NCBI GenBank assembly: GCA_020696385.1
Contig: JAEHCQ010000001.1
Coordinates: forward strand, 96,001-160,000
Direction of reading: 5' to 3'
Length of the DNA stretch: 64,000 nt
Source of the DNA: Methanobacteriota archaeon
GTDB taxonomy: Archaea; Thermoplasmatota; Thermoplasmata; SG8-5; JAGLSY01
In this document: piece after piece, positions 1 through 64,000 of the stretch
Layout of the letters: each line of letters begins with the position of its first letter
Position numbering within the stretch: position 1 is the first letter of the stretch
Program-made: the position numbers and the translations under genes
The notes under the pieces: generated by a model
Told to the model about the DNA's origin: nothing
The model's database searches: none
The model's input: only the letters and a program-made list of their open reading frames with translations

Positions 1-2640
1 CAATGGCCCCAATATCAGTGGACCAGACAAAGTCAATACCTGAAATGAGATTATTATAGATATCATACCCGGAGGCTGTGAATGTCACTGAACCTCCTAC
101 TATGACTGTTGCCGGGTCTGGAGATATGATTATATGATCCAGTGCCCCAACAAGGACCTCGACATCTGCTGATTCGGATATGGTTCCATTCGATGCGGAG
201 ACAATGCCTGTACCGGGCATTGTCCGGGCAGTGAAGAGGCCAGTACCATCGATGGTTCCGACATCGGTGGACCATGTGAAGGAAACACCTGGCAAAATAT
301 TATTGTAAGTATCATAGGCAATGGCGCTGAAGGCCTGAGTACCTCCGACAGTGATCGAGGCGGAATTCGGAGATACGATGATATGATGGATACTTCCCAA
401 AACAATATCCACAATTGCTGAATAACTTATTGTGCCATTGGTCGCTGTGACAATTCCTGTACCTAGAGCTGTCTGGGCAGTGAAGAGACCGGATGCGTCT
501 ATCGAACCCGCATCCGTTGTCCAGGTGAAATCCACACCAGACACGACATTATCGAATACATCATAGGCAATGGCCGTGAACAGTTGATCACTTCCTACCT
601 CGACGGTCGCTGGATCGGGGGTCACCATGATATGATCGAGTGCTCCTACTTTAACATCCACAGATGCCGAGCCAGATACTGTACCGTTTGTCGCGGTCAC
701 TATACCATTCCCAGGACTGGATTGTGCAGTGTATTGTCCGAAGGCATCTATCGACCCCACATCCGTGCTCCAGCTGAAGACCACGCCAGGCATAATATTG
801 TTATAAGCATCGTAGGCGGTTGCGGTGAAAGACCGGGTTCCGGCAACCTCGACCTGGATCGAGTCCGGGGTGACCACAATACGGTCCAAAGGCCCCAGAA
901 CGATATCCACAGTTGCTGAATCATAGACCAGGCCTATGCTTACATTGACGATCCCCGCGCCAGGTACGGTATGGGCAGTGAAGTAGCCAGTTGAGTTAAC
1001 CACACCGACATCCGTACTCCATACGAATGGTGCATTTGGAATTATATTACTGTAAACATCATGAGCAATTGCTGTGAATTGCAAAGTATCTCCAACAGCA
1101 ATTGCTGCCGGGTCAGGTGAAACGGTGATGGTATCGACATCACCGACTATGACATTCACCACGACAGTACCAGTTACGGTTCCATTGGTCGCGGTCACTA
1201 TCCCTGCGCCAGGTACGATCTGAGCCGTGAAGTAACCTGTTGAATTGACAGCTCCCACATCCGTATTCCATACAAAATCCATTCCAGGTATGACATTATC
1301 ATGAATATCATAGGCGGTTGCCATAAATAATTGGCTTTCGCCCACTTTGATCGTTGCCGGATCTGGTATGACCACGATATGATCGACGAGGCCAGGAATA
1401 ACATCCACGGTTGCTGTCGCACTTACCGAACCATTGACTGCGGTAACCTGGCCACTGGCAGGAGTGGTTTGTGCGGTTAAGAGGCCGGATGCATCTATTG
1501 CACCGACATCCGTGAACCAGATAAAGGTGGCACCGGGTATCGGATTATTGAAAATATCGTATGCGGATGCTGTGAAAGCCTGGATTGAGCCAGCAATAAC
1601 AGTCGCAGGGTCAGGAGTGATGATGATATGATCAACTGTTCCCTCAATGACATTGGTAACTGAACTTCCTGTGATCGAGCCATTGGTTGCATTTACAAAG
1701 CCAGAATCCGGTGTGATCTGGGCGGTGAAGAGGCCATTGGCATCGATCGAGCCCACATCCGTACTCCACACAAAGTCGATCCCCAGCAGAGGATTGTCAT
1801 AAATATCATAGCCTATGGCTGTGAAGACCTGCAGCTGACCTACAAGGATCGATGCAGGGTCTGGTGTGACAAGGATATGATCCAACACATCCGCCATCAC
1901 ACTGACAGAGGCCGAGCCAGAGAATGTTCCGTTAGTGGCAGTGACAGTTCCGATCCCGGGTGAGGTCTGAGCTGTTAATTGACCGGATGCATCTATCGAG
2001 CCCATGTCCGTCGACCAAGTGAATACAATACCAGGAACCACATTGTCATGAACATCATAGGCCACTGCAGTGAATGCCTGGCTTCCCCCGACCGTGATCA
2101 TAACTGGGTTCGGGCTTACGATGATCTCATCCACGGATCCGGGAATCACATTGACAGTGGATGAATAACTGATCGAATTGTTCATAGCCATAACAAAGCC
2201 AGTAGCTGGGATGGTCTGGGCTGTGAGCAGACCAGTATCATCAATGGAACCGATATCGGTGGTCCAATCAAAATCATATCCGGAAATTACATTTCCATAA
2301 ATGTCATGGGCTGTCGCGGTGAACTGCTGAGTCATGCCAGCCCCCATCGTGATAGGATCAGGCGTGACCAATATATGATCAAATGAATCCGCGATAACAT
2401 TGACGTTCGCATTACCAGATACAGAGCCGTTCGTCGCCGTTGCGATACCTACGCTGACGATGGTCTGAGCTGTCAATAGCCCAGCAACATCTATTGTTCC
2501 AATATCCGTTGTCCATGTGAATTCGATGTTTGGAATGACATTGTTGTAGGTGTCATAGGCAGTTGCGGTAAATGATCGGGTTCCTCCAACCACCACGAAT
2601 GATGGATCGGGCAGAACCACAATGTGGTCCAGTACTCCAA
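1..2640 (-). repeat. Second block of ~249-bp (83-aa) Ig-like coding repeats in the truncated giant gene (about 10 units visible)
   Basis: Recurrent HIxVxPDP...FTAxAYDxxxN...WxTDxG...TAQT motif at ~249-bp spacing. Confidence 0.9.
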
Positions 2641-5600
2641 GAACGACATCCACCGACAGACTTTTGCTTGTATTATATTGGAATGCACCGCCATCATGGA
2701 TCGTACCAATGGCATCAAAGTCATACATATCCTGGATCGATGGTGCCAGAAGATCGAAGTTGAATATCTGAGTTGTTCCGGAGAACCAACTCAGGTCGGA
2801 GCCTGCGGTATAATTGAATCTCAATGTCCTGCTTCCTCCCAGCCACTGGGATGTCCAGCCTGGCATGGTGTTGATATTTGATGGAGTTCCCCAATCGATA
2901 GGGATGATGATCTCCACCACATCCCCATCCGCATCTTGGAAAATACCATCGGTTCCGATATTTGTGACATTCAGGTAAAAGGTCTCGGTGGAATTGGATA
3001 TGATAGTATCGGGCCACATCACAAGGTCAAGAATAGGCGCATTCACCGCATCCACAATGACCGTGTTCGAAATGGCATTTTCAATATAGCCAGTATCGGT
3101 AGTTCCTGTAGCAAGGGCACCATTGTTCAATGAATATGCACCGACTCCAGCTGGTGATATGGAGACATCGAAAGATAGAGTTTCGATTCCCAAAGCCGGG
3201 ATGTTCAAAATGGTCCAGTCCAGTGTTGTTCCATCCCAATTCCATGATCCATCCGAGGCGACGACATTACCAACCCAGCTTATGCCTAAAGGCAGGGTAT
3301 CGGATATGATCACATTGTCAAGACCAAGTGTCGGATGTGCATTATACACCTCGATGGTCAATCGAACTGTCGTGGTACCACTGGCAGGAACCAAGACAAG
3401 ATCACTGGTCTTGGTCAAATTCAATACACCGCAGACAGATAGTGCCTCTGTCTGCGAAGGTGGTAGCATTACACCCAGATCATCGGTGTAATTTAGACTG
3501 GCCGTATTCATGAGAAGAGTTCCGTCCGGCACATCGGCATTCACCTGGGCCACGATCTGAACCGAGTGGATACCAGGGGGCACATCTGTCAAGGCCCAAC
3601 TAACAACTCCGCCGGATTCCGTACCGCCCCCGGTAGCGCTGCTAAATGTCACACCTACAGGTAGGGTGTCGTTTATCCAGACAAAGTCAGAAGGATCGGT
3701 ACCAGTATTATTGTAATAGATAGTGTAGGTTAAAGTATCAAGAGGATCGCTTATTGGTGCATCCACTATCTTTTCAATATCTATTCTTGTATTACTTATG
3801 GAAGTATTGACAATATTTGATATAACGGATTCATTATGTTTGATATTATTATCATTGATATATTCAGAGATGATCCGATTACTTATCATGGTACCGCCAG
3901 GTGTTCCATCAAGCACTTGTACGGTGATATTGAAATAGTAAACTCCAGGCATGACCGCGGGGATCTTCCAGGAATAATTATTGCCATTTATTATCGGAGA
4001 TACAGGAGCTGAATCTGAAACAAAGGACAGGTATTGATCAAAGGAATCGTTCACCCAAATGAACAATGCCATGCTCGAACCTGTATTATTGTAATAGATA
4101 GTGTAGTTCAACATATCTCCCGGTAGGGCTGTTGTTGCTGAGACCAGTTTATCGATCGAGATGACAGGTGCCGAGATAGTCACGGCAGCTGTATCATTGC
4201 TACCAGGAAGACTGATACCATCAATGTCAGTGTAGTTCATGAACACTTCATTGACTATGCTCTCATTCTCGATCACAGTATTGTCGATCTCCACATCGAC
4301 CCAGAACCAATGTAATCCAGGGGTGACATTGGTAAAGTGCCATGAATAATGACCATCCACGAATGTCCAGGGTACACTGGCATTGGAGTTCATGAATATG
4401 AGTGGTGCTGGCAGGGAATCATTCACCCATACATGGCCAGCATCCCCAATTCCTGTATTATTGTAATAAATGGTGTATCTCAGGCTGTCTCCCGAAGAGA
4501 TCGTACCCTTGGCTCCAGTAGCTGGGGCAGAGCCATGGCCAATGGCTGCTCCTATCGCCTGGAATATACCTATTAGCTCGGTCGCGGTCGGTGAATAGTA
4601 ATACTCTCCATAAGATGTATTTGACACCCTCCATAGATTGTACTCACTCGTACCGGATTCATTGGAGCCAGGACCATCATATGTCGCATTTATGCCATCG
4701 AACTCATTCGGAGCTGGCATGGTGTGGCGAACTGGTGTGCTTATGTTATCATAATGTTCCAGGCCAAGACCGATCGTGTAGATCGGAATATCAGAGTACA
4801 GCAGACCCTGACGCACACCCAGGTTGGTGGCGTTCATCCAGAGAGCACCCGGTGGATAGAGGGTGAAGGGGTATGCATATTTCCCAATGTGCCAGTTATA
4901 TGTGAAGGTGGGGAAGGCAGTGGAAGGATATGCTGGTGGGTCCATCGGATGCCATGGGCACCACGTGTCACTCGCACTTTCTACATTTCCTGATGCGGAC
5001 GAGTCCTTGGATTGATAATCAAATCCATCTGTGAGCGATACAACAGCGGGGTAGTGTCCAGCCCACTCGGGGTGGGTCGGATCGTTCTTGGCATTCCTGG
5101 TGCTCATGTAGGCTAATCCAGTTCCATCCCAAACCGGTGTCATCTGTCCTTCAGCAATGGTGTCTATCTCAGTGTTCACCGAGGTCCTTCCTGCAGCTGT
5201 GAGCGTGGTCATCTCTATTATTTCGACGATATTGGCTCCCTTTGTCGAGTATATACTGACGGCAGAGCTGTCACTCAGGTCTGAAATAAGGTTTTTCGCC
5301 CCTGCTTTCGCAACATCCAGCCACGATGCCCCTGTTGCATTGAATCGAGAGGTCATAGAGTCAGAGTTATCGATGAAGATACCAACAAGATTGTCCCCGC
5401 CTGTAGGGAGAATGGCGGTTGTGTTTATCTGGGCAATATCCAGCACATCCGCATCATTGAATGAAGTACCGATAATATAGGTGAATTCCTCCTGGCCCAC
5501 TACGGCAGTCAAAGGGATAGTTATGTTCACCATTATACTGATATTACCTCCATCGGCGGGTAATATTCCAGTATCCGGGAATGCATTGCCATTGGTATCC

Positions 5601-8600
5601 ACCAATGGACTCCAGTCGGAATTGAACAATTGAACAGGCCATTCCAATCGAGAAAGATAATCCATATCTACCGAATCAGCGATCGATTGGAGATTGGTGA
5701 TATTCACCATGTATGAGATCGTGGAGCCAACGGAAGTAGAGCCCCACTGGTTCGGCTCAACAACAATGTCCTTGAAGATACGCTCGACTGTCTTTGACAC
5801 TGCCATGCTTGGAAGATAGAACACTCTGGTTGTCGCATTGTCCATGGTCTCCGGAAGCAGGTGATCTGTGTTTGTTGTATAATTGCAGAATACCCAGTTT
5901 GTCAGTAGTACACCATTGCTCAGCCCGACATCTACACCGACCGTCATGGTGACCGAGGAGATACCTGGCAGTACATTTGAAAAGTGCCAGCTTACAATAC
6001 CGCCGGCTTCAATACCACCAGCGGATGCACTGATGAAGCTCACATTGGCCGGAAGGGTGTCATTAAGCCAGACATCCTGGGCCGTGGTCTCTCCACTATT
6101 ATTGTAATAAATTGTGTATGTGATAATATCACCTGACTCGGCCTTCGCGGGTGCAAGTTTTACAGGTGATATATTTGGTGATATGATATCGATACTGTCT
6201 GTGTCATTAAGCCAGGTATCCAAGATATCAGATGCTGTCAGTAACTGAGATGGTCTTGTGTAGAGGATCAGATCAGTGAATGTGAATGTTCCAGCATCAG
6301 GCCCTGTATAGGTGTGGCCTGCAGGCAGTACCGCGGGATATGGATCGGTGGAAGAAAGATCGATGGTACCTGCATAATCGGTCTTGACATTGCCATCTGC
6401 ATCATATACCGTCACCGTGACGCTGAAAAGCTCTCCGATAGTCACCTGGGACGGAGAGTCCAGTACTATGAAAGATGCTGCTCCAGGCAATACATTCACA
6501 CTGGCACTGTCCAATAAGCCTCCGTAATTACCAATGATCGTCCATGTGCCTACCTGGCCCGCACTGTAAACATTGAGCATGGTGGTTCCCAGAGGATCAT
6601 TATCCGTGAACACAGTGCCCGAGGTCACATTCCAGGAATTACCATTCGCATCATAAGCAATTGCCGTGTAAGAAACGATATCATCGGTGGTGATCGTGGC
6701 TGTTGCTGGAGAGATATCGATCGACACGGCCTGGCCATGAATTATGGTTATCGTCGCGCTTCCCGAAACACCACTATCATTGGCGTATATGGTCCAGGTC
6801 CCTACAATATCTGCGATGAAGTAACCGGAGGCACTGACTGAACCTCCACCATCCACTTCCCAAGCTGGAGATATTGGAACTAAATTATCATAAAGATCAT
6901 ATCCAGTAGCGATGAACTGCTTACCAGAATCTGCATTCATGGCCCATGGATCTGGAGATACGGTTATGCGATCCAATGGTCCGGCAATGACATTGACATT
7001 GGATGATCCAGATACAGAGCCATTGGTGGCCGTGACAGACCCCATGCCGGGAGTGGTCTGGGCAGTGAAGAAGCCAGTGGAATTGATAGAACCCACATCC
7101 GTACTCCAAATGAGGTCGATGTTCGTGATCAAATTACTATAAGCATCATAGGCCATGGCCATGAATTGCTGAGAATCCCCCACAATGATTGTGCAAGGGT
7201 CAGGTATGACGATGATGATCGCAATATCCCCGGGAACCACATCGACCACTGCAAAGCCAGTGACGCCACCAGAGGTGGCATTGACGAGGCCTGAGCCGGG
7301 AATGGTCTGGGCGGTAAGATAACCACCAGAGCTTACCACACCTACATTCGTATCCCATAAAAATATCGCGCCAGTGATCAAATTATTGTAAAGATCATAG
7401 GCCTCTGCCGTGAAGGTCTGGGATCCTCCAACCTCCACAGTGGCGGGGTCTGGGTTGATGATTATATGGTCAACGGGCCCCACAAGGACCTCGACATTGG
7501 CTGAGCCTGTAATTGTGCTATTGATCGCAGTTACGATCCCAATGCCTGGAATTGTCGCTGCGACGAAAAGACCAGATGTATCGATCGTGCCAATATCAGT
7601 GCTCCATGTGAAATTAACTCCGGGGATCACATTATTGTAAAGATCATAAGCTATTGCCGAGAAGGACTGAGACTCACCGACTACAACGGATGCTGGATCT
7701 GGTAAGACATCGATGTGGTCAATTGGACCAACCACGACATTGACAGCGGCTGAGCCAACTATTGAATTGTTCGTGGCAGTGACCGTTCCCGCCCCAGTCA
7801 TGGTCTGGGCTGTGAAAAGTCCTGAAGCATCTACAGTGCCCACATTGGAATTCCAAATGAGGCCAACTCCAGGGATAACATTATTGTAAAGATCATAGGC
7901 CACGGCTGTGAAGGCCTGGGAATCACCCACCACTACGATGGCAGGATCCGGGCTAATGATTATGTGGTCTACATCTCCAGAGATCACACTAACGGTGGCG
8001 AAGCCAGATACACTACTATTGGATGCAGTTACAAAAGCAGTTCCCGGTATCGTGGGAGCTGTAAAGAAGCCGCTTTGATCCACGGAGCCAATATTGACAC
8101 TCCAGACAAATTCCATGCCCGTGATGGTATTATTGTAAAGGTCATATCCAACAGCTGTGAAGGATTGGGTATCTCCAACGACAATTGAATAAGGATCCGG
8201 TGTGACAGATATGTGATCCAATGGACCAACGATGACATTCACAGCAGCCACTCCAGATATTGTATTATTGAAGGCAGTTACAGTTCCAGTTCCTGGTATT
8301 ATCTGGGCGGTGAAGGAGCCAAGCTGATCAATAGACCCAACATCCGTACTCCAGATGAAGCCCACACCGGGTATTGGATTATCATATCCATCATAAGCCA
8401 TTGCGGTAAATATCTGAGTATCACCAACTACTATATTGGCTGGATCGGGCAGTACAGTTATGTGGTCGATCTGACCGACAATGACATTGACCACCGCGAC
8501 ACCGTCCATGGTTCCATTGGATGCAGTTATCGAGCCAATTGCAGGAGTTGTCTGGGCTGTGAGACGACCTGAAGCATCGACCGTGCCCACATCCGTACTC

Positions 8601-11600
8601 CATGTGAACACAACACCTGGAATCGGATTATTATAGATATCATAGGCATTGGCCGAAAACTGATCATTCTGACCGACCTCGATATTGGCAGGATCGGGCG
8701 TGACATCGATGTGGTGAATGGCACTTGGTACTACATTCACCACCGCGGTGCCAGTTATCGAACCACTGGTTGCATTGACATAGCCAGTACCTGTGATCAC
8801 CTGGGCTGTGAAGACCCCTGCGAAGTTCACCACTCCCATATCCGTGGTCCAGAAGAAAGTGGCATTGGGTATGTGATTATTGTACACATCGTAGCCCATT
8901 GCTGTGAAGGGCTGTGAAAAGCCAACGACAACGGACACTGGAGATGGAATTATCTCAATGTGATGAAGAACATCTGCAAGGACTTCCACACTTGCAGAAC
9001 CCGTGACAGAGTTTGCAGTGGCATTGACGAAGCCATTACCCGATACAGTGAATGCTGTGAAGAATCCAGTGGAATTCACAACACCCAGACCAGTATTCCA
9101 AAAGAAGGAAACTCCGGGGATCGAATTATTGAAAGCATCGTAAGCCACAGCAGTGAATTGCTGTGTCTCTCCTATGTGGACCGAGACCGGACTGGGCATT
9201 ACCACGATGTGATCGATATCACCCAATATGACGAATACAGACGCATTGCCAGTTACGGAACCATTGGTGGCCTCCACAATACCGGTCGATGGTGTGATCT
9301 GAGCTGTGAAAAGTCCATTGTTATCAACAGAGCCAACATTCGTATTCCAATCGAAAGCCATGCCAGATATCGAATTATCATATTGATCATAACCAATTGC
9401 CGTGAATTGCTGACCCTGGCCGACCTGGATGGTTATTGGGTTCGGATCAATCTCAATGCGATCCACCAGATCGGGAACAAGGGTTACCGTGGCAAAGCCA
9501 GTGAAGGAATTATTGTATGCCTGGACCACACCCACACTCACTAATGTCTGGGCTGTGAAAAGACCATTGGCATCCACGGAACCAATGTCCGTGCTCCAAG
9601 TGAAATCCAATCCGGTTATCAGATTGCCATATATATCACGGGCCGTGGCAGTGAACTGTCGTGATTTCCCCACCACGACAGTTGCCGGGTCTGGTGCCAC
9701 GCTGAGATGATCTATCACGCCAGGAATAATTGATATCGGTACATTTCCAGATACCGAGCTATTGGTGGCGGAAACAATACCACTGCCCGGTGTAATCCGG
9801 GCAGTGAAGGTTCCGTTTACATCCACGGAACCAATGTCCGTGCTCCATGTGAAATCGATCCCCAACAGAGGATTATCATAGACATCGAAAGCCTCTGCGG
9901 TGAATGACTGACTGGCTCCCACGACCATTGTCAGTGGTGAGGGTGTCACGATGATATGATCTATCGGGCCTACCAGTACGGTGATGTTCGCAGTCACTGT
10001 CACCGAGCCGGATGTGACGCTCACTACACCAGTACCTGGCACAGTTTGAGCCGAGAAATAACCAGTGGAGTTCACAACCCCAGCTGTCGATGTCCAGAAG
10101 AGCAGTGGACTGGGTATGACATTATTGAATTGATCATAGACTGTTGCTGAGAACTGCTGGATATCGCCGACCATTATGGTCAATGTATTGGGGGAAATAG
10201 TGATATGATCCACGGTGCCGACAGACACTTCGACAAATGCGGTGCCTGTGAGGGTTCCATTGGTCGCTATCACGCTACCAATGGAAGGTGTGGATTGAGC
10301 TAAGAAGAAACCGGATGTGTCGATCGTACCCACATCCGTGCTCCAATCGAATAGCATTCCAGTGATCTCATTTCCAAAAGAGTCATATGCGGTCGCGGTG
10401 AATTGTTGCTGGCCTCCCACGGTCACGGAGATCGGATCAGGCATAACGTCGATATGATCCAATCCTCCAATCTCCGCGGTCACAAAGGCAGTTCCAGTGA
10501 TCGAATTACTGACTGCTGTCACCTCGCCAGTTCCGGGAATTGTCTGGGCAGTGAAAAGACCGGATGTGTCAATTGTTCCCACATCCGTACTCCATGTGAA
10601 AGTGATGCCCGTAAGAGGATTATCGTATTCATCATAAGCAATTGCATCGAACTGCTGATCATCGCCAACAGTCATTGTTATTGTATCCGGGGTGACATCG
10701 ATATGATGAGCCGGGCCAGTCATGATGGTCGCACTGGCAGTATCGGAAAATGAATTATTAGATACAGTTATTATCGAAGATCCAGGAGTTGTCTGGGCAG
10801 TGTACAGTCCACTTGATGTGATAGAACCAAGATCTGCAGACCAGTCAAATCCAACTCCGGATATCTCATTACCATACAGGTCGAAGGCCTTGGCAGTGAA
10901 TTGCTGGGTGTCTCCGACAGGTACGGTGGCCGTCGATGGACTTATCTCAACGCTGTCGACCCCTCCGATGATGACTTCGATATTGGCAATTCCAGTAACC
11001 GAGCCATTAATGGCAGATATGGTTCCAATTCCAGGTACTGTCTGAGCCGTGTAAAAGCCAGATGCATCCACAGTTCCGACATTCGTACTCCATCCGATAT
11101 CAACACCCGGAATGGCATTATTGTAAATATCATAAGCCACAGCGGAGAATGAAAAGCTGCTTCCAACCTCGATGATCGCTGAAGATGGTGAAACATCTAT
11201 ATGATGAATATCAGCGACAACTATCGTGACACTGGCCGAACTACTGACGCCATCCACGGTAGCGCTCACCGATCCGACATCGGGAGTTGTCTGGGCAGTC
11301 ATTGTGCCTGCAAAATTGATGACACCGATATCCGTGCTCCATAGAATGGTCTCGCCAGCCATAATTTCATCATTCTCATCATAGACCACGGCCGTGAACT
11401 GCTGTTGTGTCCCAACCACGACAGTTGCGGGATCGGGCGTGACCTCGATACGAGCCACATAATTGGGTTCATCCGGAATACTGGCCATTAATATTGACGC
11501 AGTATCTTCCCAGAGAATCGTCTCGCTAATGTCATATCCGATATTTCCAACCGCATCCTGCACTTCCACCTTGATGAGGCATTGGTCATTGGGCTCCACG

Positions 11601-12580
11601 GATGGTATCCACAGATAAGAACCGTCATTTGATTCTTTCTCCGCAATGATCGACCAATTGTTACCATCATCCACAGAATAGTAAATGGTCACAGGGTTAC
11701 TGGCCAGGTTGAAATTATCATAGGTCAACCATTTGATCTCATAAATACCATTGACTGAGTATCTCGCTCCGATCTCTGGATCGATCACTATAACTGTTGG
11801 AGCCATAGATTCAATTGTGAAGAAGCTGTCACTGACATCTTGATAGATGTTACCAGCAGCATCTGTCGCACCCACCTTTATAAGACAATCCTCACTGGTC
11901 TCAAGAGGTACTGCCCAGCTATAACTTCCGTCATTGGGCTCATTATCAACTATCAGGGTCCAGTCCAGGCCACCATTGATGGAATAGGATATGTCGATGG
12001 TGATTGGAGAAACAATGTAATTATCAGTAGCAGACCACTGGATATCCCTCATCATGCCACCCTGCCAAACCTCTCTGCCATTTGGATATCGTACGCTGGT
12101 AGAAGGCACGGTGGAATCAATTATGAACTCTGAATCACTCATACCGGATATGGTATTGCCAGCAGTGTCCATCGCACGTATCCTGATAAGACAGTTCTCG
12201 GAAGTGATATGAGGCAATGTCCAATTGAATGATGCATCGACGCTTTCCCTTTCAGCTATCGTGGTCCATGCCATGCCGCCATTTATCGAATAATAGATCA
12301 TGAGAGAATCAGGCGATAGCTCAATGCCATCTTGATCATCCCATATTATCTCAAGGATGTCTCCACCCTTCAGAATGTCTCCACTCGATGGTGCGATCAA
12401 GCTCAAACCAGGAGAATGATCTTCAGATGCAGGAATGGTGATCTCAACATTATCTATAGAGGTGACACTGGCAATGACCGCGGAAAAGCTGGAAATGACC
12501 ATGGTCAATGCGAATAATGTAGCCAATAATCTATTATAATTTCTTGCGCGGGAAATATCCCTCAGCTTATTTGCTTTCAT
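1..12580 (-). CDS. Giant secreted Ig-like-repeat / DUF11 / vWA surface protein, 3'-truncated by the window edge (>4190 aa); paralog of 12577..38589
   Basis: ATG at 12580-12578 preceded by GGAGGTG; translates MKANKLRDISRARNYNRLLATLFALTMVISSFSAVIAS (signal peptide-like), three YSxxxGxxW domains, about 18 83-aa repeats, DUF11-like domains (TYTIYYNNTG, WINDTLP), a vWA domain (IFIDNSDS...TP...LTDG...IYTIGLG at about 5380-4560), then more 83-aa repeats. The frame still reads WSTDIGAI at positions 25-2. The ORF track lists no complete ORF in this frame, consistent with no in-frame stop inside the window. Confidence 0.95.
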   Translation of the reverse strand, partial: MKANKLRDISRARNYNRLLATLFALTMVISSFSAVIASVTSIDNVEITIPASEDHSPGLSLIAPSSGDILKGGDILEIIWDDQDGIELSPDSLMIYYSINGGMAWTTIAERESVDASFNWTLPHITSENCLIRIRAMDTAGNTISGMSDSEFIIDSTVPSTSVRYPNGREVWQGGMMRDIQWSATDNYIVSPITIDISYSINGGLDWTLIVDNEPNDGSYSWAVPLETSEDCLIKVGATDAAGNIYQDVSDSFFTIESMAPTVIVIDPEIGARYSVNGIYEIKWLTYDNFNLASNPVTIYYSVDDGNNWSIIAEKESNDGSYLWIPSVEPNDQCLIKVEVQDAVGNIGYDISETILWEDTASILMASIPDEPNYVARIEVTPDPATVVVGTQQQFTAVVYDENDEIMAGETILWSTDIGVINFAGTMTAQTTPDVGSVSATVDGVSSSASVTIVVADIHHIDVSPSSAIIEVGSSFSFSAVAYDIYNNAIPGVDIGWSTNVGTVDASGFYTAQTVPGIGTISAINGSVTGIANIEVIIGGVDSVEISPSTATVPVGDTQQFTAKAFDLYGNEISGVGFDWSADLGSITSSGLYTAQTTPGSSIITVSNNSFSDTASATIMTGPAHHIDVTPDTITMTVGDDQQFDAIAYDEYDNPLTGITFTWSTDVGTIDTSGLFTAQTIPGTGEVTAVSNSITGTAFVTAEIGGLDHIDVMPDPISVTVGGQQQFTATAYDSFGNEITGMLFDWSTDVGTIDTSGFFLAQSTPSIGSVIATNGTLTGTAFVEVSVGTVDHITISPNTLTIMVGDIQQFSATVYDQFNNVIPSPLLFWTSTAGVVNSTGYFSAQTVPGTGVVSVTSGSVTVTANITVLVGPIDHIIVTPSPLTMVVGASQSFTAEAFDVYDNPLLGIDFTWSTDIGSVDVNGTFTARITPGSGIVSATNSSVSGNVPISIIPGVIDHLSVAPDPATVVVGKSRQFTATARDIYGNLITGLDFTWSTDIGSVDANGLFTAQTLVSVGVVQAYNNSFTGFATVTLVPDLVDRIEIDPNPITIQVGQGQQFTAIGYDQYDNSISGMAFDWNTNVGSVDNNGLFTAQITPSTGIVEATNGSVTGNASVFVILGDIDHIVVMPSPVSVHIGETQQFTAVAYDAFNNSIPGVSFFWNTGLGVVNSTGFFTAFTVSGNGFVNATANSVTGSASVEVLADVLHHIEIIPSPVSVVVGFSQPFTAMGYDVYNNHIPNATFFWTTDMGVVNFAGVFTAQVITGTGYVNATSGSITGTAVVNVVPSAIHHIDVTPDPANIEVGQNDQFSANAYDIYNNPIPGVVFTWSTDVGTVDASGRLTAQTTPAIGSITASNGTMDGVAVVNVIVGQIDHITVLPDPANIVVGDTQIFTAMAYDGYDNPIPGVGFIWSTDVGSIDQLGSFTAQIIPGTGTVTAFNNTISGVAAVNVIVGPLDHISVTPDPYSIVVGDTQSFTAVGYDLYNNTITGMEFVWSVNIGSVDQSGFFTAPTIPGTAFVTASNSSVSGFATVSVISGDVDHIIISPDPAIVVVGDSQAFTAVAYDLYNNVIPGVGLIWNSNVGTVDASGLFTAQTMTGAGTVTATNNSIVGSAAVNVVVGPIDHIDVLPDPASVVVGESQSFSAIAYDLYNNVIPGVNFTWSTDIGTIDTSGLFVAATIPGIGIVTAINSTITGSANVEVLVGPVDHIIINPDPATVEVGGSQTFTAEAYDLYNNLITGAIFLWDTNVGVVSSGGYLTAQTIPGSGLVNATSGGVTGFAVVDVVPGDIAIIIVIPDPCTIIVGDSQQFMAMAYDAYSNLITNIDLIWSTDVGSINSTGFFTAQTTPGMGSVTATNGSVSGSSNVNVIAGPLDRITVSPDPWAMNADSGKQFIATGYDLYDNLVPISPAWEVDGGGSVSASGYFIADIVGTWTIYANDSGVSGSATITIIHGQAVSIDISPATATITTDDIVSYTAIAYDANGNSWNVTSGTVFTDNDPLGTTMLNVYSAGQVGTWTIIGNYGGLLDSASVNVLPGAASFIVLDSPSQVTIGELFSVTVTVYDADGNVKTDYAGTIDLSSTDPYPAVLPAGHTYTGPDAGTFTFTDLILYTRPSQLLTASDILDTWLNDTDSIDIISPNISPVKLAPAKAESGDIITYTIYYNNSGETTAQDVWLNDTLPANVSFISASAGGIEAGGIVSWHFSNVLPGISSVTMTVGVDVGLSNGVLLTNWVFCNYTTNTDHLLPETMDNATTRVFYLPSMAVSKTVERIFKDIVVEPNQWGSTSVGSTISYMVNITNLQSIADSVDMDYLSRLEWPVQLFNSDWSPLVDTNGNAFPDTGILPADGGNISIMVNITIPLTAVVGQEEFTYIIGTSFNDADVLDIAQINTTAILPTGGDNLVGIFIDNSDSMTSRFNATGASWLDVAKAGAKNLISDLSDSSAVSIYSTKGANIVEIIEMTTLTAAGRTSVNTEIDTIAEGQMTPVWDGTGLAYMSTRNAKNDPTHPEWAGHYPAVVSLTDGFDYQSKDSSASGNVESASDTWCPWHPMDPPAYPSTAFPTFTYNWHIGKYAYPFTLYPPGALWMNATNLGVRQGLLYSDIPIYTIGLGLEHYDNISTPVRHTMPAPNEFDGINATYDGPGSNESGTSEYNLWRVSNTSYGEYYYSPTATELIGIFQAIGAAIGHGSAPATGAKGTISSGDSLRYTIYYNNTGIGDAGHVWVNDSLPAPLIFMNSNASVPWTFVDGHYSWHFTNVTPGLHWFWVDVEIDNTVIENESIVNEVFMNYTDIDGISLPGSNDTAAVTISAPVISIDKLVSATTALPGDMLNYTIYYNNTGSSMALFIWVNDSFDQYLSFVSDSAPVSPIINGNNYSWKIPAVMPGVYYFNITVQVLDGTPGGTMISNRIISEYINDNNIKHNESVISNIVNTSISNTRIDIEKIVDAPISDPLDTLTYTIYYNNTGTDPSDFVWINDTLPVGVTFSSATGGGTESGGVVSWALTDVPPGIHSVQIVAQVNADVPDGTLLMNTASLNYTDDLGVMLPPSQTEALSVCGVLNLTKTSDLVLVPASGTTTVRLTIEVYNAHPTLGLDNVIISDTLPLGISWVGNVVASDGSWNWDGTTLDWTILNIPALGIETLSFDVSISPAGVGAYSLNNGALATGTTDTGYIENAISNTVIVDAVNAPILDLVMWPDTIISNSTETFYLNVTNIGTDGIFQDADGDVVEIIIPIDWGTPSNINTMPGWTSQWLGGSRTLRFNYTAGSDLSWFSGTTQIFNFDLLAPSIQDMYDFDAIGTIHDGGAFQYNTSKSLSVDVVLGVLDHIVVLPDPSFVVVGGTRSFTATAYDTYNNVIPNIEFTWTTDIGTIDVAGLLTAQTIVSVGIATATNGSVSGNANVNVIADSFDHILVTPDPITMGAGMTQQFTATAHDIYGNVISGYDFDWTTDIGSIDDTGLLTAQTIPATGFVMAMNNSISYSSTVNVIPGSVDEIIVSPNPVMITVGGSQAFTAVAYDVHDNVVPGIVFTWSTDMGSIDASGQLTAQTSPGIGTVTATNGTFSGSASVSVMADVLDHILVTPDPASILVGQLQVFTAIGYDIYDNPLLGIDFVWSTDVGSIDANGLFTAQITPDSGFVNATNGSITGSSVTNVIEGTVDHIIITPDPATVIAGSIQAFTASAYDIFNNPIPGATFIWFTDVGAIDASGLLTAQTTPASGQVTAVNGSVSATATVDVIPGLVDHIVVIPDPATIKVGESQLFMATAYDIHDNVIPGMDFVWNTDVGAVNSTGYFTAQIVPGAGIVTATNGTVTGTVVVNVIVGDVDTITVSPDPAAIAVGDTLQFTAIAHDVYSNIIPNAPFVWSTDVGVVNSTGYFTAHTVPGAGIVNVSIGLVYDSATVDIVLGPLDRIVVTPDSIQVEVAGTRSFTATAYDAYNNIMPGVVFSWSTDVGSIDAFGQYTAQSSPGNGIVTATNGTVSGSASVDVKVGALDHIMVTPDPATVEVGSDQLFTAIAYDVFDNVVSGVDFTWTTDAGSIDASGLFTAQTALGTGIVTATNGTISYSAIVDIVLGSIHHIIVSPNSASITVGGTQAFSAIAYDTYNNILPGVSFTWSTDVGTIDGTGLFTARTMPGTGIVSASNGTISESADVEVLVGALDHIIISPDPATVIVGGSVTFTASGYDIYNNLISGIDFVWSTDIGAI
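6970..11460 (-). repeat. First block of ~18 249-bp Ig-like coding repeats in the truncated giant gene
   Basis: Same motif and spacing; colinear with 32690..37165 at an offset of about 25,712 bp. Confidence 0.9.
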
Positions 12581-15500
12581 AATATCCACCTCCTGGATCG
12601 AACATTAAATACCATTACCAATAAACCGATCAGAATAAGGATGAATGACATGGTTCCAGAGATATCCTTCACATTGAATTCCTTGTGGCCTATGACCAGC
12701 ATGCCATCTGCCGGATCCATTGTCATACTTGGATCTTCCATGGCCGTATCATCAACCATCCAGATCGTATCTTCAAACATGAAAGGATCAGACCCACCTC
12801 TGGTGGATATGTCACCGGGCAATGAATCCCGCATGCCCATATCGACAGGGGAAGGAACGGACATGATGACATTCCAGACAATATCACTTGGAACATGCAC
12901 CCAGTAACCAGCTCCAGGAACCATGACATGAGTGTCTGGAAGGGCTTCCAGATCGTAAGGAGATAGAGCATTGAAACCCTCTATCTTGTCATAGCCTGTA
13001 CCGGCAAGGGCAGTGCCGATGGTGACAGTACTATTCAGGGTTGGATAACCAATGAGGTTCCAACCAGCATGAAGTGTCATGTGCTCATTGTTCGGACGAT
13101 CTCCAGTGACATTCAGGGTGGCGACGTTCAGCATGTGGATCCAGAAACCCATCGTGTGATCGATGTTAGATAGATCATTCAAAACAACGGGCCTCATTGT
13201 GGAGTAGGTTTTCCAATGATCAAAGGTATCTGTTGAATTATAATACATGACCTGATCCCAATCACCACTTATCGAAGATAGTACAGATAGAGTGGAAGTA
13301 TCAGACATGATCAATGGTATCGAAATAAGATTCCAGCCAATATCAAGGTCAATGGTGAACCTGTTCTGCTCAACGGTCACAAGGGAAGTGTCGGTCAATG
13401 TGCCATAGGTGATCGTGACAATGCCAGAGGCAGGGGTCATCTGAGCAGTGAATAAACCAGTATTATCAATGGTGCCGACGGTCGTGCCCCATATGAAATC
13501 AACACCCAATATCACATTATTGAAAACATCGTAAGCAGTTCCTGTAAAGTCCTCCGTCAGACCAACTGGAATTGCCAAGACCGAGGGAGTCAGTTCGATG
13601 TGATCGATCGGCACATCGACTATATTGACATTTGTAGAACCGACGACCAAACCATTCAGGGCGGCGACAAAGCCAAAGCCAACTGTGGATTGAGCAGTAA
13701 GCAGACCATTCGTATCAATAGTACCGGCACTGGTGCCCCAGGCGAATGGAATACCTGGTATGGCATTGTCGTAAACATCATAGGCAAGTGCAGTGAACTG
13801 AACAGTACCTCCAATAATAACATTCACTACGGGACCTGGATAGACAATTATATGATCTGTGGCTCCTGGAATGATAGTGACAATGGCAGAAGTGCTGATG
13901 GTGCCAAAGGTGGCAGTCACCACACCAGATGCGGTTATTGTCTGAGCGGTGAAAACACCAGTGAAGGTTATTGATCCAACATCAGTACTCCATGTGAAAG
14001 GCACGCCGGTTGCCGCATTATTGTATTGATCATATGCAACGGCACTGAAGGATTGAGTAGTTCCAACGACCACTGAAGCTGGATCTGGAGTGATATCAAT
14101 ATGGTCGATATCACCTATCAGGATATTCACAACTGCAGAAGCATTGATAGTGCCATTACTAACAATGATGGAACCAAAGCCAGGAGTGATCTGAGCGGTG
14201 AAATTACCAGTGGCATCAACAGTACCAACATCAGAGACCCACACAAGGTCAATGCCTGGTATGGCATTATTGTAAACATCAAGGGCAGCTGCAGTGAATT
14301 GTTGGATATCACCAACTTGAACAGAAGCAGGATCGGGTGATATTGTTATGTGATCGATAGGCCCAGGTAGAACATCCACCAAGACGGGACTTGTGACTGC
14401 TCCAAATGTCACATTCACAAAGCCATTTCCAGTGGTTATCTGGGCGGTGAAATTACCAGTGGCATCAACAGTACCAACATCAGTACTCCAGGTGAAGATC
14501 GCGCTTATTATCTCATTATTGTAAGCATCATAGGCAATTGCACTGAAGGAAGCACTTCCACCAACAATGATCGAGAGTGATGCTGGGGTCACAATGATAT
14601 GATCGACATCTCCAATTGCAACATCAACATTTACAGAGTCGCTGACAGAACCATTAATCGCAGTCACATAGCCAGCTCCCGGTATGGTCTGGGCCACGAA
14701 GATACCATTGATATCAATGGAACCCACATTGGTACTCCATAAGAATCCAACACCAGGAATGGCATTATTGTACTGATCATAAGCAATAGCGATGAAAGGC
14801 TCACTGTCTCCAACACTAACTGTCGCAGGATCTGGAGATACAGCTATATGATGAATTGAACCTGGAATGATAGTGATGATGGCGGAGTAGCTGAAAGAAC
14901 CATTGGAAGCTGTAACAATACCAGTATCTGGAACAATCTGGGCTATGAAATAGCCAGTTGGTCCTACAGTTCCGACATCAGTGTTCCATAAGAAATCCAC
15001 TCCAGGTATCACATTATCCAACACATCATAGGCTACTGCAGTGAATGACTGACTGGAACCTGCAGTGATGGAAACTGGGTCGGGAGTTATTAGGATATGA
15101 TCTATACCGCCAAACATGACATCGACCACTACAGAATCACTTATCGTATCATTGGTGGCTGTGACAGTACCGGAGCCGGCCATTGACTGGGCGGTCAGTA
15201 GACCGGTAGCATCGATAGTACCAACATTCGTATTCCAAATGAAATCCACTCCTGATATCTCATTATCATAAACATCATAGGCAATTGCAGTAAGCTGGAG
15301 AGTGTCATCAACAATCACGGCAGCAGGATCGGGTAGAACTGTAATATGATCCAGAGGTCCGATAAGTAAGGTGACTGGAACAGAGCGGCTTACAGAATTG
15401 TTCGTGGCAGTGACAACTCCAAGTCCTGGAACTGTTCGGGCAGTGAAGAAACCTGTACCATCAATAGTACCGATATTGGTGGTCCATGTGAAAACAGTTC

Positions 15501-18500
15501 CCGGGATAGCATTATTGTAAGAATCATAAGCAACTGCAGTGAATGACTGAGTATCTCCAACTTGTAGCGAGACTGGATTGGGCAGAATTATGATATGATC
15601 GATAGCTCCATAGATGATATCTACATTTGAAACTCCAGATATACTACCATTGATCGCTGTGATGGTACCAGCACCAGTTACGGAAGGAGCGGTGAAAAGA
15701 CCAGTGGCATCCACGGAGCCAATATCCGCACTCCATGAGAACTCGATACCCAATATCGCATTACCATACACATCGTAGGCTATTGCGGTGAATAATTGAG
15801 TAGAGCCTACGATGACGCTGGCCGGGGATGGTAGAACATCAATATGATCCATTACACCAGGAACTATATCGACCGCGGCAGAATAGCTCGTAGAGCCGTT
15901 TGTGGCTGTCACAATTCCAGATCCTATCATGGTCTGAGCAGTAAATAAGCCATTTCCATCAACAGTGCCGACATCGGATGTCCACATGAACTCAACACCC
16001 ACTATGACATTATCAAGGGCATCGTAGGCAGTTGCGATGAATTGCTGGGTATTACCAGCAGCGATAGAGATGGGATCAGGAACTATCAATATATGATCGA
16101 TGTTTCCAATAACCACATTCACGGCCGCGGAATCACTGACGGTTCCATTGCTAACAGTTACTGAACCGATTCCTGGGATGGTGTAACCTGTGAAGAAGCC
16201 AGTGGCATTGACAGTGCCGACATCGGATGTCCATATAAGATCTGCATCTGATACAAGATTATTGTAGATATCATAGGCAATTGCAGTGAATTGCTGACTG
16301 GCACCGACAACAACAGATAGAGTATCTGGAGAGATATCTATATGATCGACAAGGCCAGGAACTATCGTGACATTGGCAGTGTCGCTGATAGTACCGCTGG
16401 TGGCTGTCACGACACCAGTGTCTGGAGAGCTCTGAGCGATCAGAACACCAGAAGCCCCGATAATACCAACATCGGAGAACCACACGAAAGGAGCTCCAGG
16501 TATCACATTATTATAAACATCATAAGCAGTGGCAATGAATATCTCTGTGGCTCCGACCATCACGGTCACCGAGTTCGGAAGGACCTCGACATGATCAAGA
16601 GGGCCTGGAATGATATTAACGGTGGCCGAGTCGGAGATAGTTCCATTGGTAGCTGTGACAATGCCAGTGCCTGTCATTGTCTGAGCAGTGAAGAGGCCAC
16701 TTGCATCGATTGATCCGATGTCAGTGCTCCATTCATAGTCCACATTCGAGATGATATTATTGTAAATGTCGTAAAGAGTTACCGTGAAGAGCTGGGATTC
16801 ACCGGCGACGATATTGGCCGAACTCGGTAAAACCTCGATATGATCTAAGCTACCGATCAAGATCTCAAGGTCAGACTGGCCGCTTATAGTTCCATTTGTA
16901 GCGGTGACTGAACCAGTTCCTGGTGTGGTCTGAGCAGTGAAGAGGCCAGTTACATCTATAGTACCAACATCAACGCTCCATTCAAATCCTATTCCAGAGA
17001 TGACATTGTCATAGATATCGTATCCGAATGCGGTGAAGGTCTGGTCATCACCAACGACAACAGTTGCGGGGTCTGGTACGACCTCGATATGGTCAAGTGG
17101 ACCTGGAATGATATTGACATCTGCGAAATTGGAGAACGTTCCATTTGTAGCGGTGACCGTCCCAATTCCCGGAATTACCTGTGCTGTAAAGAATCCACTA
17201 TTATCTACAATACCAAGATCAGTGGACCAATCATATCCAATACCAACTATCACATTATTGTAAATATCATAGGAAGTGGCAGTGAAGACCAGTGAGGCTC
17301 CAGCCGACACGGTCTTTGGATCAGGAGTGACAAGGATATGATCAAGAGCTCCGGGAATTACACTGACTGTCGATGAAGAGCTTACAGAGCCATTTGCTGC
17401 AGAGACAGTTCCAGCGCCTGGAACTGTCTCTGCAGTGAAAGAACCTGATGCATCTATCAGACCAACATTCGTTGTCCATATTAGATCCACTCCCGAGATG
17501 ATATTATTGTAAACATCATGAACTGTTGCGGTAAACAGCTGAACCTCACCAACGATAATAGTCGCCGTCACTGGAGACAATACAATATGATGTACAGGAC
17601 CGACAATGATGGTCACAGCTGCTGTATCACTGATAGTGCCATTGGTAGCAGTGACAGTTCCAAAGTCAGGGGTGGTCTGTGCAGTCAGAAGACCGGCGGC
17701 ATCGATAACACCGACATCGGTGGACCATTCAAATCCAATGCCTGTTATCTCATTATTGTAAATATCATAAGCGATCGCGGAGAATAATCTGGACACACCC
17801 ACTATCACTGTGACGGGATCTGGCAGAACCCCGATATGATCAAGAGCACCAGGAGTGAGAGTGATAGGTACGGAGCACTCGACCGAACCATTGGATACAG
17901 TAACAACACCGGTTCCTGAAATTGTCTGGGCGGTGAAGGATCCTGTGCCATTGACAATTCCAATATCAGTGCCCCATACAAGGTCCACACCTGGAATGAT
18001 ATTATCATAAGCATCATAGACCACTGCAATGAAGGATTGGGTAGCTCCTACCAGCATATTGGCCGTATTTGGTGTCACGATTATATGATCAACAGCACCA
18101 AGAACGACAGACACAATGGCAGCATCACTGATAGTGCCATTGGAAGCGGTCACGGTTCCTGTACCAGTTATTGTCTGGGCAGTGAACTCGCCGATGGAAT
18201 TTATGGAGCCAACATCAGTGCTCCAGATAAAGTCCGCATTGGGGACGATATTATTGTAGATATCATAAGCAGTGGCAATGAATGATTGGGGTTGGCCTGC
18301 CACAACATCAACATGGCTTGGGGTGATCGAGATATGGTCGATAACACCAGGTATGACATCGACAAGGGCGACTGAGCTGATAGTGCCATTGGAAGCGGTC
18401 ACGGTTCCGGAGGCTGTGATGCTCTGGGCAGTGAAGTTTCCAGTAGCATCGATGGTGCCGATATTGGTTGTCCAATCAAAACCAATGCCCGACAAGGCAT

Positions 18501-21500
18501 TGTTGAACTGATCGAAAGCAATGGCCATGAAGGACTTGGTGCCATCAACAACAACATTGACCGTGTCAGGTATCACCACTATGTGATGTATAGGTCCAGG
18601 GATAACAACGACACTGGCCAAACCAGATACCGTGCCATTGTAAGCTGAGACAATTCCAGTCCCTGGAACTGTCGGAGCAGTGAAGTTTCCATTACTATCA
18701 ATGGTACCCAGATCCACACTCCATGTGAATTCCACTCCGGATATCGGATTGTTAAATTCATCATAGGCTATTGCTGTGAATTCCAAAATTCCTTCTGCCT
18801 CCACCATACCAGGATCTGGCAGTACGATGATATGATCGATGGTCAGGATCACATCAATACCAGCTACACCGGAGATGGTGCCATTAGTGGCAGTTATAGT
18901 GCCTGAGCCAGAGGTTGATCGTGCAGTGAAGAGGCCCGCAGTATCCACGGAGCCTATATTCGTGCTCCAGGTGAAAGTCACTCCAGGTATCTCATTATCA
19001 TAAATATCGTAGGCAGTGGCAATGAACTGATGGCTGGCATCGACAACGATGCTGGCATGATCTGGAGTTATCAGGATATGGTCTATCGGACCTATGACCG
19101 TAGTGACTGTCGCGGAGGCACTTACAGAGCCATTGAAAGCGGTGATCGAGCCAGTTCCAGGAATGGTCTGAGCTGTCAGAAGACCAGTACCATCGACAGA
19201 ACCAATGTTCGAGCTCCAATCGAAATCAATGCCGGATATCTCATTATCATAAACATCATAGCCAAGGGCAGTGAAGAGCTGGGTTCCACCCACTACAACC
19301 ACCATTGGATTTGGAGTCACAGCGATGTGGTCAAGTGCTCCAGCGACCACATTTACAACTGCAGAGCCGGATATAGTATCATTGGCCGCGGTTACAGAGC
19401 CGGTTCCTGGAACCGTCTGAGCCGTGTAGAGGCCAGTGGCATCGATAGAGCCTATATTCGTACTCCATGTAAATCCAACACCCACTATCTCATTATTGTA
19501 AAGATCGAAGGCGGTGGCCGTGAAGGACTGGTCATTCCCAACCGCAACAATTGCAGGGTTGGGATCTACCTCGATATGATCGACTGGACCCGAAACAATG
19601 GTCACAATAGCTGAGCGACTGACCGTGCCATTGGCCGCAGTTACATAACCAGTGCCAGGAACTGTCTGAGCTGTATAGAGACCAGCTACATTGACCGAGC
19701 CAGCATTCGTGGTCCAGATGACATTGACCGCAGGAAGCTGATTATTGTAAATATCAAAGCCAGTGACTGTGAATGATTGAGTGCCTCCAACAACTACAGT
19801 TGCGGGGTCAGGATCGATGATGATCTCATAGAGTTGTCCTATCACGATATTCACATTGGCCGAGGCAGTGATCGTGGTGTTTGACGCAGATACGGTTCCA
19901 GAGCCTGGAATTGTATCCGCATCAAACAAGCCAGTGGCATCGATAGAGCCGGCATCCGTGGTCCAGACCATATCAACTCCTGGGATCATATTATTGTAAA
20001 TATCATAGGCAGTGGCTGTGAAGACCTGCTGGCTTCCAACAGTCACAGTAGCTGGATCGGGATCTACCTCGATATGATCAATTGCTCCAGGTAATATATT
20101 TGCAGAAGATGAACAGCTGACCGAGCCATTGGTTGCAGTTATTATACCGGTTCCAGTCATAAACTGGGCAGTGAAGAGGCCATTGGAGTCAATGGTACCA
20201 ACATCAGTGCTCCATTCAAAGTCAACATTGGAGATCACATTGGAATAAGCATCAAAGGCAATGGCCATGAAAACCTGACTCTCCCCAACAACAATGGAGA
20301 CCGGATCCTGTACGACCACGATACTAGCTACTGGCCCGGGGATAGTGATGACCGTCGCGGAGCCAGATATCGTATCATTGGTCGCAGTCACAACTCCTAC
20401 ACCCGTACCTGTCTGGGCAGTGAAGGAACCAAATGCATCGATAGTGCCTATGTTCGTGCTCCAGGTGAAGTCAATGCCAGGTATGAGATTATTGAAAGAA
20501 TCATAGGCCTCGGCTGTAAAGGACTGGGGCTCTCCGACAGCAACAGAGATCGGATCTGGAGATACTATGATGTAATCCACTGTTACCACGATCACATCCA
20601 CATTGGCAGAACCAAATACTGTGTCATTGGTTGCGGTTATAATGCCAGCTGCTGAACTTAACTGAGCAGTGAAGAGGCCATTGGAATCAATGGTACCAAC
20701 ATCAGTGCTCCAGGTGAAAGATACACCGACGATCGCATCATTGAGTATATCATAAGCTGTTGCTGTGAATTGGTGGGTGGTTCCCACGATCACCGAAGCA
20801 GGGTCTGGGGAAACAACAATGTGATCTATAGTGATATCCTGAACATCCACATTGGCGGAGCCAGATATCGAGCCATTGGTTGCTGTGACCGTGCCCGCCA
20901 TCGGGGTTGCCTGGGCTGTGAAAAGACCAGAAGCATCTATGATTCCCACATCAGTGCTCCAATCGAAATCTATACCAGATATTGGATTATTGTAAACATC
21001 ATAGGCAATGGCATTGAATATCTGATTTCCATTGATTATGATATTGAGAGGATCCGGATTGACCAGGATATGATCAACTGGCCCTACGATGATCTCAAGG
21101 CTGGAAGTTCCGATGATGAAGCCGCAGGTGGCGCTGACCTGGCCGAAGATCGGAGAGGTCTGAGCAATGAAATAACCTGTGGAATTGATAGATCCAGCAT
21201 CTGTTGTCCAAGTAAAGAACGCACTTGGAACGACATTATTGTAAGCATCATAAGCAATGGCAGTGAATTGAGCAGGTTGGCCTACTGTGATCGTCACTGG
21301 ATTGGGGAGGACCTCGACATGGTCCACATTTCCAATCACGACATCCACCAAAGCAGTATCGCTGAAGGTTCCATTGGTCGCTGTCACAAAGCCATTGGCC
21401 GGGGTGGTCTGAGCTACGAACGTACCGGTGGCTCCAACAGAGCCCACGTCCGTATTCCAATTGAAGTCCACTCCTGGAATTGCATTGTTGTAGATATCGT

Positions 21501-24500
21501 AAGCGGTGGCTGTGAAGATCTGCTGGCTTCCCACAGTGACCGTGATAGGATCAGGGACCAGTATCACGTGATCTATAACCCCTGGGATTATATTGATAAT
21601 CGCAGAGAAGCTGACTGTTCCATTGGAGGCCGTCACTGTTCCAGATCCAGTTACAGTCTGGGCAGTGAACTGGCCGTTTTGATCGACCGTACCTACATCC
21701 GTACTCCAGATAAGATCCGCACCAGGTATCAGATTATTATAGATGTCATAAGCGATAACATTGAAGGACAAAGTCTGGCCTGCCACAATATCAACAGGGT
21801 TTGGTGTGATCGTGATATGATCGACCTCGCCCACAATTACATTGACATTTGCAAAGCCAGATACCGTGCCATCCCTTGCAGTTACGATACCATTACCAGG
21901 CATTGTCTGGGCAGTGAAATAACCGGTTGAATTAACAGAACCAATATCCGTGGTCCAGACAAAGCCAATTTCAGATACAACATTATTGAAAATATCATAA
22001 GCAGTAGCCGAAAATGTCTGACTTTCCCCAACAATTATGGATACAGGGTCGGGTATCACAGTTATATGATCAACTGGCCCTGACAATACATCGACCACGG
22101 CGGAATAACTCACAGAGCCATTTGTAGCTGTTACTATTCCAGTTCCAGGTACGATCTGAGCAGTGAAGAGACCATTGGCATCAACAAAGCCAATGTCCGT
22201 GCCCCAGTCAAAGATCACACCAGGTATGGTGACATTGAAAGGATCGTAGGCAATGGCTGTGAATTGCTGGGTATCTCCCACGATCAAGGATAAAGGATCA
22301 GGCAATATTATGATATGATCGATGGCCACCAAAATTACATTGACAGTGGCTGATCCAGATATTGTACCGTTCATGACCGTTACAGATCCCACTCCGGGTG
22401 TGGACTGGGCGATCAGCAATCCTGCTGCATCAATGGAACCTACATCGGTAGACCAATCAAAGCCAATGCCTGTTATCTCATTATTATAAACATCATAGGC
22501 AATGGCAGTGAACTGCACACTGCCATCGATTATGACATTGGCGGGATCTGGTGTGATGGCTATATGGTCTATCGGACCGATAATGACCTCGATGCTCGCA
22601 TAGCCTGTGATCGAACCACTGGCCGCGCCTACCAGACCTGTGACAGGTGTGTTCTGAGCTGACAGGAAACCGGTCGAGTTAATCACACCCACATTGGTAC
22701 TCCAGATAATTGGAGCGGCTGAAATGATATTGTTATAAACATCATAGGCAGTGGCAGTGAATTGATGGAAGCCACCGACAGTGACAGTAACTGGATTGGG
22801 GAGAACGATTATGTGGCTGATATCACCGATCTGGACATTCACATCAGCATGGCCACTTACAGACCCATTCGTCGCGGTTACCTTACCGCTTCCAGGAATT
22901 GTCTGAGCGATGAAGTAGCCTGTGGAATTGATAGAACCTATATTCGTACCCCAGTCAAATACAATTGCCGGGATCTCATTATTGTAAATATCATAAGCGA
23001 TGGCGGTAAAACTATCGGTTTCACCGACAACGACAGTTACAGGATCTGGTGTGATGATGATATGATCGACCGGACCCTCCACGACCGTGATGGTTGCGGA
23101 GTAAGAGACGGAGCCATTCTCTACAGTTACCATTCCAGTTCCAGGGATCGTCTGGGCGATGAAGTATCCATTGGTATCTATTGTTCCAATATCAGTGCTC
23201 CAGTCGAAGCCCACTCCAGATATCACATTATTGAAGACATCGAAGGCAATGGCTATGAAGCCCAGATCATCTCCAACTATGATGGTCACTGGGTCGGGAA
23301 CTATAATGATATGATCGATGGTGGCCACGACCACATCAATATCTGCGGAATCAGAAAAGGTTCCATTGGTTGCTACGACCGACCCAATTCCAGGGATCGC
23401 TTGCGCGAAGAAATGGCCTGTCGCGTTCACCAGGCCAACATCAGTACTCCAGTCAAATCCAACCCCAGGTATGATATTATCGTAAATATCGTAGGCCACG
23501 GCTGTGAATCCAAGATTACCATCCACTATCACGGTGACTGGATCTGGAGTCACGATTATGTGATCCAGAGCACCCACAATGACATCCACATTGACATTTT
23601 CAATTATCGAACCACTAGTCACAGTGATCGAACCCATTCCAGGTATTGTCTGGGCAATGAAGTATCCTGTGGAGTTTATTGAGCCCACGTCAGTTACCCA
23701 TGCCATCGGAGCATCCGGTATGATATTATTGTAAACATCATAGCCCTCTGCCGTGAATTGCAGGGACTGGCCAACCATGATAGTTGCGGGATCTGGAAGC
23801 ACAATGATATGATCTATAGCTCCCAAAGCCACCTCCACATCGACAGTATCCGTGAAGGTTCCATTTGTAGCGATCACAATGCCGATTCCAGGTATGGTCT
23901 GAGCAATTAAGAGGCCAGTGGCATCTATCACACCGATATCAGTGCTCCAATCAAAGACCACGCCAGGGACCACGTTATTGAAGACATCGTAGGCTATGGA
24001 CGTGAACTGTTGCACATCCCCGACCGTGAGATTGGCCGGGTTCGGTGTGGCGATCACATGATCAATGGCCCCGGGAACCACATTGGCAATGGCCGAGGCA
24101 CTGGTAGTTGCATTGGTGGCCGTGACAAGACCCGCTCCAGGAGTGGTGGGGGCGGTCAGTGTTCCGGCGGCATCCACAGAGCCTATATTGGTGTTCCAGG
24201 TGAAGCTCATACCAGGTATTGGATTATTGTAAAGATCATAGCCAGTGGCTGTAAATATCTGAGTGCCACCGACAATTATCATTGCCGGGTTCGGAAGTAC
24301 GACTATATGATGAAGAGAGCCTATGACGACGTCCACACTGGCCTGGCCAGAAACAGTTCCATTGGTAGCTGTGACAGTACCAATGCCAGGTGTGGTTTGG
24401 GCAGTGAAAAGACCAGTGGCATCGACAGAACCAACATCAGTGCTCCAATCGATGTCCAGTCCAGATATGACATTATTATAGATATCGTAGGCCGTTGCCG

Positions 24501-27500
24501 AGAAGGATCGGGTATTGCCGACAGTTATGATGTTCGAGCTTGGAATTACATCTATATGATCGACAGGCCCAGGAATTATATCGATAGCCGCTGTGGAACT
24601 TACAGTGGCATTTGTAGCTGTTATAATGCCGCTTCCGGTCATGGTCTGGGCAGTGAATGTTCCAATAGTATTGATAGAGCCAACATCAGTGCTCCAGGTG
24701 AATTCAACTCCGGGTATGACATTGAAATAAACATCAAAGGCAATGGCCATGAAAGATCTGGAGTCTCCCGCGATGACGGATGCTGTGTTTGGTACTATGG
24801 CTATCTGATTGATATCTCCTATCAGGATCTCCACTATCGCGCTTCCACTAAGAGTGCCATTGGTGGCTGATACTGTTCCAATGCCTGGTACTGTCTGGGC
24901 AGTGAAAAAGCCCGTGGCATTGATAGAACCGACATCAGTACTCCATGTCAGATCGACATCGGAGATCAGATTATTATAAACATCAAAGCCCTGGGCAGTG
25001 AATTGCTGGCTACCCCCTACCTTGACATCCGAAGGATCGGGCATCACATTTATGTGATGCAAATCACCCACGACCACCTCGACAACCACATTCGTTATGA
25101 CCGCACCGCAGATGGCATTCACCCATCCAAATTGAGGGAATGTTTGCGTGGTCAGGTATCCTGTTGAATTCACAATACCCACATTGGTGTTCCAGAGAAT
25201 TACCGCATCCGTAACAGGATTATTATACACATCGAAGGCACTGGCTGCGAATTGCAAGCCCTCACCTACAGGAACAGTTGCAGGATCTGGAATTACGATC
25301 ACGGTGACGACATCTCCCACTATGACGGAGATATTGACACTTGTGCTTATCGAACCATTGGTAGCCGTGATCACTCCCTCTCCAGGAACTGTCTGGGCAG
25401 TGAAGAGACCAGCAGCGTTTGCTGAGCCTACATCGGTGGTCCAAGCAAATACCACACCAGGTATCTCATTGTTGTAAGAATCATAAGCGATCGCGGAGAA
25501 ACTTCGGGTTTCTCCAACCACGACAGTTGATGGGTCTGGGGTCACGATTATGCTATCGATAGGCCCAGGGATGATATTCACTATCACCATACGAGTGATA
25601 GTGTTGTTCCTCGCGGTCACCATTCCCAATTCGATATTGGTCTGGGCAGTGAAAAGGCCACTTTGATCGATCACACCAACATCAGTTGTCCAGATGAAAT
25701 CCACACCAGATATCTCATTATCGAACTGATCATAGGCAGCTGCCGTGAAGGCCTGCGTATCACCAACAATGATATCCACAGGATCCGGGTTCACGATGAT
25801 ATGGTCAATAGCATCTGGCACCACATTCACGGATACAGGATATGAGAATGAACTGTTAGTTGCTGTGACAGTTCCAGCTACCGGGACAGTCTGTGCGACC
25901 AAAAGGCCGGTGATATCGATCACGCCAACATCTGTTGCCCAATCAAAGACCAGGCCGGGCACCTCATTGCCATATATGTCATATCCCGATGCGATGAATT
26001 GCTGGGAGCCTCCTGCGACCACTGTGATCGGATTAGGAGTGACGGCAATATGATCGAGGGCTCCTACAAGGACCTCGACATCGACCGAATTGAAAACACT
26101 GCCATTGAATACCGATACGGTTCCAATTCCTGGAACAGTATCGGCCGTGAAGAAGCCAGTGGAATTTATAGTTCCAACATCCGAGCTCCATGTCAAGACC
26201 GCATCAGGTATGATATTGTTATAGACATCATAGGCTATTGCTGAGAAAGACTGACTATTTCCCACGACCAGAGTGACAGAGCCAGGGGAGATTATCAGAT
26301 GATCCAGGGGTCCAAGGATAATGTCAACAGTGGCTGAATCACTTATAGAATTATTGGCTGCAGTTATCCAACCGGAATCAGGAGTGGTTTGAGCAGTGAA
26401 AAGACCTGCGGAATTCACCACTCCCATATTTGTTGACCAAAGGAAATCCACACCGGATATGGAATTATTGTAAATGTCATAGGCAGTGGCTGTGAATTGA
26501 TGTGCCTCTCCCACGATCACGGTGGCAGGATCGGGAGTGACCTCGATATGATCCAGGGCATCAACCTCTATCTCGACAGCGGCTGAACCGGTGACAGAGC
26601 CATTTGACGCGCTGACAACTCCATAGCCAGGACTTGTCCGAGCTGTGAAGAAACCACTAGGATCTACCACACCTACATCGGTGCTCCACACAAGGTCCAC
26701 ACCTGTTATCTGATTATTGTAGGCATCGTACACCACGGCTGAAAAAGCCTGGCTATTGGCAACCGTGATCTTTATCGGATTGGGCATCACCACTATATGA
26801 TGGATCGGACCCAAGGTCACTTGAATGCTGGCCGAGCCAGAAACTACCCCGATACTGGCACTTATCGAGCCGGATCCCGGAATTGTTTGACCTGTGAAAT
26901 AACCAGTTGAATTGACAATTCCGACATCAGTACTCCAGACGAAGGTCGGGTTAGGAATAAGATTATTGTAAATATCAAAGGCCTGGGCGGTGAATTGAAT
27001 ATTGCCACCAACAGAGACCACTGCCGGATCCGGGGTGGTCGATATGGAATTTACATCACCTACAACTACCTCGACAAGCGCCGAGCCATCGACGGTCCCA
27101 TTGGTCGCTGTGACCGAACCAATATTCGGCAATGTATTGGCAGTGAAGAAGCCAGATACATCAACTACACCGACATCCGTGCTCCATGTGAAAGCGACAT
27201 TCGAGATCACATTATTGTAAATATCATAGGCCACGGCTGTGAAGGATTGTGACTCTCCAACCCTGACCGTGGCAGGATCTGGATTGACGATAATATGGTC
27301 GATCGCACTCGCTATCACCTCCACTGTTGCGGAGTACGCGACAGTGGAGTTGGAGGCAGTGACCTGACCATAGGCCGGGATCGTCTGGGCAGTGAAGAGA
27401 CCACTGGCATCGATCACACCAACATCAGTGCTCCAATCGAAGTCGATACCAGATATTGGATTATTGAAGATATCATAGGCCGTTGCCGTAAATAATTGAG

Positions 27501-30500
27501 TATCACCAGCTATAACCGTAGCAGGATCTGGGGTGATCGTAATATGGTTTATAGCACCGGGCACGACATTGACCACCGCGCTTCCAGCAACAGATCCGCT
27601 GACGGCATTTATCACACCTGTGGCAGGGGTTATCTGGGCAGATAAAAGCCCATTGGCCACCGAGCCAACATTAGTACTCCAGTCAAAGCTGACCCCCAGA
27701 AGGGCATTGTCATAGATATCATAGCCAATGGCTGTGAATATCTCGACCTGACCCACCACTACTGTTGCCGGGTCTGGTGTCAGAATTATGTGATCCAGCT
27801 CCCCAGCGATCACATTGACCGCGGCATATCCATATACAGTTGAGTTCATGGCAGTGACAGTTCCAGAACCTGGTGTGGTCTGGGCTATCATAATACCGGA
27901 TGTGTCGACCGAGCCGACATCCGTACTCCAAGTTAGATCCGCACCCAGGATGATATTATTGAAAATATCATAGGCAACTGCAGTAAATACCTGAAGTTCT
28001 CCCACCGTCATAGTAATAGGATCTGGGGTGACAACAATATGGTCTATCTGGCCAGCCACTATAGTGACTGGCACGGTGAGGCTTATCGTGCCATTGGATG
28101 CAGTTACAATACCATTTCCGAGAGTTCCCTGAGCTGTGAAAAGACCATTTCCATCTACAATTCCGACATTGGTTGTCCAATCAAAATCATAACCTGGCAA
28201 TAGATTTCCATAGAGATCATGAGCCGTGGCAGTGAACTGATTGGTCAGGCCAGCTCCCACAATGGCAGGATTGGGAGTGATGATTATATGATCCAATGAA
28301 CCAGCAACCACTATCACACTGGCTGAACCTGTTATCGTGCCATTGGTGGCAGATACCGTGCCCGCTATGCTGGTGGTCTGAGCCATGAAAAAGCCAGCAG
28401 CATCAACAAAGCCAGCATCCGTACTCCATGTGACATCGGCTCCGGGTATGGCATTATTATAGGCGTCATAGACCGTTGCAGTGAAGGCCATGGACCCTCC
28501 CACGGTTATTATCACCGGGTTTGGTGTAATTATTATGTAATCTGGTGGTCCCAGGATCACATCAATATCCAGGGTCTTACTGGTATCATATCGCATGGCA
28601 CCCCCATCATGGATACTGCCTGTGGAATAGAAACTGTACTTACCAACATTCGCGGGAGCCTGCGTATCAAATAAGAAGGACAGTGTTGTTCCAGCAGCCC
28701 AATTATAGTCAGCTCCTCCATTGTAATAGAATCTCAGTGTTCTGGATACACCCGACCATTGGAAACTCCAGCCGCCAGGTAGATTGATATTGAATGGAAT
28801 ACCCCATTCAGCAGGTATCTCCAATTCGATATCATCGCCTCCAGCATCCTGGAAGAACCCATTGGTCCCGATATTGGTCACATTCAGGAACATGGTCTCG
28901 ATGGAAGTCGATATAGTGGAGGAAGGCCACAGGAAGATATCAAGGATCGGAGCATTGACGGCCGTTACATAGGCCTGATTCGAGGTGGCATCTTCAATAT
29001 AGCCAGTACTTGTAGTTCCAGAAGCAGAAGCGCCACTGTTGATCAGATATGCACCAGTTCCTCCGGGTGAAATAGATACATCAAAGGATAACTGGGCGGA
29101 CTCCAGTGGTTGCAGACTGGCAATGGACCAATCCAGGGTCGCACCATCCCATGACCAGGAGCCAGTAGACAGAACCACATTGCCCACCCAGGTGATTCCT
29201 GGAGGCAAGGTGTCGATCACATTTATGGTGTTTGTGACAAGATATGGATGACTATTCTCTATATCCATGGTCAGCCTAACGATGGTGGTCCCGCTGGCAG
29301 GTATGAGCGATAGATCACTGGTTTTGGTCAGGTTCAGAGCCCCACATACGGACAGTGCCTGGGCATTGGAAGATGGAAGAAGGTATCCCAGATCATCAGT
29401 GTAATTGAGACTTGCCGTATTCATGAGCAGGGTTCCATCCGGCACATCGGCATTCACCTGAGCCACTATTTGGAAGGAATGAGGTCCAGTGGCTACATTG
29501 GTCAAAGCCCAGCTCACAACCCCGGCAGATTCTACCCCGCCACCAGTGGCACTGATAAATGTCAGGCCTGCAGGAAGGGTATCATTGATCCAGACATAGT
29601 CAGATGGATCGGTGCCAGTATTATTGTAATAGATAGTGTAGGTTAGAGTATCCAGAGGATCACTGATCGGCGTGTTCACTATCTTTTCAATATCTATCCT
29701 GGTATTGCTTATGGATGTGGAAACAACATTGGATGGAATGGATGAATCATGCCTGACATTGTCCTCATTTGTATAATCCGCGAACATCTGATTGCGGATC
29801 AATGTGCCTCCAGGAGTGGCATCCCGCACCCTCATCATGACATTGAAAAAATAATTGCCTGGCATGACACCGGGGATCATCCAGAAATAGTTATTCCCAC
29901 CATTTTCTGGAGTAACTGGTGCTGTATCGGATACATATTCCAGGAATGGATCAAAAGAGTCATTTATCCATACGAAAAGAGCCATACTGGCTCCTGTATT
30001 GTTGTAATGAATCGTATATTGGATCATATCACCTGGCTGGGCCGCGGTAGTGGAGACCATCTTATCAAGAGATATGATCGGTGCGGAAACTGTCACACTG
30101 ACAGAGGCATTGTCACCCCCGATCAAATTTCCATCCAGATCGGTGTAGGTGATATCAACCTCATTATTTATCTGCTGATTATGAACCACAGTATTGTCGA
30201 TCTCCGCCTCGACCCAGAACCAATGTTGTCCTGGGGTGACATCCTGGAAATGCCAGCTATATGCTCCATTGACATATGACCATGGAACACTGGCATTGGA
30301 ATTCTGAAGGATCAGGCATGTTGGCAAGGAATCATTGACCCAGACATCACCAGCATTTCCAATTCCAGTATTATTGTAATAAATCTTGTACATCAGGGTG
30401 TCTCCAGCAGATATGGTTTCCTTGGAGCCAGTGGCTGATACACCACCCAATTGAGCTACTGCCACCGCGATCTCATCATAGATCTGAGCCAGCTGCGCAC

Positions 30501-33500
30501 TTGTTGGAGCGTAATAATATTCTCCGCCATCGGATGTACGGGCGACCTCCATCAGTGGAGGTTCATACCAAGACGAAATACCAAGACCAATGGTGTAAAC
30601 ATGCATTGGCGCCACACAGATACCGCCATCACCATCTCCGCTTGGATCATACGGGTTCATGAAGTCATCCTGAACATTAAAATCATTCAATCCTAATTGA
30701 CCCTGAGCATCCCCATCAGGGAATTCCTGAACATCATCATTGTTGTAATTATTGTACTCACTGGTAGAGTCATCGCCATCTGTTATCGCGACGACCACAG
30801 GAATATTCGGAGTTCCACCCAGTAGAGTGATACCATCCCAGATCGCATCCCAGATCGGAGTACCGCCGTATCCGGTCAATGAATCTATATTATTCAATGT
30901 GGTCTGCCTTCCTGCTGCACTCAATTCAGTCAAACCCTGTATCATCCACGGAGATTCGCCGAACCCTCCAGTTGCTGTGAATCGTATGATCGCCACACGG
31001 TCCTCATTATTCATCTGACCTACGAAAGATGTTGCAGCAGATCGAAGATTTGCCATATCTGTGATGCCCATGGATCCAGAGGTATCAAGGACCAAAACCA
31101 CGTCCTTCGGTGGGCTGAATACGACTGTTGTGTTAATATTGGCAACGTCAATGACCGAATTGTCATTGAAAGAGGTGCCGAAGACATAGGTTATATCCTC
31201 CTGGCCAACAGTTGCGAAAGCGGGCACGGTGATATTGACAATGATGCTGATCGTGCCATCATTTGCCGCTAATATTCCTGTATCCGGTATACCGTTCCCA
31301 TTGGTATCACTTAGAAGTGTTGATCCATCGGCTTCATATATTTCGATCAACCAATTAAGCTTGGTCATGTATTCCATATCGATTGAATCGGCAATAGGCT
31401 GAAGATTGGTCACATTGACCATATAGGATAGTGAATTTCCGATGGTGGCTGTGCCCCACTGATCAGGTTCGACGATTATATCCTTCATGATCATCTCCAC
31501 GGTCTTATCCACACTCATGATCGGGAGATAGAAGGTTCTGATAAGAGCATTGTCCGATGTTTCTGGCATCTGGAATCCATTAGAAATGGTGTAATTACAG
31601 AATACCCAATTATCGAGCAAAAGATCATTGGAAAGGCCTGCGTCCAAACTAACTGTTACTGTGACCAAGTAGATACCTGGCAATGTATCTGCGAAATACC
31701 ATCTGATCACGCCACTTGACTCGGTACCTCCGTGAGAAGCACTAATGAAATTAACGCCAACAGGCAAGGTGTCATTGAGCCAGACATCTGCGGCTATGAG
31801 TTCCCCGGTGTTATTGAAATAGATGGTATATGTCACGACATCACTGGGTTCTGCCGTATCCTGGACGGACTTTTCGGGCTGAATATATGGAGAATGAACA
31901 TCAATTGTATCCTGATCTGTTATATTGGCATCCGCAGTGTCTGTGGCTGTCACTGACTGGGATATTCTCGTATAGAGGATCAGACCTGTGAATGTGAATG
32001 TTCCAGCATCTACTACTGTGAATGTGTGATCTGCTGGCAAAGTTGCTGGATAAGGATCACTTGATGACAGCGAGATATTTCCGGTGTAATCTGTCTTGAC
32101 ATTATTATCAGAATCATAAACGATCACCGTCACGCTGAATGTATCTCCAGCAATCACGAGGTTGGGAGAATTAAGCACAAGGAGAGCCACCTCTCCAGGT
32201 GTGACATCGACACTTGCGATATCGGTCAATCCTCCATAATTTCCAGTCACGGTCCATAGTCCCACAAGACCAGGGTTATAGACATTTATGACCATAGTCC
32301 CCACCGGGTCATTCTCTGTGAAGATCGTTCCTGATGTGACATTCCAGGCATTACCATCGGCATCGTAGGCAATCGCGACATAGGCAAGGGTGTCATCAGC
32401 AGTTATCGATATCGAAGCTGGAGTCACGTCAATAGAAACTGGTACCCCATGAAGGATATTGATGGTAGCATTACCCGAGACTCCGCTATCATTGGCATAT
32501 ATCGTCCATGATCCTACCTGATCGGCAAAGAAATATCCTGTGCCATCCACTGTTCCCCCACCATCTATCTCCCAGGTGGAATTTATAGCAACTGGGTTAT
32601 TATAGAGATCATAGCCAGTTGCCATAAATTGTTTTCCCTGATCGGTCGTCATTGTCCAGGGATCCGGAGAAACCCGGATATGGTCAAGAGGACCAGGAAC
32701 TACCGTGATACTGGCTGATCCAGATGCGGCATTGTAAGAAGCGACCACGGTTCCGGAGCCGGGTGTGGTCAATGCGGTGAAGAAACCAGTTGAATTGACA
32801 AAGCCAACACCGCTGTTCCAAGTGAAGGTTATTCCAGGTATCGGATTGTTATAAGCATCATAGGCAATGGCTGTGAATTGTTGGGAATCACCCACTATCA
32901 GAGTGACTGGATCGGGATCCACCACTATCGATGTGATCGCCCCAGGTACTACATTGACGATGGCTGTTCCTGTTACACCACCGATGCTTGCATTGATGAT
33001 GCCAGACCCGGGAGAGGTCTGGGCGGTAAGGTAACCGGTGGAGCTTACCACTCCCACATTCGTATTCCATGAGAATATCGCGCCAGTTATTGGATTATTG
33101 TAAATATCAAAGGCCACCGCAGTGAATTGGGCGGATTCGCCAGTGTCCACATCGGTGGGATCTGGTGTGACGATTATGTGATCGACTGGACCCACGACAA
33201 CATCCACACTGGCATTACCAGATATAGGGCCATTGGTGGCACTCACAATGCCAGAGCCAGGATTTGTATTGGCGGTGAATAGACCATTTGAATCAATAGA
33301 GCCTACATTGGAATTCCAGGAAAAGCTGACGCCAGTCACGATATTGTCGTAGATATCATAGGCCACCGCGGAGAAGCTTTGAGAATCGCCCACGACCACT
33401 GTTTCCGGATCAGGGGACACGGTTATGTGATCGACTGGGCCCACAATGACATTGACGACCGCGGAGCCTGTTATGGAACCATTGGTGGCACTCATAAAGC

Positions 33501-36500
33501 CAGTTCCGGGCGTGGTCCTGGCCGTGAAGAAACCGGATGAGTCCACGGTTCCCACATTGGTGTTCCAGGAAAATACCATACCTGGAATAATATTATTGTA
33601 AATATCAAAAGCAGAGGCCATGAACCCAAAGGTTTCCCCCACTATTCTGGTGGATGGATCTGGTGAAACGATTATGTGGCTCATAGGCCCTGAGACTATA
33701 TTGGCCGTGGCATTTCCTATCACCGTGCCAAAGGTCGCGCTTATAATCACTGTTTCAAGCCAGGTAGGAGCTGTGAAGTAGCCAGTGGAATTTATCATAC
33801 CCTCGGAGCTTGACCATACATAGTTAATTCCAGATATGGGATTATTATAAACATCACATGGAGTGGCTGTGAATTGCTGATGATCTCCAACGACCACGTC
33901 GACCGGATCTGGTGTGACAAATATATGATCCAATGGTCCCACAATGATATTGACACTGGCCGAGCCAGATATCGTACTATTGAAGGCAGTAACGAGACCA
34001 CTGCCTGGCGTGGTTTGAGCGGTCAGAGTTCCGGTTACATCCACGAAACCCATATTGGTGCTCCAGATGAAATTCACACTGGGGATCACATTATCATGTT
34101 CATCATAGGCCACCGCGGTGAAGAGCTGGGTGTCGCCCACGATCATAGTTACTGGATCGGGAGATACGATTATGTGATCTATACTTCCGGGAATGACAAA
34201 AACAACCGCACTACCGTCAATGGAGTCATTTGTTGCAGTCACTGAGCCAGTGTACGGCGTGGTCTGGGCCATGAAACGACCAGTGGCATCGATGGATCCT
34301 GCATCGGTAGCCCAGGTGAAATCCACTCCAGGGATGTCATTGTTATATATATCCCTGGCAGAGGCCGTGAACTGCAGGTTATAGGCCACGATAACATGGG
34401 CCGGGTCTGGGGTCACAGCAATATGATGGATATCACCAGGTATGATATGGACGACAGCAGATCCTGTTATAGATCCGCTGGATGCACTGACATACCCAGA
34501 GCCAGGTATTGTTTGGGCTGTTAGAAGTCCGGCAAAATTGACCACACCGAGATCCGTCGTCCACAGGAAAGTGGCATTTGGAATGAGATTGTTATAAGCA
34601 TCATATCCGCTGGCTGTGAAGACCTGGGAGAAACCAACAACCACGGATACAGGGTCTGGAGAAATGACGATATGATGAAGGATATCGGCAATGACCTGAA
34701 CATTGGCTGATCCTGTAACAGAGCCAGCAGTCGCATTGAGCAGACCGGTACCAGATACGGTGAAAGCCGTGAAGAAGCCAGTTGAGTTCACGATACCCAG
34801 ATCAGTAGTCCAGAAGAAGGAAACTCCGGGGATGGTATTATTGAAGATATCATAGGCCGTGGCCGTGAATTGCTGAGTTTCTCCTATCTTGACAGAAACT
34901 GGGCTGGGCATTACCACGATGTGATCGATATCACCCAATATGACAATTACAGATGCATTGCCAGTCACAGAGCCATTGGTGGCTTCCACAATACCGCTCG
35001 ACGGTGTTACCTGAGCTGTGAAAAGACCAGTGGCATCTATGATTCCCACATTCGTGTCCCATGTGAAGAGCATACCGGGAATTGAATTATTGTATTGATC
35101 ATAGCCAATTGCTGTGAATTGCTGATCCTGGCCGACCTGGATAGTTATCGGATCCGGCATGATGATTATATGATCGACCGGGCCAACAACTACATTGACA
35201 AAGGCAGAGCCAGTTACAGAGCCATTGGAGGCTTCAACCACACCATTGGAGACAAAGGTCTGAGCCGTGAAAAGACCAGTGGGGCCTATTGATCCAACAT
35301 CGGTGCTCCAGGTGAAATCCACTCCTGTAATGACATTGGAGAACTGGTCATAGGCAATGGCCGTGAACTGCTTGTTCTTTCCCACCACCACGGATATTGG
35401 GTCTGGTGTTACAGTGATGTGATCGATGATATCAGGAATTACATTGATGTTCGACACGCCAGTCACAGAGCCATTGGTGGCTTCAACCACTCCAGTTCCA
35501 GGAAGGGTCTGGGCAGTGAAAGAACCATTGACATCGATCGTACCAATATCAGTGGACCATGTGAAATTCAAACCAGTTATCGAATTATTGTAAGCGTCAT
35601 AGCCGGCGGCTGTGAAAGACTGGTTGGTCCCGACGACCATGGTCTTTGAGGACGGAGATACAACTATGTGATCTATGGGGCCGACCAATACAGTGATATT
35701 GGCCGATACAGTGACAGAGCCAGAAGTGACATTGACCTCGCCGATACCTGGGATCGTACGTGCGGTGAAATAACCAGTGGAATTCACCACACCGATATCA
35801 GTGGTCCAAAAGAGCATTGGAGATGGTATGAGGTTGTTGAAGGAATCATAAGCCAATGCGATAAATTGAAGGGGTTCTCCGACGATAACCGTAACTGGAT
35901 CTGGAGATATGGTCATGTGATCCACATCACCCGTATTCACAGTAACTGGCACATTGTGACTAAGTGTGCCATTGGCCACGGTGACCGTGCCTATTATCGG
36001 TGTGGTTTGGGCGGTGAAGAAACCAGTGGCATCGATCGTACCTACATCGGTGGTCCAGTTAAAATCCACACCGGTGATGAGATTGTTATAAGCATCATAA
36101 GCCACAGCCGTGAACTGCTGTGTCTCTCCAACCTTCACTGTCAGAGGATCTGGAGTAACAGATATGTGATCCATTCCTCCAATGACCACGGTGACAAGTG
36201 CTGTATTGGTTATCGAACCATTAATAACCTGAACCTCTCCGAATCCAGGAGTCGTCTGGGCGGTGTAAAGGCCAGTTCCATCAATGGTTCCAGCATCGGT
36301 TATCCAATTGAAATTCATACCCGGGATGACATTGTCATACTCATCATAGGCTATGGCAGTGAATTGCTGAGTCCCACCTACAGTGATAGTCAATGTATCT
36401 GGTGTTAGATCAATATGATGAATCGTGCCAGCAAGTACCTGGACAGGTGCGTTTCCAGTTATCGTGCCATTGCTGGCAGTTACTGTACCATTTCCAGGAG

Positions 36501-38589
36501 TCGTCTGGGCAGTGAGAGATCCAATAGCACTGACTGAGCCCATATCAGTTCCCCAGGTGAATCCCACACCTGTGATCTCATTACCATACTGGTCGTAGGC
36601 CACTGCTTGTAGCTGTGTTGTATCTCCAACCGATATGGTAACTGGAGAGGGTGTTATCGTGATGTGATCGATGCCTCCGACCTCGACCTGTACATTTGCC
36701 AGACCGGATACGGATCCATTACTGGCGATCACTGTGCCAGTTCCGGGAGTGGTCTGAGCTGTGAAAAAGCCACTGGCGTCTATGGAGCCCGCATTCGTGG
36801 TCCAAATTAAATCCACCCCACTCACAAGATTATTGTAAATATCATAAACAGTGGCTGTGAAGCTCTGTGTGGTTCCCACTTCCAGAGTTACGGAGGAAGG
36901 ATCCAATACAATATGATGCACATCACTGACCACGAGAGTGACACTGGCCATGCCAGTCACCATGCCGATCGTCGCACTGACATATCCCGAGCCAGGAGTG
37001 GAACGGGAAGTGAGGATACCTGCGAAATTGATTACGCCAAGATCAGTACCCCAGAGGATCGTCTCATCGGTTATCGGATTATTGAATCGATCACGAACAT
37101 CGGCCGTGAAAAGCTGTTGGGTCCCAACGACCACGGACACAGGATCTGGTGAGATTATTATAGAATCCACATCAGTGTGCTCTACAGTCGCGATAGATAC
37201 CCCATCTGATAGGCCAGTACTATTCGCGCTCAGGGAGAAAGGTGAATTTATAGCATCCACATCGTAGTAATCCACCTGGATCGAATCAGACATGGCAGGA
37301 ATATTGATCTGAGTAATCGGAGTGTTCGTGCCAACCAATCGGAATTCGCCTGTGACTGAGGTTGAGGAAAGCTGAACAAGAGTATCGACTCCAACAGTCT
37401 CGGGAACTCCAGTCGCATTCTGAGACTGGATCGTGATGGTGGATTGAGCTCCTGCGATCATGGTGAAAGAAGAAGGTATGATGGCCAATTGTGTAATGGC
37501 CAGCTGTGTGGTGATCGGAGCACTGGAGAGTATTGCACCTTCTATTATCGTGGTATCGAAGTAACCGCTGACATCGGCTCCAATATTCCCTGCTGGATCT
37601 GTGACCTCCACCCTTATCAAACATCCCTGCCCGTCTGTGCGGGGCAGATCCCACATATAGGAACCATCATTGGCCTCATTTTCAGAGATCGAGATCCATT
37701 CCAGGCCACCATCCAGTGAATAGAAAATGCTGACCGGATCGGTATCCAGGCCGAAATTATCGTAGGTCATCCACGTGATCTCATAAAGACCACCAATTTC
37801 GAGGTGATCTTGCAGGTCCTGGCTGGTTATTACGACCGTGGGTGAGATGGATCCAATTGTGAAGAAGTCATCACTGACATCATAATTTGAATTGCCTACA
37901 CCATCTCTGGCATATATCTTGACCAGGCATGTCTCACTTTCCATCATGGGAACAAGCCAGGAATATGAACCATCATTGGACTCGCCCTCGATGATCATTT
38001 CCCAATCCAGACCCCCATTTATTGAATATTGAATATCGATACTAACGGGTGATATCAAAAAATTATCACTGGCTGTCCAGTTAATGTATTTCAGCACCCC
38101 ACCCCTGATGACCTCTCCCCCATCAGGTTCATCGACCAAGATAGATGGAGCTGTGGAATCGATGATAAATACATCACTGACATCAAAGACCTCGATCTCA
38201 TCCAGACCGACCACGCCCAATCTTACAAGGCATTCGTCAGAGCTTATGTAAGGCAGTCTCCAACTGAAGGAGCCGTCATCGATCTCCCTGTACGCGATAA
38301 GGGTCCAGGCATTTCCATCATCTATCGAATAATAGATATTGATCGGGTTCACTGCCAGATCGCCAGTGGCATTCCATTCGATGATATGGACATCGCCTCC
38401 TTTCCAGGTTTCATTATCAAAGGAAGAAAGCAGTTCCACAGCAAGTAGAGAGACCCCTGCGTTCAGTTCCGCATCTTCAACACTTTCGAAAGCCGCACTG
38501 CCACTGACTCCAGTCATAAGGCTTGATAATAGTATTGCAATCGATATTAGAAATGCTAGCGGCTTATCTCTCTCGAACTTGTAGGTCAT
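12577..38589 (-). CDS. Giant 8670-aa membrane-anchored adhesin-like glycoprotein (signal peptide, 3 N-terminal beta-sandwich domains, ~80 Big_2-like Ig repeats, DUF11-like domains, vWA, C-terminal GWNL domain, TM helix)
   Basis: Uninterrupted 26-kb ORF; N-terminal hydrophobic stretch; vWA MIDAS VLDTSGSM...GGTP...ITDG...VYTIGLG at about 31100-30450; C-terminal GWNLISIP / GWNLIGYP pair; terminal TMSFILILIGLLVMVF followed by RSRR. Confidence 0.96.
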   Translation of the reverse strand: MTYKFERDKPLAFLISIAILLSSLMTGVSGSAAFESVEDAELNAGVSLLAVELLSSFDNETWKGGDVHIIEWNATGDLAVNPINIYYSIDDGNAWTLIAYREIDDGSFSWRLPYISSDECLVRLGVVGLDEIEVFDVSDVFIIDSTAPSILVDEPDGGEVIRGGVLKYINWTASDNFLISPVSIDIQYSINGGLDWEMIIEGESNDGSYSWLVPMMESETCLVKIYARDGVGNSNYDVSDDFFTIGSISPTVVITSQDLQDHLEIGGLYEITWMTYDNFGLDTDPVSIFYSLDGGLEWISISENEANDGSYMWDLPRTDGQGCLIRVEVTDPAGNIGADVSGYFDTTIIEGAILSSAPITTQLAITQLAIIPSSFTMIAGAQSTITIQSQNATGVPETVGVDTLVQLSSTSVTGEFRLVGTNTPITQINIPAMSDSIQVDYYDVDAINSPFSLSANSTGLSDGVSIATVEHTDVDSIIISPDPVSVVVGTQQLFTADVRDRFNNPITDETILWGTDLGVINFAGILTSRSTPGSGYVSATIGMVTGMASVTLVVSDVHHIVLDPSSVTLEVGTTQSFTATVYDIYNNLVSGVDLIWTTNAGSIDASGFFTAQTTPGTGTVIASNGSVSGLANVQVEVGGIDHITITPSPVTISVGDTTQLQAVAYDQYGNEITGVGFTWGTDMGSVSAIGSLTAQTTPGNGTVTASNGTITGNAPVQVLAGTIHHIDLTPDTLTITVGGTQQFTAIAYDEYDNVIPGMNFNWITDAGTIDGTGLYTAQTTPGFGEVQVINGSITNTALVTVVIGGMDHISVTPDPLTVKVGETQQFTAVAYDAYNNLITGVDFNWTTDVGTIDATGFFTAQTTPIIGTVTVANGTLSHNVPVTVNTGDVDHMTISPDPVTVIVGEPLQFIALAYDSFNNLIPSPMLFWTTDIGVVNSTGYFTARTIPGIGEVNVTSGSVTVSANITVLVGPIDHIVVSPSSKTMVVGTNQSFTAAGYDAYNNSITGLNFTWSTDIGTIDVNGSFTAQTLPGTGVVEATNGSVTGVSNINVIPDIIDHITVTPDPISVVVGKNKQFTAIAYDQFSNVITGVDFTWSTDVGSIGPTGLFTAQTFVSNGVVEASNGSVTGSAFVNVVVGPVDHIIIMPDPITIQVGQDQQFTAIGYDQYNNSIPGMLFTWDTNVGIIDATGLFTAQVTPSSGIVEATNGSVTGNASVIVILGDIDHIVVMPSPVSVKIGETQQFTATAYDIFNNTIPGVSFFWTTDLGIVNSTGFFTAFTVSGTGLLNATAGSVTGSANVQVIADILHHIVISPDPVSVVVGFSQVFTASGYDAYNNLIPNATFLWTTDLGVVNFAGLLTAQTIPGSGYVSASSGSITGSAVVHIIPGDIHHIAVTPDPAHVIVAYNLQFTASARDIYNNDIPGVDFTWATDAGSIDATGRFMAQTTPYTGSVTATNDSIDGSAVVFVIPGSIDHIIVSPDPVTMIVGDTQLFTAVAYDEHDNVIPSVNFIWSTNMGFVDVTGTLTAQTTPGSGLVTAFNSTISGSASVNIIVGPLDHIFVTPDPVDVVVGDHQQFTATPCDVYNNPISGINYVWSSSEGMINSTGYFTAPTWLETVIISATFGTVIGNATANIVSGPMSHIIVSPDPSTRIVGETFGFMASAFDIYNNIIPGMVFSWNTNVGTVDSSGFFTARTTPGTGFMSATNGSITGSAVVNVIVGPVDHITVSPDPETVVVGDSQSFSAVAYDIYDNIVTGVSFSWNSNVGSIDSNGLFTANTNPGSGIVSATNGPISGNASVDVVVGPVDHIIVTPDPTDVDTGESAQFTAVAFDIYNNPITGAIFSWNTNVGVVSSTGYLTAQTSPGSGIINASIGGVTGTAIVNVVPGAITSIVVDPDPVTLIVGDSQQFTAIAYDAYNNPIPGITFTWNSGVGFVNSTGFFTALTTPGSGTVVASYNAASGSASITVVPGPLDHIRVSPDPWTMTTDQGKQFMATGYDLYNNPVAINSTWEIDGGGTVDGTGYFFADQVGSWTIYANDSGVSGNATINILHGVPVSIDVTPASISITADDTLAYVAIAYDADGNAWNVTSGTIFTENDPVGTMVINVYNPGLVGLWTVTGNYGGLTDIASVDVTPGEVALLVLNSPNLVIAGDTFSVTVIVYDSDNNVKTDYTGNISLSSSDPYPATLPADHTFTVVDAGTFTFTGLILYTRISQSVTATDTADANITDQDTIDVHSPYIQPEKSVQDTAEPSDVVTYTIYFNNTGELIAADVWLNDTLPVGVNFISASHGGTESSGVIRWYFADTLPGIYLVTVTVSLDAGLSNDLLLDNWVFCNYTISNGFQMPETSDNALIRTFYLPIMSVDKTVEMIMKDIIVEPDQWGTATIGNSLSYMVNVTNLQPIADSIDMEYMTKLNWLIEIYEADGSTLLSDTNGNGIPDTGILAANDGTISIIVNITVPAFATVGQEDITYVFGTSFNDNSVIDVANINTTVVFSPPKDVVLVLDTSGSMGITDMANLRSAATSFVGQMNNEDRVAIIRFTATGGFGESPWMIQGLTELSAAGRQTTLNNIDSLTGYGGTPIWDAIWDGITLLGGTPNIPVVVAITDGDDSTSEYNNYNNDDVQEFPDGDAQGQLGLNDFNVQDDFMNPYDPSGDGDGGICVAPMHVYTIGLGISSWYEPPLMEVARTSDGGEYYYAPTSAQLAQIYDEIAVAVAQLGGVSATGSKETISAGDTLMYKIYYNNTGIGNAGDVWVNDSLPTCLILQNSNASVPWSYVNGAYSWHFQDVTPGQHWFWVEAEIDNTVVHNQQINNEVDITYTDLDGNLIGGDNASVSVTVSAPIISLDKMVSTTAAQPGDMIQYTIHYNNTGASMALFVWINDSFDPFLEYVSDTAPVTPENGGNNYFWMIPGVMPGNYFFNVMMRVRDATPGGTLIRNQMFADYTNEDNVRHDSSIPSNVVSTSISNTRIDIEKIVNTPISDPLDTLTYTIYYNNTGTDPSDYVWINDTLPAGLTFISATGGGVESAGVVSWALTNVATGPHSFQIVAQVNADVPDGTLLMNTASLNYTDDLGYLLPSSNAQALSVCGALNLTKTSDLSLIPASGTTIVRLTMDIENSHPYLVTNTINVIDTLPPGITWVGNVVLSTGSWSWDGATLDWSIASLQPLESAQLSFDVSISPGGTGAYLINSGASASGTTSTGYIEDATSNQAYVTAVNAPILDIFLWPSSTISTSIETMFLNVTNIGTNGFFQDAGGDDIELEIPAEWGIPFNINLPGGWSFQWSGVSRTLRFYYNGGADYNWAAGTTLSFLFDTQAPANVGKYSFYSTGSIHDGGAMRYDTSKTLDIDVILGPPDYIIITPNPVIITVGGSMAFTATVYDAYNNAIPGADVTWSTDAGFVDAAGFFMAQTTSIAGTVSATNGTITGSASVIVVAGSLDHIIITPNPAIVGAGLTNQFTATAHDLYGNLLPGYDFDWTTNVGIVDGNGLFTAQGTLGNGIVTASNGTISLTVPVTIVAGQIDHIVVTPDPITMTVGELQVFTAVAYDIFNNIILGADLTWSTDVGSVDTSGIMIAQTTPGSGTVTAMNSTVYGYAAVNVIAGELDHIILTPDPATVVVGQVEIFTAIGYDIYDNALLGVSFDWSTNVGSVANGLLSAQITPATGVINAVSGSVAGSAVVNVVPGAINHITITPDPATVIAGDTQLFTATAYDIFNNPISGIDFDWSTDVGVIDASGLFTAQTIPAYGQVTASNSTVAYSATVEVIASAIDHIIVNPDPATVRVGESQSFTAVAYDIYNNVISNVAFTWSTDVGVVDVSGFFTANTLPNIGSVTATNGTVDGSALVEVVVGDVNSISTTPDPAVVSVGGNIQFTAQAFDIYNNLIPNPTFVWSTDVGIVNSTGYFTGQTIPGSGSISASIGVVSGSASIQVTLGPIHHIVVMPNPIKITVANSQAFSAVVYDAYNNQITGVDLVWSTDVGVVDPSGFFTARTSPGYGVVSASNGSVTGSAAVEIEVDALDHIEVTPDPATVIVGEAHQFTATAYDIYNNSISGVDFLWSTNMGVVNSAGLFTAQTTPDSGWITAANNSISDSATVDIILGPLDHLIISPGSVTLVVGNSQSFSAIAYDVYNNIIPDAVLTWSSDVGTINSTGFFTADTVPGIGTVSVFNGSVFNSVDVEVLVGALDHIAVTPNPITVVAGGSQQFIASGYDIYGNEVPGLVFDWATDVGVIDITGLLVAQTVPVAGTVTATNSSFSYPVSVNVVPDAIDHIIVNPDPVDIIVGDTQAFTAAAYDQFDNEISGVDFIWTTDVGVIDQSGLFTAQTNIELGMVTARNNTITRMVIVNIIPGPIDSIIVTPDPSTVVVGETRSFSAIAYDSYNNEIPGVVFAWTTDVGSANAAGLFTAQTVPGEGVITATNGSISTSVNISVIVGDVVTVIVIPDPATVPVGEGLQFAASAFDVYNNPVTDAVILWNTNVGIVNSTGYLTTQTFPQFGWVNAICGAVITNVVVEVVVGDLHHINVMPDPSDVKVGGSQQFTAQGFDVYNNLISDVDLTWSTDVGSINATGFFTAQTVPGIGTVSATNGTLSGSAIVEILIGDINQIAIVPNTASVIAGDSRSFMAIAFDVYFNVIPGVEFTWSTDVGSINTIGTFTAQTMTGSGIITATNATVSSTAAIDIIPGPVDHIDVIPSSNIITVGNTRSFSATAYDIYNNVISGLDIDWSTDVGSVDATGLFTAQTTPGIGTVTATNGTVSGQASVDVVIGSLHHIVVLPNPAMIIVGGTQIFTATGYDLYNNPIPGMSFTWNTNIGSVDAAGTLTAPTTPGAGLVTATNATTSASAIANVVPGAIDHVIATPNPANLTVGDVQQFTSIAYDVFNNVVPGVVFDWSTDIGVIDATGLLIAQTIPGIGIVIATNGTFTDTVDVEVALGAIDHIIVLPDPATIMVGQSLQFTAEGYDVYNNIIPDAPMAWVTDVGSINSTGYFIAQTIPGMGSITVTSGSIIENVNVDVIVGALDHIIVTPDPVTVIVDGNLGFTAVAYDIYDNIIPGVGFDWSTDVGLVNATGHFFAQAIPGIGSVVATNGTFSDSADIDVVVATIDHIIIVPDPVTIIVGDDLGFIAIAFDVFNNVISGVGFDWSTDIGTIDTNGYFIAQTIPGTGMVTVENGSVSYSATITVVEGPVDHIIITPDPVTVVVGETDSFTAIAYDIYNNEIPAIVFDWGTNIGSINSTGYFIAQTIPGSGKVTATNGSVSGHADVNVQIGDISHIIVLPNPVTVTVGGFHQFTATAYDVYNNIISAAPIIWSTNVGVINSTGFLSAQNTPVTGLVGAASGSITGYASIEVIIGPIDHIAITPDPANVIIDGSVQFTAIAYDVYNNEITGIGFDWSTDVGSIDAAGLLIAQSTPGVGSVTVMNGTISGSATVNVILVAIDHIIILPDPLSLIVGDTQQFTAIAYDPFNVTIPGVIFDWGTDIGFVDANGLFTAQIVPGTGIVTATNGSVSYSAVVDVLSGPVDHITVIPDPVSIIVGESQTFSATAYDIFNNVVSEIGFVWTTDIGSVNSTGYFTAQTMPGNGIVTARDGTVSGFANVNVIVGEVDHITITPNPVDIVAGQTLSFNVIAYDIYNNLIPGADLIWSTDVGTVDQNGQFTAQTVTGSGTVTASNGTVSFSAIINIIPGVIDHVILVPDPITVTVGSQQIFTATAYDIYNNAIPGVDFNWNTDVGSVGATGTFVAQTTPANGFVTATNGTFSDTALVDVVIGNVDHVEVLPNPVTITVGQPAQFTAIAYDAYNNVVPSAFFTWTTDAGSINSTGYFIAQTSPIFGQVSATCGFIIGTSSLEIIVGPVDHILVNPDPLNIIINGNQIFNAIAYDVYNNPISGIDFDWSTDVGIIDASGLFTAQATPMAGTVTATNGSISGSANVDVQDITIDHIVVSPDPASVIVGTTHQFTATAYDILNDAIVGVSFTWSTDVGTIDSNGLFTAQLSSAAGIITATNDTVFGSANVDVIVVTVDYIIVSPDPISVAVGEPQSFTAEAYDSFNNLIPGIDFTWSTNIGTIDAFGSFTAQTGTGVGVVTATNDTISGSATVITIPGPVASIVVVQDPVSIVVGESQVFMAIAFDAYSNVISNVDFEWSTDVGTIDSNGLFTAQFMTGTGIITATNGSVSCSSSANILPGAIDHIEVDPDPATVTVGSQQVFTATAYDIYNNMIPGVDMVWTTDAGSIDATGLFDADTIPGSGTVSASNTTITASANVNIVIGQLYEIIIDPDPATVVVGGTQSFTVTGFDIYNNQLPAVNVIWTTNAGSVNVAGLYTAQTVPGTGYVTAANGTVSRSAIVTIVSGPVDHIEVDPNPAIVAVGNDQSFTATAFDLYNNEIVGVGFTWSTNIGSIDATGLYTAQTVPGTGSVTAANDTISGSAVVNVVAGALDHIAVTPNPMVVVVGGTQLFTALGYDVYDNEISGIDFDWSSNIGSVDGTGLLTAQTIPGTGSITAFNGSVSASATVTTVIGPIDHILITPDHASIVVDASHQFIATAYDIYDNEIPGVTFTWSTNIGSVDTAGLFTARSTSGSGTITATNGTISGVAGIDVILTIDHIIVLPDPGMVEAEGILEFTAIAYDEFNNPISGVEFTWSVDLGTIDSNGNFTAPTVPGTGIVSAYNGTVSGLASVVVIPGPIHHIVVIPDTVNVVVDGTKSFMAIAFDQFNNALSGIGFDWTTNIGTIDATGNFTAQSITASGTVTASNGTISSVALVDVIPGVIDHISITPSHVDVVAGQPQSFIATAYDIYNNIVPNADFIWSTDVGSINSIGEFTAQTITGTGTVTASNGTISDAAIVSVVLGAVDHIIVTPNTANMLVGATQSFIAVVYDAYDNIIPGVDLVWGTDIGIVNGTGSFTAQTISGTGVVTVSNGSVECSVPITLTPGALDHIGVLPDPVTVIVGVSRLFSAIAYDIYNNEITGIGFEWSTDVGVIDAAGLLTAQTTPDFGTVTATNGTISDTAAVTIIVGPVHHIVLSPVTATIIVGEVQLFTATVHDVYNNIISGVDLIWTTNVGLIDASGSFTAETVPGAGTVSAANGSVSSSSTVSVIPGALDHILVTPDPKTVSAGASLVFTATSYDIYNNVIVGIGYDWSTDLGIVDNSGFFTAQVIPGIGTVTATNGTFSNFADVNIIPGPLDHIEVVPDPATVVVGDDQTFTAFGYDIYDNVISGIGFEWSVDVGTIDVTGLFTAQTTPGTGSVTATNGTISGQSDLEILIGSLDHIEVLPSSANIVAGESQLFTVTLYDIYNNIISNVDYEWSTDIGSIDASGLFTAQTMTGTGIVTATNGTISDSATVNIIPGPLDHVEVLPNSVTVMVGATEIFIATAYDVYNNVIPGAPFVWFSDVGIIGASGVLIAQSSPDTGVVTATSGTISDTANVTIVPGLVDHIDISPDTLSVVVGASQQFTAIAYDIYNNLVSDADLIWTSDVGTVNATGFFTGYTIPGIGSVTVSNGTVSDSAAVNVVIGNIDHILIVPDPISIAAGNTQQFIATAYDALDNVIVGVEFMWTSDVGTVDGNGLFTAQTMIGSGIVTATNGSTSYSAAVDIVPGVMDHIDVLPSPASVIVGSTQLFTAIAYDVYGNAILGIEFSWSADIGSVDATGLFTAPSVTGAGTITAINGSISGVSNVDIIYGAIDHIIILPNPVSLQVGDTQSFTAVAYDSYNNAIPGTVFTWTTNIGTIDGTGFFTARTVPGLGVVTATNNSVSRSVPVTLLIGPLDHITVLPDPAAVIVDDTLQLTAIAYDVYDNEISGVDFIWNTNVGTIDATGLLTAQSMAGSGTVTATNDTISDSVVVDVMFGGIDHILITPDPVSITAGSSQSFTAVAYDVLDNVIPGVDFLWNTDVGTVGPTGYFIAQIVPDTGIVTASNGSFSYSAIITIIPGSIHHIAVSPDPATVSVGDSEPFIAIAYDQYNNAIPGVGFLWSTNVGSIDINGIFVAQTIPGAGYVTAINGSVSDSVNVDVAIGDVDHIIVTPASLSIIVGGSASFSAIAYDAYNNEIISAIFTWSTDVGTVDATGNFTAQITTGNGFVNVTFGAVTSPVLVDVLPGPIDHITISPDPASVQVGDIQQFTAAALDVYNNAIPGIDLVWVSDVGTVDATGNFTAQITPGFGSIIVSNGTINASAVVNILIGDIDHIDITPDPASVVVGTTQSFSAVAYDQYNNAATGVPFTWSTDVGSITFTGVFTAQTITASGVVTATFGTISTSAIVTIIPGATDHIIVYPGPVVNVIIGGTVQFTALAYDVYDNAIPGIPFAWGTSAGTIDTNGLLTAQSTVGFGFVAALNGLVVGSTNVNIVDVPIDHIELTPSVLAIPVGLTEDFTGTAYDVFNNVILGVDFIWGTTVGTIDNTGLFTAQMTPASGIVTITYGTLTDTSLVTVEQNRFTIDLDIGWNLISIPLIMSDTSTLSVLSSISGDWDQVMYYNSTDTFDHWKTYSTMRPVVLNDLSNIDHTMGFWIHMLNVATLNVTGDRPNNEHMTLHAGWNLIGYPTLNSTVTIGTALAGTGYDKIEGFNALSPYDLEALPDTHVMVPGAGYWVHVPSDIVWNVIMSVPSPVDMGMRDSLPGDISTRGGSDPFMFEDTIWMVDDTAMEDPSMTMDPADGMLVIGHKEFNVKDISGTMSFILILIGLLVMVFNVRSRRWIL
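12587..12593 (-). promoter_or_regulatory. Shine-Dalgarno GGAGGTG for the downstream giant gene, embedded in the last codons of the 8670-aa gene
   Basis: Plus strand cacctcc, 6 nt before the ATG at 12580; that ATG overlaps the upstream TGA (ATGA). Confidence 0.9.
13370..28545 (-). repeat. ~61 tandem 249-bp (83-aa) Ig-like coding repeats (membrane-proximal stalk)
   Basis: Span of about 15.2 kb divided by 249 bp; consensus DHIxVxPDPxTVxVGxxQxFTAxAYDxYNNxIxGVxFxWSTDVGxIDxxGxFTAQTxPGxGxVTAxNGTxSxSAxVxV. Confidence 0.92.
32690..37165 (-). repeat. ~18 tandem 249-bp Ig-like coding repeats (distal block)
   Basis: Same consensus and spacing as the larger block. Confidence 0.9.
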
Positions 38590-38793
38590 GCTATCACGAT
38601 CTCTCTCTCACATCGCTTATCGGAAGTATCCGATACAAGGTTCAGGCAAACCTATCAAATTTTAAAGAATATCGTACCCTATTACAGAATCACTATGATC
38701 CAAACATATATTCTAACATATTTGACTAATTGTTTCCATTCCCCTCATATTTTATCCTATCCTCTAAGATAAAGTATCAAATGATAATCACCA

Positions 38794-38800
38794 TATATAA
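38794..38800 (-). promoter_or_regulatory. Candidate TATA box for the giant-adhesin operon
   Basis: TTATATA on the minus strand about 205 bp upstream of the ATG at 38589; the region is very AT-rich, so other candidates exist. Confidence 0.3.
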
Positions 38801-39268
38801 TGGTATTGTCTATATAACCTACTTATACACCATACCCATATTTATAGGCATAATGAATATACGAATATCAAGAATATGACCTTAATAACTGTTGGTAAAT
38901 TAATATTATTTTAATAATTGAATACTTTTAAAAAAAGCAGGCGAAAATACATGCAAATAACTGAACTTTTTTATTTTTTATATGTCCAAATACATATTAT
39001 GTGTACTATTTATTTAATGTTTAGAGATATAGGCACGAAAAATAGAATTCATACCCCAATATAAACAGCATAAAGTTGTTAAAAAATGATGTGTTATTTG
39101 TAATTATATAAGATGCGATAAATAAATATTAATTTCATGCAAATTTATTGGTTTATTTTTGTGGTTATTTCCATGGATATTTTCATATACTTATTTTGGA
39201 TCTTGATGATGGGGGTATATTGGTATCGGTATCGGCTGTTTTTTATGTCTGCCGATACGTGGTGGATT

Positions 39269-39624
39269 GCCAGGCGGAGGTAGCGCATCTGTACTATTGC
39301 TTTCCTGTGTATTCAAAGTAGCATCGCGGGAAAGAGTGAGAAATAGGCCAGGTGGAGGTAGTGGACCTACACTATTGTTTTCCTGTATGTTCAATGTAGT
39401 GTCGCGGGAAAGAATGAGAAATAGGCCAGGTAGAAGTAGTGGAGTATTCTTTACTGGGTCATTGAATGTAAACGAAAACTTTACTACCTCCACCTTATGC
39501 AGAGATGTAGTAAAGTGCCAGGTCAAGGTAGTGAAGTATTCTTTACTGGACCATTGAATGTAAACGAAAACTTTACTACCTCCACCTTCTACTGAGATGT
39601 AGTAAAGTGCCAGGTGGAGGTAGT
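39269..39624. repeat. rnpB-linked tandem repeat array: five copies of a 16-bp motif equal to the rnpB 3' end, delimiting units of 78, 78, 92 and 92 bp
   Basis: gccaggcggaggtagc 39269, gccaggtggaggtagt 39347, gccaggtagaagtagt 39425, gccaggtcaaggtagt 39517, gccaggtggaggtagt 39609 (the gene's own end). The two 78-bp units resemble each other and the two 92-bp units resemble each other. Confidence 0.92.
39562..39608 (-). terminator. Hairpin plus U-tract immediately 3' of rnpB (second copy at 39470-39516)
   Basis: Minus strand ACTTTACTAC...GTAGTAAAGT 10-bp stem followed by TTTCGTTT. Confidence 0.5.
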
Positions 39625-39924
39625 AAGCCCCATTCTGTTTCTAAGCAGCATTCAACTACGCGTCCTACCAAATTTGGACTTGCACCGAATGGGAGTCGCC
39701 GTTTCATCATTTCCAAACCTTCGTAGCTCAGGGTCAACACCCATCATCGCTCCAGCCCGGCTGTGTCGTTTCTGCGCCCTTGCCATGCCTCTAAGCATAC
39801 CGGCTTGAACCGGTCATTCATGTTTCACCCAAGATCACCGAAATGACTCAGGTGGGAGTGGGGACTTTCCTCGGTTGACTCAGGCGAACCTGAGTCCCCG
39901 TTAGCTGCTCACCTTCTCCTGGCA
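39608..39924 (-). ncRNA. rnpB: Archaeal RNase P RNA (~317 nt)
   Basis: The minus strand has the universal GAGGAAAGUCC (39872-39862) and ACAGAAUGGGGCUUA motifs forming P4. P1: UGCCAGGAGAAGGU / ACCUCCACCUGGCA. P2: AGCAGC / GCUGCU. P3: GACUCAGG-UUCG-CCUGAGUC. P8: ACCGGU-UCAA-GCCGGU. P9: AUGCUU-AG-AGGCAU. CAGAAA and UGAAA T-loop regions are present. P15: GUCC-AAAUUUGGUA-GGAC. Confidence 0.96.
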
Positions 39925-39945
39925 TATATCCATTACCCGGGAGGA

Positions 39946-39959
39946 TTATAACCCTTTCG
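39946..39959 (-). promoter_or_regulatory. BRE + TATA promoter of rnpB
   Basis: Minus strand CGAAAGGG-TTATAA, with the TATA box 22-27 nt upstream of the P1 5' end. Confidence 0.8.
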
Positions 39960-40152
39960 GTTGGGGGACATGATAATCACTGGCCAAGCCATATCATTCA
40001 CAATTATACGAGATAGGCTATGATCGAATCCAATACTAATCATATGCTAATACCTAAATAACCTATACCTGTATTGGCAATAGTAATTTGTAACAATTAA
40101 ACTATTCATATTAACATTAACATACTCTTAAAGTAGTATTTGTGATAATGTA

Positions 40153-40166
40153 GAAACTATTATAAA
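40153..40166 (+). promoter_or_regulatory. Candidate BRE + TATA promoter for the 4903-aa gene
   Basis: GAAACTA-TTATAAA about 160 bp upstream of the ATG; strong RBS GAGGTGGA at 40317-40324. Confidence 0.5.
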
Positions 40167-40327
40167 CATATATCTTATTTGTATGTTATATAGAAAAAGT
40201 GGGCCAGGGGGGCATATTGAGATAAATTTGAGGGGTATAGTAGCATTTTCTATGTTGACCTTATTTTTATTAACTGAGTGAGCCTAACAAAATACTCCTG
40301 CCTCATTGCAAAAAAAGAGGTGGAGAC

Positions 40328-43300
40328 ATGAAATACGCTCATAGCAGAAAGAGTAGTGTGGTAGCTTGCAGAATTTTGGCAATTTTCCTAATGATATCTT
40401 TGATATCCCCAGGAATAGCCTCTGCGTCTAACAGTCTGATGGGGAATGATATCACTTCCCAGGGTCTGGTAGATATTGAACCAGTTATTAACGGAATGGT
40501 CACTAATGATCATGATGCCGATGATGGGGGTGCTAGTCTATTCGGTGCCATAGGCGATACAACGAACTTTGATCACGATATCGAGGTTTCCAATATATTG
40601 TCTCCTGCGGATGCAGGGGTCTATCCCACGGATGCCGTCGAGATCAATGCCACCATAAAAAATCTAGGGATAGAAGAATCCTTTGATGTCAGGTATGAAG
40701 TCGGATATTATGATAATGCCAATACCATCTTTTTCCAGGATGATATGGAGGGGGGCAACAATGGATGGTCCCACTATGGATTCGGTGATGAATGGGAACG
40801 GGGATATCCTTCTGCTGGCCCAGGGTCTGCACATTCGGGCTTCAATTGCTGGGGAACTGACCTCAATTCATATTATTCAAATAATGCAGATCAATGGCTG
40901 GTGTCTCCATCCATCGATCTGACAGCTACAAGCACTGCCACCCTGTCCTTCTGGATGTATGTCAATATTGAGGGATATGTTTGGGATCATGCTTACGTGT
41001 ACATAAATGACGGTGTGGATCATCAACTATATTACTCTGGCACAGGCTCTGGACCACATAACACAGCATGGCAATATTACGAGTACGATGTCTCAGCTTA
41101 CACTGGAGGCATGGTCACCTTGAAATGGAGACTGGATACTGATTCAAGTGTCACTTATACAGGGGTGTATGTGGACGATGTGACCATAAATACCACCATG
41201 GACTCAAAGGTCATACTGCAAGAAGGAATAGAATCTGTTTCCAATCTTCCGGCTGGCGAATCCATGAATTTATTCGGTAGTTCTTACACTTTCACCACAG
41301 AAGGTGATAATTTCTACATGGATGTCGAGTCCCTATTGGCCTCAGACCAGGATACTTCAAATGATATAATGACAGCAAATTATACAATAGCCGATATTCA
41401 TGATGTTGGAGTATCTTCGATAAACTATCCAGAGAATGGAGAGCTTTACCCTATCGGTATGCAGGCGGTGAATGCCACAGTGATCAATAGTGGGACATTA
41501 ACAGAGAGCTTCCTGGTCCAGTGTACGATAAGAGATTCCTCCTATGCAATAGTATACTCGGATACAGAGAGTGTGACAGGAATGCCCTATGGCACAGAAT
41601 CAATAGTGACCTTCGCCCCTCAATGGAATGCCCTTGTAGAAGATGATTACACTATTGAGGTCATGACCATATTGGGCACTGATGAAGATCCATCCAATAA
41701 CAATCTGACAGGATCATTCACCATCGAGGATATAGAAGATGTTGGAACATCCGCTCTTAGATCTCCTGAAATAGGCAATTTCTACCGCGATGGAGCAGTG
41801 GAAATAGATGCTTCCGTGATCAATCACGGCAATGTTCCCCGATCCTTCATAACGAACTACACTATTGGCACAGCGACTGTGACAAATCAGAACATTTTCG
41901 TGGATGACTTTGAATCTGGAGCAATAGGCTGGACTCAAACCGGGGGTATACAGGGACAAAATACAATTGTGGATGAAAATTTTGATGGATCATTCCCTCC
42001 CGCTGGATGGAACGTTATAGATTATCAGGGCTGGGGAATGACCTGGTACCGGAATGATATGGTGGGTAGTGCTAATTATGCAGGAACTGGATTCTGCGCA
42101 GATGCAGACAGCAGTGCCTTGTGGGGGCCTGGAGTTAATACAGGTCTGAGAACACCAAGCTTCAATTTGGTAGGCTACACAGATGCGACCCTGAATTTCT
42201 CACATTCCTACCTTGACTTTACAATAGGGACTGGAGATTATGCAGAGGTCCGTGTGAGCACAAACGGCGGGTTCAGCTGGAGCCAGATAGCGTATTACAA
42301 TGAGCAGCATTCTCCTTTTGGACCCGGTGAAGCTGTAAGCTTAAGCCTCAATGCCTTCCTAGGCCAGCCAAGTGTCACAGTGGAATTTCATTATGATGAT
42401 TATTCATGGGATTTCTGGTGGATGGTCGATGATGTCGAAATAATTGGAACCAGTGCTATGTCCCCTCAATGGCAATTGGGTGCTCCGGCCTTCGGAGATG
42501 TCACAAATGCCCACGGCGGTACAAATTGCTGGGGAACAGATCTCATAGATAATTATTATCCAGATATGTCAGCCACACTTACCAGCCCGAGCTTCAGTCT
42601 TAGTGGCACTAGCAATGAGCGCCTTTCATTCTGGCACACTCACGACTTCTACAATACAGAAGCAGGTGGGATCGTGGAGGTATCGGTTGATAACCTACCA
42701 TGGGTGAAAATAGACCCAATAGCGGGCGATTCATGGTACTCGACAAGCAATGCCTTCAGTGGTGCAGATGCTTTCACAGGAGACACATACCAGGATTGGT
42801 ATCAATCCACCTATGACATGACCCCTTTCAATGGCAGTAACAATGTTCGCTTGCGATTCAGTTTCCAATCCACATCAAATATAGCCTGTCATGAGGGATG
42901 GTATATCGACGATGTAATGGTTACTGGCGAGATAATTTCTCTCAATAATATCATTGGTTGGGGAGATGAAATGGTCTCCAACTTGCAACCAGGAGAAGAA
43001 GTGGATGTATTCGGTAATTCCCACATCTTCACCAGTGAGGGAATGTACCACATCGAGGTAAAGACATTGCTGGCCTCAGATGAGGATAACAGTAATGATA
43101 TCATCAGTGGTTTCTTTGAGATCAAGAATGTCTTCGATGTAGGAGCGAGTGTCATAAATTCACCAGCAATTGGTGTAGCCTACCCAGTGGGAGCATTGGA
43201 GATAAATGGAACAGTGACTAATTTCGGGAATGTTCCAGCCAGCTTCATAACCAATTATACAATAGGATCCATGAATGTCACATCCAATATCCTATATTCC

Positions 43301-46300
43301 GATGATCTTGATTCGGGAGCGCTCGGATGGTGGACGTCTGATGGAGGGAATGAAGTCATTTATAATGAAGAGGGCAGCGGTACTGACTCGAGCAATTGGT
43401 ACTCAACACCTGGCGATGATCTATTCATATCTGCAGGAGATGGATTCTGTTATGATGTTAGTAGTACTACAGGGGATGGCATTTCATTATACTCATCCGG
43501 GAATTTCATCACATTCGACCTCTCCGGGAATGCTGGGGCTGTTTTGGATATGTCACTGGACGCTTACTTATTCTATGGAACGTCATCCAGAGTGAAATAT
43601 CTGGGAGTTTACGGGGGCTCAACTCCAGCAACATCATCTTTGATAGATGCCTCCAGCGCATATACAGTCTCCAATTCTGGATCAACTATTAGCTGGGATA
43701 ATATCAATATACCGTCATCTCCGTATTATATCAAAATTCTGGTAGGATTCCCCTCCAGCCTTAACACTTTTGCTTTTGATAACTACACATTCAAATTAAC
43801 TCAGCCAGGCTCTAGCTTTGAGATCGGAGCTCCATCATATGGAGATATCACAAATGCCAATAGCGGCGCAAATTGCTGGGGAACCGATCTTACAAGCAAT
43901 TATGTTCCGGACACCACCTGCAAGGTCACCTCACCAGCCTTCGATCTTTCCACAGGAACTGACAATGAAAAACTCAGTTTCTGGCATACACATGATTTCT
44001 ATAGCAGTGAAGGCGGTGGTATCGTGGAGATATCAACAGATAATTCCACATGGACCAAGGTCGATCCGATAGCAGGCGATACATGGTATTCCACAAGCAA
44101 TGCTTTCAGTGGTGCAGATGCATTCACAGGAGATACATATCGAGATTGGTACCAATCCACCTTTGATCTGAGCCCCTTCAGTGGCAATAGTGATGTACGC
44201 GCACGTTTCACTTTCCAATCCTCATCAGATCCAACATGCAATGAAGGATGGTACATCGATGACATCGTGGTAACTGGCGATATCATTGTTTTAAGCAGTA
44301 TCATTGATTGGGGAGACCAAATGGTATCCAACCTTCAGCCGGGAGAAGGTATCAATGTCTTTGGCAACACCTACACATTCACCAGCGAGGACACATATTA
44401 CATCCAGATGAATACACAGCTGGCAACTGATGAAGATAATACAAACGATCAGGTGGATGGATTCTTTTTGATAGATAATTTATACGATGTGGGAGTAGTT
44501 TCCATAGATTCACCACTTGATGGTGGAGTATACGGCGCATTATCAGTACCGATAGAAGCCACTGTTGAGAACTATGGTAATGTTCCAGTTAGCTTCATAA
44601 CAAACTACACATTAGGAAATTACACACTTGATGAGATCTCGATACTAGAAGATGATTTCGAAGCTGGAGCCCCAGGTTGGGTTGCTACCGGAGGGATCAT
44701 GGCCTTTGATGAATCGGATATTCAAGTGATATCTTTCCCCACCTTCAGTTCTGTACCAACTAACCATCCTTTCACATTTACATATCCAGCCACCGGCGCT
44801 GGAACCATATATCTCGACGCAAAGGATGGGGATTTTGATTCTACAGCCGAGTACATAGATGTATGGGCGGAGACCACGACCGGAACATATATTGGCCGGG
44901 GTCAGATCGGAGCGCAGAATAATCCCAACTGGATGCCCACAACGCCTCATTCGTGGACCGTGTCAGCAGCACAGATCAATGCATGGGGAGCAAGTGGGAC
45001 GATCAATATCGTATGCTCTTTTTCCTCAGGGGTCAATGACCTTGGAGGAGACAATGAGGTGAGAATAAGACTCACCTATCCCTCAGCGGTCACACCATGG
45101 GAACTCGGAGTGCCTTTCAACCAGGATATAACTTCAGCTAATAGCGGAACAAATTGCTGGGGTACGGATCTGACAGCGAATTACATATCAGACAGCGAGG
45201 TCACACTCACATCACCAAGCTTTGACCTAACTCCAAGTATGATGAACGAAGAGCTCAGCTTCTGGCACTCACATGATTTCTATAATACAGAGGCTGGGGG
45301 TGTGGTCGAGATATCCACTGACCCAGCACACACCACCTGGACAAAGATAGATCCGATAGCTGGAGATTCCTATTACAATTCATGCAATGCCTTTTCCGGA
45401 GGTACTGCCTTCACAGGTGATACTTATCGGGACTGGTATCAATCAACATTCGATCTGAGCGCGTACAGGAGCTACAATGATATCCAGATACGATTCAATT
45501 TCAAATCATCGACCTCGGCCACATGCCATGAAGGATGGTTCATTGACGATGTGAACATCACAGGGGTTGCCTTGGTAGGCATGAATGTACTGGACACCAA
45601 AGACGAAATGGTTGTGAACCTACAGCCAGGAGAACAGTTCAATGTCTTTGGAAATACCTTTAATTTCACAAAAGAGGAATACTATTGGCTCAATGTGGAG
45701 ACCAGACTTGCAAATGATGAGATGAATAGCAATAATTACTCATCATCCTTATTTGAGATCTACAATTACGATGATGTAGAAATTGTCAGTATAGAGCCCT
45801 TTGATCAAAATATCATGTACCCGATCAGTATCTATTCTCCAAATGCCACTATAAGCAATATCGGCAATTACTATGCCTCAGGGTTCAATGTGACCTGCGA
45901 TATAAGAAATGGAATGGGAACCCTGGTCTATTCGGACACGGTGGCCATATCGACCATAATGTTGCCAGGGGAGACACGCACCATCGATTTCCTTGATTGG
46001 AACGCACTCACGGAGACCGACTACATAATGACCATTCATATTGACTACGCCCTGGATGAGGACAGTTCCAATGATGATCTGGCAGTTGGTTTCATAATAG
46101 AAGATGTTTACGATGTGGGAGCTTATGACATAACAGGAATGGTGAATGGTGACACTTACACTACCGGAAGCTATGGCATCTCGACATTGGTAAGGAACTT
46201 CGGTAATATACCTCAACCGAGCTTCGACACAATATGCCAGATAACTGACTCACTTGGCATAACCGTTTACTCCAATATCCAAACAATTGGACTGATGCCG

Positions 46301-49300
46301 GATGAAGAAGCGATGATATCTTTCACTCCAACCTGGGATGCTTTTGTAGAAGGAGTGTACACGATAGATTGCTTCACATTGCTAGCAGGTGATGAGTTCA
46401 ATACAAATAATGGAACCCAGATCACCGTGATAATAAACGATATCTATGATGCCACGGTCTTATCCATCGATTCTCACACAAATGGAGACACTTACCCAAC
46501 TGGCGAACAACGCATAACTGCGAATATCGGTATATTGGGTAATGTGCCAAGCCCTTCTTTCGTGGTGGCGTGTACGGTGACCAGTTCCACCAATAATCAA
46601 GTATACTACGATGAAGAAACTGTTCCAGCAGGACTGTCACCAGGAGCCTTTGTGGATATATTGTTCTCACCTTTCTGGAACGTCAATGTGGAGGACACAT
46701 ACCACATCTCGGTGGAAACCAGATTATTGGGCGATGAAGTACCGACCAATGATCAAATGGACATCATGATATTCATCGACGATATCTACGATCTGGGTAT
46801 TGTTTCAATGGATCCATTTGTCAATAGTGGTTCATACCCGATAGATACATACCAACTAGAGGCGACTGTACAGAATCTGGGTAATGTTCCAACATCTGGA
46901 TTCGAGGAAGTGTATTTCGAGATCCAAGATGACATGGGCATACCTTTGTACAACAATACGGTAATGATAGGAAGCGGACTGCTCCCAGGAGATACTGAGA
47001 CCATTGTCGTTTGCCCTGAATGGAATGCCTCGATCGAAGGCATCTATTACCAGTATGCCACAACGACAATGGCAATAGACCACAACACAGCGAATGACGA
47101 TATGCTCATATGGATGGAGATAGACGATGTGCTGGATCTGGAGGTCACTTCTATTGATACTTTTACCAATGCTGGCACTTATCCAGGAGGAAGTTACACC
47201 ATAAATGCCACACTGTCCAATTTGGGACATCTGGATATCATGAACCAATTGGTGGAATGCAAGGTCGCTTCTTCCAGTGGAACGGTCGTCTACACAAGCC
47301 AATACACATTACCTTCTCTGGCTGCAGGGAATTCAACCCAGATAACCTTCACACCAGACTGGGCGATCAATATCGAAGACACCTACATCGTGCAGGTCTG
47401 GACAGCCCTCACTGGCGATGAGAACCCAGGTAATGATCTGAGAAGCATGGTGATATATCTGGACAATCTACACGATGCAGAGGCATTGTCCATAGAGACC
47501 TTCATCGATGGAGGGGTGTATTATGCAGATTCATACTTTGTGAACGGCACTATCTGGAACAATGGTAATGTACCCATATCGGGATTTGATGTTTCTGTCA
47601 CTGTGATCGACTCATCCAATACCCAGGTCTATTACTCCACGACCACGATCTCATCCCTTCTATTGCCAGGAGAGAATGCCAATGTCTCGATCCAGCCAGC
47701 CTGGATACCGACTCAGCCAGATACATACAGGATCAAACTGAGGACCACCCTATCGGGCGATGAAGTCCCTTCGAACGATGAGATAGAATACATGATTCAG
47801 ATCGAAGGACATGATGTGGGAGCCATAGATATTCCTGGCTTCACAAACAATGCCACATACAATACTGGAACCTATCAGGTAGATGGGATAATCAAGAACT
47901 TCGGAAGCTTGCAGGAGAATGATGTGGGAGTCACATGCGATGTACGAGACTCCACTAATGCCATAGTGTTCACGACCACTCACATTATACCATCCATCAA
48001 CCCAAGTGAGGAAGTGGCATTTACTTTTGCGACGAACTGGACAGTGGCGATCGAGGATACATACACCATAGAGGTCTTCACCACACTGAACTATGACCTT
48101 ATCACCATTAATGATCTAACATCCAGATCGATCATCATAGATGATCTCCATGATATCGCGGTCATATCCAGCGCCCCCTTCGTAGAAGGAGGTACTTATT
48201 CGGCAGGCACATACTCGATAAATGTCACCCTGGACAATCTGGGAGACATAGATGAGGCCAATGTACTGGTAAACTGCACTATCGTAGACTCACTCAGTAC
48301 CATCGTTTACAGCTCGGAGTTCACAATACCATCAATATCCAACATGCAGACCATATCCTTCACACCCGACTGGAATGCCATGATACTGGATGATTACACA
48401 ATGACAATATCGGTTATATTCCCGACAGATGAGAATGCGGCAAATGACATACTCACTGTCAACTTCACTATCGGTATTTATCACGATATTGCCATGATCG
48501 GAACCCCCACCTTCCTTGATGGAGGGATCTATCCAACTGGTTCATATGCCATGAAAGCGGTCATTGAGAATATTGGAACCGAAACAGAGTCGCCTGTTTT
48601 CATAGCCTGTGAGATATTTGACTCGAGTAACACTTCAGTATATATGAGCCTGGGAGGAGTGGGGATCGTCAATTCTGGTGATCAGGCAGAGGCCACTATC
48701 GGCCTTATATGGAATGCACTGATAGAAGGAGATTATACCATCAAACTTGATGCGATCCTACCCACGGATCAGAATATGGCCAATAATCAGTTCATCATAA
48801 GCATATCAATAGATGATAAGCATGATATCGCGGTGACTGATATCCAAACCTTCCTTGATGGAGGAATCTACAGCACTGGCACCTACACTATAAATGCCAC
48901 CGTGGAAAATGCAGGAACCTCTCTGGAAAACAATATCATGGTCAACTGTACCATCAGAGATTCGTTGAATGTGATTGTGTATTCGTCAGAATACACAATC
49001 ACATCAATGGACTGGGGAACCAGCATGGACATAATTTTCCTACCTAACTGGACAGCGAATATTGAGGAAGATTATACGATCAGCGTCACTTCATATCTCG
49101 CCATCGATGATGACAATACCAATAATCAGACCCTGAACACCTTCACCATCGATGAATTCCACGATATCGTGGTAACTGGCATGGGTCCCTTCACAGAAGG
49201 AAGCTCATACAATCAGGGTGATTACAACATAACAGCCGACATAGTCAATAATGGATCTATAGAGGATACGAATATCCTGATCAACTGCACCGTGACTGAC

Positions 49301-52300
49301 GGAATTGGCACCATCGTTTATTGGGATGAAGTAACTGTAGCCTCCTTGCTTTCCGGAGAGAATACCACAGTGACCTTCCTGCCATGGACTGCTGATTCGG
49401 AAGATAATTTCACGATTACCATAACCTCATCCCTGGCCAATGATGATAATACCATCAATGATGTAATGGCATGCCATATCGTCATTGATGATTATCACGA
49501 TATAGCATTGACTGGCTTCGGACCTTTCATTGACGGTGGCGTATACCAGACAGGGACGAATACCATGACCGCCTCGATAACGAACATGGGCACTATCGCG
49601 GAGATCGATATCACTGTAAATTGCATAATTTATGATTCCACGATGTCCATTGTGTATTTCAGAAATTCATTCATACCTCTCATCAATCCCGGCCAGACGA
49701 TCATCGTGACCTTCAGCCCGGATTGGACAGCGAATATTGAGGATGATTATAGGATATATTATGAATGCTGGCATCCACTGGATGATGATCCAACAAATGA
49801 TATTGAAAATATCTACATAACCGTGGATGAGTACCATGATATTGGTCTTACGACCACGCAACCTTTTGCAGATCTCGGAGTTTATCCAGCTGGAACCTAC
49901 ACGATCGATGTGTCAATAGAGAATTTGGGAACTATCGACGAGTACGGCATGGAAGTTGTGTGCATGATCATCGATTCTTCCAGTGGTGTTGTTTACAGCC
50001 AGAACCTGACGATCGCCTTCATCGCCATGGGAGATACTATGATAATAACCTTCATTCCAGACTGGATACCATCAGCAGACGATTCCTACACGCTGATAGC
50101 CACCGTGGGACTGGCCAATGATGAGAACATTATCAATGACCAGCACTCCACCCTGTTCTACATAGACATGACACCACCCACTGCAGATCCAGGACCTGAT
50201 GATTTCACCTTTGAGGATTCCATATATTTCTTCGATGGCACAGGCTCCTATGATCAACATGGTATCATGAATTACACATGGGACTTCGGAGATGGACAGA
50301 TCGGATATGGGCCAGCACCAGATCACACATATTCCCTCCAGGGCATCTACTTCATCAATCTGACAGTGGCTGATGCCATGGGATTGACAGACACGAATAT
50401 GATGACCCTCATGGTCAATAATGTGAATCCGACAGCTGATGCTGGAATGGATATATCTATTCCAGAAGGTGATATTGTTAACTTCGACGCTTCAAACTCA
50501 ACTGACACGATATCCGATATACCCACCCTTGTTTACACATGGGACTTCGGGGATGGTAATACATCCAATTTGATGACCCCCGCTCACACATATTATTCTT
50601 CAGGAACCTACATGGTCACCCTGGAGGTCATGGACGATGATGGAGCGATCAGTTATGCTTACATCAATGTGACCGTGATAAATGTGGGACCAATAGCCGT
50701 TCCAGGAGGACCATACATGGATGATGAGGGAACCATCATATCCTTTGACGCTTCGGGATCTTATGAGCCTGGAAGCGACATCATACTCTATGAATGGGAC
50801 TGGAACAATGACGGCATCTATGATGAGAGCTCGGTCGGACCATCAGCGAACCACACATGGTATGCCGCTGGTGTTTACGCCATATCACTGAAGGTCACTG
50901 ATGAGGATGGTCATTCACACGAAACAGGCACCAATGTGACGATAAATGATGTAGCTCCTGTTTCCGTACATGGAGGTCCATACAGCGGAAATGAAGGAAC
51001 TATCATAACCTTCAATGGCAGCAGCTCCTACGAACCAGGTGATGATATCACACTCTATGAATGGGACCTGGACAATGATGGAACATTCGAGACCATCGGC
51101 ATGGAAGTCAGTATGTCCTGGTTCACCGCCGGTGTCTACACGGTCGGACTCAGGGTGACAGACGAGGATGGTTCCTCCGATATTTCCACAACGACCGTGG
51201 ATGTCATTGACGTGGCCCCGGTCGCGATAATAATCGGAGGATCTATAGTGGTGGAGGAAGGAGAATCCATAATACTGGATGGCTCAAATTCCTATGAACC
51301 GGGAGATGATATAATTCTGTATGAATGGGATATGGATAATGATGGAACATTCGATCATACCAGCATCTCACCTCTCTTTGTCAATAATTGGGGCGCTCCT
51401 GGAACCTATACTGTCCTTCTCCAGGTAACGGATGAGGACGGATCGGTAGGTAACGAAACGACCATGATCATCATATCGAATGTGATGCCGATCGCCGATC
51501 CATCTGGACCATACCAGGGATCTGAAGGACAGGCGATCTCATTCAATGCCGGAGCCTCTTATGAGCCTGGTGATGATATAATTCTGTATGAATGGGACTG
51601 GAACAATGACGGGGTATATGATGAGAGCTCGGCAGTTCCAGGTATCACACACCAATGGGACGTCCCAGGAACCTACACCCTGCGCCTCATGGTCACTGAT
51701 GACGATGGTACAACGGACATGGCAATGACAACTGTGGTTGTTCATAATGTGGCTCCGATCCCAGTTCCTGGCGGACCTTATTCTGATCTTGAAGGAGCGG
51801 CGATTGTCTTTGATGCCAGTGGTTCCATCGAGCCAGGTGATGACATACTGCTCTATGAGTGGGACTTTGACAATGATGGAATATTTGATTCCATATCCGG
51901 AAGCCCATTATCATCCATGACATGGTATTCGGCAGGGATGTTCAATGTCCTTCTAAGAGTGACAGATGCGGATGGATCCTCGGGTATGGCCACCGTGATG
52001 GTGACCATTTCAGATGTAGCCCCTGTTGCGGTTCTCGGTGGACCTTACACAGGTGATGAAGCATCGTCTGTCATGTTGGATGCTTCGGCATCCTCCGAAA
52101 TAGGCAATGATATCATTCTCTATGAATGGGACTGGAACAATGATGGAACATATGACTTCAGTTCCAGCAACCCATGGGCTGCAAACACATGGTACACCTC
52201 AGGTGCTTACACCGTGTGGCTGAAAGTGACAGATGAGGAAGGATCAATTGATCTGTCTTCAGCAGTGGTGAATGTCAATGATATCGCCCCAACAGCCGAT

Positions 52301-55039
52301 GCTGGCGATCCACAGGTTTGTAATGAGGAAGAACTCATAATACTGGATGGATCTGGTTCTACCGAACCTGGCGACGATATCGTCCTTTACGAATGGGACT
52401 TCGATGATGATGGAACATATGACTTCAGTTCCAGCAACTTCTGGGCCATAAACATCTGGAGCCTACCAGGAACTCATATTGTGACGCTCAGGGTGACAGA
52501 TGCGGATGGATCTTCGGATATGTCGTTGACGACGATTGTCGTCAACGACATAGCTCCTGTTGCAGTAGCTGGCGGACCTTACCAGGGTTCGGAAGGCCAG
52601 ACCGTTTCATTCAGTGCCGAGGCATCTTATGAGCCTGGTGATGATATCATTCTCTATGAATGGGATTGGAACAATGACGGAGTTTATGAGGATAGCTTTG
52701 CCACCTCGGGTGTGACACATACCTGGGACTCGGCTGGCACCTACATAATACGCCTCATGGTGACAGATGTGGATGGTTCCACGAATATCGCCACGACCAC
52801 GGTGGAGATCATGGATATTGCCCCGGTCGCCATGCCAGGCGGACCGTATTCCGAAACTGAAGGAACAGCCATTAACTTCGATGCTTCAGCCTCTTATGAG
52901 CCTGGAAATGATATAATTCTGTATGAATGGGACTTTGATAATGATGGGGTATTTGATTCCATATCCGGAGATCCAATGTCTTTCTGGACATGGGACTCAG
53001 CAGGTGTTTCCAATATCCTTCTCAGGGTCACGGATTCGGATGGATCAACAGATACCGCGACGGTCATTGTCACTGTTTTGGATGTGGCTCCTGTCGCGGT
53101 GCTCGGAGGACCTTACACCACGGATGAAGGAATATCCATAAGGTTCGATGCTTCAGCCTCTTATGAGCCTGGAAATGATATCGTTCTGTATGAATGGGAT
53201 ATAGATAATGATGGAGCATATGATGTTTCATCATCCGACCCATGGACAGACCATACCTGGAACACGGCCGATGTCTACGTCATCGGCCTTCGTGTGACTG
53301 ATTCGGATGGTTCACACGATGAGATCACCGTGACAGTCACTGTCAATGATCAGGCTCCTGTCGCGATAGCGGGTGGACCATATTCATGCAATGAGGGCGA
53401 ACTCCTTGTACTGGATGCTGGAGATTCTACAGAACCTGGAGATAATATCATATCGTACGAATGGGATATGGACAATGACGGGGTCTTTGAAGAGAGTTAT
53501 ACCATACCTTATCTCATGCACACGTGGTACACACCAGGAACTTACACAGTGGGACTCATGGTCACAGATACAGATGGTTCTACAGATACTATCACCCTGG
53601 ATGTCCTTGTACAGAACATCGCCCCGGTGGCGGATCTATCCGGACCTTATCAGGGATCGGAAGGGCAATTGATATCATTCAATGCCGAGGCCTCCTATGA
53701 GATCGGTGATGACATCGTTCTGTATGAATGGGATTGGAACAATGATGGAGCATATGACATTGAGACCGATGTGGCTGGTGCGAACCATCAATGGGATGAG
53801 CCCGGAACCTACACCCTGCGTCTCAGAGTGACTGATGAAGATGGTTCTTCTGATACGACCACGACCTCTATCGAGATAGGCCATGTGGCTCCGACAGCCG
53901 TACCTGGAGGACCTTATTCATGCAATGAGAGCGAGGTATTGGTATTCGATGTTTCAGCCTCTTATGAGCCTGGTGATGATATCGTCCTGTATGAATGGGA
54001 CCTGGACAATGATGGAATCAATGACGTGGTATCATCACAGCCAGTATGCTCCTATTCCTGGGATTCAGCTGGTCAAGTATCGGTCTATCTGAAGGTGACC
54101 GATTCTGACGGTTCAACCGACATTGTGATATTCTCGGTCATGATATATGACATCGCCCCAACCGCGATGATCGTATCTGGACAATCTGGAGATGAGGCCT
54201 CACCAATGGCCTTCGATGCTTCAGCTTCCCATGAGCCAGGTAATGATATAATTCTGTATGAATGGGATTGGAACGGGGACGGTATCTTCGACCTCATTGA
54301 TCCTTCGCCATGGGCTCAGAATACCTGGTACACACCCGGCAACTATACTGTTTGGCTGAGGGTGACGGACGAGGAAGGATCCTATGACCTGGCAAGCATG
54401 AACATCACCATCGAGGATCTGGATGACATCGATGGCGATGGATTCCTGGATATTTGGGAAGAAGCACTTCATACGGACCCACTGGACCCATATGACATGC
54501 CCATCGATACAGACAATGACGGCATGCCAGATGGGGACCACTACAATAGCCAGATGTGGATGGACAATGATGACGACAATGACGGTGTCCTTGACAGTGG
54601 TGATTCAGCTCCAACCGACGACTCGAAATACAAAGAGCCAACCGCCTGGGATAACTGGTGGTGGCTGGCACTTCTGCTAACTATCATCCTCATACTGTTG
54701 ATCGTACTGATCATCCTGTACCTCATGGAAGAGGAAGAGGAAGAAGAGGAAGAAGAAGAAGAGCTTGATGATGAGGAATTCGAAGAGGAATATGAGGAAG
54801 AGTTCGAAGATGAGCTCGCAATGGGAGCTTATGAAGCTGAAGAACCCGAAATGGAAGTCGATGAGGAACCCGAGATGGAGTTCGAAGAGGAAGAAGCCCT
54901 GGAGATGGATATCGATGAAGAACCATCATTGGACGAAAGGACCCAGATCCTTCTGGAGAAACTGGAAAACCTTTACCAGGATGGAAAGATAAAAGAGGAT
55001 ACATACATCAATAACAAGGAAAAACTGTTGGGGAATTAA
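40328..55039 (+). CDS. Giant 4903-aa type I membrane surface protein (signal peptide, ~18 CARDB-like Ig domains with 4 interrupted by jelly-roll/cleaved-adhesin-like domains, 16 PKD domains, Ca-binding Asp repeats, TM helix, acidic tail, SHOCT-like end)
   Basis: RBS GAGGTGGA; hydrophobic N-terminus; recurring (H/Y)D(I/V)xV...NxG...DExxxND units; four NCWGTDL...(W/V)Y(I/V)DD jelly-roll units; YTWDFGDG x2 and YEWDxxxDG x14; DIDGDG / DTDNDGMPDG / DNDDDNDGVLD; WWWLALLLTIILILLIVLIILYL; poly-Glu; LEKLENLYQDGKIKEDTYINNKEKLL. Confidence 0.95.
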   Translation: MKYAHSRKSSVVACRILAIFLMISLISPGIASASNSLMGNDITSQGLVDIEPVINGMVTNDHDADDGGASLFGAIGDTTNFDHDIEVSNILSPADAGVYPTDAVEINATIKNLGIEESFDVRYEVGYYDNANTIFFQDDMEGGNNGWSHYGFGDEWERGYPSAGPGSAHSGFNCWGTDLNSYYSNNADQWLVSPSIDLTATSTATLSFWMYVNIEGYVWDHAYVYINDGVDHQLYYSGTGSGPHNTAWQYYEYDVSAYTGGMVTLKWRLDTDSSVTYTGVYVDDVTINTTMDSKVILQEGIESVSNLPAGESMNLFGSSYTFTTEGDNFYMDVESLLASDQDTSNDIMTANYTIADIHDVGVSSINYPENGELYPIGMQAVNATVINSGTLTESFLVQCTIRDSSYAIVYSDTESVTGMPYGTESIVTFAPQWNALVEDDYTIEVMTILGTDEDPSNNNLTGSFTIEDIEDVGTSALRSPEIGNFYRDGAVEIDASVINHGNVPRSFITNYTIGTATVTNQNIFVDDFESGAIGWTQTGGIQGQNTIVDENFDGSFPPAGWNVIDYQGWGMTWYRNDMVGSANYAGTGFCADADSSALWGPGVNTGLRTPSFNLVGYTDATLNFSHSYLDFTIGTGDYAEVRVSTNGGFSWSQIAYYNEQHSPFGPGEAVSLSLNAFLGQPSVTVEFHYDDYSWDFWWMVDDVEIIGTSAMSPQWQLGAPAFGDVTNAHGGTNCWGTDLIDNYYPDMSATLTSPSFSLSGTSNERLSFWHTHDFYNTEAGGIVEVSVDNLPWVKIDPIAGDSWYSTSNAFSGADAFTGDTYQDWYQSTYDMTPFNGSNNVRLRFSFQSTSNIACHEGWYIDDVMVTGEIISLNNIIGWGDEMVSNLQPGEEVDVFGNSHIFTSEGMYHIEVKTLLASDEDNSNDIISGFFEIKNVFDVGASVINSPAIGVAYPVGALEINGTVTNFGNVPASFITNYTIGSMNVTSNILYSDDLDSGALGWWTSDGGNEVIYNEEGSGTDSSNWYSTPGDDLFISAGDGFCYDVSSTTGDGISLYSSGNFITFDLSGNAGAVLDMSLDAYLFYGTSSRVKYLGVYGGSTPATSSLIDASSAYTVSNSGSTISWDNINIPSSPYYIKILVGFPSSLNTFAFDNYTFKLTQPGSSFEIGAPSYGDITNANSGANCWGTDLTSNYVPDTTCKVTSPAFDLSTGTDNEKLSFWHTHDFYSSEGGGIVEISTDNSTWTKVDPIAGDTWYSTSNAFSGADAFTGDTYRDWYQSTFDLSPFSGNSDVRARFTFQSSSDPTCNEGWYIDDIVVTGDIIVLSSIIDWGDQMVSNLQPGEGINVFGNTYTFTSEDTYYIQMNTQLATDEDNTNDQVDGFFLIDNLYDVGVVSIDSPLDGGVYGALSVPIEATVENYGNVPVSFITNYTLGNYTLDEISILEDDFEAGAPGWVATGGIMAFDESDIQVISFPTFSSVPTNHPFTFTYPATGAGTIYLDAKDGDFDSTAEYIDVWAETTTGTYIGRGQIGAQNNPNWMPTTPHSWTVSAAQINAWGASGTINIVCSFSSGVNDLGGDNEVRIRLTYPSAVTPWELGVPFNQDITSANSGTNCWGTDLTANYISDSEVTLTSPSFDLTPSMMNEELSFWHSHDFYNTEAGGVVEISTDPAHTTWTKIDPIAGDSYYNSCNAFSGGTAFTGDTYRDWYQSTFDLSAYRSYNDIQIRFNFKSSTSATCHEGWFIDDVNITGVALVGMNVLDTKDEMVVNLQPGEQFNVFGNTFNFTKEEYYWLNVETRLANDEMNSNNYSSSLFEIYNYDDVEIVSIEPFDQNIMYPISIYSPNATISNIGNYYASGFNVTCDIRNGMGTLVYSDTVAISTIMLPGETRTIDFLDWNALTETDYIMTIHIDYALDEDSSNDDLAVGFIIEDVYDVGAYDITGMVNGDTYTTGSYGISTLVRNFGNIPQPSFDTICQITDSLGITVYSNIQTIGLMPDEEAMISFTPTWDAFVEGVYTIDCFTLLAGDEFNTNNGTQITVIINDIYDATVLSIDSHTNGDTYPTGEQRITANIGILGNVPSPSFVVACTVTSSTNNQVYYDEETVPAGLSPGAFVDILFSPFWNVNVEDTYHISVETRLLGDEVPTNDQMDIMIFIDDIYDLGIVSMDPFVNSGSYPIDTYQLEATVQNLGNVPTSGFEEVYFEIQDDMGIPLYNNTVMIGSGLLPGDTETIVVCPEWNASIEGIYYQYATTTMAIDHNTANDDMLIWMEIDDVLDLEVTSIDTFTNAGTYPGGSYTINATLSNLGHLDIMNQLVECKVASSSGTVVYTSQYTLPSLAAGNSTQITFTPDWAINIEDTYIVQVWTALTGDENPGNDLRSMVIYLDNLHDAEALSIETFIDGGVYYADSYFVNGTIWNNGNVPISGFDVSVTVIDSSNTQVYYSTTTISSLLLPGENANVSIQPAWIPTQPDTYRIKLRTTLSGDEVPSNDEIEYMIQIEGHDVGAIDIPGFTNNATYNTGTYQVDGIIKNFGSLQENDVGVTCDVRDSTNAIVFTTTHIIPSINPSEEVAFTFATNWTVAIEDTYTIEVFTTLNYDLITINDLTSRSIIIDDLHDIAVISSAPFVEGGTYSAGTYSINVTLDNLGDIDEANVLVNCTIVDSLSTIVYSSEFTIPSISNMQTISFTPDWNAMILDDYTMTISVIFPTDENAANDILTVNFTIGIYHDIAMIGTPTFLDGGIYPTGSYAMKAVIENIGTETESPVFIACEIFDSSNTSVYMSLGGVGIVNSGDQAEATIGLIWNALIEGDYTIKLDAILPTDQNMANNQFIISISIDDKHDIAVTDIQTFLDGGIYSTGTYTINATVENAGTSLENNIMVNCTIRDSLNVIVYSSEYTITSMDWGTSMDIIFLPNWTANIEEDYTISVTSYLAIDDDNTNNQTLNTFTIDEFHDIVVTGMGPFTEGSSYNQGDYNITADIVNNGSIEDTNILINCTVTDGIGTIVYWDEVTVASLLSGENTTVTFLPWTADSEDNFTITITSSLANDDNTINDVMACHIVIDDYHDIALTGFGPFIDGGVYQTGTNTMTASITNMGTIAEIDITVNCIIYDSTMSIVYFRNSFIPLINPGQTIIVTFSPDWTANIEDDYRIYYECWHPLDDDPTNDIENIYITVDEYHDIGLTTTQPFADLGVYPAGTYTIDVSIENLGTIDEYGMEVVCMIIDSSSGVVYSQNLTIAFIAMGDTMIITFIPDWIPSADDSYTLIATVGLANDENIINDQHSTLFYIDMTPPTADPGPDDFTFEDSIYFFDGTGSYDQHGIMNYTWDFGDGQIGYGPAPDHTYSLQGIYFINLTVADAMGLTDTNMMTLMVNNVNPTADAGMDISIPEGDIVNFDASNSTDTISDIPTLVYTWDFGDGNTSNLMTPAHTYYSSGTYMVTLEVMDDDGAISYAYINVTVINVGPIAVPGGPYMDDEGTIISFDASGSYEPGSDIILYEWDWNNDGIYDESSVGPSANHTWYAAGVYAISLKVTDEDGHSHETGTNVTINDVAPVSVHGGPYSGNEGTIITFNGSSSYEPGDDITLYEWDLDNDGTFETIGMEVSMSWFTAGVYTVGLRVTDEDGSSDISTTTVDVIDVAPVAIIIGGSIVVEEGESIILDGSNSYEPGDDIILYEWDMDNDGTFDHTSISPLFVNNWGAPGTYTVLLQVTDEDGSVGNETTMIIISNVMPIADPSGPYQGSEGQAISFNAGASYEPGDDIILYEWDWNNDGVYDESSAVPGITHQWDVPGTYTLRLMVTDDDGTTDMAMTTVVVHNVAPIPVPGGPYSDLEGAAIVFDASGSIEPGDDILLYEWDFDNDGIFDSISGSPLSSMTWYSAGMFNVLLRVTDADGSSGMATVMVTISDVAPVAVLGGPYTGDEASSVMLDASASSEIGNDIILYEWDWNNDGTYDFSSSNPWAANTWYTSGAYTVWLKVTDEEGSIDLSSAVVNVNDIAPTADAGDPQVCNEEELIILDGSGSTEPGDDIVLYEWDFDDDGTYDFSSSNFWAINIWSLPGTHIVTLRVTDADGSSDMSLTTIVVNDIAPVAVAGGPYQGSEGQTVSFSAEASYEPGDDIILYEWDWNNDGVYEDSFATSGVTHTWDSAGTYIIRLMVTDVDGSTNIATTTVEIMDIAPVAMPGGPYSETEGTAINFDASASYEPGNDIILYEWDFDNDGVFDSISGDPMSFWTWDSAGVSNILLRVTDSDGSTDTATVIVTVLDVAPVAVLGGPYTTDEGISIRFDASASYEPGNDIVLYEWDIDNDGAYDVSSSDPWTDHTWNTADVYVIGLRVTDSDGSHDEITVTVTVNDQAPVAIAGGPYSCNEGELLVLDAGDSTEPGDNIISYEWDMDNDGVFEESYTIPYLMHTWYTPGTYTVGLMVTDTDGSTDTITLDVLVQNIAPVADLSGPYQGSEGQLISFNAEASYEIGDDIVLYEWDWNNDGAYDIETDVAGANHQWDEPGTYTLRLRVTDEDGSSDTTTTSIEIGHVAPTAVPGGPYSCNESEVLVFDVSASYEPGDDIVLYEWDLDNDGINDVVSSQPVCSYSWDSAGQVSVYLKVTDSDGSTDIVIFSVMIYDIAPTAMIVSGQSGDEASPMAFDASASHEPGNDIILYEWDWNGDGIFDLIDPSPWAQNTWYTPGNYTVWLRVTDEEGSYDLASMNITIEDLDDIDGDGFLDIWEEALHTDPLDPYDMPIDTDNDGMPDGDHYNSQMWMDNDDDNDGVLDSGDSAPTDDSKYKEPTAWDNWWWLALLLTIILILLIVLIILYLMEEEEEEEEEEEELDDEEFEEEYEEEFEDELAMGAYEAEEPEMEVDEEPEMEFEEEEALEMDIDEEPSLDERTQILLEKLENLYQDGKIKEDTYINNKEKLLGN
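45770..50160 (+). repeat. 13 tandem ~113-aa CARDB-like coding repeats
   Basis: Counted from unit starts DDVEIV, YDVGAY, YDATVL, YDLGIV, LDLEVT, HDAEAL, HDVGAI, HDIAVI, HDIAMI, HDIAVT, HDIVVT, HDIALT, HDIGLT. Confidence 0.85.
50170..54420 (+). repeat. 16 tandem PKD-domain coding repeats (~267 bp, 89 aa)
   Basis: Two WDFGDG units followed by 14 YEWDxxxDG...VTDxxG units. Confidence 0.9.
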
Positions 55040-55134
55040 TAGAGCCTATCTCTTTCGATCAAAAGCAGGAACACGCCCTCGTGAAATTACGTAACCATTA
55101 TTAGATAGAACGAAATGACCATCCTGGGATTAAT

Positions 55135-55521
55135 ATGTCATGGCAACAAGCTGAAGTAAGGACTCTGAAAGTAGGTAGATACGTCATAATAGACGACGTG
55201 CCCTGTAAGATAACATCTTACAGCGCATCCAAGCCAGGAAAGCACGGTGAGGCTAAGGCTAGGGTAGAAGGCTCTGATATTTTTTCAGGACAAAAAAAGA
55301 GCTTCGTGAGTCCAGTCACTCATAAGATCAAAGTACCGATGATCGACAAGAGGGGCGCACAGATAATCGCGATACAGGGTGAGGAAGTTCAGTTGATGGA
55401 CCTTGAAACCTATGAGATGTTCAATGTTCCGATCCCGGAGGAACATGCGGATGCACTGGAACCTGGAAAGGAAGTACAGTACCTCATAGCCATGGATAGG
55501 AAAAAGATCACCAAAGTGTGA
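55135..55521 (+). CDS. eif5a: Archaeal translation factor aIF5A (eIF-5A)
   Basis: 128 aa with the SKPGKHGEAK hypusination-site motif and QLMDLETYE. Confidence 0.97.
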   Translation: MSWQQAEVRTLKVGRYVIIDDVPCKITSYSASKPGKHGEAKARVEGSDIFSGQKKSFVSPVTHKIKVPMIDKRGAQIIAIQGEEVQLMDLETYEMFNVPIPEEHADALEPGKEVQYLIAMDRKKITKV

Positions 55522-56351
55522 GCATGAAATTCGCGGATGCTGATTCTGATTTTGATAGTGCGCGATTCATTATATTCGGCGCTCCGATAGATGTATCTGG
55601 TAGCCACAGGCCTGGTTGTGGTCTGGCTCCGGAAACTATACGTGCGGAATCATTCAATTTTGAAACATATCTGTATGATCTTGAAGTGGATCTCATACAG
55701 TCAAGTATATGCGATCACGGAGACTTTGATACCCCCTCTGAAATTGAGAAGGCTGCTCGAAAGATCGCTTCCGCCGGCAAGTTCCCGATGGCCATGGGTG
55801 GCGAGCATTCGATCACTCCTTCGATCATATCCGGATTCGATCCCGAAGGTCTTTCTGTTTTAGTTTTTGACGCTCACCTGGATTTCAGGGATTCATATGA
55901 GTATGATAAGAATAGTCACGCCTGCGCGACCAGGCGCATATCCGAGATAATTGGCGTGGAGAATGTTGTTCCGATCGGTATTCGCTCCATATGCTCCGAG
56001 GAATTGGAGGATGCGCGAAAAGCCGGCCTTACCTATCTCACGGTGGATGCTTTCCGTGAGAATGAGCTATCAGTTCTTCTTACCTATCTGGATGGACTGC
56101 TTTCAGATAAGATATACATATCATTGGACATGGATGCTATCGATCCCTCTTTCGCTCCAGGGGTGGGCACTCCAGAACCTTTTGGACTTTCACCATTGAT
56201 GGTCAGGGATATCATCCGTCATTTTGCAGATCGTCTTGTGGGCTTCGATGTCGTGGAAGTTTGCCCGCCAGTGGATAATGGCAACACATCGGCATTGGCT
56301 GCCAAGCTGATGAGGGATGTGATCGGTTGTGTTTCTAAAAATACAGATTAG
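55518..56351 (+). CDS. speB: Agmatinase (ureohydrolase/arginase family); start may be the ATG at 55524
   Basis: GGEHSIT, FDAHLD, SLDMDAIDPSFAPGVGTPEPFG and DVVEVCP motifs; GTGA overlap with the eIF5A stop. Confidence 0.93.
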   Translation: MSMKFADADSDFDSARFIIFGAPIDVSGSHRPGCGLAPETIRAESFNFETYLYDLEVDLIQSSICDHGDFDTPSEIEKAARKIASAGKFPMAMGGEHSITPSIISGFDPEGLSVLVFDAHLDFRDSYEYDKNSHACATRRISEIIGVENVVPIGIRSICSEELEDARKAGLTYLTVDAFRENELSVLLTYLDGLLSDKIYISLDMDAIDPSFAPGVGTPEPFGLSPLMVRDIIRHFADRLVGFDVVEVCPPVDNGNTSALAAKLMRDVIGCVSKNTD

Positions 56352-56367
56352 ATATTTGCCCAAATGC

Positions 56368-56375
56368 TTTATATA
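56368..56375 (+). promoter_or_regulatory. TATA box of the glycosylation operon
   Basis: CAAATGC-TTTATATA about 50 bp upstream of the ATG at 56424; AGGTG RBS just before the start. Confidence 0.6.
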
Positions 56376-56423
56376 TAGGTAAAGTGTATAATATTAAAGA
56401 ATTATATATATTGCAGGTGTCCA

Positions 56424-57179
56424 ATGAGCTCAGATTTCACCCTGGATAAATACTCAGAGCTTTGCTCTTCCCTCATCAAGAACTACGAGGTCGTGAGAAT
56501 CTGTGATTTTCTTATGGCTCCTTCAGATGATGATATCGTGCTGCTGAGGCATGATGTGGACAAGTACCCGGACAGGGCTCTTAGAATGGCGAGCCTGGAG
56601 GCGGAGCACGATATATTCTCAACTTATTATTTCAGAATGGTTCCAGAGATATTTGTACCAGATATCATAAAGGAAATTGAAGAAATGGGGCATGAGATCG
56701 GCTATCATTACGAGGTCATGGACAAGACGGATGGCAGTTTAAGCGAGGCAATTGAGATCTTTGGACAAGATCTTATTCAATTAAGGGAGATCGCGGATGT
56801 CAAGACCGCGTGCATGCACGGCAGTGTGATGAAGAAATGGAAGAACCTGGATATCTGGGATAGATGCGAGCTATCTGATTTTGATCTTATTGGCGAGCCT
56901 TATCTTTCACTGGATTTCTCCAAGATGGCGTATTACACCGATACAGGGCGCAGATGGGATGGTTGCGCGATAGACGATTGTGTCGAAGGCAATATCGCCC
57001 ATCCTGTGAAAGTCACGAACGGGCTCATCAAAATAATTGATGAGCAGGTATTCGATAAGATGATGATACTCACCCACCCCCAGAGGTGGTGTGAGAAGGG
57101 ATCGGAATGGACAAAAGAGCTTGTGGGCCAGAATATCAAAAATGTGGGCAAGCGGATCATCAAAAGGGGGAGACAATGA
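56424..57179 (+). CDS. Polysaccharide deacetylase-like (NodB/CE4-fold) protein
   Basis: LLRHDVD, GHEIGYHYE, MHG, YYTDTGRRW and LTHPQRW motifs typical of archaeal glycan-cluster deacetylase-like proteins. Confidence 0.8.
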   Translation: MSSDFTLDKYSELCSSLIKNYEVVRICDFLMAPSDDDIVLLRHDVDKYPDRALRMASLEAEHDIFSTYYFRMVPEIFVPDIIKEIEEMGHEIGYHYEVMDKTDGSLSEAIEIFGQDLIQLREIADVKTACMHGSVMKKWKNLDIWDRCELSDFDLIGEPYLSLDFSKMAYYTDTGRRWDGCAIDDCVEGNIAHPVKVTNGLIKIIDEQVFDKMMILTHPQRWCEKGSEWTKELVGQNIKNVGKRIIKRGRQ

Positions 57180-58207
57180 GGATCCTGGTCGATATCGGAC
57201 ACCCGGCGCATGTGCATCAATTCAAGAACATGATACGGGGTCTTGAGGCCGAGGGTCATGAATTCAAGATTACTGCTCGTGATAAAGAGATGAGCATTGG
57301 CTTGCTTGATGCTTATGGCTTTGATTATGTTAGTCTTGGAAAGCCCTCGAAGGGCATTGTGGCCAAGACAGTTGGAGCCGCGAGAACGGATAAGCGATTA
57401 TTGTCGATTGCGAAGGAATTCAAACCCGATGTCCTTGTTGGGGGCAGTGGGAACCTGTATGTCGCTCATGTGGGCTGGCTTATTAAAAAAAGATCAATCA
57501 TCTTTGAGGATTCCGAACCAGAACAGAAGATCAAATTCGCCTATGAGCCGATGGTGACCAATATCTGTGTTCCAGAGGGTTTCAAAGGAAGTGTGAATTC
57601 CAAATACGTACGAGTGAAGAGCTACAAGGAATTGGCCTATCTACATCCGGATAATTTCACACCAGATATTAGTGTTCTTGAGCGAGCTGGCATTGTTGAA
57701 GGAGAAAGGTTTACATTAGTCCGATTCGTAGGTTGGGAGGCCGGCCACGACACCATGAAGAAAGGCCTGGATCTAGCTATGAAGATAGAGCTTGTGGAGA
57801 AATTGTCCAAGCATGTCAAGGTTCTGATATCATCCGAGGGCGAATTGCCTGAGGAGTTGAAGAGATACCAGATGACCATCAAACCTCACGAGGTGCATGA
57901 TCTGATGAGCTTCGCTTCTCTTATCGTGACAGATGGCCAGACCATGGCCACCGAGGGCGCGGTCCTTGGAATTCCGGTGGTGAGATCCGGTGCTTTTGTC
58001 GGTTCCATGTCCAATTTCGATGAACTGGAAAATGATTATGGGCTGATGTTCTCCATCAAGGAAGGGGCGGAGGCCGTGGCCAAGGCTCTGGAGCTTATTT
58101 CAGATTCTGGGCTTTTGGAGGAGTGGCAGATTAAGAGGCAGAAGCTGCTTGATGACAAGATCGATATGTCCAAGTTCATGATGGACTTCATTCTGGAGGG
58201 TGGCTAG
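57176..58207 (+). CDS. DUF354 family GT-B-fold protein
   Basis: True start is likely the ATG at 57176 (ATGA overlap), giving MRILVDIGHPAHVH; also ELAYLHP, RFVGWEAGHD and TMATEGAVLGIP. Confidence 0.85.
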   Translation: MRILVDIGHPAHVHQFKNMIRGLEAEGHEFKITARDKEMSIGLLDAYGFDYVSLGKPSKGIVAKTVGAARTDKRLLSIAKEFKPDVLVGGSGNLYVAHVGWLIKKRSIIFEDSEPEQKIKFAYEPMVTNICVPEGFKGSVNSKYVRVKSYKELAYLHPDNFTPDISVLERAGIVEGERFTLVRFVGWEAGHDTMKKGLDLAMKIELVEKLSKHVKVLISSEGELPEELKRYQMTIKPHEVHDLMSFASLIVTDGQTMATEGAVLGIPVVRSGAFVGSMSNFDELENDYGLMFSIKEGAEAVAKALELISDSGLLEEWQIKRQKLLDDKIDMSKFMMDFILEGG

Positions 58208-59214
58208 TGGACATCCTTCTTATCAACAATAGCAGGAAGGGATTGGGCGGCACCGCCAGTTACACCAGGCAGATGCAGAAGCATTTCAAGGCCGATCTTT
58301 TAGAACCGGAAGATGAAATGAGTGATATCAGATTCCTTATCAAGCTAATGTTAATGAAAAAGCCTTCCGGGAAGGTGATCCACGCCCAGCTTCCGATCTA
58401 CGCATTACCCTTTTCTTTCAGAAAGAGGAATAAGATCGTGATCACCCTGCATGGGGACAATATGAAGGCGATGACCAGGAAACACGGTCGCTTCATTGGT
58501 AACATGTACAGGATAATGGAATTCATGGCTCTGCGCCGTTCTGATCGGATCATCGCTGTCGATGATTCTACTTCTTCAGCTTATTCAAAAAGGGATCCGA
58601 ACCTGGGGATCATAACGATCCCGGTTGGCATAGACCTGAACCATTTCAAGCTCCTGGACAAGGATAAGGCAAGAACGAAGTTCAGTCTCACTGGCAAGGT
58701 CATCATGTACGTCGGCAGGCTGAGAGCGGATAAAGGTGTGGACATTCTGATCAAGGCGCATGAACTTGTCAGGAAGCAAGTTCATGATCTCGAGCTCGTG
58801 ATAGTTGGTGAGGGTAAGGACTCTGCCAGTCTGAAGGAAATGGCTGGTGATGATGTCAAATTCTTTGGCTTCAGAAAAGCTCAAGAAATTCCAGAGATAA
58901 TGAACTGCGCGGATGTGTTCGTCATTCCCTCTCTGTATGAGTCCGGCCCCCTTGTAGTTCCAGAAGCCATGGCTTGTGGTGTTCCGTGTGTGGGCACGGA
59001 TGTCGGGCGCATGAGGGAATTTATCAGTGATGATAGGTGCGGGAGGATCATCGATAGGAATGTGGAAGCGGTTGCCAGTATGATCATCGAAGTTATCAAA
59101 GCTGGAGATTCGAGAGAACATTGCAATAAAGCGGCCCAGGAATTCGGATTCGCCAAAACAGCGGACGAAACATTAAAAATCTACGAGAGTTTATTCATAC
59201 AAGGAAGTGCCTGA
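58207..59214 (+). CDS. Glycosyltransferase family 4
   Basis: YVGRL..DKG and PSLYESGPLVVPEAMACG (EX7E). Confidence 0.92.
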   Translation: MDILLINNSRKGLGGTASYTRQMQKHFKADLLEPEDEMSDIRFLIKLMLMKKPSGKVIHAQLPIYALPFSFRKRNKIVITLHGDNMKAMTRKHGRFIGNMYRIMEFMALRRSDRIIAVDDSTSSAYSKRDPNLGIITIPVGIDLNHFKLLDKDKARTKFSLTGKVIMYVGRLRADKGVDILIKAHELVRKQVHDLELVIVGEGKDSASLKEMAGDDVKFFGFRKAQEIPEIMNCADVFVIPSLYESGPLVVPEAMACGVPCVGTDVGRMREFISDDRCGRIIDRNVEAVASMIIEVIKAGDSREHCNKAAQEFGFAKTADETLKIYESLFIQGSA

Positions 59215-59217
59215 GCG

Positions 59218-60861
59218 ATGAGAACCTTCAAATTATCCCGGAATGTGGTCTTATTGGCCCTGTTGTTCATCATAGTGCTGAACGTCGCCATGAGGTATCC
59301 CACGACACCTCACGAGATAGGTGACGACGGGTTCATGAACCAAGCACTGGCGAAGTACATCACGCAGGAAGGATACGCTTCCTGGCATACCAGTGTGTTC
59401 TCCTTCTTCGGGCTTGGTTCTTTCACCTACCCTGCGGGGTACCAGTTCGTATTATCCGAGGTCTCACAGCTGACTGGCTTCAGTTTGGAGGTCAGTGTGT
59501 TTGTCATTTCCACCTTGGTAGGAGTGTTTGGGGCCTTGTTCGCTTTCATAATGACCAGGGAGATATTCCAGGATGACTTCACCGCTCTGCTTGGAGCTTT
59601 TATTTTCTCAACCGCTCCGCTTTTCCTTAGAATAACAAATTGGAATGCCTCTGCGAGGCAGTTGTTGCTTATGTACATACCACTTCTGGTCTTCTTACTT
59701 CTACGAACAGACCTGGTAAAGAAAGCAGAGAAAAAGAACTTCATTGGCAAGGAAGTTTACATGGCATTGACATTGATATTATTACTTACGATGGGGATGA
59801 TCCACAGATTGGCAATATACCTCTTCCTTGTAATAGTTGCTTTCATGTTCTCGATGATTCTTTTTAAAATGAAAAGAGCCTACACGATAAGAAAAGGAGT
59901 ATTGACCTTCAGAAAGCATGACATAGCGATGATGACCTTCCTGATGCTATGGGGACTGATGATTACTGGATTTATATACATGCAACTGAGTAATTTCGGC
60001 CCTTATGCAGGTATGAATTTATGGTATAAATATCAGAGTGGATTTCTTTTTTCAGGGAGTGACATTCGGACTATATTCATCAATATGGCAATTGATTATG
60101 CAACTAGTTTTGGCATACTATCTGCTTTCGGTGTTCTTGGAGCAATTTACATGTTCCAAAAAAGAGAGAAAAATTATGGCTTTACATTCGTCGTTCTTTC
60201 TATGTTGATACTATCTCCATTATACACAATCGGTCTATACACCCAGATACTTGTATTCACATTTTTCTTTGTTATAATGGTAGTAGGCATAGCAGGCTTG
60301 TTGAATAACAAAAAAATAAGAAAGATAGCAATGCCTATGCTAGTCATTATTATTATTTCTTCAGTAGGGTTTTCAGGCTTCATGATCGGGCATTGGCAAT
60401 CATCTGTAGGTGGAAATTACATGACTGAAAGCGAGTTTAATGCAGCTCTTTATGCCCATGAATATATCAATGATAATGAAACTTTTGTAACTAACAATCA
60501 AGTTTTTGGAAATAGAGTTATTGGGGTTGCAGATGCACAGTTTTTGACAGAAGATTTCGCGTATCCATTGATATATGGCTGGGTTGATAAAGAAGAAGCA
60601 AAAAGAGAATTTGATTTGGATAAAATGATCGAGGAAAAATCAATTATTGTAGTCAGTAATCTGGAAAAAGAAATTCTACACAATGCACGTGCAATAATTT
60701 TATCAGATATTGATGAAACTTTTGCCCTTCAAAGATATTATACTGTGAAATATTCAATAGAAAATACAAAGGCCTTATCAAGTTACACAGCAGAGGAAAG
60801 CATACATTCAAAGCGCTATTGTTTGTATTCAAATGGTATACAAAGTATATGGAAATTGTGA
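59218..60861 (+). CDS. Multi-pass membrane protein, GT-C-like (glycan transferase/polymerase candidate)
   Basis: Roughly 10-12 hydrophobic segments; acidic first external loop (HEIGDDGF) with YPAG; soluble C-terminal domain; lies within the GT operon. Confidence 0.6.
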   Translation: MRTFKLSRNVVLLALLFIIVLNVAMRYPTTPHEIGDDGFMNQALAKYITQEGYASWHTSVFSFFGLGSFTYPAGYQFVLSEVSQLTGFSLEVSVFVISTLVGVFGALFAFIMTREIFQDDFTALLGAFIFSTAPLFLRITNWNASARQLLLMYIPLLVFLLLRTDLVKKAEKKNFIGKEVYMALTLILLLTMGMIHRLAIYLFLVIVAFMFSMILFKMKRAYTIRKGVLTFRKHDIAMMTFLMLWGLMITGFIYMQLSNFGPYAGMNLWYKYQSGFLFSGSDIRTIFINMAIDYATSFGILSAFGVLGAIYMFQKREKNYGFTFVVLSMLILSPLYTIGLYTQILVFTFFFVIMVVGIAGLLNNKKIRKIAMPMLVIIIISSVGFSGFMIGHWQSSVGGNYMTESEFNAALYAHEYINDNETFVTNNQVFGNRVIGVADAQFLTEDFAYPLIYGWVDKEEAKREFDLDKMIEEKSIIVVSNLEKEILHNARAIILSDIDETFALQRYYTVKYSIENTKALSSYTAEESIHSKRYCLYSNGIQSIWKL

Positions 60862-60866
60862 ATTAT

Positions 60867-62018
60867 ATGAAAATTGCCTGGCTGTGTCCATATGATATGA
60901 CAAAAGAAGTTCGTGGTGGTGCAGAGAGACATATCATAAATTTGAAAGATGAGATTGTAAAAAACACAGATGTCGAGCTTCACATTGTCTATTGCACTAA
61001 TAAGAAAAACATGACAGTTCAAAAAGAGGCAGATAATATTACACTCCATCCAATTGATTCTTCAAGCTTACCAATGACAATTAAAGGAATCTTAATAGAT
61101 GATTTTAAGATCATGAAAACCGTCAAAAAAATAGATCCCGATATCATACATGCACAGATGATTGGGGCACCATATGGATTGGCGGCATCATTATTATCAA
61201 AAAAATATCCAACAATTGTAACCGTACATACCATGACCTTCCAGATGAAGAACAAGAAGCGCTCACTGAAAGGGATAATACATGATGTTATTTGGGAAGC
61301 ATTAGAGAAATGGGAAACAAAAAGGATACATGCTTTCATAGCTGTTGCCAATAATTTGGAAATAGAATTGAAAAGGATGAAGGCAGATAATATCACTGTT
61401 ATTCAAAATGGTGTCGAGAAAAAATGGTTTGACATGGATACAACTCCTGTGCCGGGAAGAATCATTTGTGTTGGTAGATTTCAAAAGATCAAAGGCCAAG
61501 ATCATCTACTTAGAGCCATCCATCAGGTCAAAAGCCAGGGAATAGAAATAGAGCTACATTTGATCGGAGGGATCTTTGACCATAAATACTACAATTCTCT
61601 AAAGGTTATGATAGATGAATTGAATATATCAAAAAATGTTGAATTTTTGGTAGATATAAACGATGATGAATTAGAAAAGGAATATGGTGAATCATCAATT
61701 TTCGTTCTACCGTCACGTGAAGAATCACATCCTATTGCGCTTCTGGAAGCGATGGCATCTGGCAAGCCAGTGATCGCAACTGGCGTTGGAGGCGTACCAC
61801 AGATGCTGACAACAGGAAGAGAAGGATATATCATCGAATATGGTGATTCGGATATATTGGCTAAACACTTGCAGACTTTGTTGAATGACGATACTCTAAG
61901 AAAGTCAATGGGGGAAAATGGGCGAGATACAGTTAGCAAAAACAGATGGAACGAGATTTCAGATAAAACATATCAATTATATTTAAATACTTTAAATAAC
62001 TTCAAAAATACTAGGTGA
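60867..62018 (+). CDS. Glycosyltransferase family 4
   Basis: Likely start MKIAWLCPY at 60867; GGAERH, VGRF..IKG and PSREESHPIALLEAMASG. Confidence 0.92.
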   Translation: MKIAWLCPYDMTKEVRGGAERHIINLKDEIVKNTDVELHIVYCTNKKNMTVQKEADNITLHPIDSSSLPMTIKGILIDDFKIMKTVKKIDPDIIHAQMIGAPYGLAASLLSKKYPTIVTVHTMTFQMKNKKRSLKGIIHDVIWEALEKWETKRIHAFIAVANNLEIELKRMKADNITVIQNGVEKKWFDMDTTPVPGRIICVGRFQKIKGQDHLLRAIHQVKSQGIEIELHLIGGIFDHKYYNSLKVMIDELNISKNVEFLVDINDDELEKEYGESSIFVLPSREESHPIALLEAMASGKPVIATGVGGVPQMLTTGREGYIIEYGDSDILAKHLQTLLNDDTLRKSMGENGRDTVSKNRWNEISDKTYQLYLNTLNNFKNTR

Positions 62019-62022
62019 TCCT

Positions 62023-62733
62023 ATGGATGACAAAATTCTATTGGCCTATGAAAAACATGGAATCGGCAAGAAAGATTATGATTTCATGAAAATGATGACA
62101 GACTGGAAGATGCAGAATTGCCTGTCTATACTACCAAATATAAAAATGTCAAAAATAATGGAAATTGGATGTGCTTCTGGAATGATGCTGAAAGAATTTG
62201 ATAAAAGATTAGCAGCGGACATGAACATAGGTCTTGACATGTCTGTCGGGAGTATTGAATTAGCCAAAGTAGAATTCCCAAAGAGTCATTATTTGGTTGG
62301 AGATGGTAAGATACTGCCATTCAAAGACAAATCAATAGACCTCGTAATCGCTAGTGATATAATAGAGCACTATGAAGATCCAGAAGAAGGATTGAAAGAA
62401 ATGCAAAGAATATCAAAATATATAATGTTCAAAATACCATTGGAAAAATGCTTAAAGACCGTTGATGATAAATACGGTGAAGATCACCCCAGTGGCCATT
62501 ATTTTAAATGGGATAAGAAAGGAGCAATAAAGTTATTAAAAAATTCAGGATTGGAAATTATAGATTATAGAGTGGATCATCCAGGCGAGAATATACGATT
62601 TTATAAAGAAAGGTATTTGCGTTACCCATTTCGAAAAGTCCTTATTAAATTTGAAAAGACAATATCAAGACATTTTAAAAATATATACCCATTTTTTTAT
62701 GGCAGTAATCTCTTTGTATTCTGTAAATCATAA
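62023..62733 (+). CDS. Class I SAM-dependent methyltransferase
   Basis: MEIGCASG, GLDMS and LPFKDKSIDLV..SDIIEH; RBS AGGTGA. Confidence 0.9.
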   Translation: MDDKILLAYEKHGIGKKDYDFMKMMTDWKMQNCLSILPNIKMSKIMEIGCASGMMLKEFDKRLAADMNIGLDMSVGSIELAKVEFPKSHYLVGDGKILPFKDKSIDLVIASDIIEHYEDPEEGLKEMQRISKYIMFKIPLEKCLKTVDDKYGEDHPSGHYFKWDKKGAIKLLKNSGLEIIDYRVDHPGENIRFYKERYLRYPFRKVLIKFEKTISRHFKNIYPFFYGSNLFVFCKS

Positions 62734-62756
62734 ATAAATATGATCCGGGTGCCCAA

Positions 62757-63920
62757 ATGAAAAAAATACTGATCTACAGCCCAAGATGGTTCCCCTCGAT
62801 CGGTGGGATGGAGATGCATGTCAAGACACTTGTTGATTCATCCAAATTAAATTTCGAGATCATCACAAGCGCGGCCTCTGGCTATCCGCTTGAAGAATCT
62901 GTTAATGACAGGACCAAACTCACAAGATTCATGCCATTTGACAAGGAAGTGGTTTCAGACTCAAGATCATCCTTGAGCAAGCTTTCATTTCCTAGCAGAC
63001 ACAAAGGAGACAAAAAGAGATTGGAGGATATTCAGAAATACCTGGACAATGCTGAATATGACATATTACACAATCAATATCCGAATATCCCACATACATT
63101 TGCCAAGCTCACTATCATGAAGAACAAGATCATTGGGCATGAGTTCATCGACCTGAAAAGCAAGAAGCCAAAACTGCTGACTGTTCATGGTTTGCTATCG
63201 CCACAATCAGACTGCCAGGCGATTGAGGATTATGAAAAGAAAATAATTAGTTCATATCAGAATATAATTTGTGTAGACAAAAAGGTAGAAGAATTTGTTA
63301 GAAAATTAGATCCTCATAAAAATATTTGGAATATACCAAATTCAATCAATACCTCTAAATTCTCATTCAAGCCAAAATCCGCAAACAAGGAAAAGTTACA
63401 GGTCGGATTTGTCGGCCGCCTCGAATCTTCCAGGGGAGTGGAATTGCTTGAAAAACTGGTAGAATCAAAACCAGAATACATTGACCTGCACATCATTGGC
63501 TCTGGAAATCAGATCATGGTGGATAAGTTCATTAAAAAATGCACAGGAGCAAACATCAATTTCCAAAAAAATATACCCAATGATGAACTACCTAGCTTCC
63601 TTCAATCAATGGATGTGCTTTTCAATCCAGTAATGGTTGAAGGAATATCCAGAATATCATTGGAAGCCATGTCATGTGGCACTCCTCCGATCATGCTTGA
63701 CAAAGGAGATAGAAAACCTGTAAATCACGGAGAAACAGGTTATCTTGTCAAGCCAGATATTGAGCCGATCAAAGAGCAGTTGATAAATATACAAAAATCT
63801 AAAGAAGACCTAGCAAAGATATCAAAGAATGCAAGAAAGGCTGTTGAGAAAGAATTTAGTAATGATGTCATCATTCCGAAGATAGAAGCAGTTTACAATA
63901 AAATACTGGAGGGAAAGTGA
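62757..63920 (+). CDS. Glycosyltransferase family 4
   Basis: FPSIGGMEMH, FVGRL..SRG and EGISRISLEAMSCG. Confidence 0.9.
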   Translation: MKKILIYSPRWFPSIGGMEMHVKTLVDSSKLNFEIITSAASGYPLEESVNDRTKLTRFMPFDKEVVSDSRSSLSKLSFPSRHKGDKKRLEDIQKYLDNAEYDILHNQYPNIPHTFAKLTIMKNKIIGHEFIDLKSKKPKLLTVHGLLSPQSDCQAIEDYEKKIISSYQNIICVDKKVEEFVRKLDPHKNIWNIPNSINTSKFSFKPKSANKEKLQVGFVGRLESSRGVELLEKLVESKPEYIDLHIIGSGNQIMVDKFIKKCTGANINFQKNIPNDELPSFLQSMDVLFNPVMVEGISRISLEAMSCGTPPIMLDKGDRKPVNHGETGYLVKPDIEPIKEQLINIQKSKEDLAKISKNARKAVEKEFSNDVIIPKIEAVYNKILEGK

Positions 63921-63921
63921 T

Positions 63922-64000
63922 TTGAAAGCCAAGACAATGATCGGAATAATCGATGACCAGACACCGGAATTCAAAGTCATGGTGGAGCTTCTAAATCTCA
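63922..64000 (+). CDS. Start of the next operon gene, truncated by the window edge (hypothetical)
   Basis: GGAGG at 63908-63912, then an open frame TTG-KAKTMIGIIDDQTPEFKVMVELLNL to the end of the window. Confidence 0.55.
   Translation, partial: MKAKTMIGIIDDQTPEFKVMVELLNL

Follow-up and report, generated by a model that had tools for sequence, protein, structure and literature searches.

The locus and its three giant genes

The stretch analyzed here (the window) comprises 64,000 nt of DNA from an uncultured sediment archaeon of the Thermoplasmata and is dominated by three giant genes, termed A, B, and C. As the initial annotation described, the ORFs of 8670, >4190, and 4903 aa are real (12577..38589 on the minus strand; 2..12589 on the minus strand, open at the window start; and 40328..55039 on the plus strand) and are transcribed outward from a 1.7-kb spacer (38590..40327; 1,738 nt) that harbors the RNase P RNA gene, rnpB. 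The principal features are as follows.

1..12580, minus strand: N-terminal 4,193 codons of gene B, with Pfam matches to Big_2, Big_1, DUF11, and DUF7619
G000:C11:82619-108580 (full contig): gene B whole, 8,653 aa, reaching 13.4 kb past the window start, with a single terminal stop
12577..38589, minus strand: gene A, 8,670 aa, 901 kDa, net charge about -717
39269..39608, minus strand: four small cassettes (2 x 78 nt, 2 x 92 nt) behind rnpB, from the sequence
39612..39920, minus strand: archaeal RNase P RNA (RF00373), rnpB, 134.4 bits against a cutoff of 84, model positions 1-288
40328..55039, plus strand: gene C, 4,903 aa, 535 kDa, net charge about -684
55135..55521, plus strand: eIF5A, conserved backbone, outside the giant-gene insertions
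55518..56351, plus strand: arginase-family (agmatinase-like) gene, conserved backbone, outside the giant-gene insertions
56424..63920, plus strand: variable glycosylation cluster (a 251-aa protein without assignment, DUF354, three GT4 glycosyltransferases, a DUF6541-like membrane protein, and a methyltransferase)

Because gene B, cut by the window, extends to 8,653 aa in the full contig, A, B, and C together encode 22,226 aa and occupy 2.9% of the 2.28-Mb genome; three giants are indeed present, but the earlier total of >17,700 aa was too low. The approximate masses are 900, 900, and 535 kDa for A, B, and C, respectively, and the net charge of B is about -714. Chance cannot account for 8,670 codons without a stop. 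Past the far end of B lie housekeeping genes (Lsm, two glutamine-amidotransferase-type genes, and an aspartate/ornithine carbamoyltransferase) that are kept in a relative of the same genus, G002. The glycosylation cluster reported downstream of C is present, but eIF5A and the arginase-family gene intervene and the cluster starts only at ~56424.

The Ig-type repeats reported for these proteins are real: A and B match Big_2, Big_1, and DUF11, and C matches PKD, in 16 stretches, and CARDB (Pfam). The N-terminal hydrophobic segments fit the proposed signal peptides (Kyte-Doolittle 19-residue mean of 2.14-2.19), and A, B, and C each have one strong C-terminal hydrophobic segment (2.52, 2.53, and 3.45 by the same measure), with signal peptides and transmembrane (TM) helices in all three proteins being hydropathy calls only. 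The description of both complete proteins as ending in a TM helix holds for A but not for C, in which ~105 residues, including a poly-Glu run, follow the helix.

A and B are collinear tandem paralogs

Genes A and B share a single domain order: a signal peptide, three Ig/Fn3-like tip domains, 19-20 Big_2 repeats, a head module (DUF11/CLIPPER domains, a VWA domain with an intact MIDAS motif, and DUF7619), 60 Big_2 repeats, a foot domain, and a TM helix. The features of gene A, and its junction with gene B, are listed from the C-terminal end.

12577..12596, minus strand: A/B junction, in which the TGA stop of A overlaps the ATG of B (ATGA), with GGAGGTG 6 nt upstream of that ATG
12607..12663, minus strand: C-terminal TM helix by hydropathy, residues 8643-8661, followed by NVRSRRWIL
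12781..13326, minus strand: foot domain (CTD), ~155 ordered residues, motifs AGWNL[VI]GYP and GEGYWV
13534..28494, minus strand: membrane-proximal stalk, 60 full Big_2-like repeats of 83 aa each
28600..32349, minus strand: head module, residues 2081-3330, with Ig-like domains, 5 DUF11/CLIPPER, VWA, and DUF7619
30760..31104, minus strand: VWA domain, MIDAS residues DTSGS ... TPIWD ... TDGDD, Pfam VWA 31.7 bits against 23.8
32368..37119, minus strand: distal arm, 19 full Big_2-like repeats
37534..38424, minus strand: tip, three ~100-aa Asp-box Ig/Fn3-like domains
38494..38589, minus strand: N-terminal signal-peptide-like segment, by hydropathy only

The arrangement at the A/B junction is, as read from the sequence, the layout of translational coupling. 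Our own repeat profile finds 79 full 83-aa repeats in A (19+60) and 80 in B (20+60), and the corresponding counts in other family members are 19+74 (G007), 19+45 (G006), and 19 plus at least 31 (P0004); across the family, the number of repeats in the distal arm is fixed and that in the stalk is variable. Repeats within one gene average 48% protein identity, and Lys and Arg together make up 0.5% of repeat residues. A sequon, N-G-S/T, occupies repeat column 51 in 77% of the 159 repeats and the genome encodes an STT3/AglB homolog, and N-glycosylation of the giants is plausible on these features.

The Pfam matches of A include DUF11 at 85.5 bits (cutoff of 24.6), Big_2, Big_1, and DUF7619. NCBIfam gives B_ant_repeat at 127.7 bits. 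The VWA domain lies midfiber, between the two repeat arrays, and not at the tip. Both A and B retain its MIDAS motifs (DxSxS, TP[IVL]WD, and TDG[DF]D), as does G007 in a DTTGS form, with differing intervening loops; Pfam makes no VWA call in B at E <= 0.01, where the motifs alone align. The tip domains are generic Ig/Fn3-like modules in which Foldseek recognizes no lectin or enzyme fold; the best match (E 1.9e-3, TM 0.6-0.7) is to the Fn3-like modules of CbhA, and a tip unit gives a weak Ig-like match to the Deinococcus HPI S-layer chain (E 8.2e-3). Sequence searches of the PDB yield Reelin as the best match for the tip (E 0.11) and nothing better than E 0.0014 for the head module. A, B, and C match no S-layer family in Pfam or NCBIfam, nor any family of archaeosortase sorting signals (PGF-, PEF-, or VPXXXP-CTERM) in these databases, and the tail of A, which reads ...DISGTMSFILILIGLLVMVFNVRSRRWIL, contains neither PGF nor PEF. 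PEF-type tails are found on other proteins of the same genome, which also carries two exosortase-family genes.

Divergence between A and B is partitioned along their length. Identity is 32-72% over residues 1-6390, where a fraction of 0.14-0.49 of four-fold third positions is alike, and rises to 75-87% over residues 6390-8630, where this fraction is 0.59-0.86; the feet are 87-90% identical. Throughout the repeat arrays, the alignment of A with B contains at most one gap column per 250-column window.

These properties bear on the possibility that the locus is an assembly artifact, in which repeats were collapsed or concatenated or two strain variants were placed in tandem. The genes are rich in repeats and derive from a metagenome-type assembly of 50 contigs, yet the low identity among repeats within a gene, the synonymous saturation of A versus B over three quarters of their length, the clean stop/start overlap at their junction, and a signal peptide proper to B all argue against it. 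No exact DNA repeat in the 70-kb locus is longer than 87 nt. Recurring 31-mers form 429 pairs, 391 of which fall at the offsets expected from A-versus-B collinearity (25.6-25.9 kb, with 378 at 25.9 kb), and the other 38 are spaced by no more than 300 nt. Independent genomes moreover contain intact relatives, of 7,671 and 9,637 codons, in which the domain order is the same. Misassembly of the locus thus appears unlikely, and we regard the artifact as the least probable of the alternatives considered here, with hardly any weight left to it.

Gene C encodes an unrelated giant protein

Gene C, whose ATG is preceded at 4 nt by GAGGTGGAG, is unrelated to A and B, and combines MAM-like, CARDB, and PKD arrays with a TM helix and a poly-Glu tail.

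40571..45763, plus strand: distal part, 4 MAM-like units alternating with CARDB-like units and inserts without assignment
45764..50167, plus strand: 13 contiguous CARDB-like units of ~113 aa
50141..54406, plus strand: 16 PKD units of ~89 aa
54425..54490, plus strand: bacterial TSP3-type Asp-rich repeat, 28.2 bits against 25
54662..54718, plus strand: TM helix by hydropathy
54719..55036, plus strand: predicted cytoplasmic tail, with a poly-Glu/acidic stretch and a subthreshold SHOCT-like end

The Pfam assignments rest on PKD_4 (660.9 bits), CARDB, and InhA-like MAM (57.9 bits against 26.9), and a sequence search of the PDB finds nothing for the first 1,967 mature residues. The last 26 residues resemble SHOCT (PF09851; profile positions 3-28 of 28) below threshold (16.3 bits against 27, E 0.0083), with GvpG giving a similar score.

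The foot domain

The foot domain has no Pfam match and no clear solved fold. Foldseek against the PDB returns nothing at E <= 0.001 (best 0.051, thiamin pyrophosphokinase, TM 0.19), a wide VIA-align comparison peaks at Z 5.0 with RCK_C domains over ~66-82 aligned residues, a Z in the common range, and the best E in a PDB profile search is 0.27; the nearest ESM Atlas clusters are all without a name. The domain occurs in 17 ORFs of its own genome and in 32 of the 41 genomes searched (its own included), with up to 55 matches per genome. It is terminal in proteins without a membrane anchor in 13 of these 17 ORFs and in 131 of the best 150 matches in the representative library, and a minority of carriers, A and B among them, add a tail of 70-115 residues with a TM helix.

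It is conceivable, if rather doubtful, that the foot domain is the core of an undescribed Thermoplasmata surface-attachment system. Anchored foot proteins could then serve for docking, or seed a lattice, so that foot-to-foot contacts retain the unanchored ones on the cell, and gene conversion that keeps the A and B feet 87-90% identical would preserve such contacts. If this is true, A and B would be fibers as well as the membrane anchors of a whole layer of secreted proteins.

Comparison with related genomes

In G002, which belongs to the same genus and has a backbone 85-90% identical, 105 nt separate rnpB from eIF5A, and none of A, B, and C is present at the corresponding locus of this 93% complete genome; searches with the A head module and the first 1,000 residues of C find no ortholog elsewhere in it. 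The distance is 257 nt in G004, of the same family, so that rnpB adjoins eIF5A in both of the two same-family genomes in which rnpB was found. In G006 and G007, the A/B orthologs reside on contigs other than that of rnpB, and the relatives of C are distributed differently from those of A. On these comparisons, A, B, and C appear to be part of the strain-variable, flexible genome.

The initial annotation had proposed an uncharacterized long-reach adhesion or glycocalyx system organized around rnpB. Its picture of giant, exported, membrane-anchored repeat proteins agrees with our analysis, which adds adhesion-type modules, but a single co-evolved system of this kind, with its own glycosylation operon, is contradicted by synteny. 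Adjacency and divergent orientation in this genome speak for it; the close spacing of rnpB and eIF5A in G002 and G004, the separate contigs in G006 and G007, and the dissimilar distributions of the relatives of A and C make it very improbable. Nor does the glycosylation operon appear dedicated to the giants, given that G002 has a glycosyltransferase cluster here without them. A functional meaning of the RNase P adjacency is likewise rejected on synteny.

Each of the four cassettes behind rnpB ends, in the direction of rnpB, with a copy of its last 16 bases. This 16-mer recurs only in the four cassettes and is missing from the far end of B; A-B is therefore not bounded by such repeats, and we rejected A/B as the cargo of an element integrated at rnpB. 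A separate and rather doubtful possibility is that such giant genes are exchanged through recombination at a hot spot formed by the rnpB 3' end.

Relation to known giant surface proteins

Fibrillar adhesins are defined as a class in Monzon et al. 2021 (10.1101/2020.12.07.414375), and PMC12617251 places DUF11/CLIPPER and DUF7619 among the isopeptide-type domains that build the stalks of fibrillar adhesin-like proteins in bacteria and archaea. A tandem-repeat stalk is found in A (79 repeats), B (80), and C (21 CARDB-like and 16 PKD units), and an adhesive domain in A (VWA) and C (InhA-like MAM), with the motifs alone in B. Like these fibrillar adhesins, A and B are long, predicted surface proteins in which a tandem Ig-like stalk would project an adhesive domain, with DUF11/CLIPPER and DUF7619; unlike them, A and B are archaeal and ~0.9 MDa, have the VWA domain between two arrays rather than terminal, would be anchored by an unnamed foot plus a TM helix, and form a translationally coupled paralog pair, as far as the junction indicates.

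The pairing of a signal peptide with a C-terminal TM anchor had been set against the type I export of giant bacterial adhesins, but this layout has a bacterial precedent in the ~1.1-MDa Ebh of Staphylococcus aureus, which is described with a secretion signal and anchoring TM/cytoplasmic domains and is a size-dependent surface effector (PMC6548404). A and B resemble Ebh in giant size and in layout, with a predicted secretion signal at one end of a very long rod of repeats and a predicted TM/cytoplasmic anchor at the C terminus; they differ in having no sequence relationship to it, and the Ebh host is a bacterium with a peptidoglycan wall. The repeat families of Ebh (FIVAR, GA, and DUF1542) are absent from the Pfam and NCBIfam matches of A, B, and C, and it is the layout alone that is common with Ebh. 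The T1SS/RTX giant adhesins SiiE, LapA, and MpIBP consist of dozens of bacterial Ig-like repeats that form a rod of hundreds of nanometers, with acidic residues at domain borders; they lack a Sec signal peptide, are exported C terminus first by a type I system, and have an N-terminal retention module. The giants characterized here would resemble them in this rod but have an N-terminal signal-like segment and a predicted C-terminal TM helix. A, B, and C match no RTX family in Pfam or NCBIfam, and T1SS_rpt_143 appears, below threshold, in C only (30.6 bits against 66.05).

Among archaea, halomucin was once the largest protein known, and the placement of A in its size class is borne out for both A and B at ~900 kDa each. 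Halomucin of Haloquadratum walsbyi (9,159 aa) is a secreted, mucin-like protein with a predicted signal sequence that surrounds the cell (PMC4378361). A and B are like it in being archaeal, of this size class, and provided with a predicted signal sequence, and differ in being Big_2/DUF11/VWA fibers with a predicted TM anchor. Among the papers listed by a literature search on giant archaeal adhesins, none deals with the A, B, and C proteins. Two papers use the name Proteinoplasmatales, and the main text of PMC9123169 contains 0 occurrences of "adhes," "S-layer," and "giant."

Proposed function and alternatives

We consider it likely, with a probability of roughly 60%, that A, B, and C are flexible-genome giant fibrillar adhesin-like surface proteins that are probably N-glycosylated, an apparent archaeal counterpart to the long-stalk adhesins of bacteria. 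The sequence itself shows the integrity of the genes, the order of domains, the pattern of paralogy, and presence or absence in relatives, from which export, topology, length, glycosylation, and adhesion are inferred. Each would be exported by the Sec pathway via its N-terminal signal peptide and held in the membrane by a single C-terminal TM helix, with the N terminus therefore directed away from the cell. In A and B, the foot would sit beside the membrane, and a stalk of 60 Ig-like Big_2 domains would bear the head, whose DUF11/CLIPPER domains are of the isopeptide type and whose VWA domain would bind in a metal-dependent (MIDAS) manner; beyond the head would extend an arm of 19-20 Big_2 domains capped by the three Ig/Fn3-like tips. 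An Ig-like domain measures about 3.3-4.5 nm, and on such lengths the fibers may reach roughly 0.3-0.4 micrometers. A and B may be translated in a coupled manner from one message, with gene conversion keeping the membrane-proximal quarter alike while the distal, ligand-facing three quarters have diverged, which would provide two specificities on one chassis. C would be an independent MAM-like/CARDB/PKD fiber whose cytoplasmic tail is acidic. The fibers would probably carry one N-glycan per repeat, and they may attach the cell to sediment particles, to polymers, or to other cells.

The main rival to this adhesin reading is a polyanionic glycocalyx or steric shield, a charged, glycosylated brush without specific binding, in which length itself is the selected property and which would impose a fixed distance on viruses, episymbionts, predators, mineral surfaces, or the shorter surface proteins of the cell itself. 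Presence/absence patterns are typical of surface genes under virus pressure, and the variation among congeners described above would fit this reading too. The net charges of all three proteins, the scarcity of Lys and Arg in the repeats, the conserved sequon, and A/B arrays that align almost without gaps although their synonymous sites are saturated all point the same way; indeed, charge, one sequon per repeat, and the strict conservation of repeat number are as compatible with a spacer or shield as with an adhesin. There is also precedent in Ebh, SraP, and SasG, whose blocking of adhesion depends on their size (PMC6548404). What lowers the shield to an unlikely, if still appreciable, alternative is that a MIDAS-bearing VWA domain is kept in A, B, and G007, that C has MAM-like modules, and that divergence is faster over the distal three quarters than at the base of the stalk, which suggests ligand-driven change. 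Improbable, on the other hand, is an essential envelope scaffold, in which A, B, C, and many foot proteins would form a wall-like layer in place of an S-layer. Such a scaffold might be read from the abundance of the foot domain here and across genomes, and from the 19% of the genome taken up by stop-to-stop ORFs of 1,200 aa or more, 66 in number; however, an essential structure should not be dispensable inside one genus, as the absence of the giants from the G002 locus and the G002 searches indicate, and the S-layer family searches were negative.

The locus shows that a genus can gain or lose giant genes of 15-52 kb, and that the base of paralogs can stay alike as their distal parts diverge. 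The foot domain is the more general lead, with ~12,000 cluster representatives, no Pfam model, and a terminal position in most carriers. Some of its relatives belong, by record title, to SG8-5/Proteinoplasmatales, a sediment group recognized by RNA labeling as active protein degraders; if the fibers work as proposed, they would indicate how such sediment cells hold particles or neighbors.

Three genes for giant putative surface proteins around the RNase P RNA gene

The host genome (G000; 2.28 Mb in 50 contigs, rated 94.5% complete) has the window at G000:C11:96001-160000 and encodes two tandem paralogous giants, A and B, and a separate third giant, C, on either side of rnpB:

A, 12577..38589, minus strand: open frame, 8,670 aa
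B, 2..12589, minus strand: open frame cut at the window start; 8,653 aa with a single stop in the genome
C, 40328..55039, plus strand: open frame, 4,903 aa
rnpB, 39612..39920, minus strand: archaeal RNase P RNA (134.4 bits against a cut-off of 84), inside a 1,738-nt spacer

Together, A, B, and C comprise 22,226 residues and 66.7 kb, or 2.9% of the genome. The initial annotation correctly placed rnpB in a spacer of ~1.7 kb between outwardly transcribed genes and recognized the giant sizes, giving lower bounds (>4190 aa for the frame cut at the window start, >17,700 aa overall) that the full lengths exceed. A tRNA gene search of the window returned none. The longest exact DNA repeat across the 70-kb locus is 87 nt, and 391 of 429 repeated 31-mer pairs lie at collinear A-versus-B offsets of 25.6 to 25.9 kb (378 of these at 25.9 kb), with the remaining 38 ≤300 nt apart. 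Because, in addition, the internal repeats of A share a mean of 48% and a maximum of 66% protein identity, and other genomes hold intact A/B relatives with identical domain order, repeat collapse or mis-joining at this locus appears unlikely.

Domain anatomy of A and B

A (901 kDa, net charge ~−717) and B (898 kDa, ~−714) each have a basic N-terminal stretch, then a hydrophobic segment (Kyte-Doolittle 19-residue means of 2.14 and 2.19), and harbor one strong hydrophobic segment near the C-terminus (2.52 and 2.53), with 9 and 23 residues, respectively, beyond it, most of them basic or polar. The N-to-C order is tip, distal arm, head module, proximal stalk, foot, and a short linker with the putative transmembrane (TM) helix. 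Three units of ~100 residues that carry an Asp-box-like Y-S-x-D-G-G-x-x-W motif make up the tip; an AlphaFold model (pLDDT 88; alignment of n = 11 units from A, B, and the G006 and G007 relatives) predicts an Ig/Fn3-like sandwich, closest to the Fn3-like modules of Clostridium thermocellum CbhA (E 1.9e-3, TM 0.6-0.7). Below threshold, Pfam assigns Reelin_subrepeat-B to 6 and Kre9_KNH to 3 of these 11 units.

In the head module (~1,250 residues), DUF11 is matched in five stretches (85.5 bits against 24.6; as NCBIfam B_ant_repeat, 127.7 bits), together with DUF7619 and a VWA domain (in A, Pfam 31.7 bits against 23.8). A 2025 survey, which renames DUF11 CLIPPER, describes DUF11 and DUF7619 as domains of isopeptide type that occur in fibrillar adhesin-like proteins of bacteria and archaea (PMC12617251). 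In the alignment, the first MIDAS motif, D-x-S-x-S, reads DTSGS in A, DNSDS in B, and DTTGS in G007; the further motifs TP[IVL]WD and TDG[DF]D are kept, with intervening loops that vary in length.

Distal arm and stalk are built of full 83-residue Big_2-like repeats, in which Lys and Arg account for 0.5% of residues. One Asp is invariant in 159/159 A and B repeats, and an N-G-S/T sequon occupies a fixed column in 77% of the 159. The host genome encodes an STT3/AglB-type oligosaccharyltransferase; its sole such match lies inside a 2,427-codon frame (G000:C46:116843-124123), unusually long for this enzyme.

A and B as a putatively coupled, mosaic pair of constant repeat number

The coding strand across the end of A and the start of B reads AGGAGGTGGATATTATGA, where the A TGA overlaps the B ATG and GGAGGTG lies 6 nt upstream of that ATG, an arrangement typical of coupled translation. 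Collinear alignment of the two proteins spans 8,284 residues at 64% identity; internal repeats are mutually ~45% identical. A windowed comparison reveals a mosaic. Across A residues 1-6390, amino acid identity is 32 to 72%, lowest in the VWA window, and identity at four-fold third positions is 0.14 to 0.49, about saturated, versus 75 to 87% and 0.59 to 0.86 across residues 6390-8630. The high values of both measures in the latter segment point to recent homogenization of the membrane-proximal quarter, foot included, most simply by gene conversion; the distal three quarters are old and diverged.

The arrays of A and B differ by ≤1 gap column per 250-column window, and repeat number has therefore been held constant between them; the best match is the collinear B repeat for 56 of 79 A repeats (offset criterion). 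Across five family members, stalk length varies and the distal arm is constant at 19 to 20 repeats.

Repeat numbers in the A/B family
A: distal arm 19, stalk 60
B: distal arm 20, stalk 60
G006: distal arm 19, stalk 45 (7,671-codon frame)
G007: distal arm 19, stalk 74 (9,637-codon frame)
P0004: distal arm 19, stalk at least 31 (5,755 aa, 20-kb contig)

Full-module relatives are found in G006, G007, G008 (fragments), and G037 (4,596-codon frame, 39%). P0004 (57% identity) is the only giant A/B relative in a 5.8-billion-protein collection; the other nine matches are DUF11-type giants of 25 to 30% identity, three of which carry source names, all bacterial-type.

The foot is a large family of C-terminal domains

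Pfam returns no match to the last 251 residues of A at E ≤ 5. As a protein query, this segment, which includes the ~155-residue foot, finds matches in 32 of 41 genomes, G000 included, with up to 55 per genome and 17 in G000. The foot lies 1 to 3 residues from the C-terminus in 13 of these 17 carriers, and only A and B in G000 continue into a 70- to 85-residue TM-bearing tail. A profile built from 23 sequences and searched against 1.84 billion retrieves 11,923 cluster representatives at E ≤ 1e-3, 4,496 at 1e-10, and 1,025 at 1e-30. Among the 150 representatives listed, the foot ends ≤4 residues from the protein end in 131 (our own count), and 13 of the 19 exceptions have 68 to 115 residues after it. 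The AlphaFold model is mostly beta (pLDDT 77, pTM 0.71); comparison of model and profile with solved structures gave no convincing neighbor, and the nearest ESM Atlas clusters are Thermoplasmatota-rich "hypothetical proteins" with no name. Carriers are recorded under titles such as "Thermoplasmata archaeon," "Methanomassiliicoccales archaeon UBA147/UBA280," and "Candidatus Proteinoplasmatales archaeon SG8-5." The G007 orthologue (G007:C9:43180-72090) ends ~16 residues past the foot and lacks the TM helix present in A, B, and G006; presence of the TM anchor therefore varies inside one orthologous family.

Long frames are common in G000, where stop-to-stop frames of ≥1,200 codons (n = 66) occupy 19.0% and those of ≥2,000 codons (n = 22) 10.1% of the genome. 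Many begin with a signal-like segment and terminate in a foot, a TM helix plus an acidic tail with the end motif ...DGKISEE.Y..., or a PEF-type tail. One open frame of >6,525 codons runs off its contig end (G000:C50:28840-48414) and is 30% identical to the DUF11 part of the A head.

A third, unrelated giant: C

From its N-terminus, C opens with a signal-like segment. Next come four MAM-like units (InhA-like MAM, 57.9 bits against 26.9) with CARDB-like units interspersed among them, and then an unbroken run of 13 of the 21 CARDB-like units. These are followed by 16 PKD units (PKD_4, 660.9 bits) and a TSP3-type repeat rich in Asp (28.2 bits against 25). The very hydrophobic putative TM helix of C (3.45) precedes a ~105-residue tail that includes 13 consecutive Glu; the end of this tail is SHOCT-like below threshold (16.3 bits against 27); a similar end motif occurs in several other giant proteins of the host. 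The Ig-type repeats of the initial annotation are confirmed, as Big_2-like arrays in A and B and as PKD/CARDB in C, and the hydrophobic N-terminal segments fit its signal peptides; its statement that both complete proteins end in a TM helix suits A, but in C the ~105-residue tail lies beyond the helix.

The giants occupy variable slots beside rnpB

An Lsm gene, two amidotransferase-type genes, and a carbamoyltransferase lie downstream of B. C is followed, in order, by eIF5A, an arginase-family gene, and a glycosylation cluster (DUF354, three GT4 glycosyltransferases, a DUF6541-like membrane protein, and a methyltransferase), for whose first ORF (251 aa, 56424-57179) Pfam gave nothing at E ≤ 0.01. 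In G002, of the same genus (93% complete, 30 contigs; backbone DNA 85 to 90% identical to the host locus), the match over the amidotransferase/Lsm block stops 45 nt short of the B stop; next come ~1.1 kb carrying a Fic/DOC gene, then rnpB, with eIF5A 105 nt past it. This locus is without A and B (52 kb) and without C plus flanks (15.2 kb), and the A head module and the first 1,000 residues of C as queries found no orthologue elsewhere in G002. In G004, of the same family, 257 nt separate rnpB and eIF5A, and an AAA_16 ATPase gene lies on the other side of rnpB; rnpB was not found in G001 (78% complete) or G003 (74% complete).

The rnpB-eIF5A synteny that the initial annotation proposed to examine is thus kept in both G002 and G004, and the giants are absent from the G002 locus. 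The proposal of one system laid out around rnpB fails on this arrangement and on G006 and G007, where the A/B orthologue and rnpB are on separate contigs. Gene order argues that rnpB adjoining eIF5A is ancestral, that the giants fill two variable slots beside rnpB, and that their neighborhood is not a functional unit. The reported downstream glycosylation operon is present, with eIF5A and the arginase-family gene intervening; G002 has a glycosyltransferase cluster in the equivalent place without giants, and its DNA similarity to the host cluster is almost nil. G + C falls to 0.35 to 0.36 at window 60001-64000, late in the cluster, versus 0.45 to 0.50 elsewhere in the window; the cluster probably represents a surface-glycan island acquired by exchange.

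The slot on the 3' side of rnpB carries A and B here, the Fic/DOC gene in G002, and the AAA_16 ATPase gene in G004 (window 38590-39268 versus positions 5213-6306 of locus L034 on G002:C31 versus positions 1-1197 of locus L125 on G004:C80), and looks like a recombination hot spot. Past the rnpB 3' end (window 39269-39624) are four stacked cassettes, two of 78 nt (83% alike) and two of 92 nt (90% alike), an array partly common to G002. Read in the rnpB direction, each ends in a copy of the last 16 bases of rnpB with 0 to 2 mismatches. The 92-nt cassettes have a strong predicted hairpin in which this copy pairs with a complementary stretch inside the cassette (z −4.1 and −3.8), whereas the 78-nt cassettes do not (z +1.5 and +0.4).

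Proposed role of the fibers

We propose that A and B are a coupled pair of Sec-exported, type-I-anchored fibrillar adhesin-like proteins, probably N-glycosylated. Foot and 60-domain stalk would form a common, homogenized chassis, on which the head (VWA-MIDAS between isopeptide-type domains), 19-domain arm, and tip would have diverged into two versions. At 3.3 to 4.5 nm per Ig-like domain, ~95 domains would give a fiber of roughly 0.3 to 0.4 μm. C would be a second, independent fiber of ~45 domains.

The main rival is a nonspecific polyanionic brush, with which the negative charge, the N-G-S/T sites, and the constant repeat counts are also consistent, and for which there is a precedent: one study reports that giant staphylococcal surface proteins, including Ebh, block adhesion size-dependently, and Ebh resembles A and B in its signal-peptide/TM layout (PMC6548404). 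Weighing against a brush are the conserved MIDAS site and distal parts that diverge faster than the base, and we consider it rather improbable. On these same two features we favor binding, adhesin-like proteins, with a probability of about 0.6.

Giant archaeal surface proteins (halomucin, 9,159 aa; PMC4378361) and archaeal fibrillar adhesin-like DUF11 proteins (PMC12617251) are already described; our literature search, run over abstracts and main text, found no paper on the A, B, or C proteins. What is new here is the tandem coupled pair with mosaic conversion, the constant distal arm versus the variable stalk, the presence/absence polymorphism of the giants inside one genus, and the size and terminal habit of the foot family.

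Follow-up and report, generated by a model that had tools for sequence, protein, structure and literature searches.

In a study on bacterial RTX adhesins (PMC12077191), Ig-like stalk domains are described as split domains that project binding domains, and AhLap is described as a nest of three levels, in which an RTX roll holds a vWFA domain that in turn holds a 9-kDa insert. For archaea, PMC8416519 counts 914 CARDB proteins with 489 architectures. The window analysed here, a stretch of 64,000 nucleotides from the metagenome-assembled genome (50 contigs) of an uncultured sediment archaeon, contains the gene for a 4903-aa protein, the nested units of which are an archaeal form of this split-domain principle. 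In RTX adhesins (AhLap of Aeromonas hydrophila, FrhA of Vibrio cholerae, and MpIBP) as well as in the archaeal protein, a whole domain is built into an Ig-like stalk domain, the chain exiting the latter and coming back to it; several units with different heads occupy the anchor-distal end of a fibre of several thousand residues; and carbohydrate-binding-module-type jelly-rolls are found among the heads. AhLap, like archaeal units 2 to 4, has a nest of three levels. Judged by the model of unit 4 and the CARDB half-matches of all four units, the archaeal units share with the split-domain units of RTX adhesins an Ig-like domain that is broken by a complete domain with its termini together. Units of a split domain and a ligand-binding domain are reportedly also described for RTX adhesins by Graham et al. 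in 2024 (Proteins 92:933) and in PMC10865825. RTX adhesins are Gram-negative bacterial proteins with a T1SS signal, an N-terminal retention domain, and RTX repeats, whereas the 4903-aa protein is archaeal (its gene adjoins an aIF5A gene) and possesses a signal-like segment at its N-terminus and a transmembrane anchor at its C-terminus; the RTX/HemolysinCabind family was absent from the Pfam matches over its whole length. In addition, its display region is N-terminal, its split domain is CARDB, its second tier is one conserved MAM subfamily that repeatedly forms a socket for unrelated third-tier domains, and the three-tier unit occurs three times in tandem.

Architecture of the 4903-aa protein

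The reading frame is unbroken over 14.7 kb. A signal-like hydrophobic N-terminal segment is followed by the four nested units, 13 further intact CARDB repeats, a PKD array, a TSP3-like repeat, one transmembrane helix, and an acidic poly-Glu tail. The nested units (residues 82-1815) are thus N-terminal and farthest from the C-terminal membrane anchor. The features are as follows:

40328-55039, + strand: surface-protein gene (4903 aa), a single ORF spanning the whole region of interest
40571-41398, + strand: unit 1 (aa 82-357), with CARDB-N (aa 82-129), MAM (aa 130-292), and CARDB-C (aa 293-357)
41399-41731, + strand: uninterrupted CARDB repeat (aa 358-468), with which the split copies were compared
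41732-43132, + strand: unit 2 (aa 469-935), from CARDB profile halves and unit alignments
41732-41947, + strand: unit 2 CARDB-N (aa 469-514) and first MAM strands (aa 515-540, ending in GWTQTGG)
41948-42469, + strand: insert 1 (aa 541-714), a predicted second MAM-family jelly-roll inside the unit 2 MAM
42470-43132, + strand: unit 2 remaining MAM (aa 715-872) and CARDB-C (aa 873-935)
43133-44482, + strand: unit 3 (aa 936-1385), from CARDB profile halves and unit alignments
43133-43348, + strand: unit 3 CARDB-N (aa 936-980) and first MAM strands (aa 981-1007)
43349-43816, + strand: insert 2 (aa 1008-1163), of unknown family, predicted all-beta
43817-44482, + strand: unit 3 remaining MAM (aa 1164-1322) and CARDB-C (aa 1323-1385)
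44483-45772, + strand: unit 4 (aa 1386-1815), from CARDB profile halves, AF2 model, and structure search
44483-44695, + strand: unit 4 CARDB-N (aa 1386-1430) and first MAM strands (aa 1431-1456)
44696-45097, + strand: insert 3 (aa 1457-1590), an orphan domain that is modelled as mostly beta
45098-45772, + strand: unit 4 remaining MAM (aa 1591-1751) and CARDB-C (aa 1752-1815)
45773-50167, + strand: 13 tandem uninterrupted CARDB repeats (aa 1816-3280) forming the stalk, from the CARDB profile (Pfam CARDB, E 3.9e-26)
54656-54727, + strand: hydrophobic transmembrane segment (aa 4777-4800), followed by the poly-Glu tail, read directly from the translation

Downstream of the gene, aIF5A, an arginase-family gene (agmatinase-like by our reading), and glycosyltransferases were found.

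Nesting of MAM domains in CARDB domains

A jackhmmer profile seeded on the intact CARDB repeat (aa 358-468) and searched against the 4903-aa protein itself gave 22 matches, 14 of them intact copies. Units 1 to 4 each gave one N-half (profile positions 1 to ~50) and one C-half (~30 to 110), which are complementary, and the intact repeat was alignable to both flanks of the split units. This agrees with an earlier note on this DNA, according to which four CARDB-like domains are each split by a jelly-roll. The intact repeats clear the gathering score of Pfam PF07705 (91.6 versus 22.7 bits, E 3.9e-26), and the split halves reach 14.3-16.8 bits, the level expected of half domains. The split was said to follow NYTIG, which holds for units 2 to 4 (NYT[IL]G at aa 510, 976, and 1426) and not for unit 1, which has RYEVGYYD in its place. 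Further motifs retrieved by regular expressions, as was the former, were NCWGTDL (aa 173, 733, 1182, and 1609), GWxxxGG (aa 534, 1000, and 1450), W/FxLGxP (aa 715, 1164, and 1591), and V[SV]NL (aa 304, 883, 1333, and 1762). In units 2 to 4, the MAM is interrupted between GWxxxGG and WxLGxP, after its short second strand. The slot of unit 1 is empty (GWSHYGF-GDE-WERGYP), as had been noted before.

The jelly-roll of the second tier is an InhA-like MAM domain (Pfam PF20773; 72.5 bits versus a cut-off of 26.9, E 4.2e-20, three stretches), of the same sequence family as InhA2 of Bacillus anthracis (4yu5/4yu6); the MAM of unit 1 alone gave 38.4 bits (E 1.2e-9). In the AF2 model of unit 4, the scaffold (model residues 1-70 and 206-430) has a pLDDT of ~89-98, and residues 37-57 and 351-378 form long strands. 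Comparison of this model with 48,161 chains by VIA-align retrieved the CARDB domain of Pyrococcus furiosus PF1109 (3idu_A; PF07705) over model range 1..427 (Z 12.2, rmsd 1.7, 98/116 residues) and MAM/CBM jelly-rolls over model range 48/52..363 (Z 12-14.4, 140-169 residues aligned). The best match in the latter range was the carbohydrate-binding domain 8jiy (Z 14.4), with many CBMs at Z 10-12. The fold is shared with InhA2 and animal MAM domains at Z 12.6-14.0, namely those of SR-C (8yt7, Z 14.0), RPTPmu (2v5y, 13.5), and meprin (7uab, 13.3), over model range 48-53..363-364. Similarly, the best Foldseek match was the InhA2 peptidase 4yu5 (E 1.7e-6; VIA Z 12.6). With the CARDB match extending over 1..427 and the MAM match over 52..363, the predicted architecture of unit 4 is nested and not serial, with the MAM inside the CARDB. 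The nesting of units 2 and 3 would follow from the half-profile matches, a scaffold identity among units of 44-66%, and identical junctions. The CARDB of 3idu is continuous (chain residues 438-540), whereas that of unit 4 has ~320 residues between its N- and C-terminal parts. Likewise, the matched MAM-type chains are continuous ranges of 130-180 residues with no counterpart of the archaeal insert region, whereas the archaeal MAM sits within an Ig-like domain and has an insertion of its own. The order of CARDB, jelly-roll, and third domain, one inside the other, was hence recovered as the earlier note had drawn it, with coordinates within 3 nt; the bounds of inserts 2 and 3 were exact, and insert 1 ends at 42469 instead of 42467.

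Innermost inserts

The three inserts were searched separately, which led insert 1 to the MAM family and inserts 2 and 3 to no known Pfam or NCBIfam family. Insert 1 aligned with a profile of 44 MAM sequences (hhalign 97.75%, E 1.3e-12, 147 columns), from which it is predicted to be a MAM-family domain, homologous to the family of its host. Its earlier description as choice-of-anchor-J-like found no support, as no NCBIfam family matched aa 533-717 at E<=1, in a scan in which HMMER filters remove most matches above ~0.1. Its resemblance to the gingipain cleaved-adhesin domains K1/K2/K3 (4itc, 3m1h; PF07675) is weak, with E 0.009 for K1 (4itc) and E 0.059 for Pfam Cleaved_Adhesin (13.8 bits, below the cut-off of 21.4), and the MAM family is the better description. 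The gingipain 4itc was also a structural match of the host MAM (Z 12.6). In gingipains, the cleaved-adhesin domains are arranged serially.

Insert 2 had no sequence match in Pfam, NCBIfam, or PDB, and its AF2 model (pLDDT 50.5) was too poor for use. In two other families of the class, FG-GAP-repeat surface proteins contain homologs (36% and 33% identical) in a serial arrangement; judged by this serial occurrence in two other proteins, insert 2 is an autonomous domain. For insert 3 (pLDDT 48-64 in the unit 4 model), the sole homolog found was a 62-63% identical insert in the MAM of a paralog encoded on contig C44 of this genome; nothing was retrieved from Pfam, NCBIfam, PDB, or Atlas, nor among proteins of 236-2000 aa. 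Insert 3 was seen inside the slot only. Neither insert 2 nor insert 3 matches MAM, and they do not match each other. Indeed, the hhalign probabilities (0.35% between inserts 2 and 3, 1.3% between insert 2 and insert 1 or J3, the MAM-like guest of a congener, and 0.1% between insert 3 and insert 1 or J3) sustain the view that the innermost domains are mutually different, although the profiles of inserts 2 and 3 are shallow (three and two sequences, respectively) and their models of low confidence, so that a very remote kinship among the inserts may exist.

Relatives with other guests in the same slot

A protein of a congeneric genome (G001; P0002), ~44% identical, contains three units with J1 (209 aa), J2 (148 aa), and the MAM-like J3 in the slot, in line with the expectation that related genomes carry other domains there. 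Neither J1 nor J2 is related to MAM, nor is J2 related to insert 2. In Atlas, J1 gave only unnamed clusters and DUF4960 at 0.94-0.95, which is a lead only. Another genome (G002) contains a MAM with a ~190-aa insert that weakly resembles DNRLRE. The same junction motifs occur in seven insert-bearing MAMs of two genomes; the insertion site is fixed, as had been supposed. The socket-bearing MAMs are mutually 56-67% identical and monophyletic, the seven insert-bearing MAMs forming one clade (100/99) in a tree of MAM C-parts. In this tree, the first two units of G001 (G001_u1 and G001_u2) are sisters (100/99) that carry unrelated guests, and unit 4 clusters with the C44 paralog (81/84). The clade was found in two genomes of one genus; besides the query, it was found in two of the best 150 representatives and in one other genome-collection record.

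In the C44 paralog (P0003), the MAM with the insert 3 homolog interrupts a non-CARDB repeat domain (WYSxDxxxTW..PM..G before and xWxGxIP..YYY after the interruption), of which a second interrupted copy holds an empty MAM and three intact copies lie alongside. Empty-slot units of a MAM inside a CARDB are the common form across the class. They were found with both flanks detected in G004 (two units), G017, G023, G036, and contig C46 of the genome itself, and CARDB-MAM nests with one flank detected occur in several more members of the class.

Proposed function and alternative explanations

The N-terminal ~1800 residues are probably the part of a giant archaeal adhesin-like surface protein that serves for display, with guests that bind different ligands. 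Four CARDB Ig-like stalk domains would serve as split domains. The chain would exit the CARDB after its third strand, form the MAM-type jelly-roll, and come back to complete the CARDB, both being connected through two long continuous beta-strands. In one MAM subfamily, the turn between GWxxxGG and WxLGxP would have become a socket for whole foreign domains, holding a MAM-like domain, insert 2, and insert 3 in the present protein. By analogy with the RTX adhesins, inserts 2 and 3 may then be binding heads, projecting outward from the stalk. Most likely, the ligands differ from guest to guest (glycans, proteins, other cells, or particles), which would give several specificities on one fibre. Over evolutionary time, the scaffold would have been duplicated and the content of the socket swapped, a mode of diversification to which the few events seen (two genomes, one genus) point. 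The module of MAM plus guest may also be able to enter other host domains. The guests may be located at the tip of the MAM or beside it, and the slot could be nearer to the CARDB than to the tip.

The MAM of unit 1 is empty, as are those of many relatives, and the binding element may therefore be the MAM itself, with the guests as accessories. In that case, the MAM would bind carbohydrates as CBMs do, and the third-tier inserts would be tolerated accretions or modulators without a specificity of their own. This explanation is unlikely. The predominance of empty-slot units across the class, the best structural match with carbohydrate-binding 8jiy followed by many CBMs, the strong conservation of the socket-bearing MAMs, and the poor models of inserts 2 and 3 agree with it, but insert 1 and J3 are whole MAM-family domains and insert 2 is kept at 33-36% identity as a stand-alone module elsewhere. 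Moreover, insert 3 is conserved between paralogs (62-63%) as much as its host MAM (62%), which argues for selection on the guests. A surface-tethered enzyme or enzyme-accessory array for polymer breakdown, in which the nested domains would be catalytic or substrate-feeding and the protein no adhesin, is quite unlikely. The MAM family is named for the InhA metallopeptidase, glycoside hydrolase CBMs are numerous among the structural neighbours, an NCBIfam match to an M36 metallopeptidase accessory region was found (E 1.8e-24, far under the cut-off of the model), and the Atlas lead of J1 may be added; however, neither the 4903-aa protein nor any guest domain matched a catalytic family in the Pfam and NCBIfam scans at the thresholds used, and the remainder of the protein consists purely of an Ig/PKD stalk and a membrane anchor.

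The different guests at corresponding units of congeneric genomes also recall a polymorphic cell-cell recognition protein for self/non-self or partner recognition, with socket contents as strain-variable labels following a logic like that of VARTIG, the hypervariable Ig-domain proteins of Thermococcales, and PMC8416519 depicts archaeal CARDB proteins as hugely varied in architecture. This is nevertheless very unlikely, as the variation concerns two or three genomes only, the units are 62-77% identical in DNA and show no trace of recent recombination tracts, and the downstream aIF5A, arginase-family, and glycosyltransferase genes are unlike the variable small genes found along with VARTIG. Finally, it is extremely improbable that the nesting is an artefact of misassembly, as might befall a metagenome-assembled genome, or of serial domains misread, given the long open frame, the same arrangement in an independent genome, the complementary CARDB half-matches, and the structural matches covering discontinuous ranges.

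Within the preferred explanation of a multi-ligand display region, a further step is tentative, namely that the archaeal MAM subfamily might be a dedicated portable socket for at least two stalk hosts and at least five unrelated kinds of guests, swapped between duplicated scaffolds. The stalk hosts concerned are CARDB hairpins and WYS..TW..YYY repeat hairpins. If true, this would represent a natural two-adaptor system for multi-specific surface fibres and a ready template for engineered domain display.

With the present units, the split-domain rule, so far a description of bacterial RTX adhesins, covers archaea and another stalk fold as well. They also form a compact natural case of recursive domain insertion, with three tiers in three successive units, and the conserved middle tier, with a fixed turn that tolerates unrelated guests, bears on domain insertion and on scaffolds for protein engineering. 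Inserts 2 and 3 are two orphan domains and candidate new binding folds. According to the rule, the binding heads of a giant adhesin are found as domains budding from its stalk domains, which points to the functional ends of many unannotated giant proteins of sediment Thermoplasmata. In public records, homologs are labelled 'hypothetical' or 'PKD domain-containing'.

Nested domains in units 1 to 4

At the N-terminal end of a giant protein, four CARDB Ig-like domains (units 1 to 4, amino acids 82-1815) are each interrupted by an InhA-like MAM jelly-roll, and in units 2 to 4 a third domain, or guest, occupies the MAM turn between GWxxxGG and WxLGxP (the slot); the slot of unit 1 is empty.

Features of the window and of the 4903-aa protein
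2-12589 (-): giant ORF, more than 4196 aa inside the window; in the genome the open frame spans 8661 aa
12577-38589 (-): giant ORF, 8670 aa
40328-55039 (+): ORF studied, 4903 aa, nested units at the N-terminal end
41948-42469 (+): insert 1, guest of unit 2
43349-43816 (+): insert 2, guest of unit 3
44696-45097 (+): insert 3, guest of unit 4
N-terminus of the protein: hydrophobic, signal-like
aa 358-468: uninterrupted CARDB domain between units 1 and 2
aa 1816-3280: 13 further uninterrupted CARDB repeats
between the CARDB repeats and the transmembrane helix: PKD array of 16 PKD_4 stretches, plus a TSP3-like repeat
aa 4777-4800: single transmembrane helix, followed by a poly-Glu tail

Every motif quoted in the earlier note was found at its position, and of its insert coordinates those of inserts 2 and 3 were exact, whereas those of insert 1 deviated by at most 3 nt. 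Among the sequence tests of the split, the strongest used a CARDB profile seeded with the uninterrupted domain (aa 358-468) and iterated against the 4903-aa protein itself. This profile gave 22 matches, namely 14 whole copies and, in all four units, a separate N-half (profile positions 1 to about 50) and C-half (about 30 to 110), with 130-340 residues in between. The intervening domain matched Pfam InhA-like_MAM with 72.5 bits (cut-off 26.9). The parts are members of the Pfam families CARDB, whose cut-off the uninterrupted repeats pass, and InhA-like_MAM.

A serial arrangement of the same domains was the alternative to be weighed, and the predicted structure of unit 4 bears on it. An AF2 model of this unit (430 aa) was made from a 72-row alignment in which the insert columns were covered by true homologs only. 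It had a mean pLDDT of 83, with about 89-98 for residues 1-70 and 206-430 and 48-64 for insert 3 (residues 72-205). Comparison with 48,161 chains by VIA-align retrieved the CARDB domain of PF1109 (3idu_A; Z 12.2, rmsd 1.7), aligned at 98 positions that range from residue 1 to residue 427 of the model, as well as MAM and CBM jelly-rolls (Z 12-14.4), with 140-169 residues aligned across 48/52 to 363. The latter included 8jiy (Z 14.4), the SR-C MAM (8yt7; Z 14.0), RPTPmu (2v5y; Z 13.5), and meprin (7uab; Z 13.3). Similarly, the top match in Foldseek was the InhA2 peptidase (4yu5; E 1.7e-6). Both folds are thus assembled from discontinuous segments, indicating that the domains of unit 4 are nested rather than serial, as had been proposed from the sequence. 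In addition, long strands (residues 37-57 and 351-378 of the model) lead from CARDB to MAM and back, which suggests a stiff two-stranded connection. For units 2 and 3, the half-profile matches and scaffolds that are 44-66% identical, with identical junction motifs, point to the same nesting. The nested architecture is confirmed as an observation, and its structural interpretation is supported.

Nature of the inserts

Judged by profile comparison, insert 1 is a MAM-family jelly-roll, as it aligned with a 44-sequence MAM profile over 147 columns (hhalign, 97.75%, E 1.3e-12). It starts with DENFDG and ends with WWMVDDVEI, and the host MAM is alike. Pfam Cleaved_Adhesin matched faintly (E 0.059), as did gingipain K1 (E 0.009). 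The label choice-of-anchor J, given to this insert beforehand, is unsupported, since an NCBIfam scan of insert 1 was empty at E<=1.

Insert 2 had no match by sequence in Pfam, NCBIfam, or PDB. Its homologs (36% and 33% identity) belong to two further families within the class, where they stand serially in giant proteins between FN3-like and FG-GAP repeats. This indicates that insert 2 is an independent module that the slot has taken up. The loci concerned, L055 (G036:C439) and L056 (G037:C91), encode FG-GAP-rich giants in which the position between FN3-like repeats represents a second context for this module. No relatives were found among proteins of 274-2000 aa, a weak negative because this size range ends below the giant proteins, and a profile run on 401 genomes of the phylum returned the own genome and one match (E 5.9e-4). 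In a full alignment of unit 3 (A3), MAFFT kept laying the insert-2 homologs on MAM columns (pattern ..GGxIVE..FDLS..), for which hhalign gave only 2.3%. This overlay could reflect either chance or very remote jelly-roll kinship. Alignment A3 was discarded and insert 2 was modelled alone, without the rest of unit 3; the resulting AF2 model, made from three sequences, reached a pLDDT of 50.5 and was left out of the fold search.

Insert 3 has a single homolog (62-63% identity), likewise inside a MAM, in the paralog P0003 of the own genome. Indeed, a search of 201 genomes of the class returned these two own-genome copies only; eight further matches (E 0.003-0.009), several with internal stops, were treated as chance. 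Relatives were absent among proteins of 236-2000 aa, again a weak negative for the same reason of size range, and the best score in the ESM Atlas (0.85) was below the useful range. Because the insert part of the unit 4 model is of low confidence, the fold searches made with this model are silent on the folds of inserts 2 and 3.

The reading of the three inserts as mutually different domains is supported. Inserts 2 and 3 scored 0.1-2.3% in profile comparisons with MAM, with each other, and with insert 1 and J3 (a MAM-like guest of a congener); as the profiles are shallow and both models poor, distant kinship may have escaped these comparisons.

Guests of the same slot in other genomes

When 1.84 billion representatives were searched exhaustively with a profile, 8567 matched at E<=0.001. 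The unit was cut into four piece-HMMs, which were scanned on the best 150 of these 8567 matches plus the query (151 proteins). Among the 657 MAM-C matches obtained, seven had CARDB pieces on both flanks, in P0001, P0002, and, weakly, P0093, and four more had one on a single flank. True insertions in the MAM turn occurred in only three of the 151 proteins (P0001, P0002, and P0003), a count that may miss inserted MAMs in distant relatives, the short MAM-N HMM having caught the first strands for 177 of the 657 matches. Most apparent MAM gaps of 250-450 aa were a preceding tandem MAM, and P0067 proved serial.

P0002, a protein of 4582 aa with about 44% identity, maps to G001, a genome of the same genus. 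It contains three units, the slots of which are filled by J1 (209 aa), J2 (148 aa), and J3. J3 resembles MAM (Pfam, E 1.1e-5), to which neither J1 nor J2 is related; J2 is not related to insert 2 either. For J1, the ESM Atlas gave no more than leads. Hence, the expectation that relatives carry other domains in the same slot was borne out. In G002, a third genome of the genus, a more distant MAM (L034, G002:C22:159004-162483; ORF aa 287-647) is interrupted at the corresponding turn by about 190 aa that weakly resemble a DNRLRE domain (NF033679, E 0.0072); the host of this MAM may be an FN3-like domain divided within its first loop. Used as a query, the socket-MAM alignment retrieved no genome contig other than that of G001, and none of the 142 pattern matches in metagenome contigs was confirmed.

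Nests of CARDB and MAM with an empty slot are much more widespread than insert-bearing ones. The unit profile matched 32 of 61 related genomes at E<=1e-10, mostly via the MAM, and both CARDB flanks around a MAM were present in G004 (two units), G017, G023, G036, and contig C46 of the own genome.

Probable origin of the slot and mobility of the MAM module

In a maximum-likelihood tree of contiguous MAM C-parts (15 rows), all seven insert-bearing MAMs grouped in a single clade (100/99), from which the empty MAMs in unit 1 and P0003 were separate (83/76). Within the clade, units 1 and 2 of G001 were sisters (100/99) despite their unrelated guests, and unit 4 grouped with the P0003 copy (81/84). 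Therefore, the slot-bearing scaffold has a single origin, followed by duplication, and several exchanges of its content are likely. A direct-repeat scan of the DNA revealed no long identical tracts between the units (inter-unit DNA identity 62-77%) and no recent conversion tracts.

P0003 (3854 aa; locus L004, contig C44:124298-135889, minus strand) has a host that is not CARDB, but a repeat of the form WYSxDxxxTW..PM..G | xWxGxIP..YYY. Two of these repeats are cut at the same loop, one by a MAM with the insert-3 homolog and the other by an empty MAM, and three intact copies are adjacent. This indicates that the MAM module is transplantable between stalk folds, whether its slot is filled or empty.

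A segment DPIAGDxWYSxxNAFSGxxAFTGDTYRDWYQST is conserved in the insert-bearing MAM clade only (e.g., window 44046-44262), and the empty MAM in unit 1 lacks it; this segment could be a contact surface for the guest or a site of its own.

Possible role and surroundings

As the membrane anchor is C-terminal, the nested units form the distal end of a fibre that comprises about 14 CARDB and 16 PKD domains. In the proposed working, the role of split domain would fall to CARDB and that of pedestal or socket to the MAM, with the guests as the heads that set specificity, whereby one protein would address several ligands. By analogy, such a display role is plausible; the MAM may also bind on its own, given the empty MAM of unit 1. 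Among described designs, the split domain of bacterial RTX adhesins comes closest. Its heads include carbohydrate-binding modules, and in AhLap a vWFA domain that emerges from the RTX roll sends out a 9-kDa insert of its own (PMC12077191). The 4903-aa protein is archaeal and possesses neither RTX repeats nor a T1SS end, which excludes it as a whole from the RTX adhesins; the likeness is in layout only. No report of CARDB interrupted by MAM, or of nested insertions in archaeal surface proteins, was found in the literature covered, which did not extend to Graham et al. 2024 (Proteins). In a paper on Thermococcales Ig proteins, which describes 489 CARDB architectures, the word 'inserted' is absent (PMC8416519). 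What is new is that a known principle of adhesin design occurs here in an archaeon and in recursively nested form.

The cytoplasmic tail (window 54728-55036) opens with a run of 12 Glu, is extremely acidic throughout, and ends in a short segment that is helical as judged by eye. The two minus-strand giant ORFs are arranged head to tail with a 13 nt overlap, and the region 2-38589 displayed matches to DUF11, Big_1, Big_2, VWA, and DUF7619. Together with the gene studied, they amount to more than 22,000 codons of surface-protein coding in about 70 kb. Downstream of the three giant ORFs are aIF5A, an arginase-family gene, and glycosyltransferases; the presence of aIF5A identifies the DNA as archaeal. 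Across the GT4 glycosyltransferase cluster and a methyltransferase (window 60001-64000), the GC content falls from about 0.47 to about 0.35, and this stretch may be an acquired glycosylation island adjoining the surface-protein genes.
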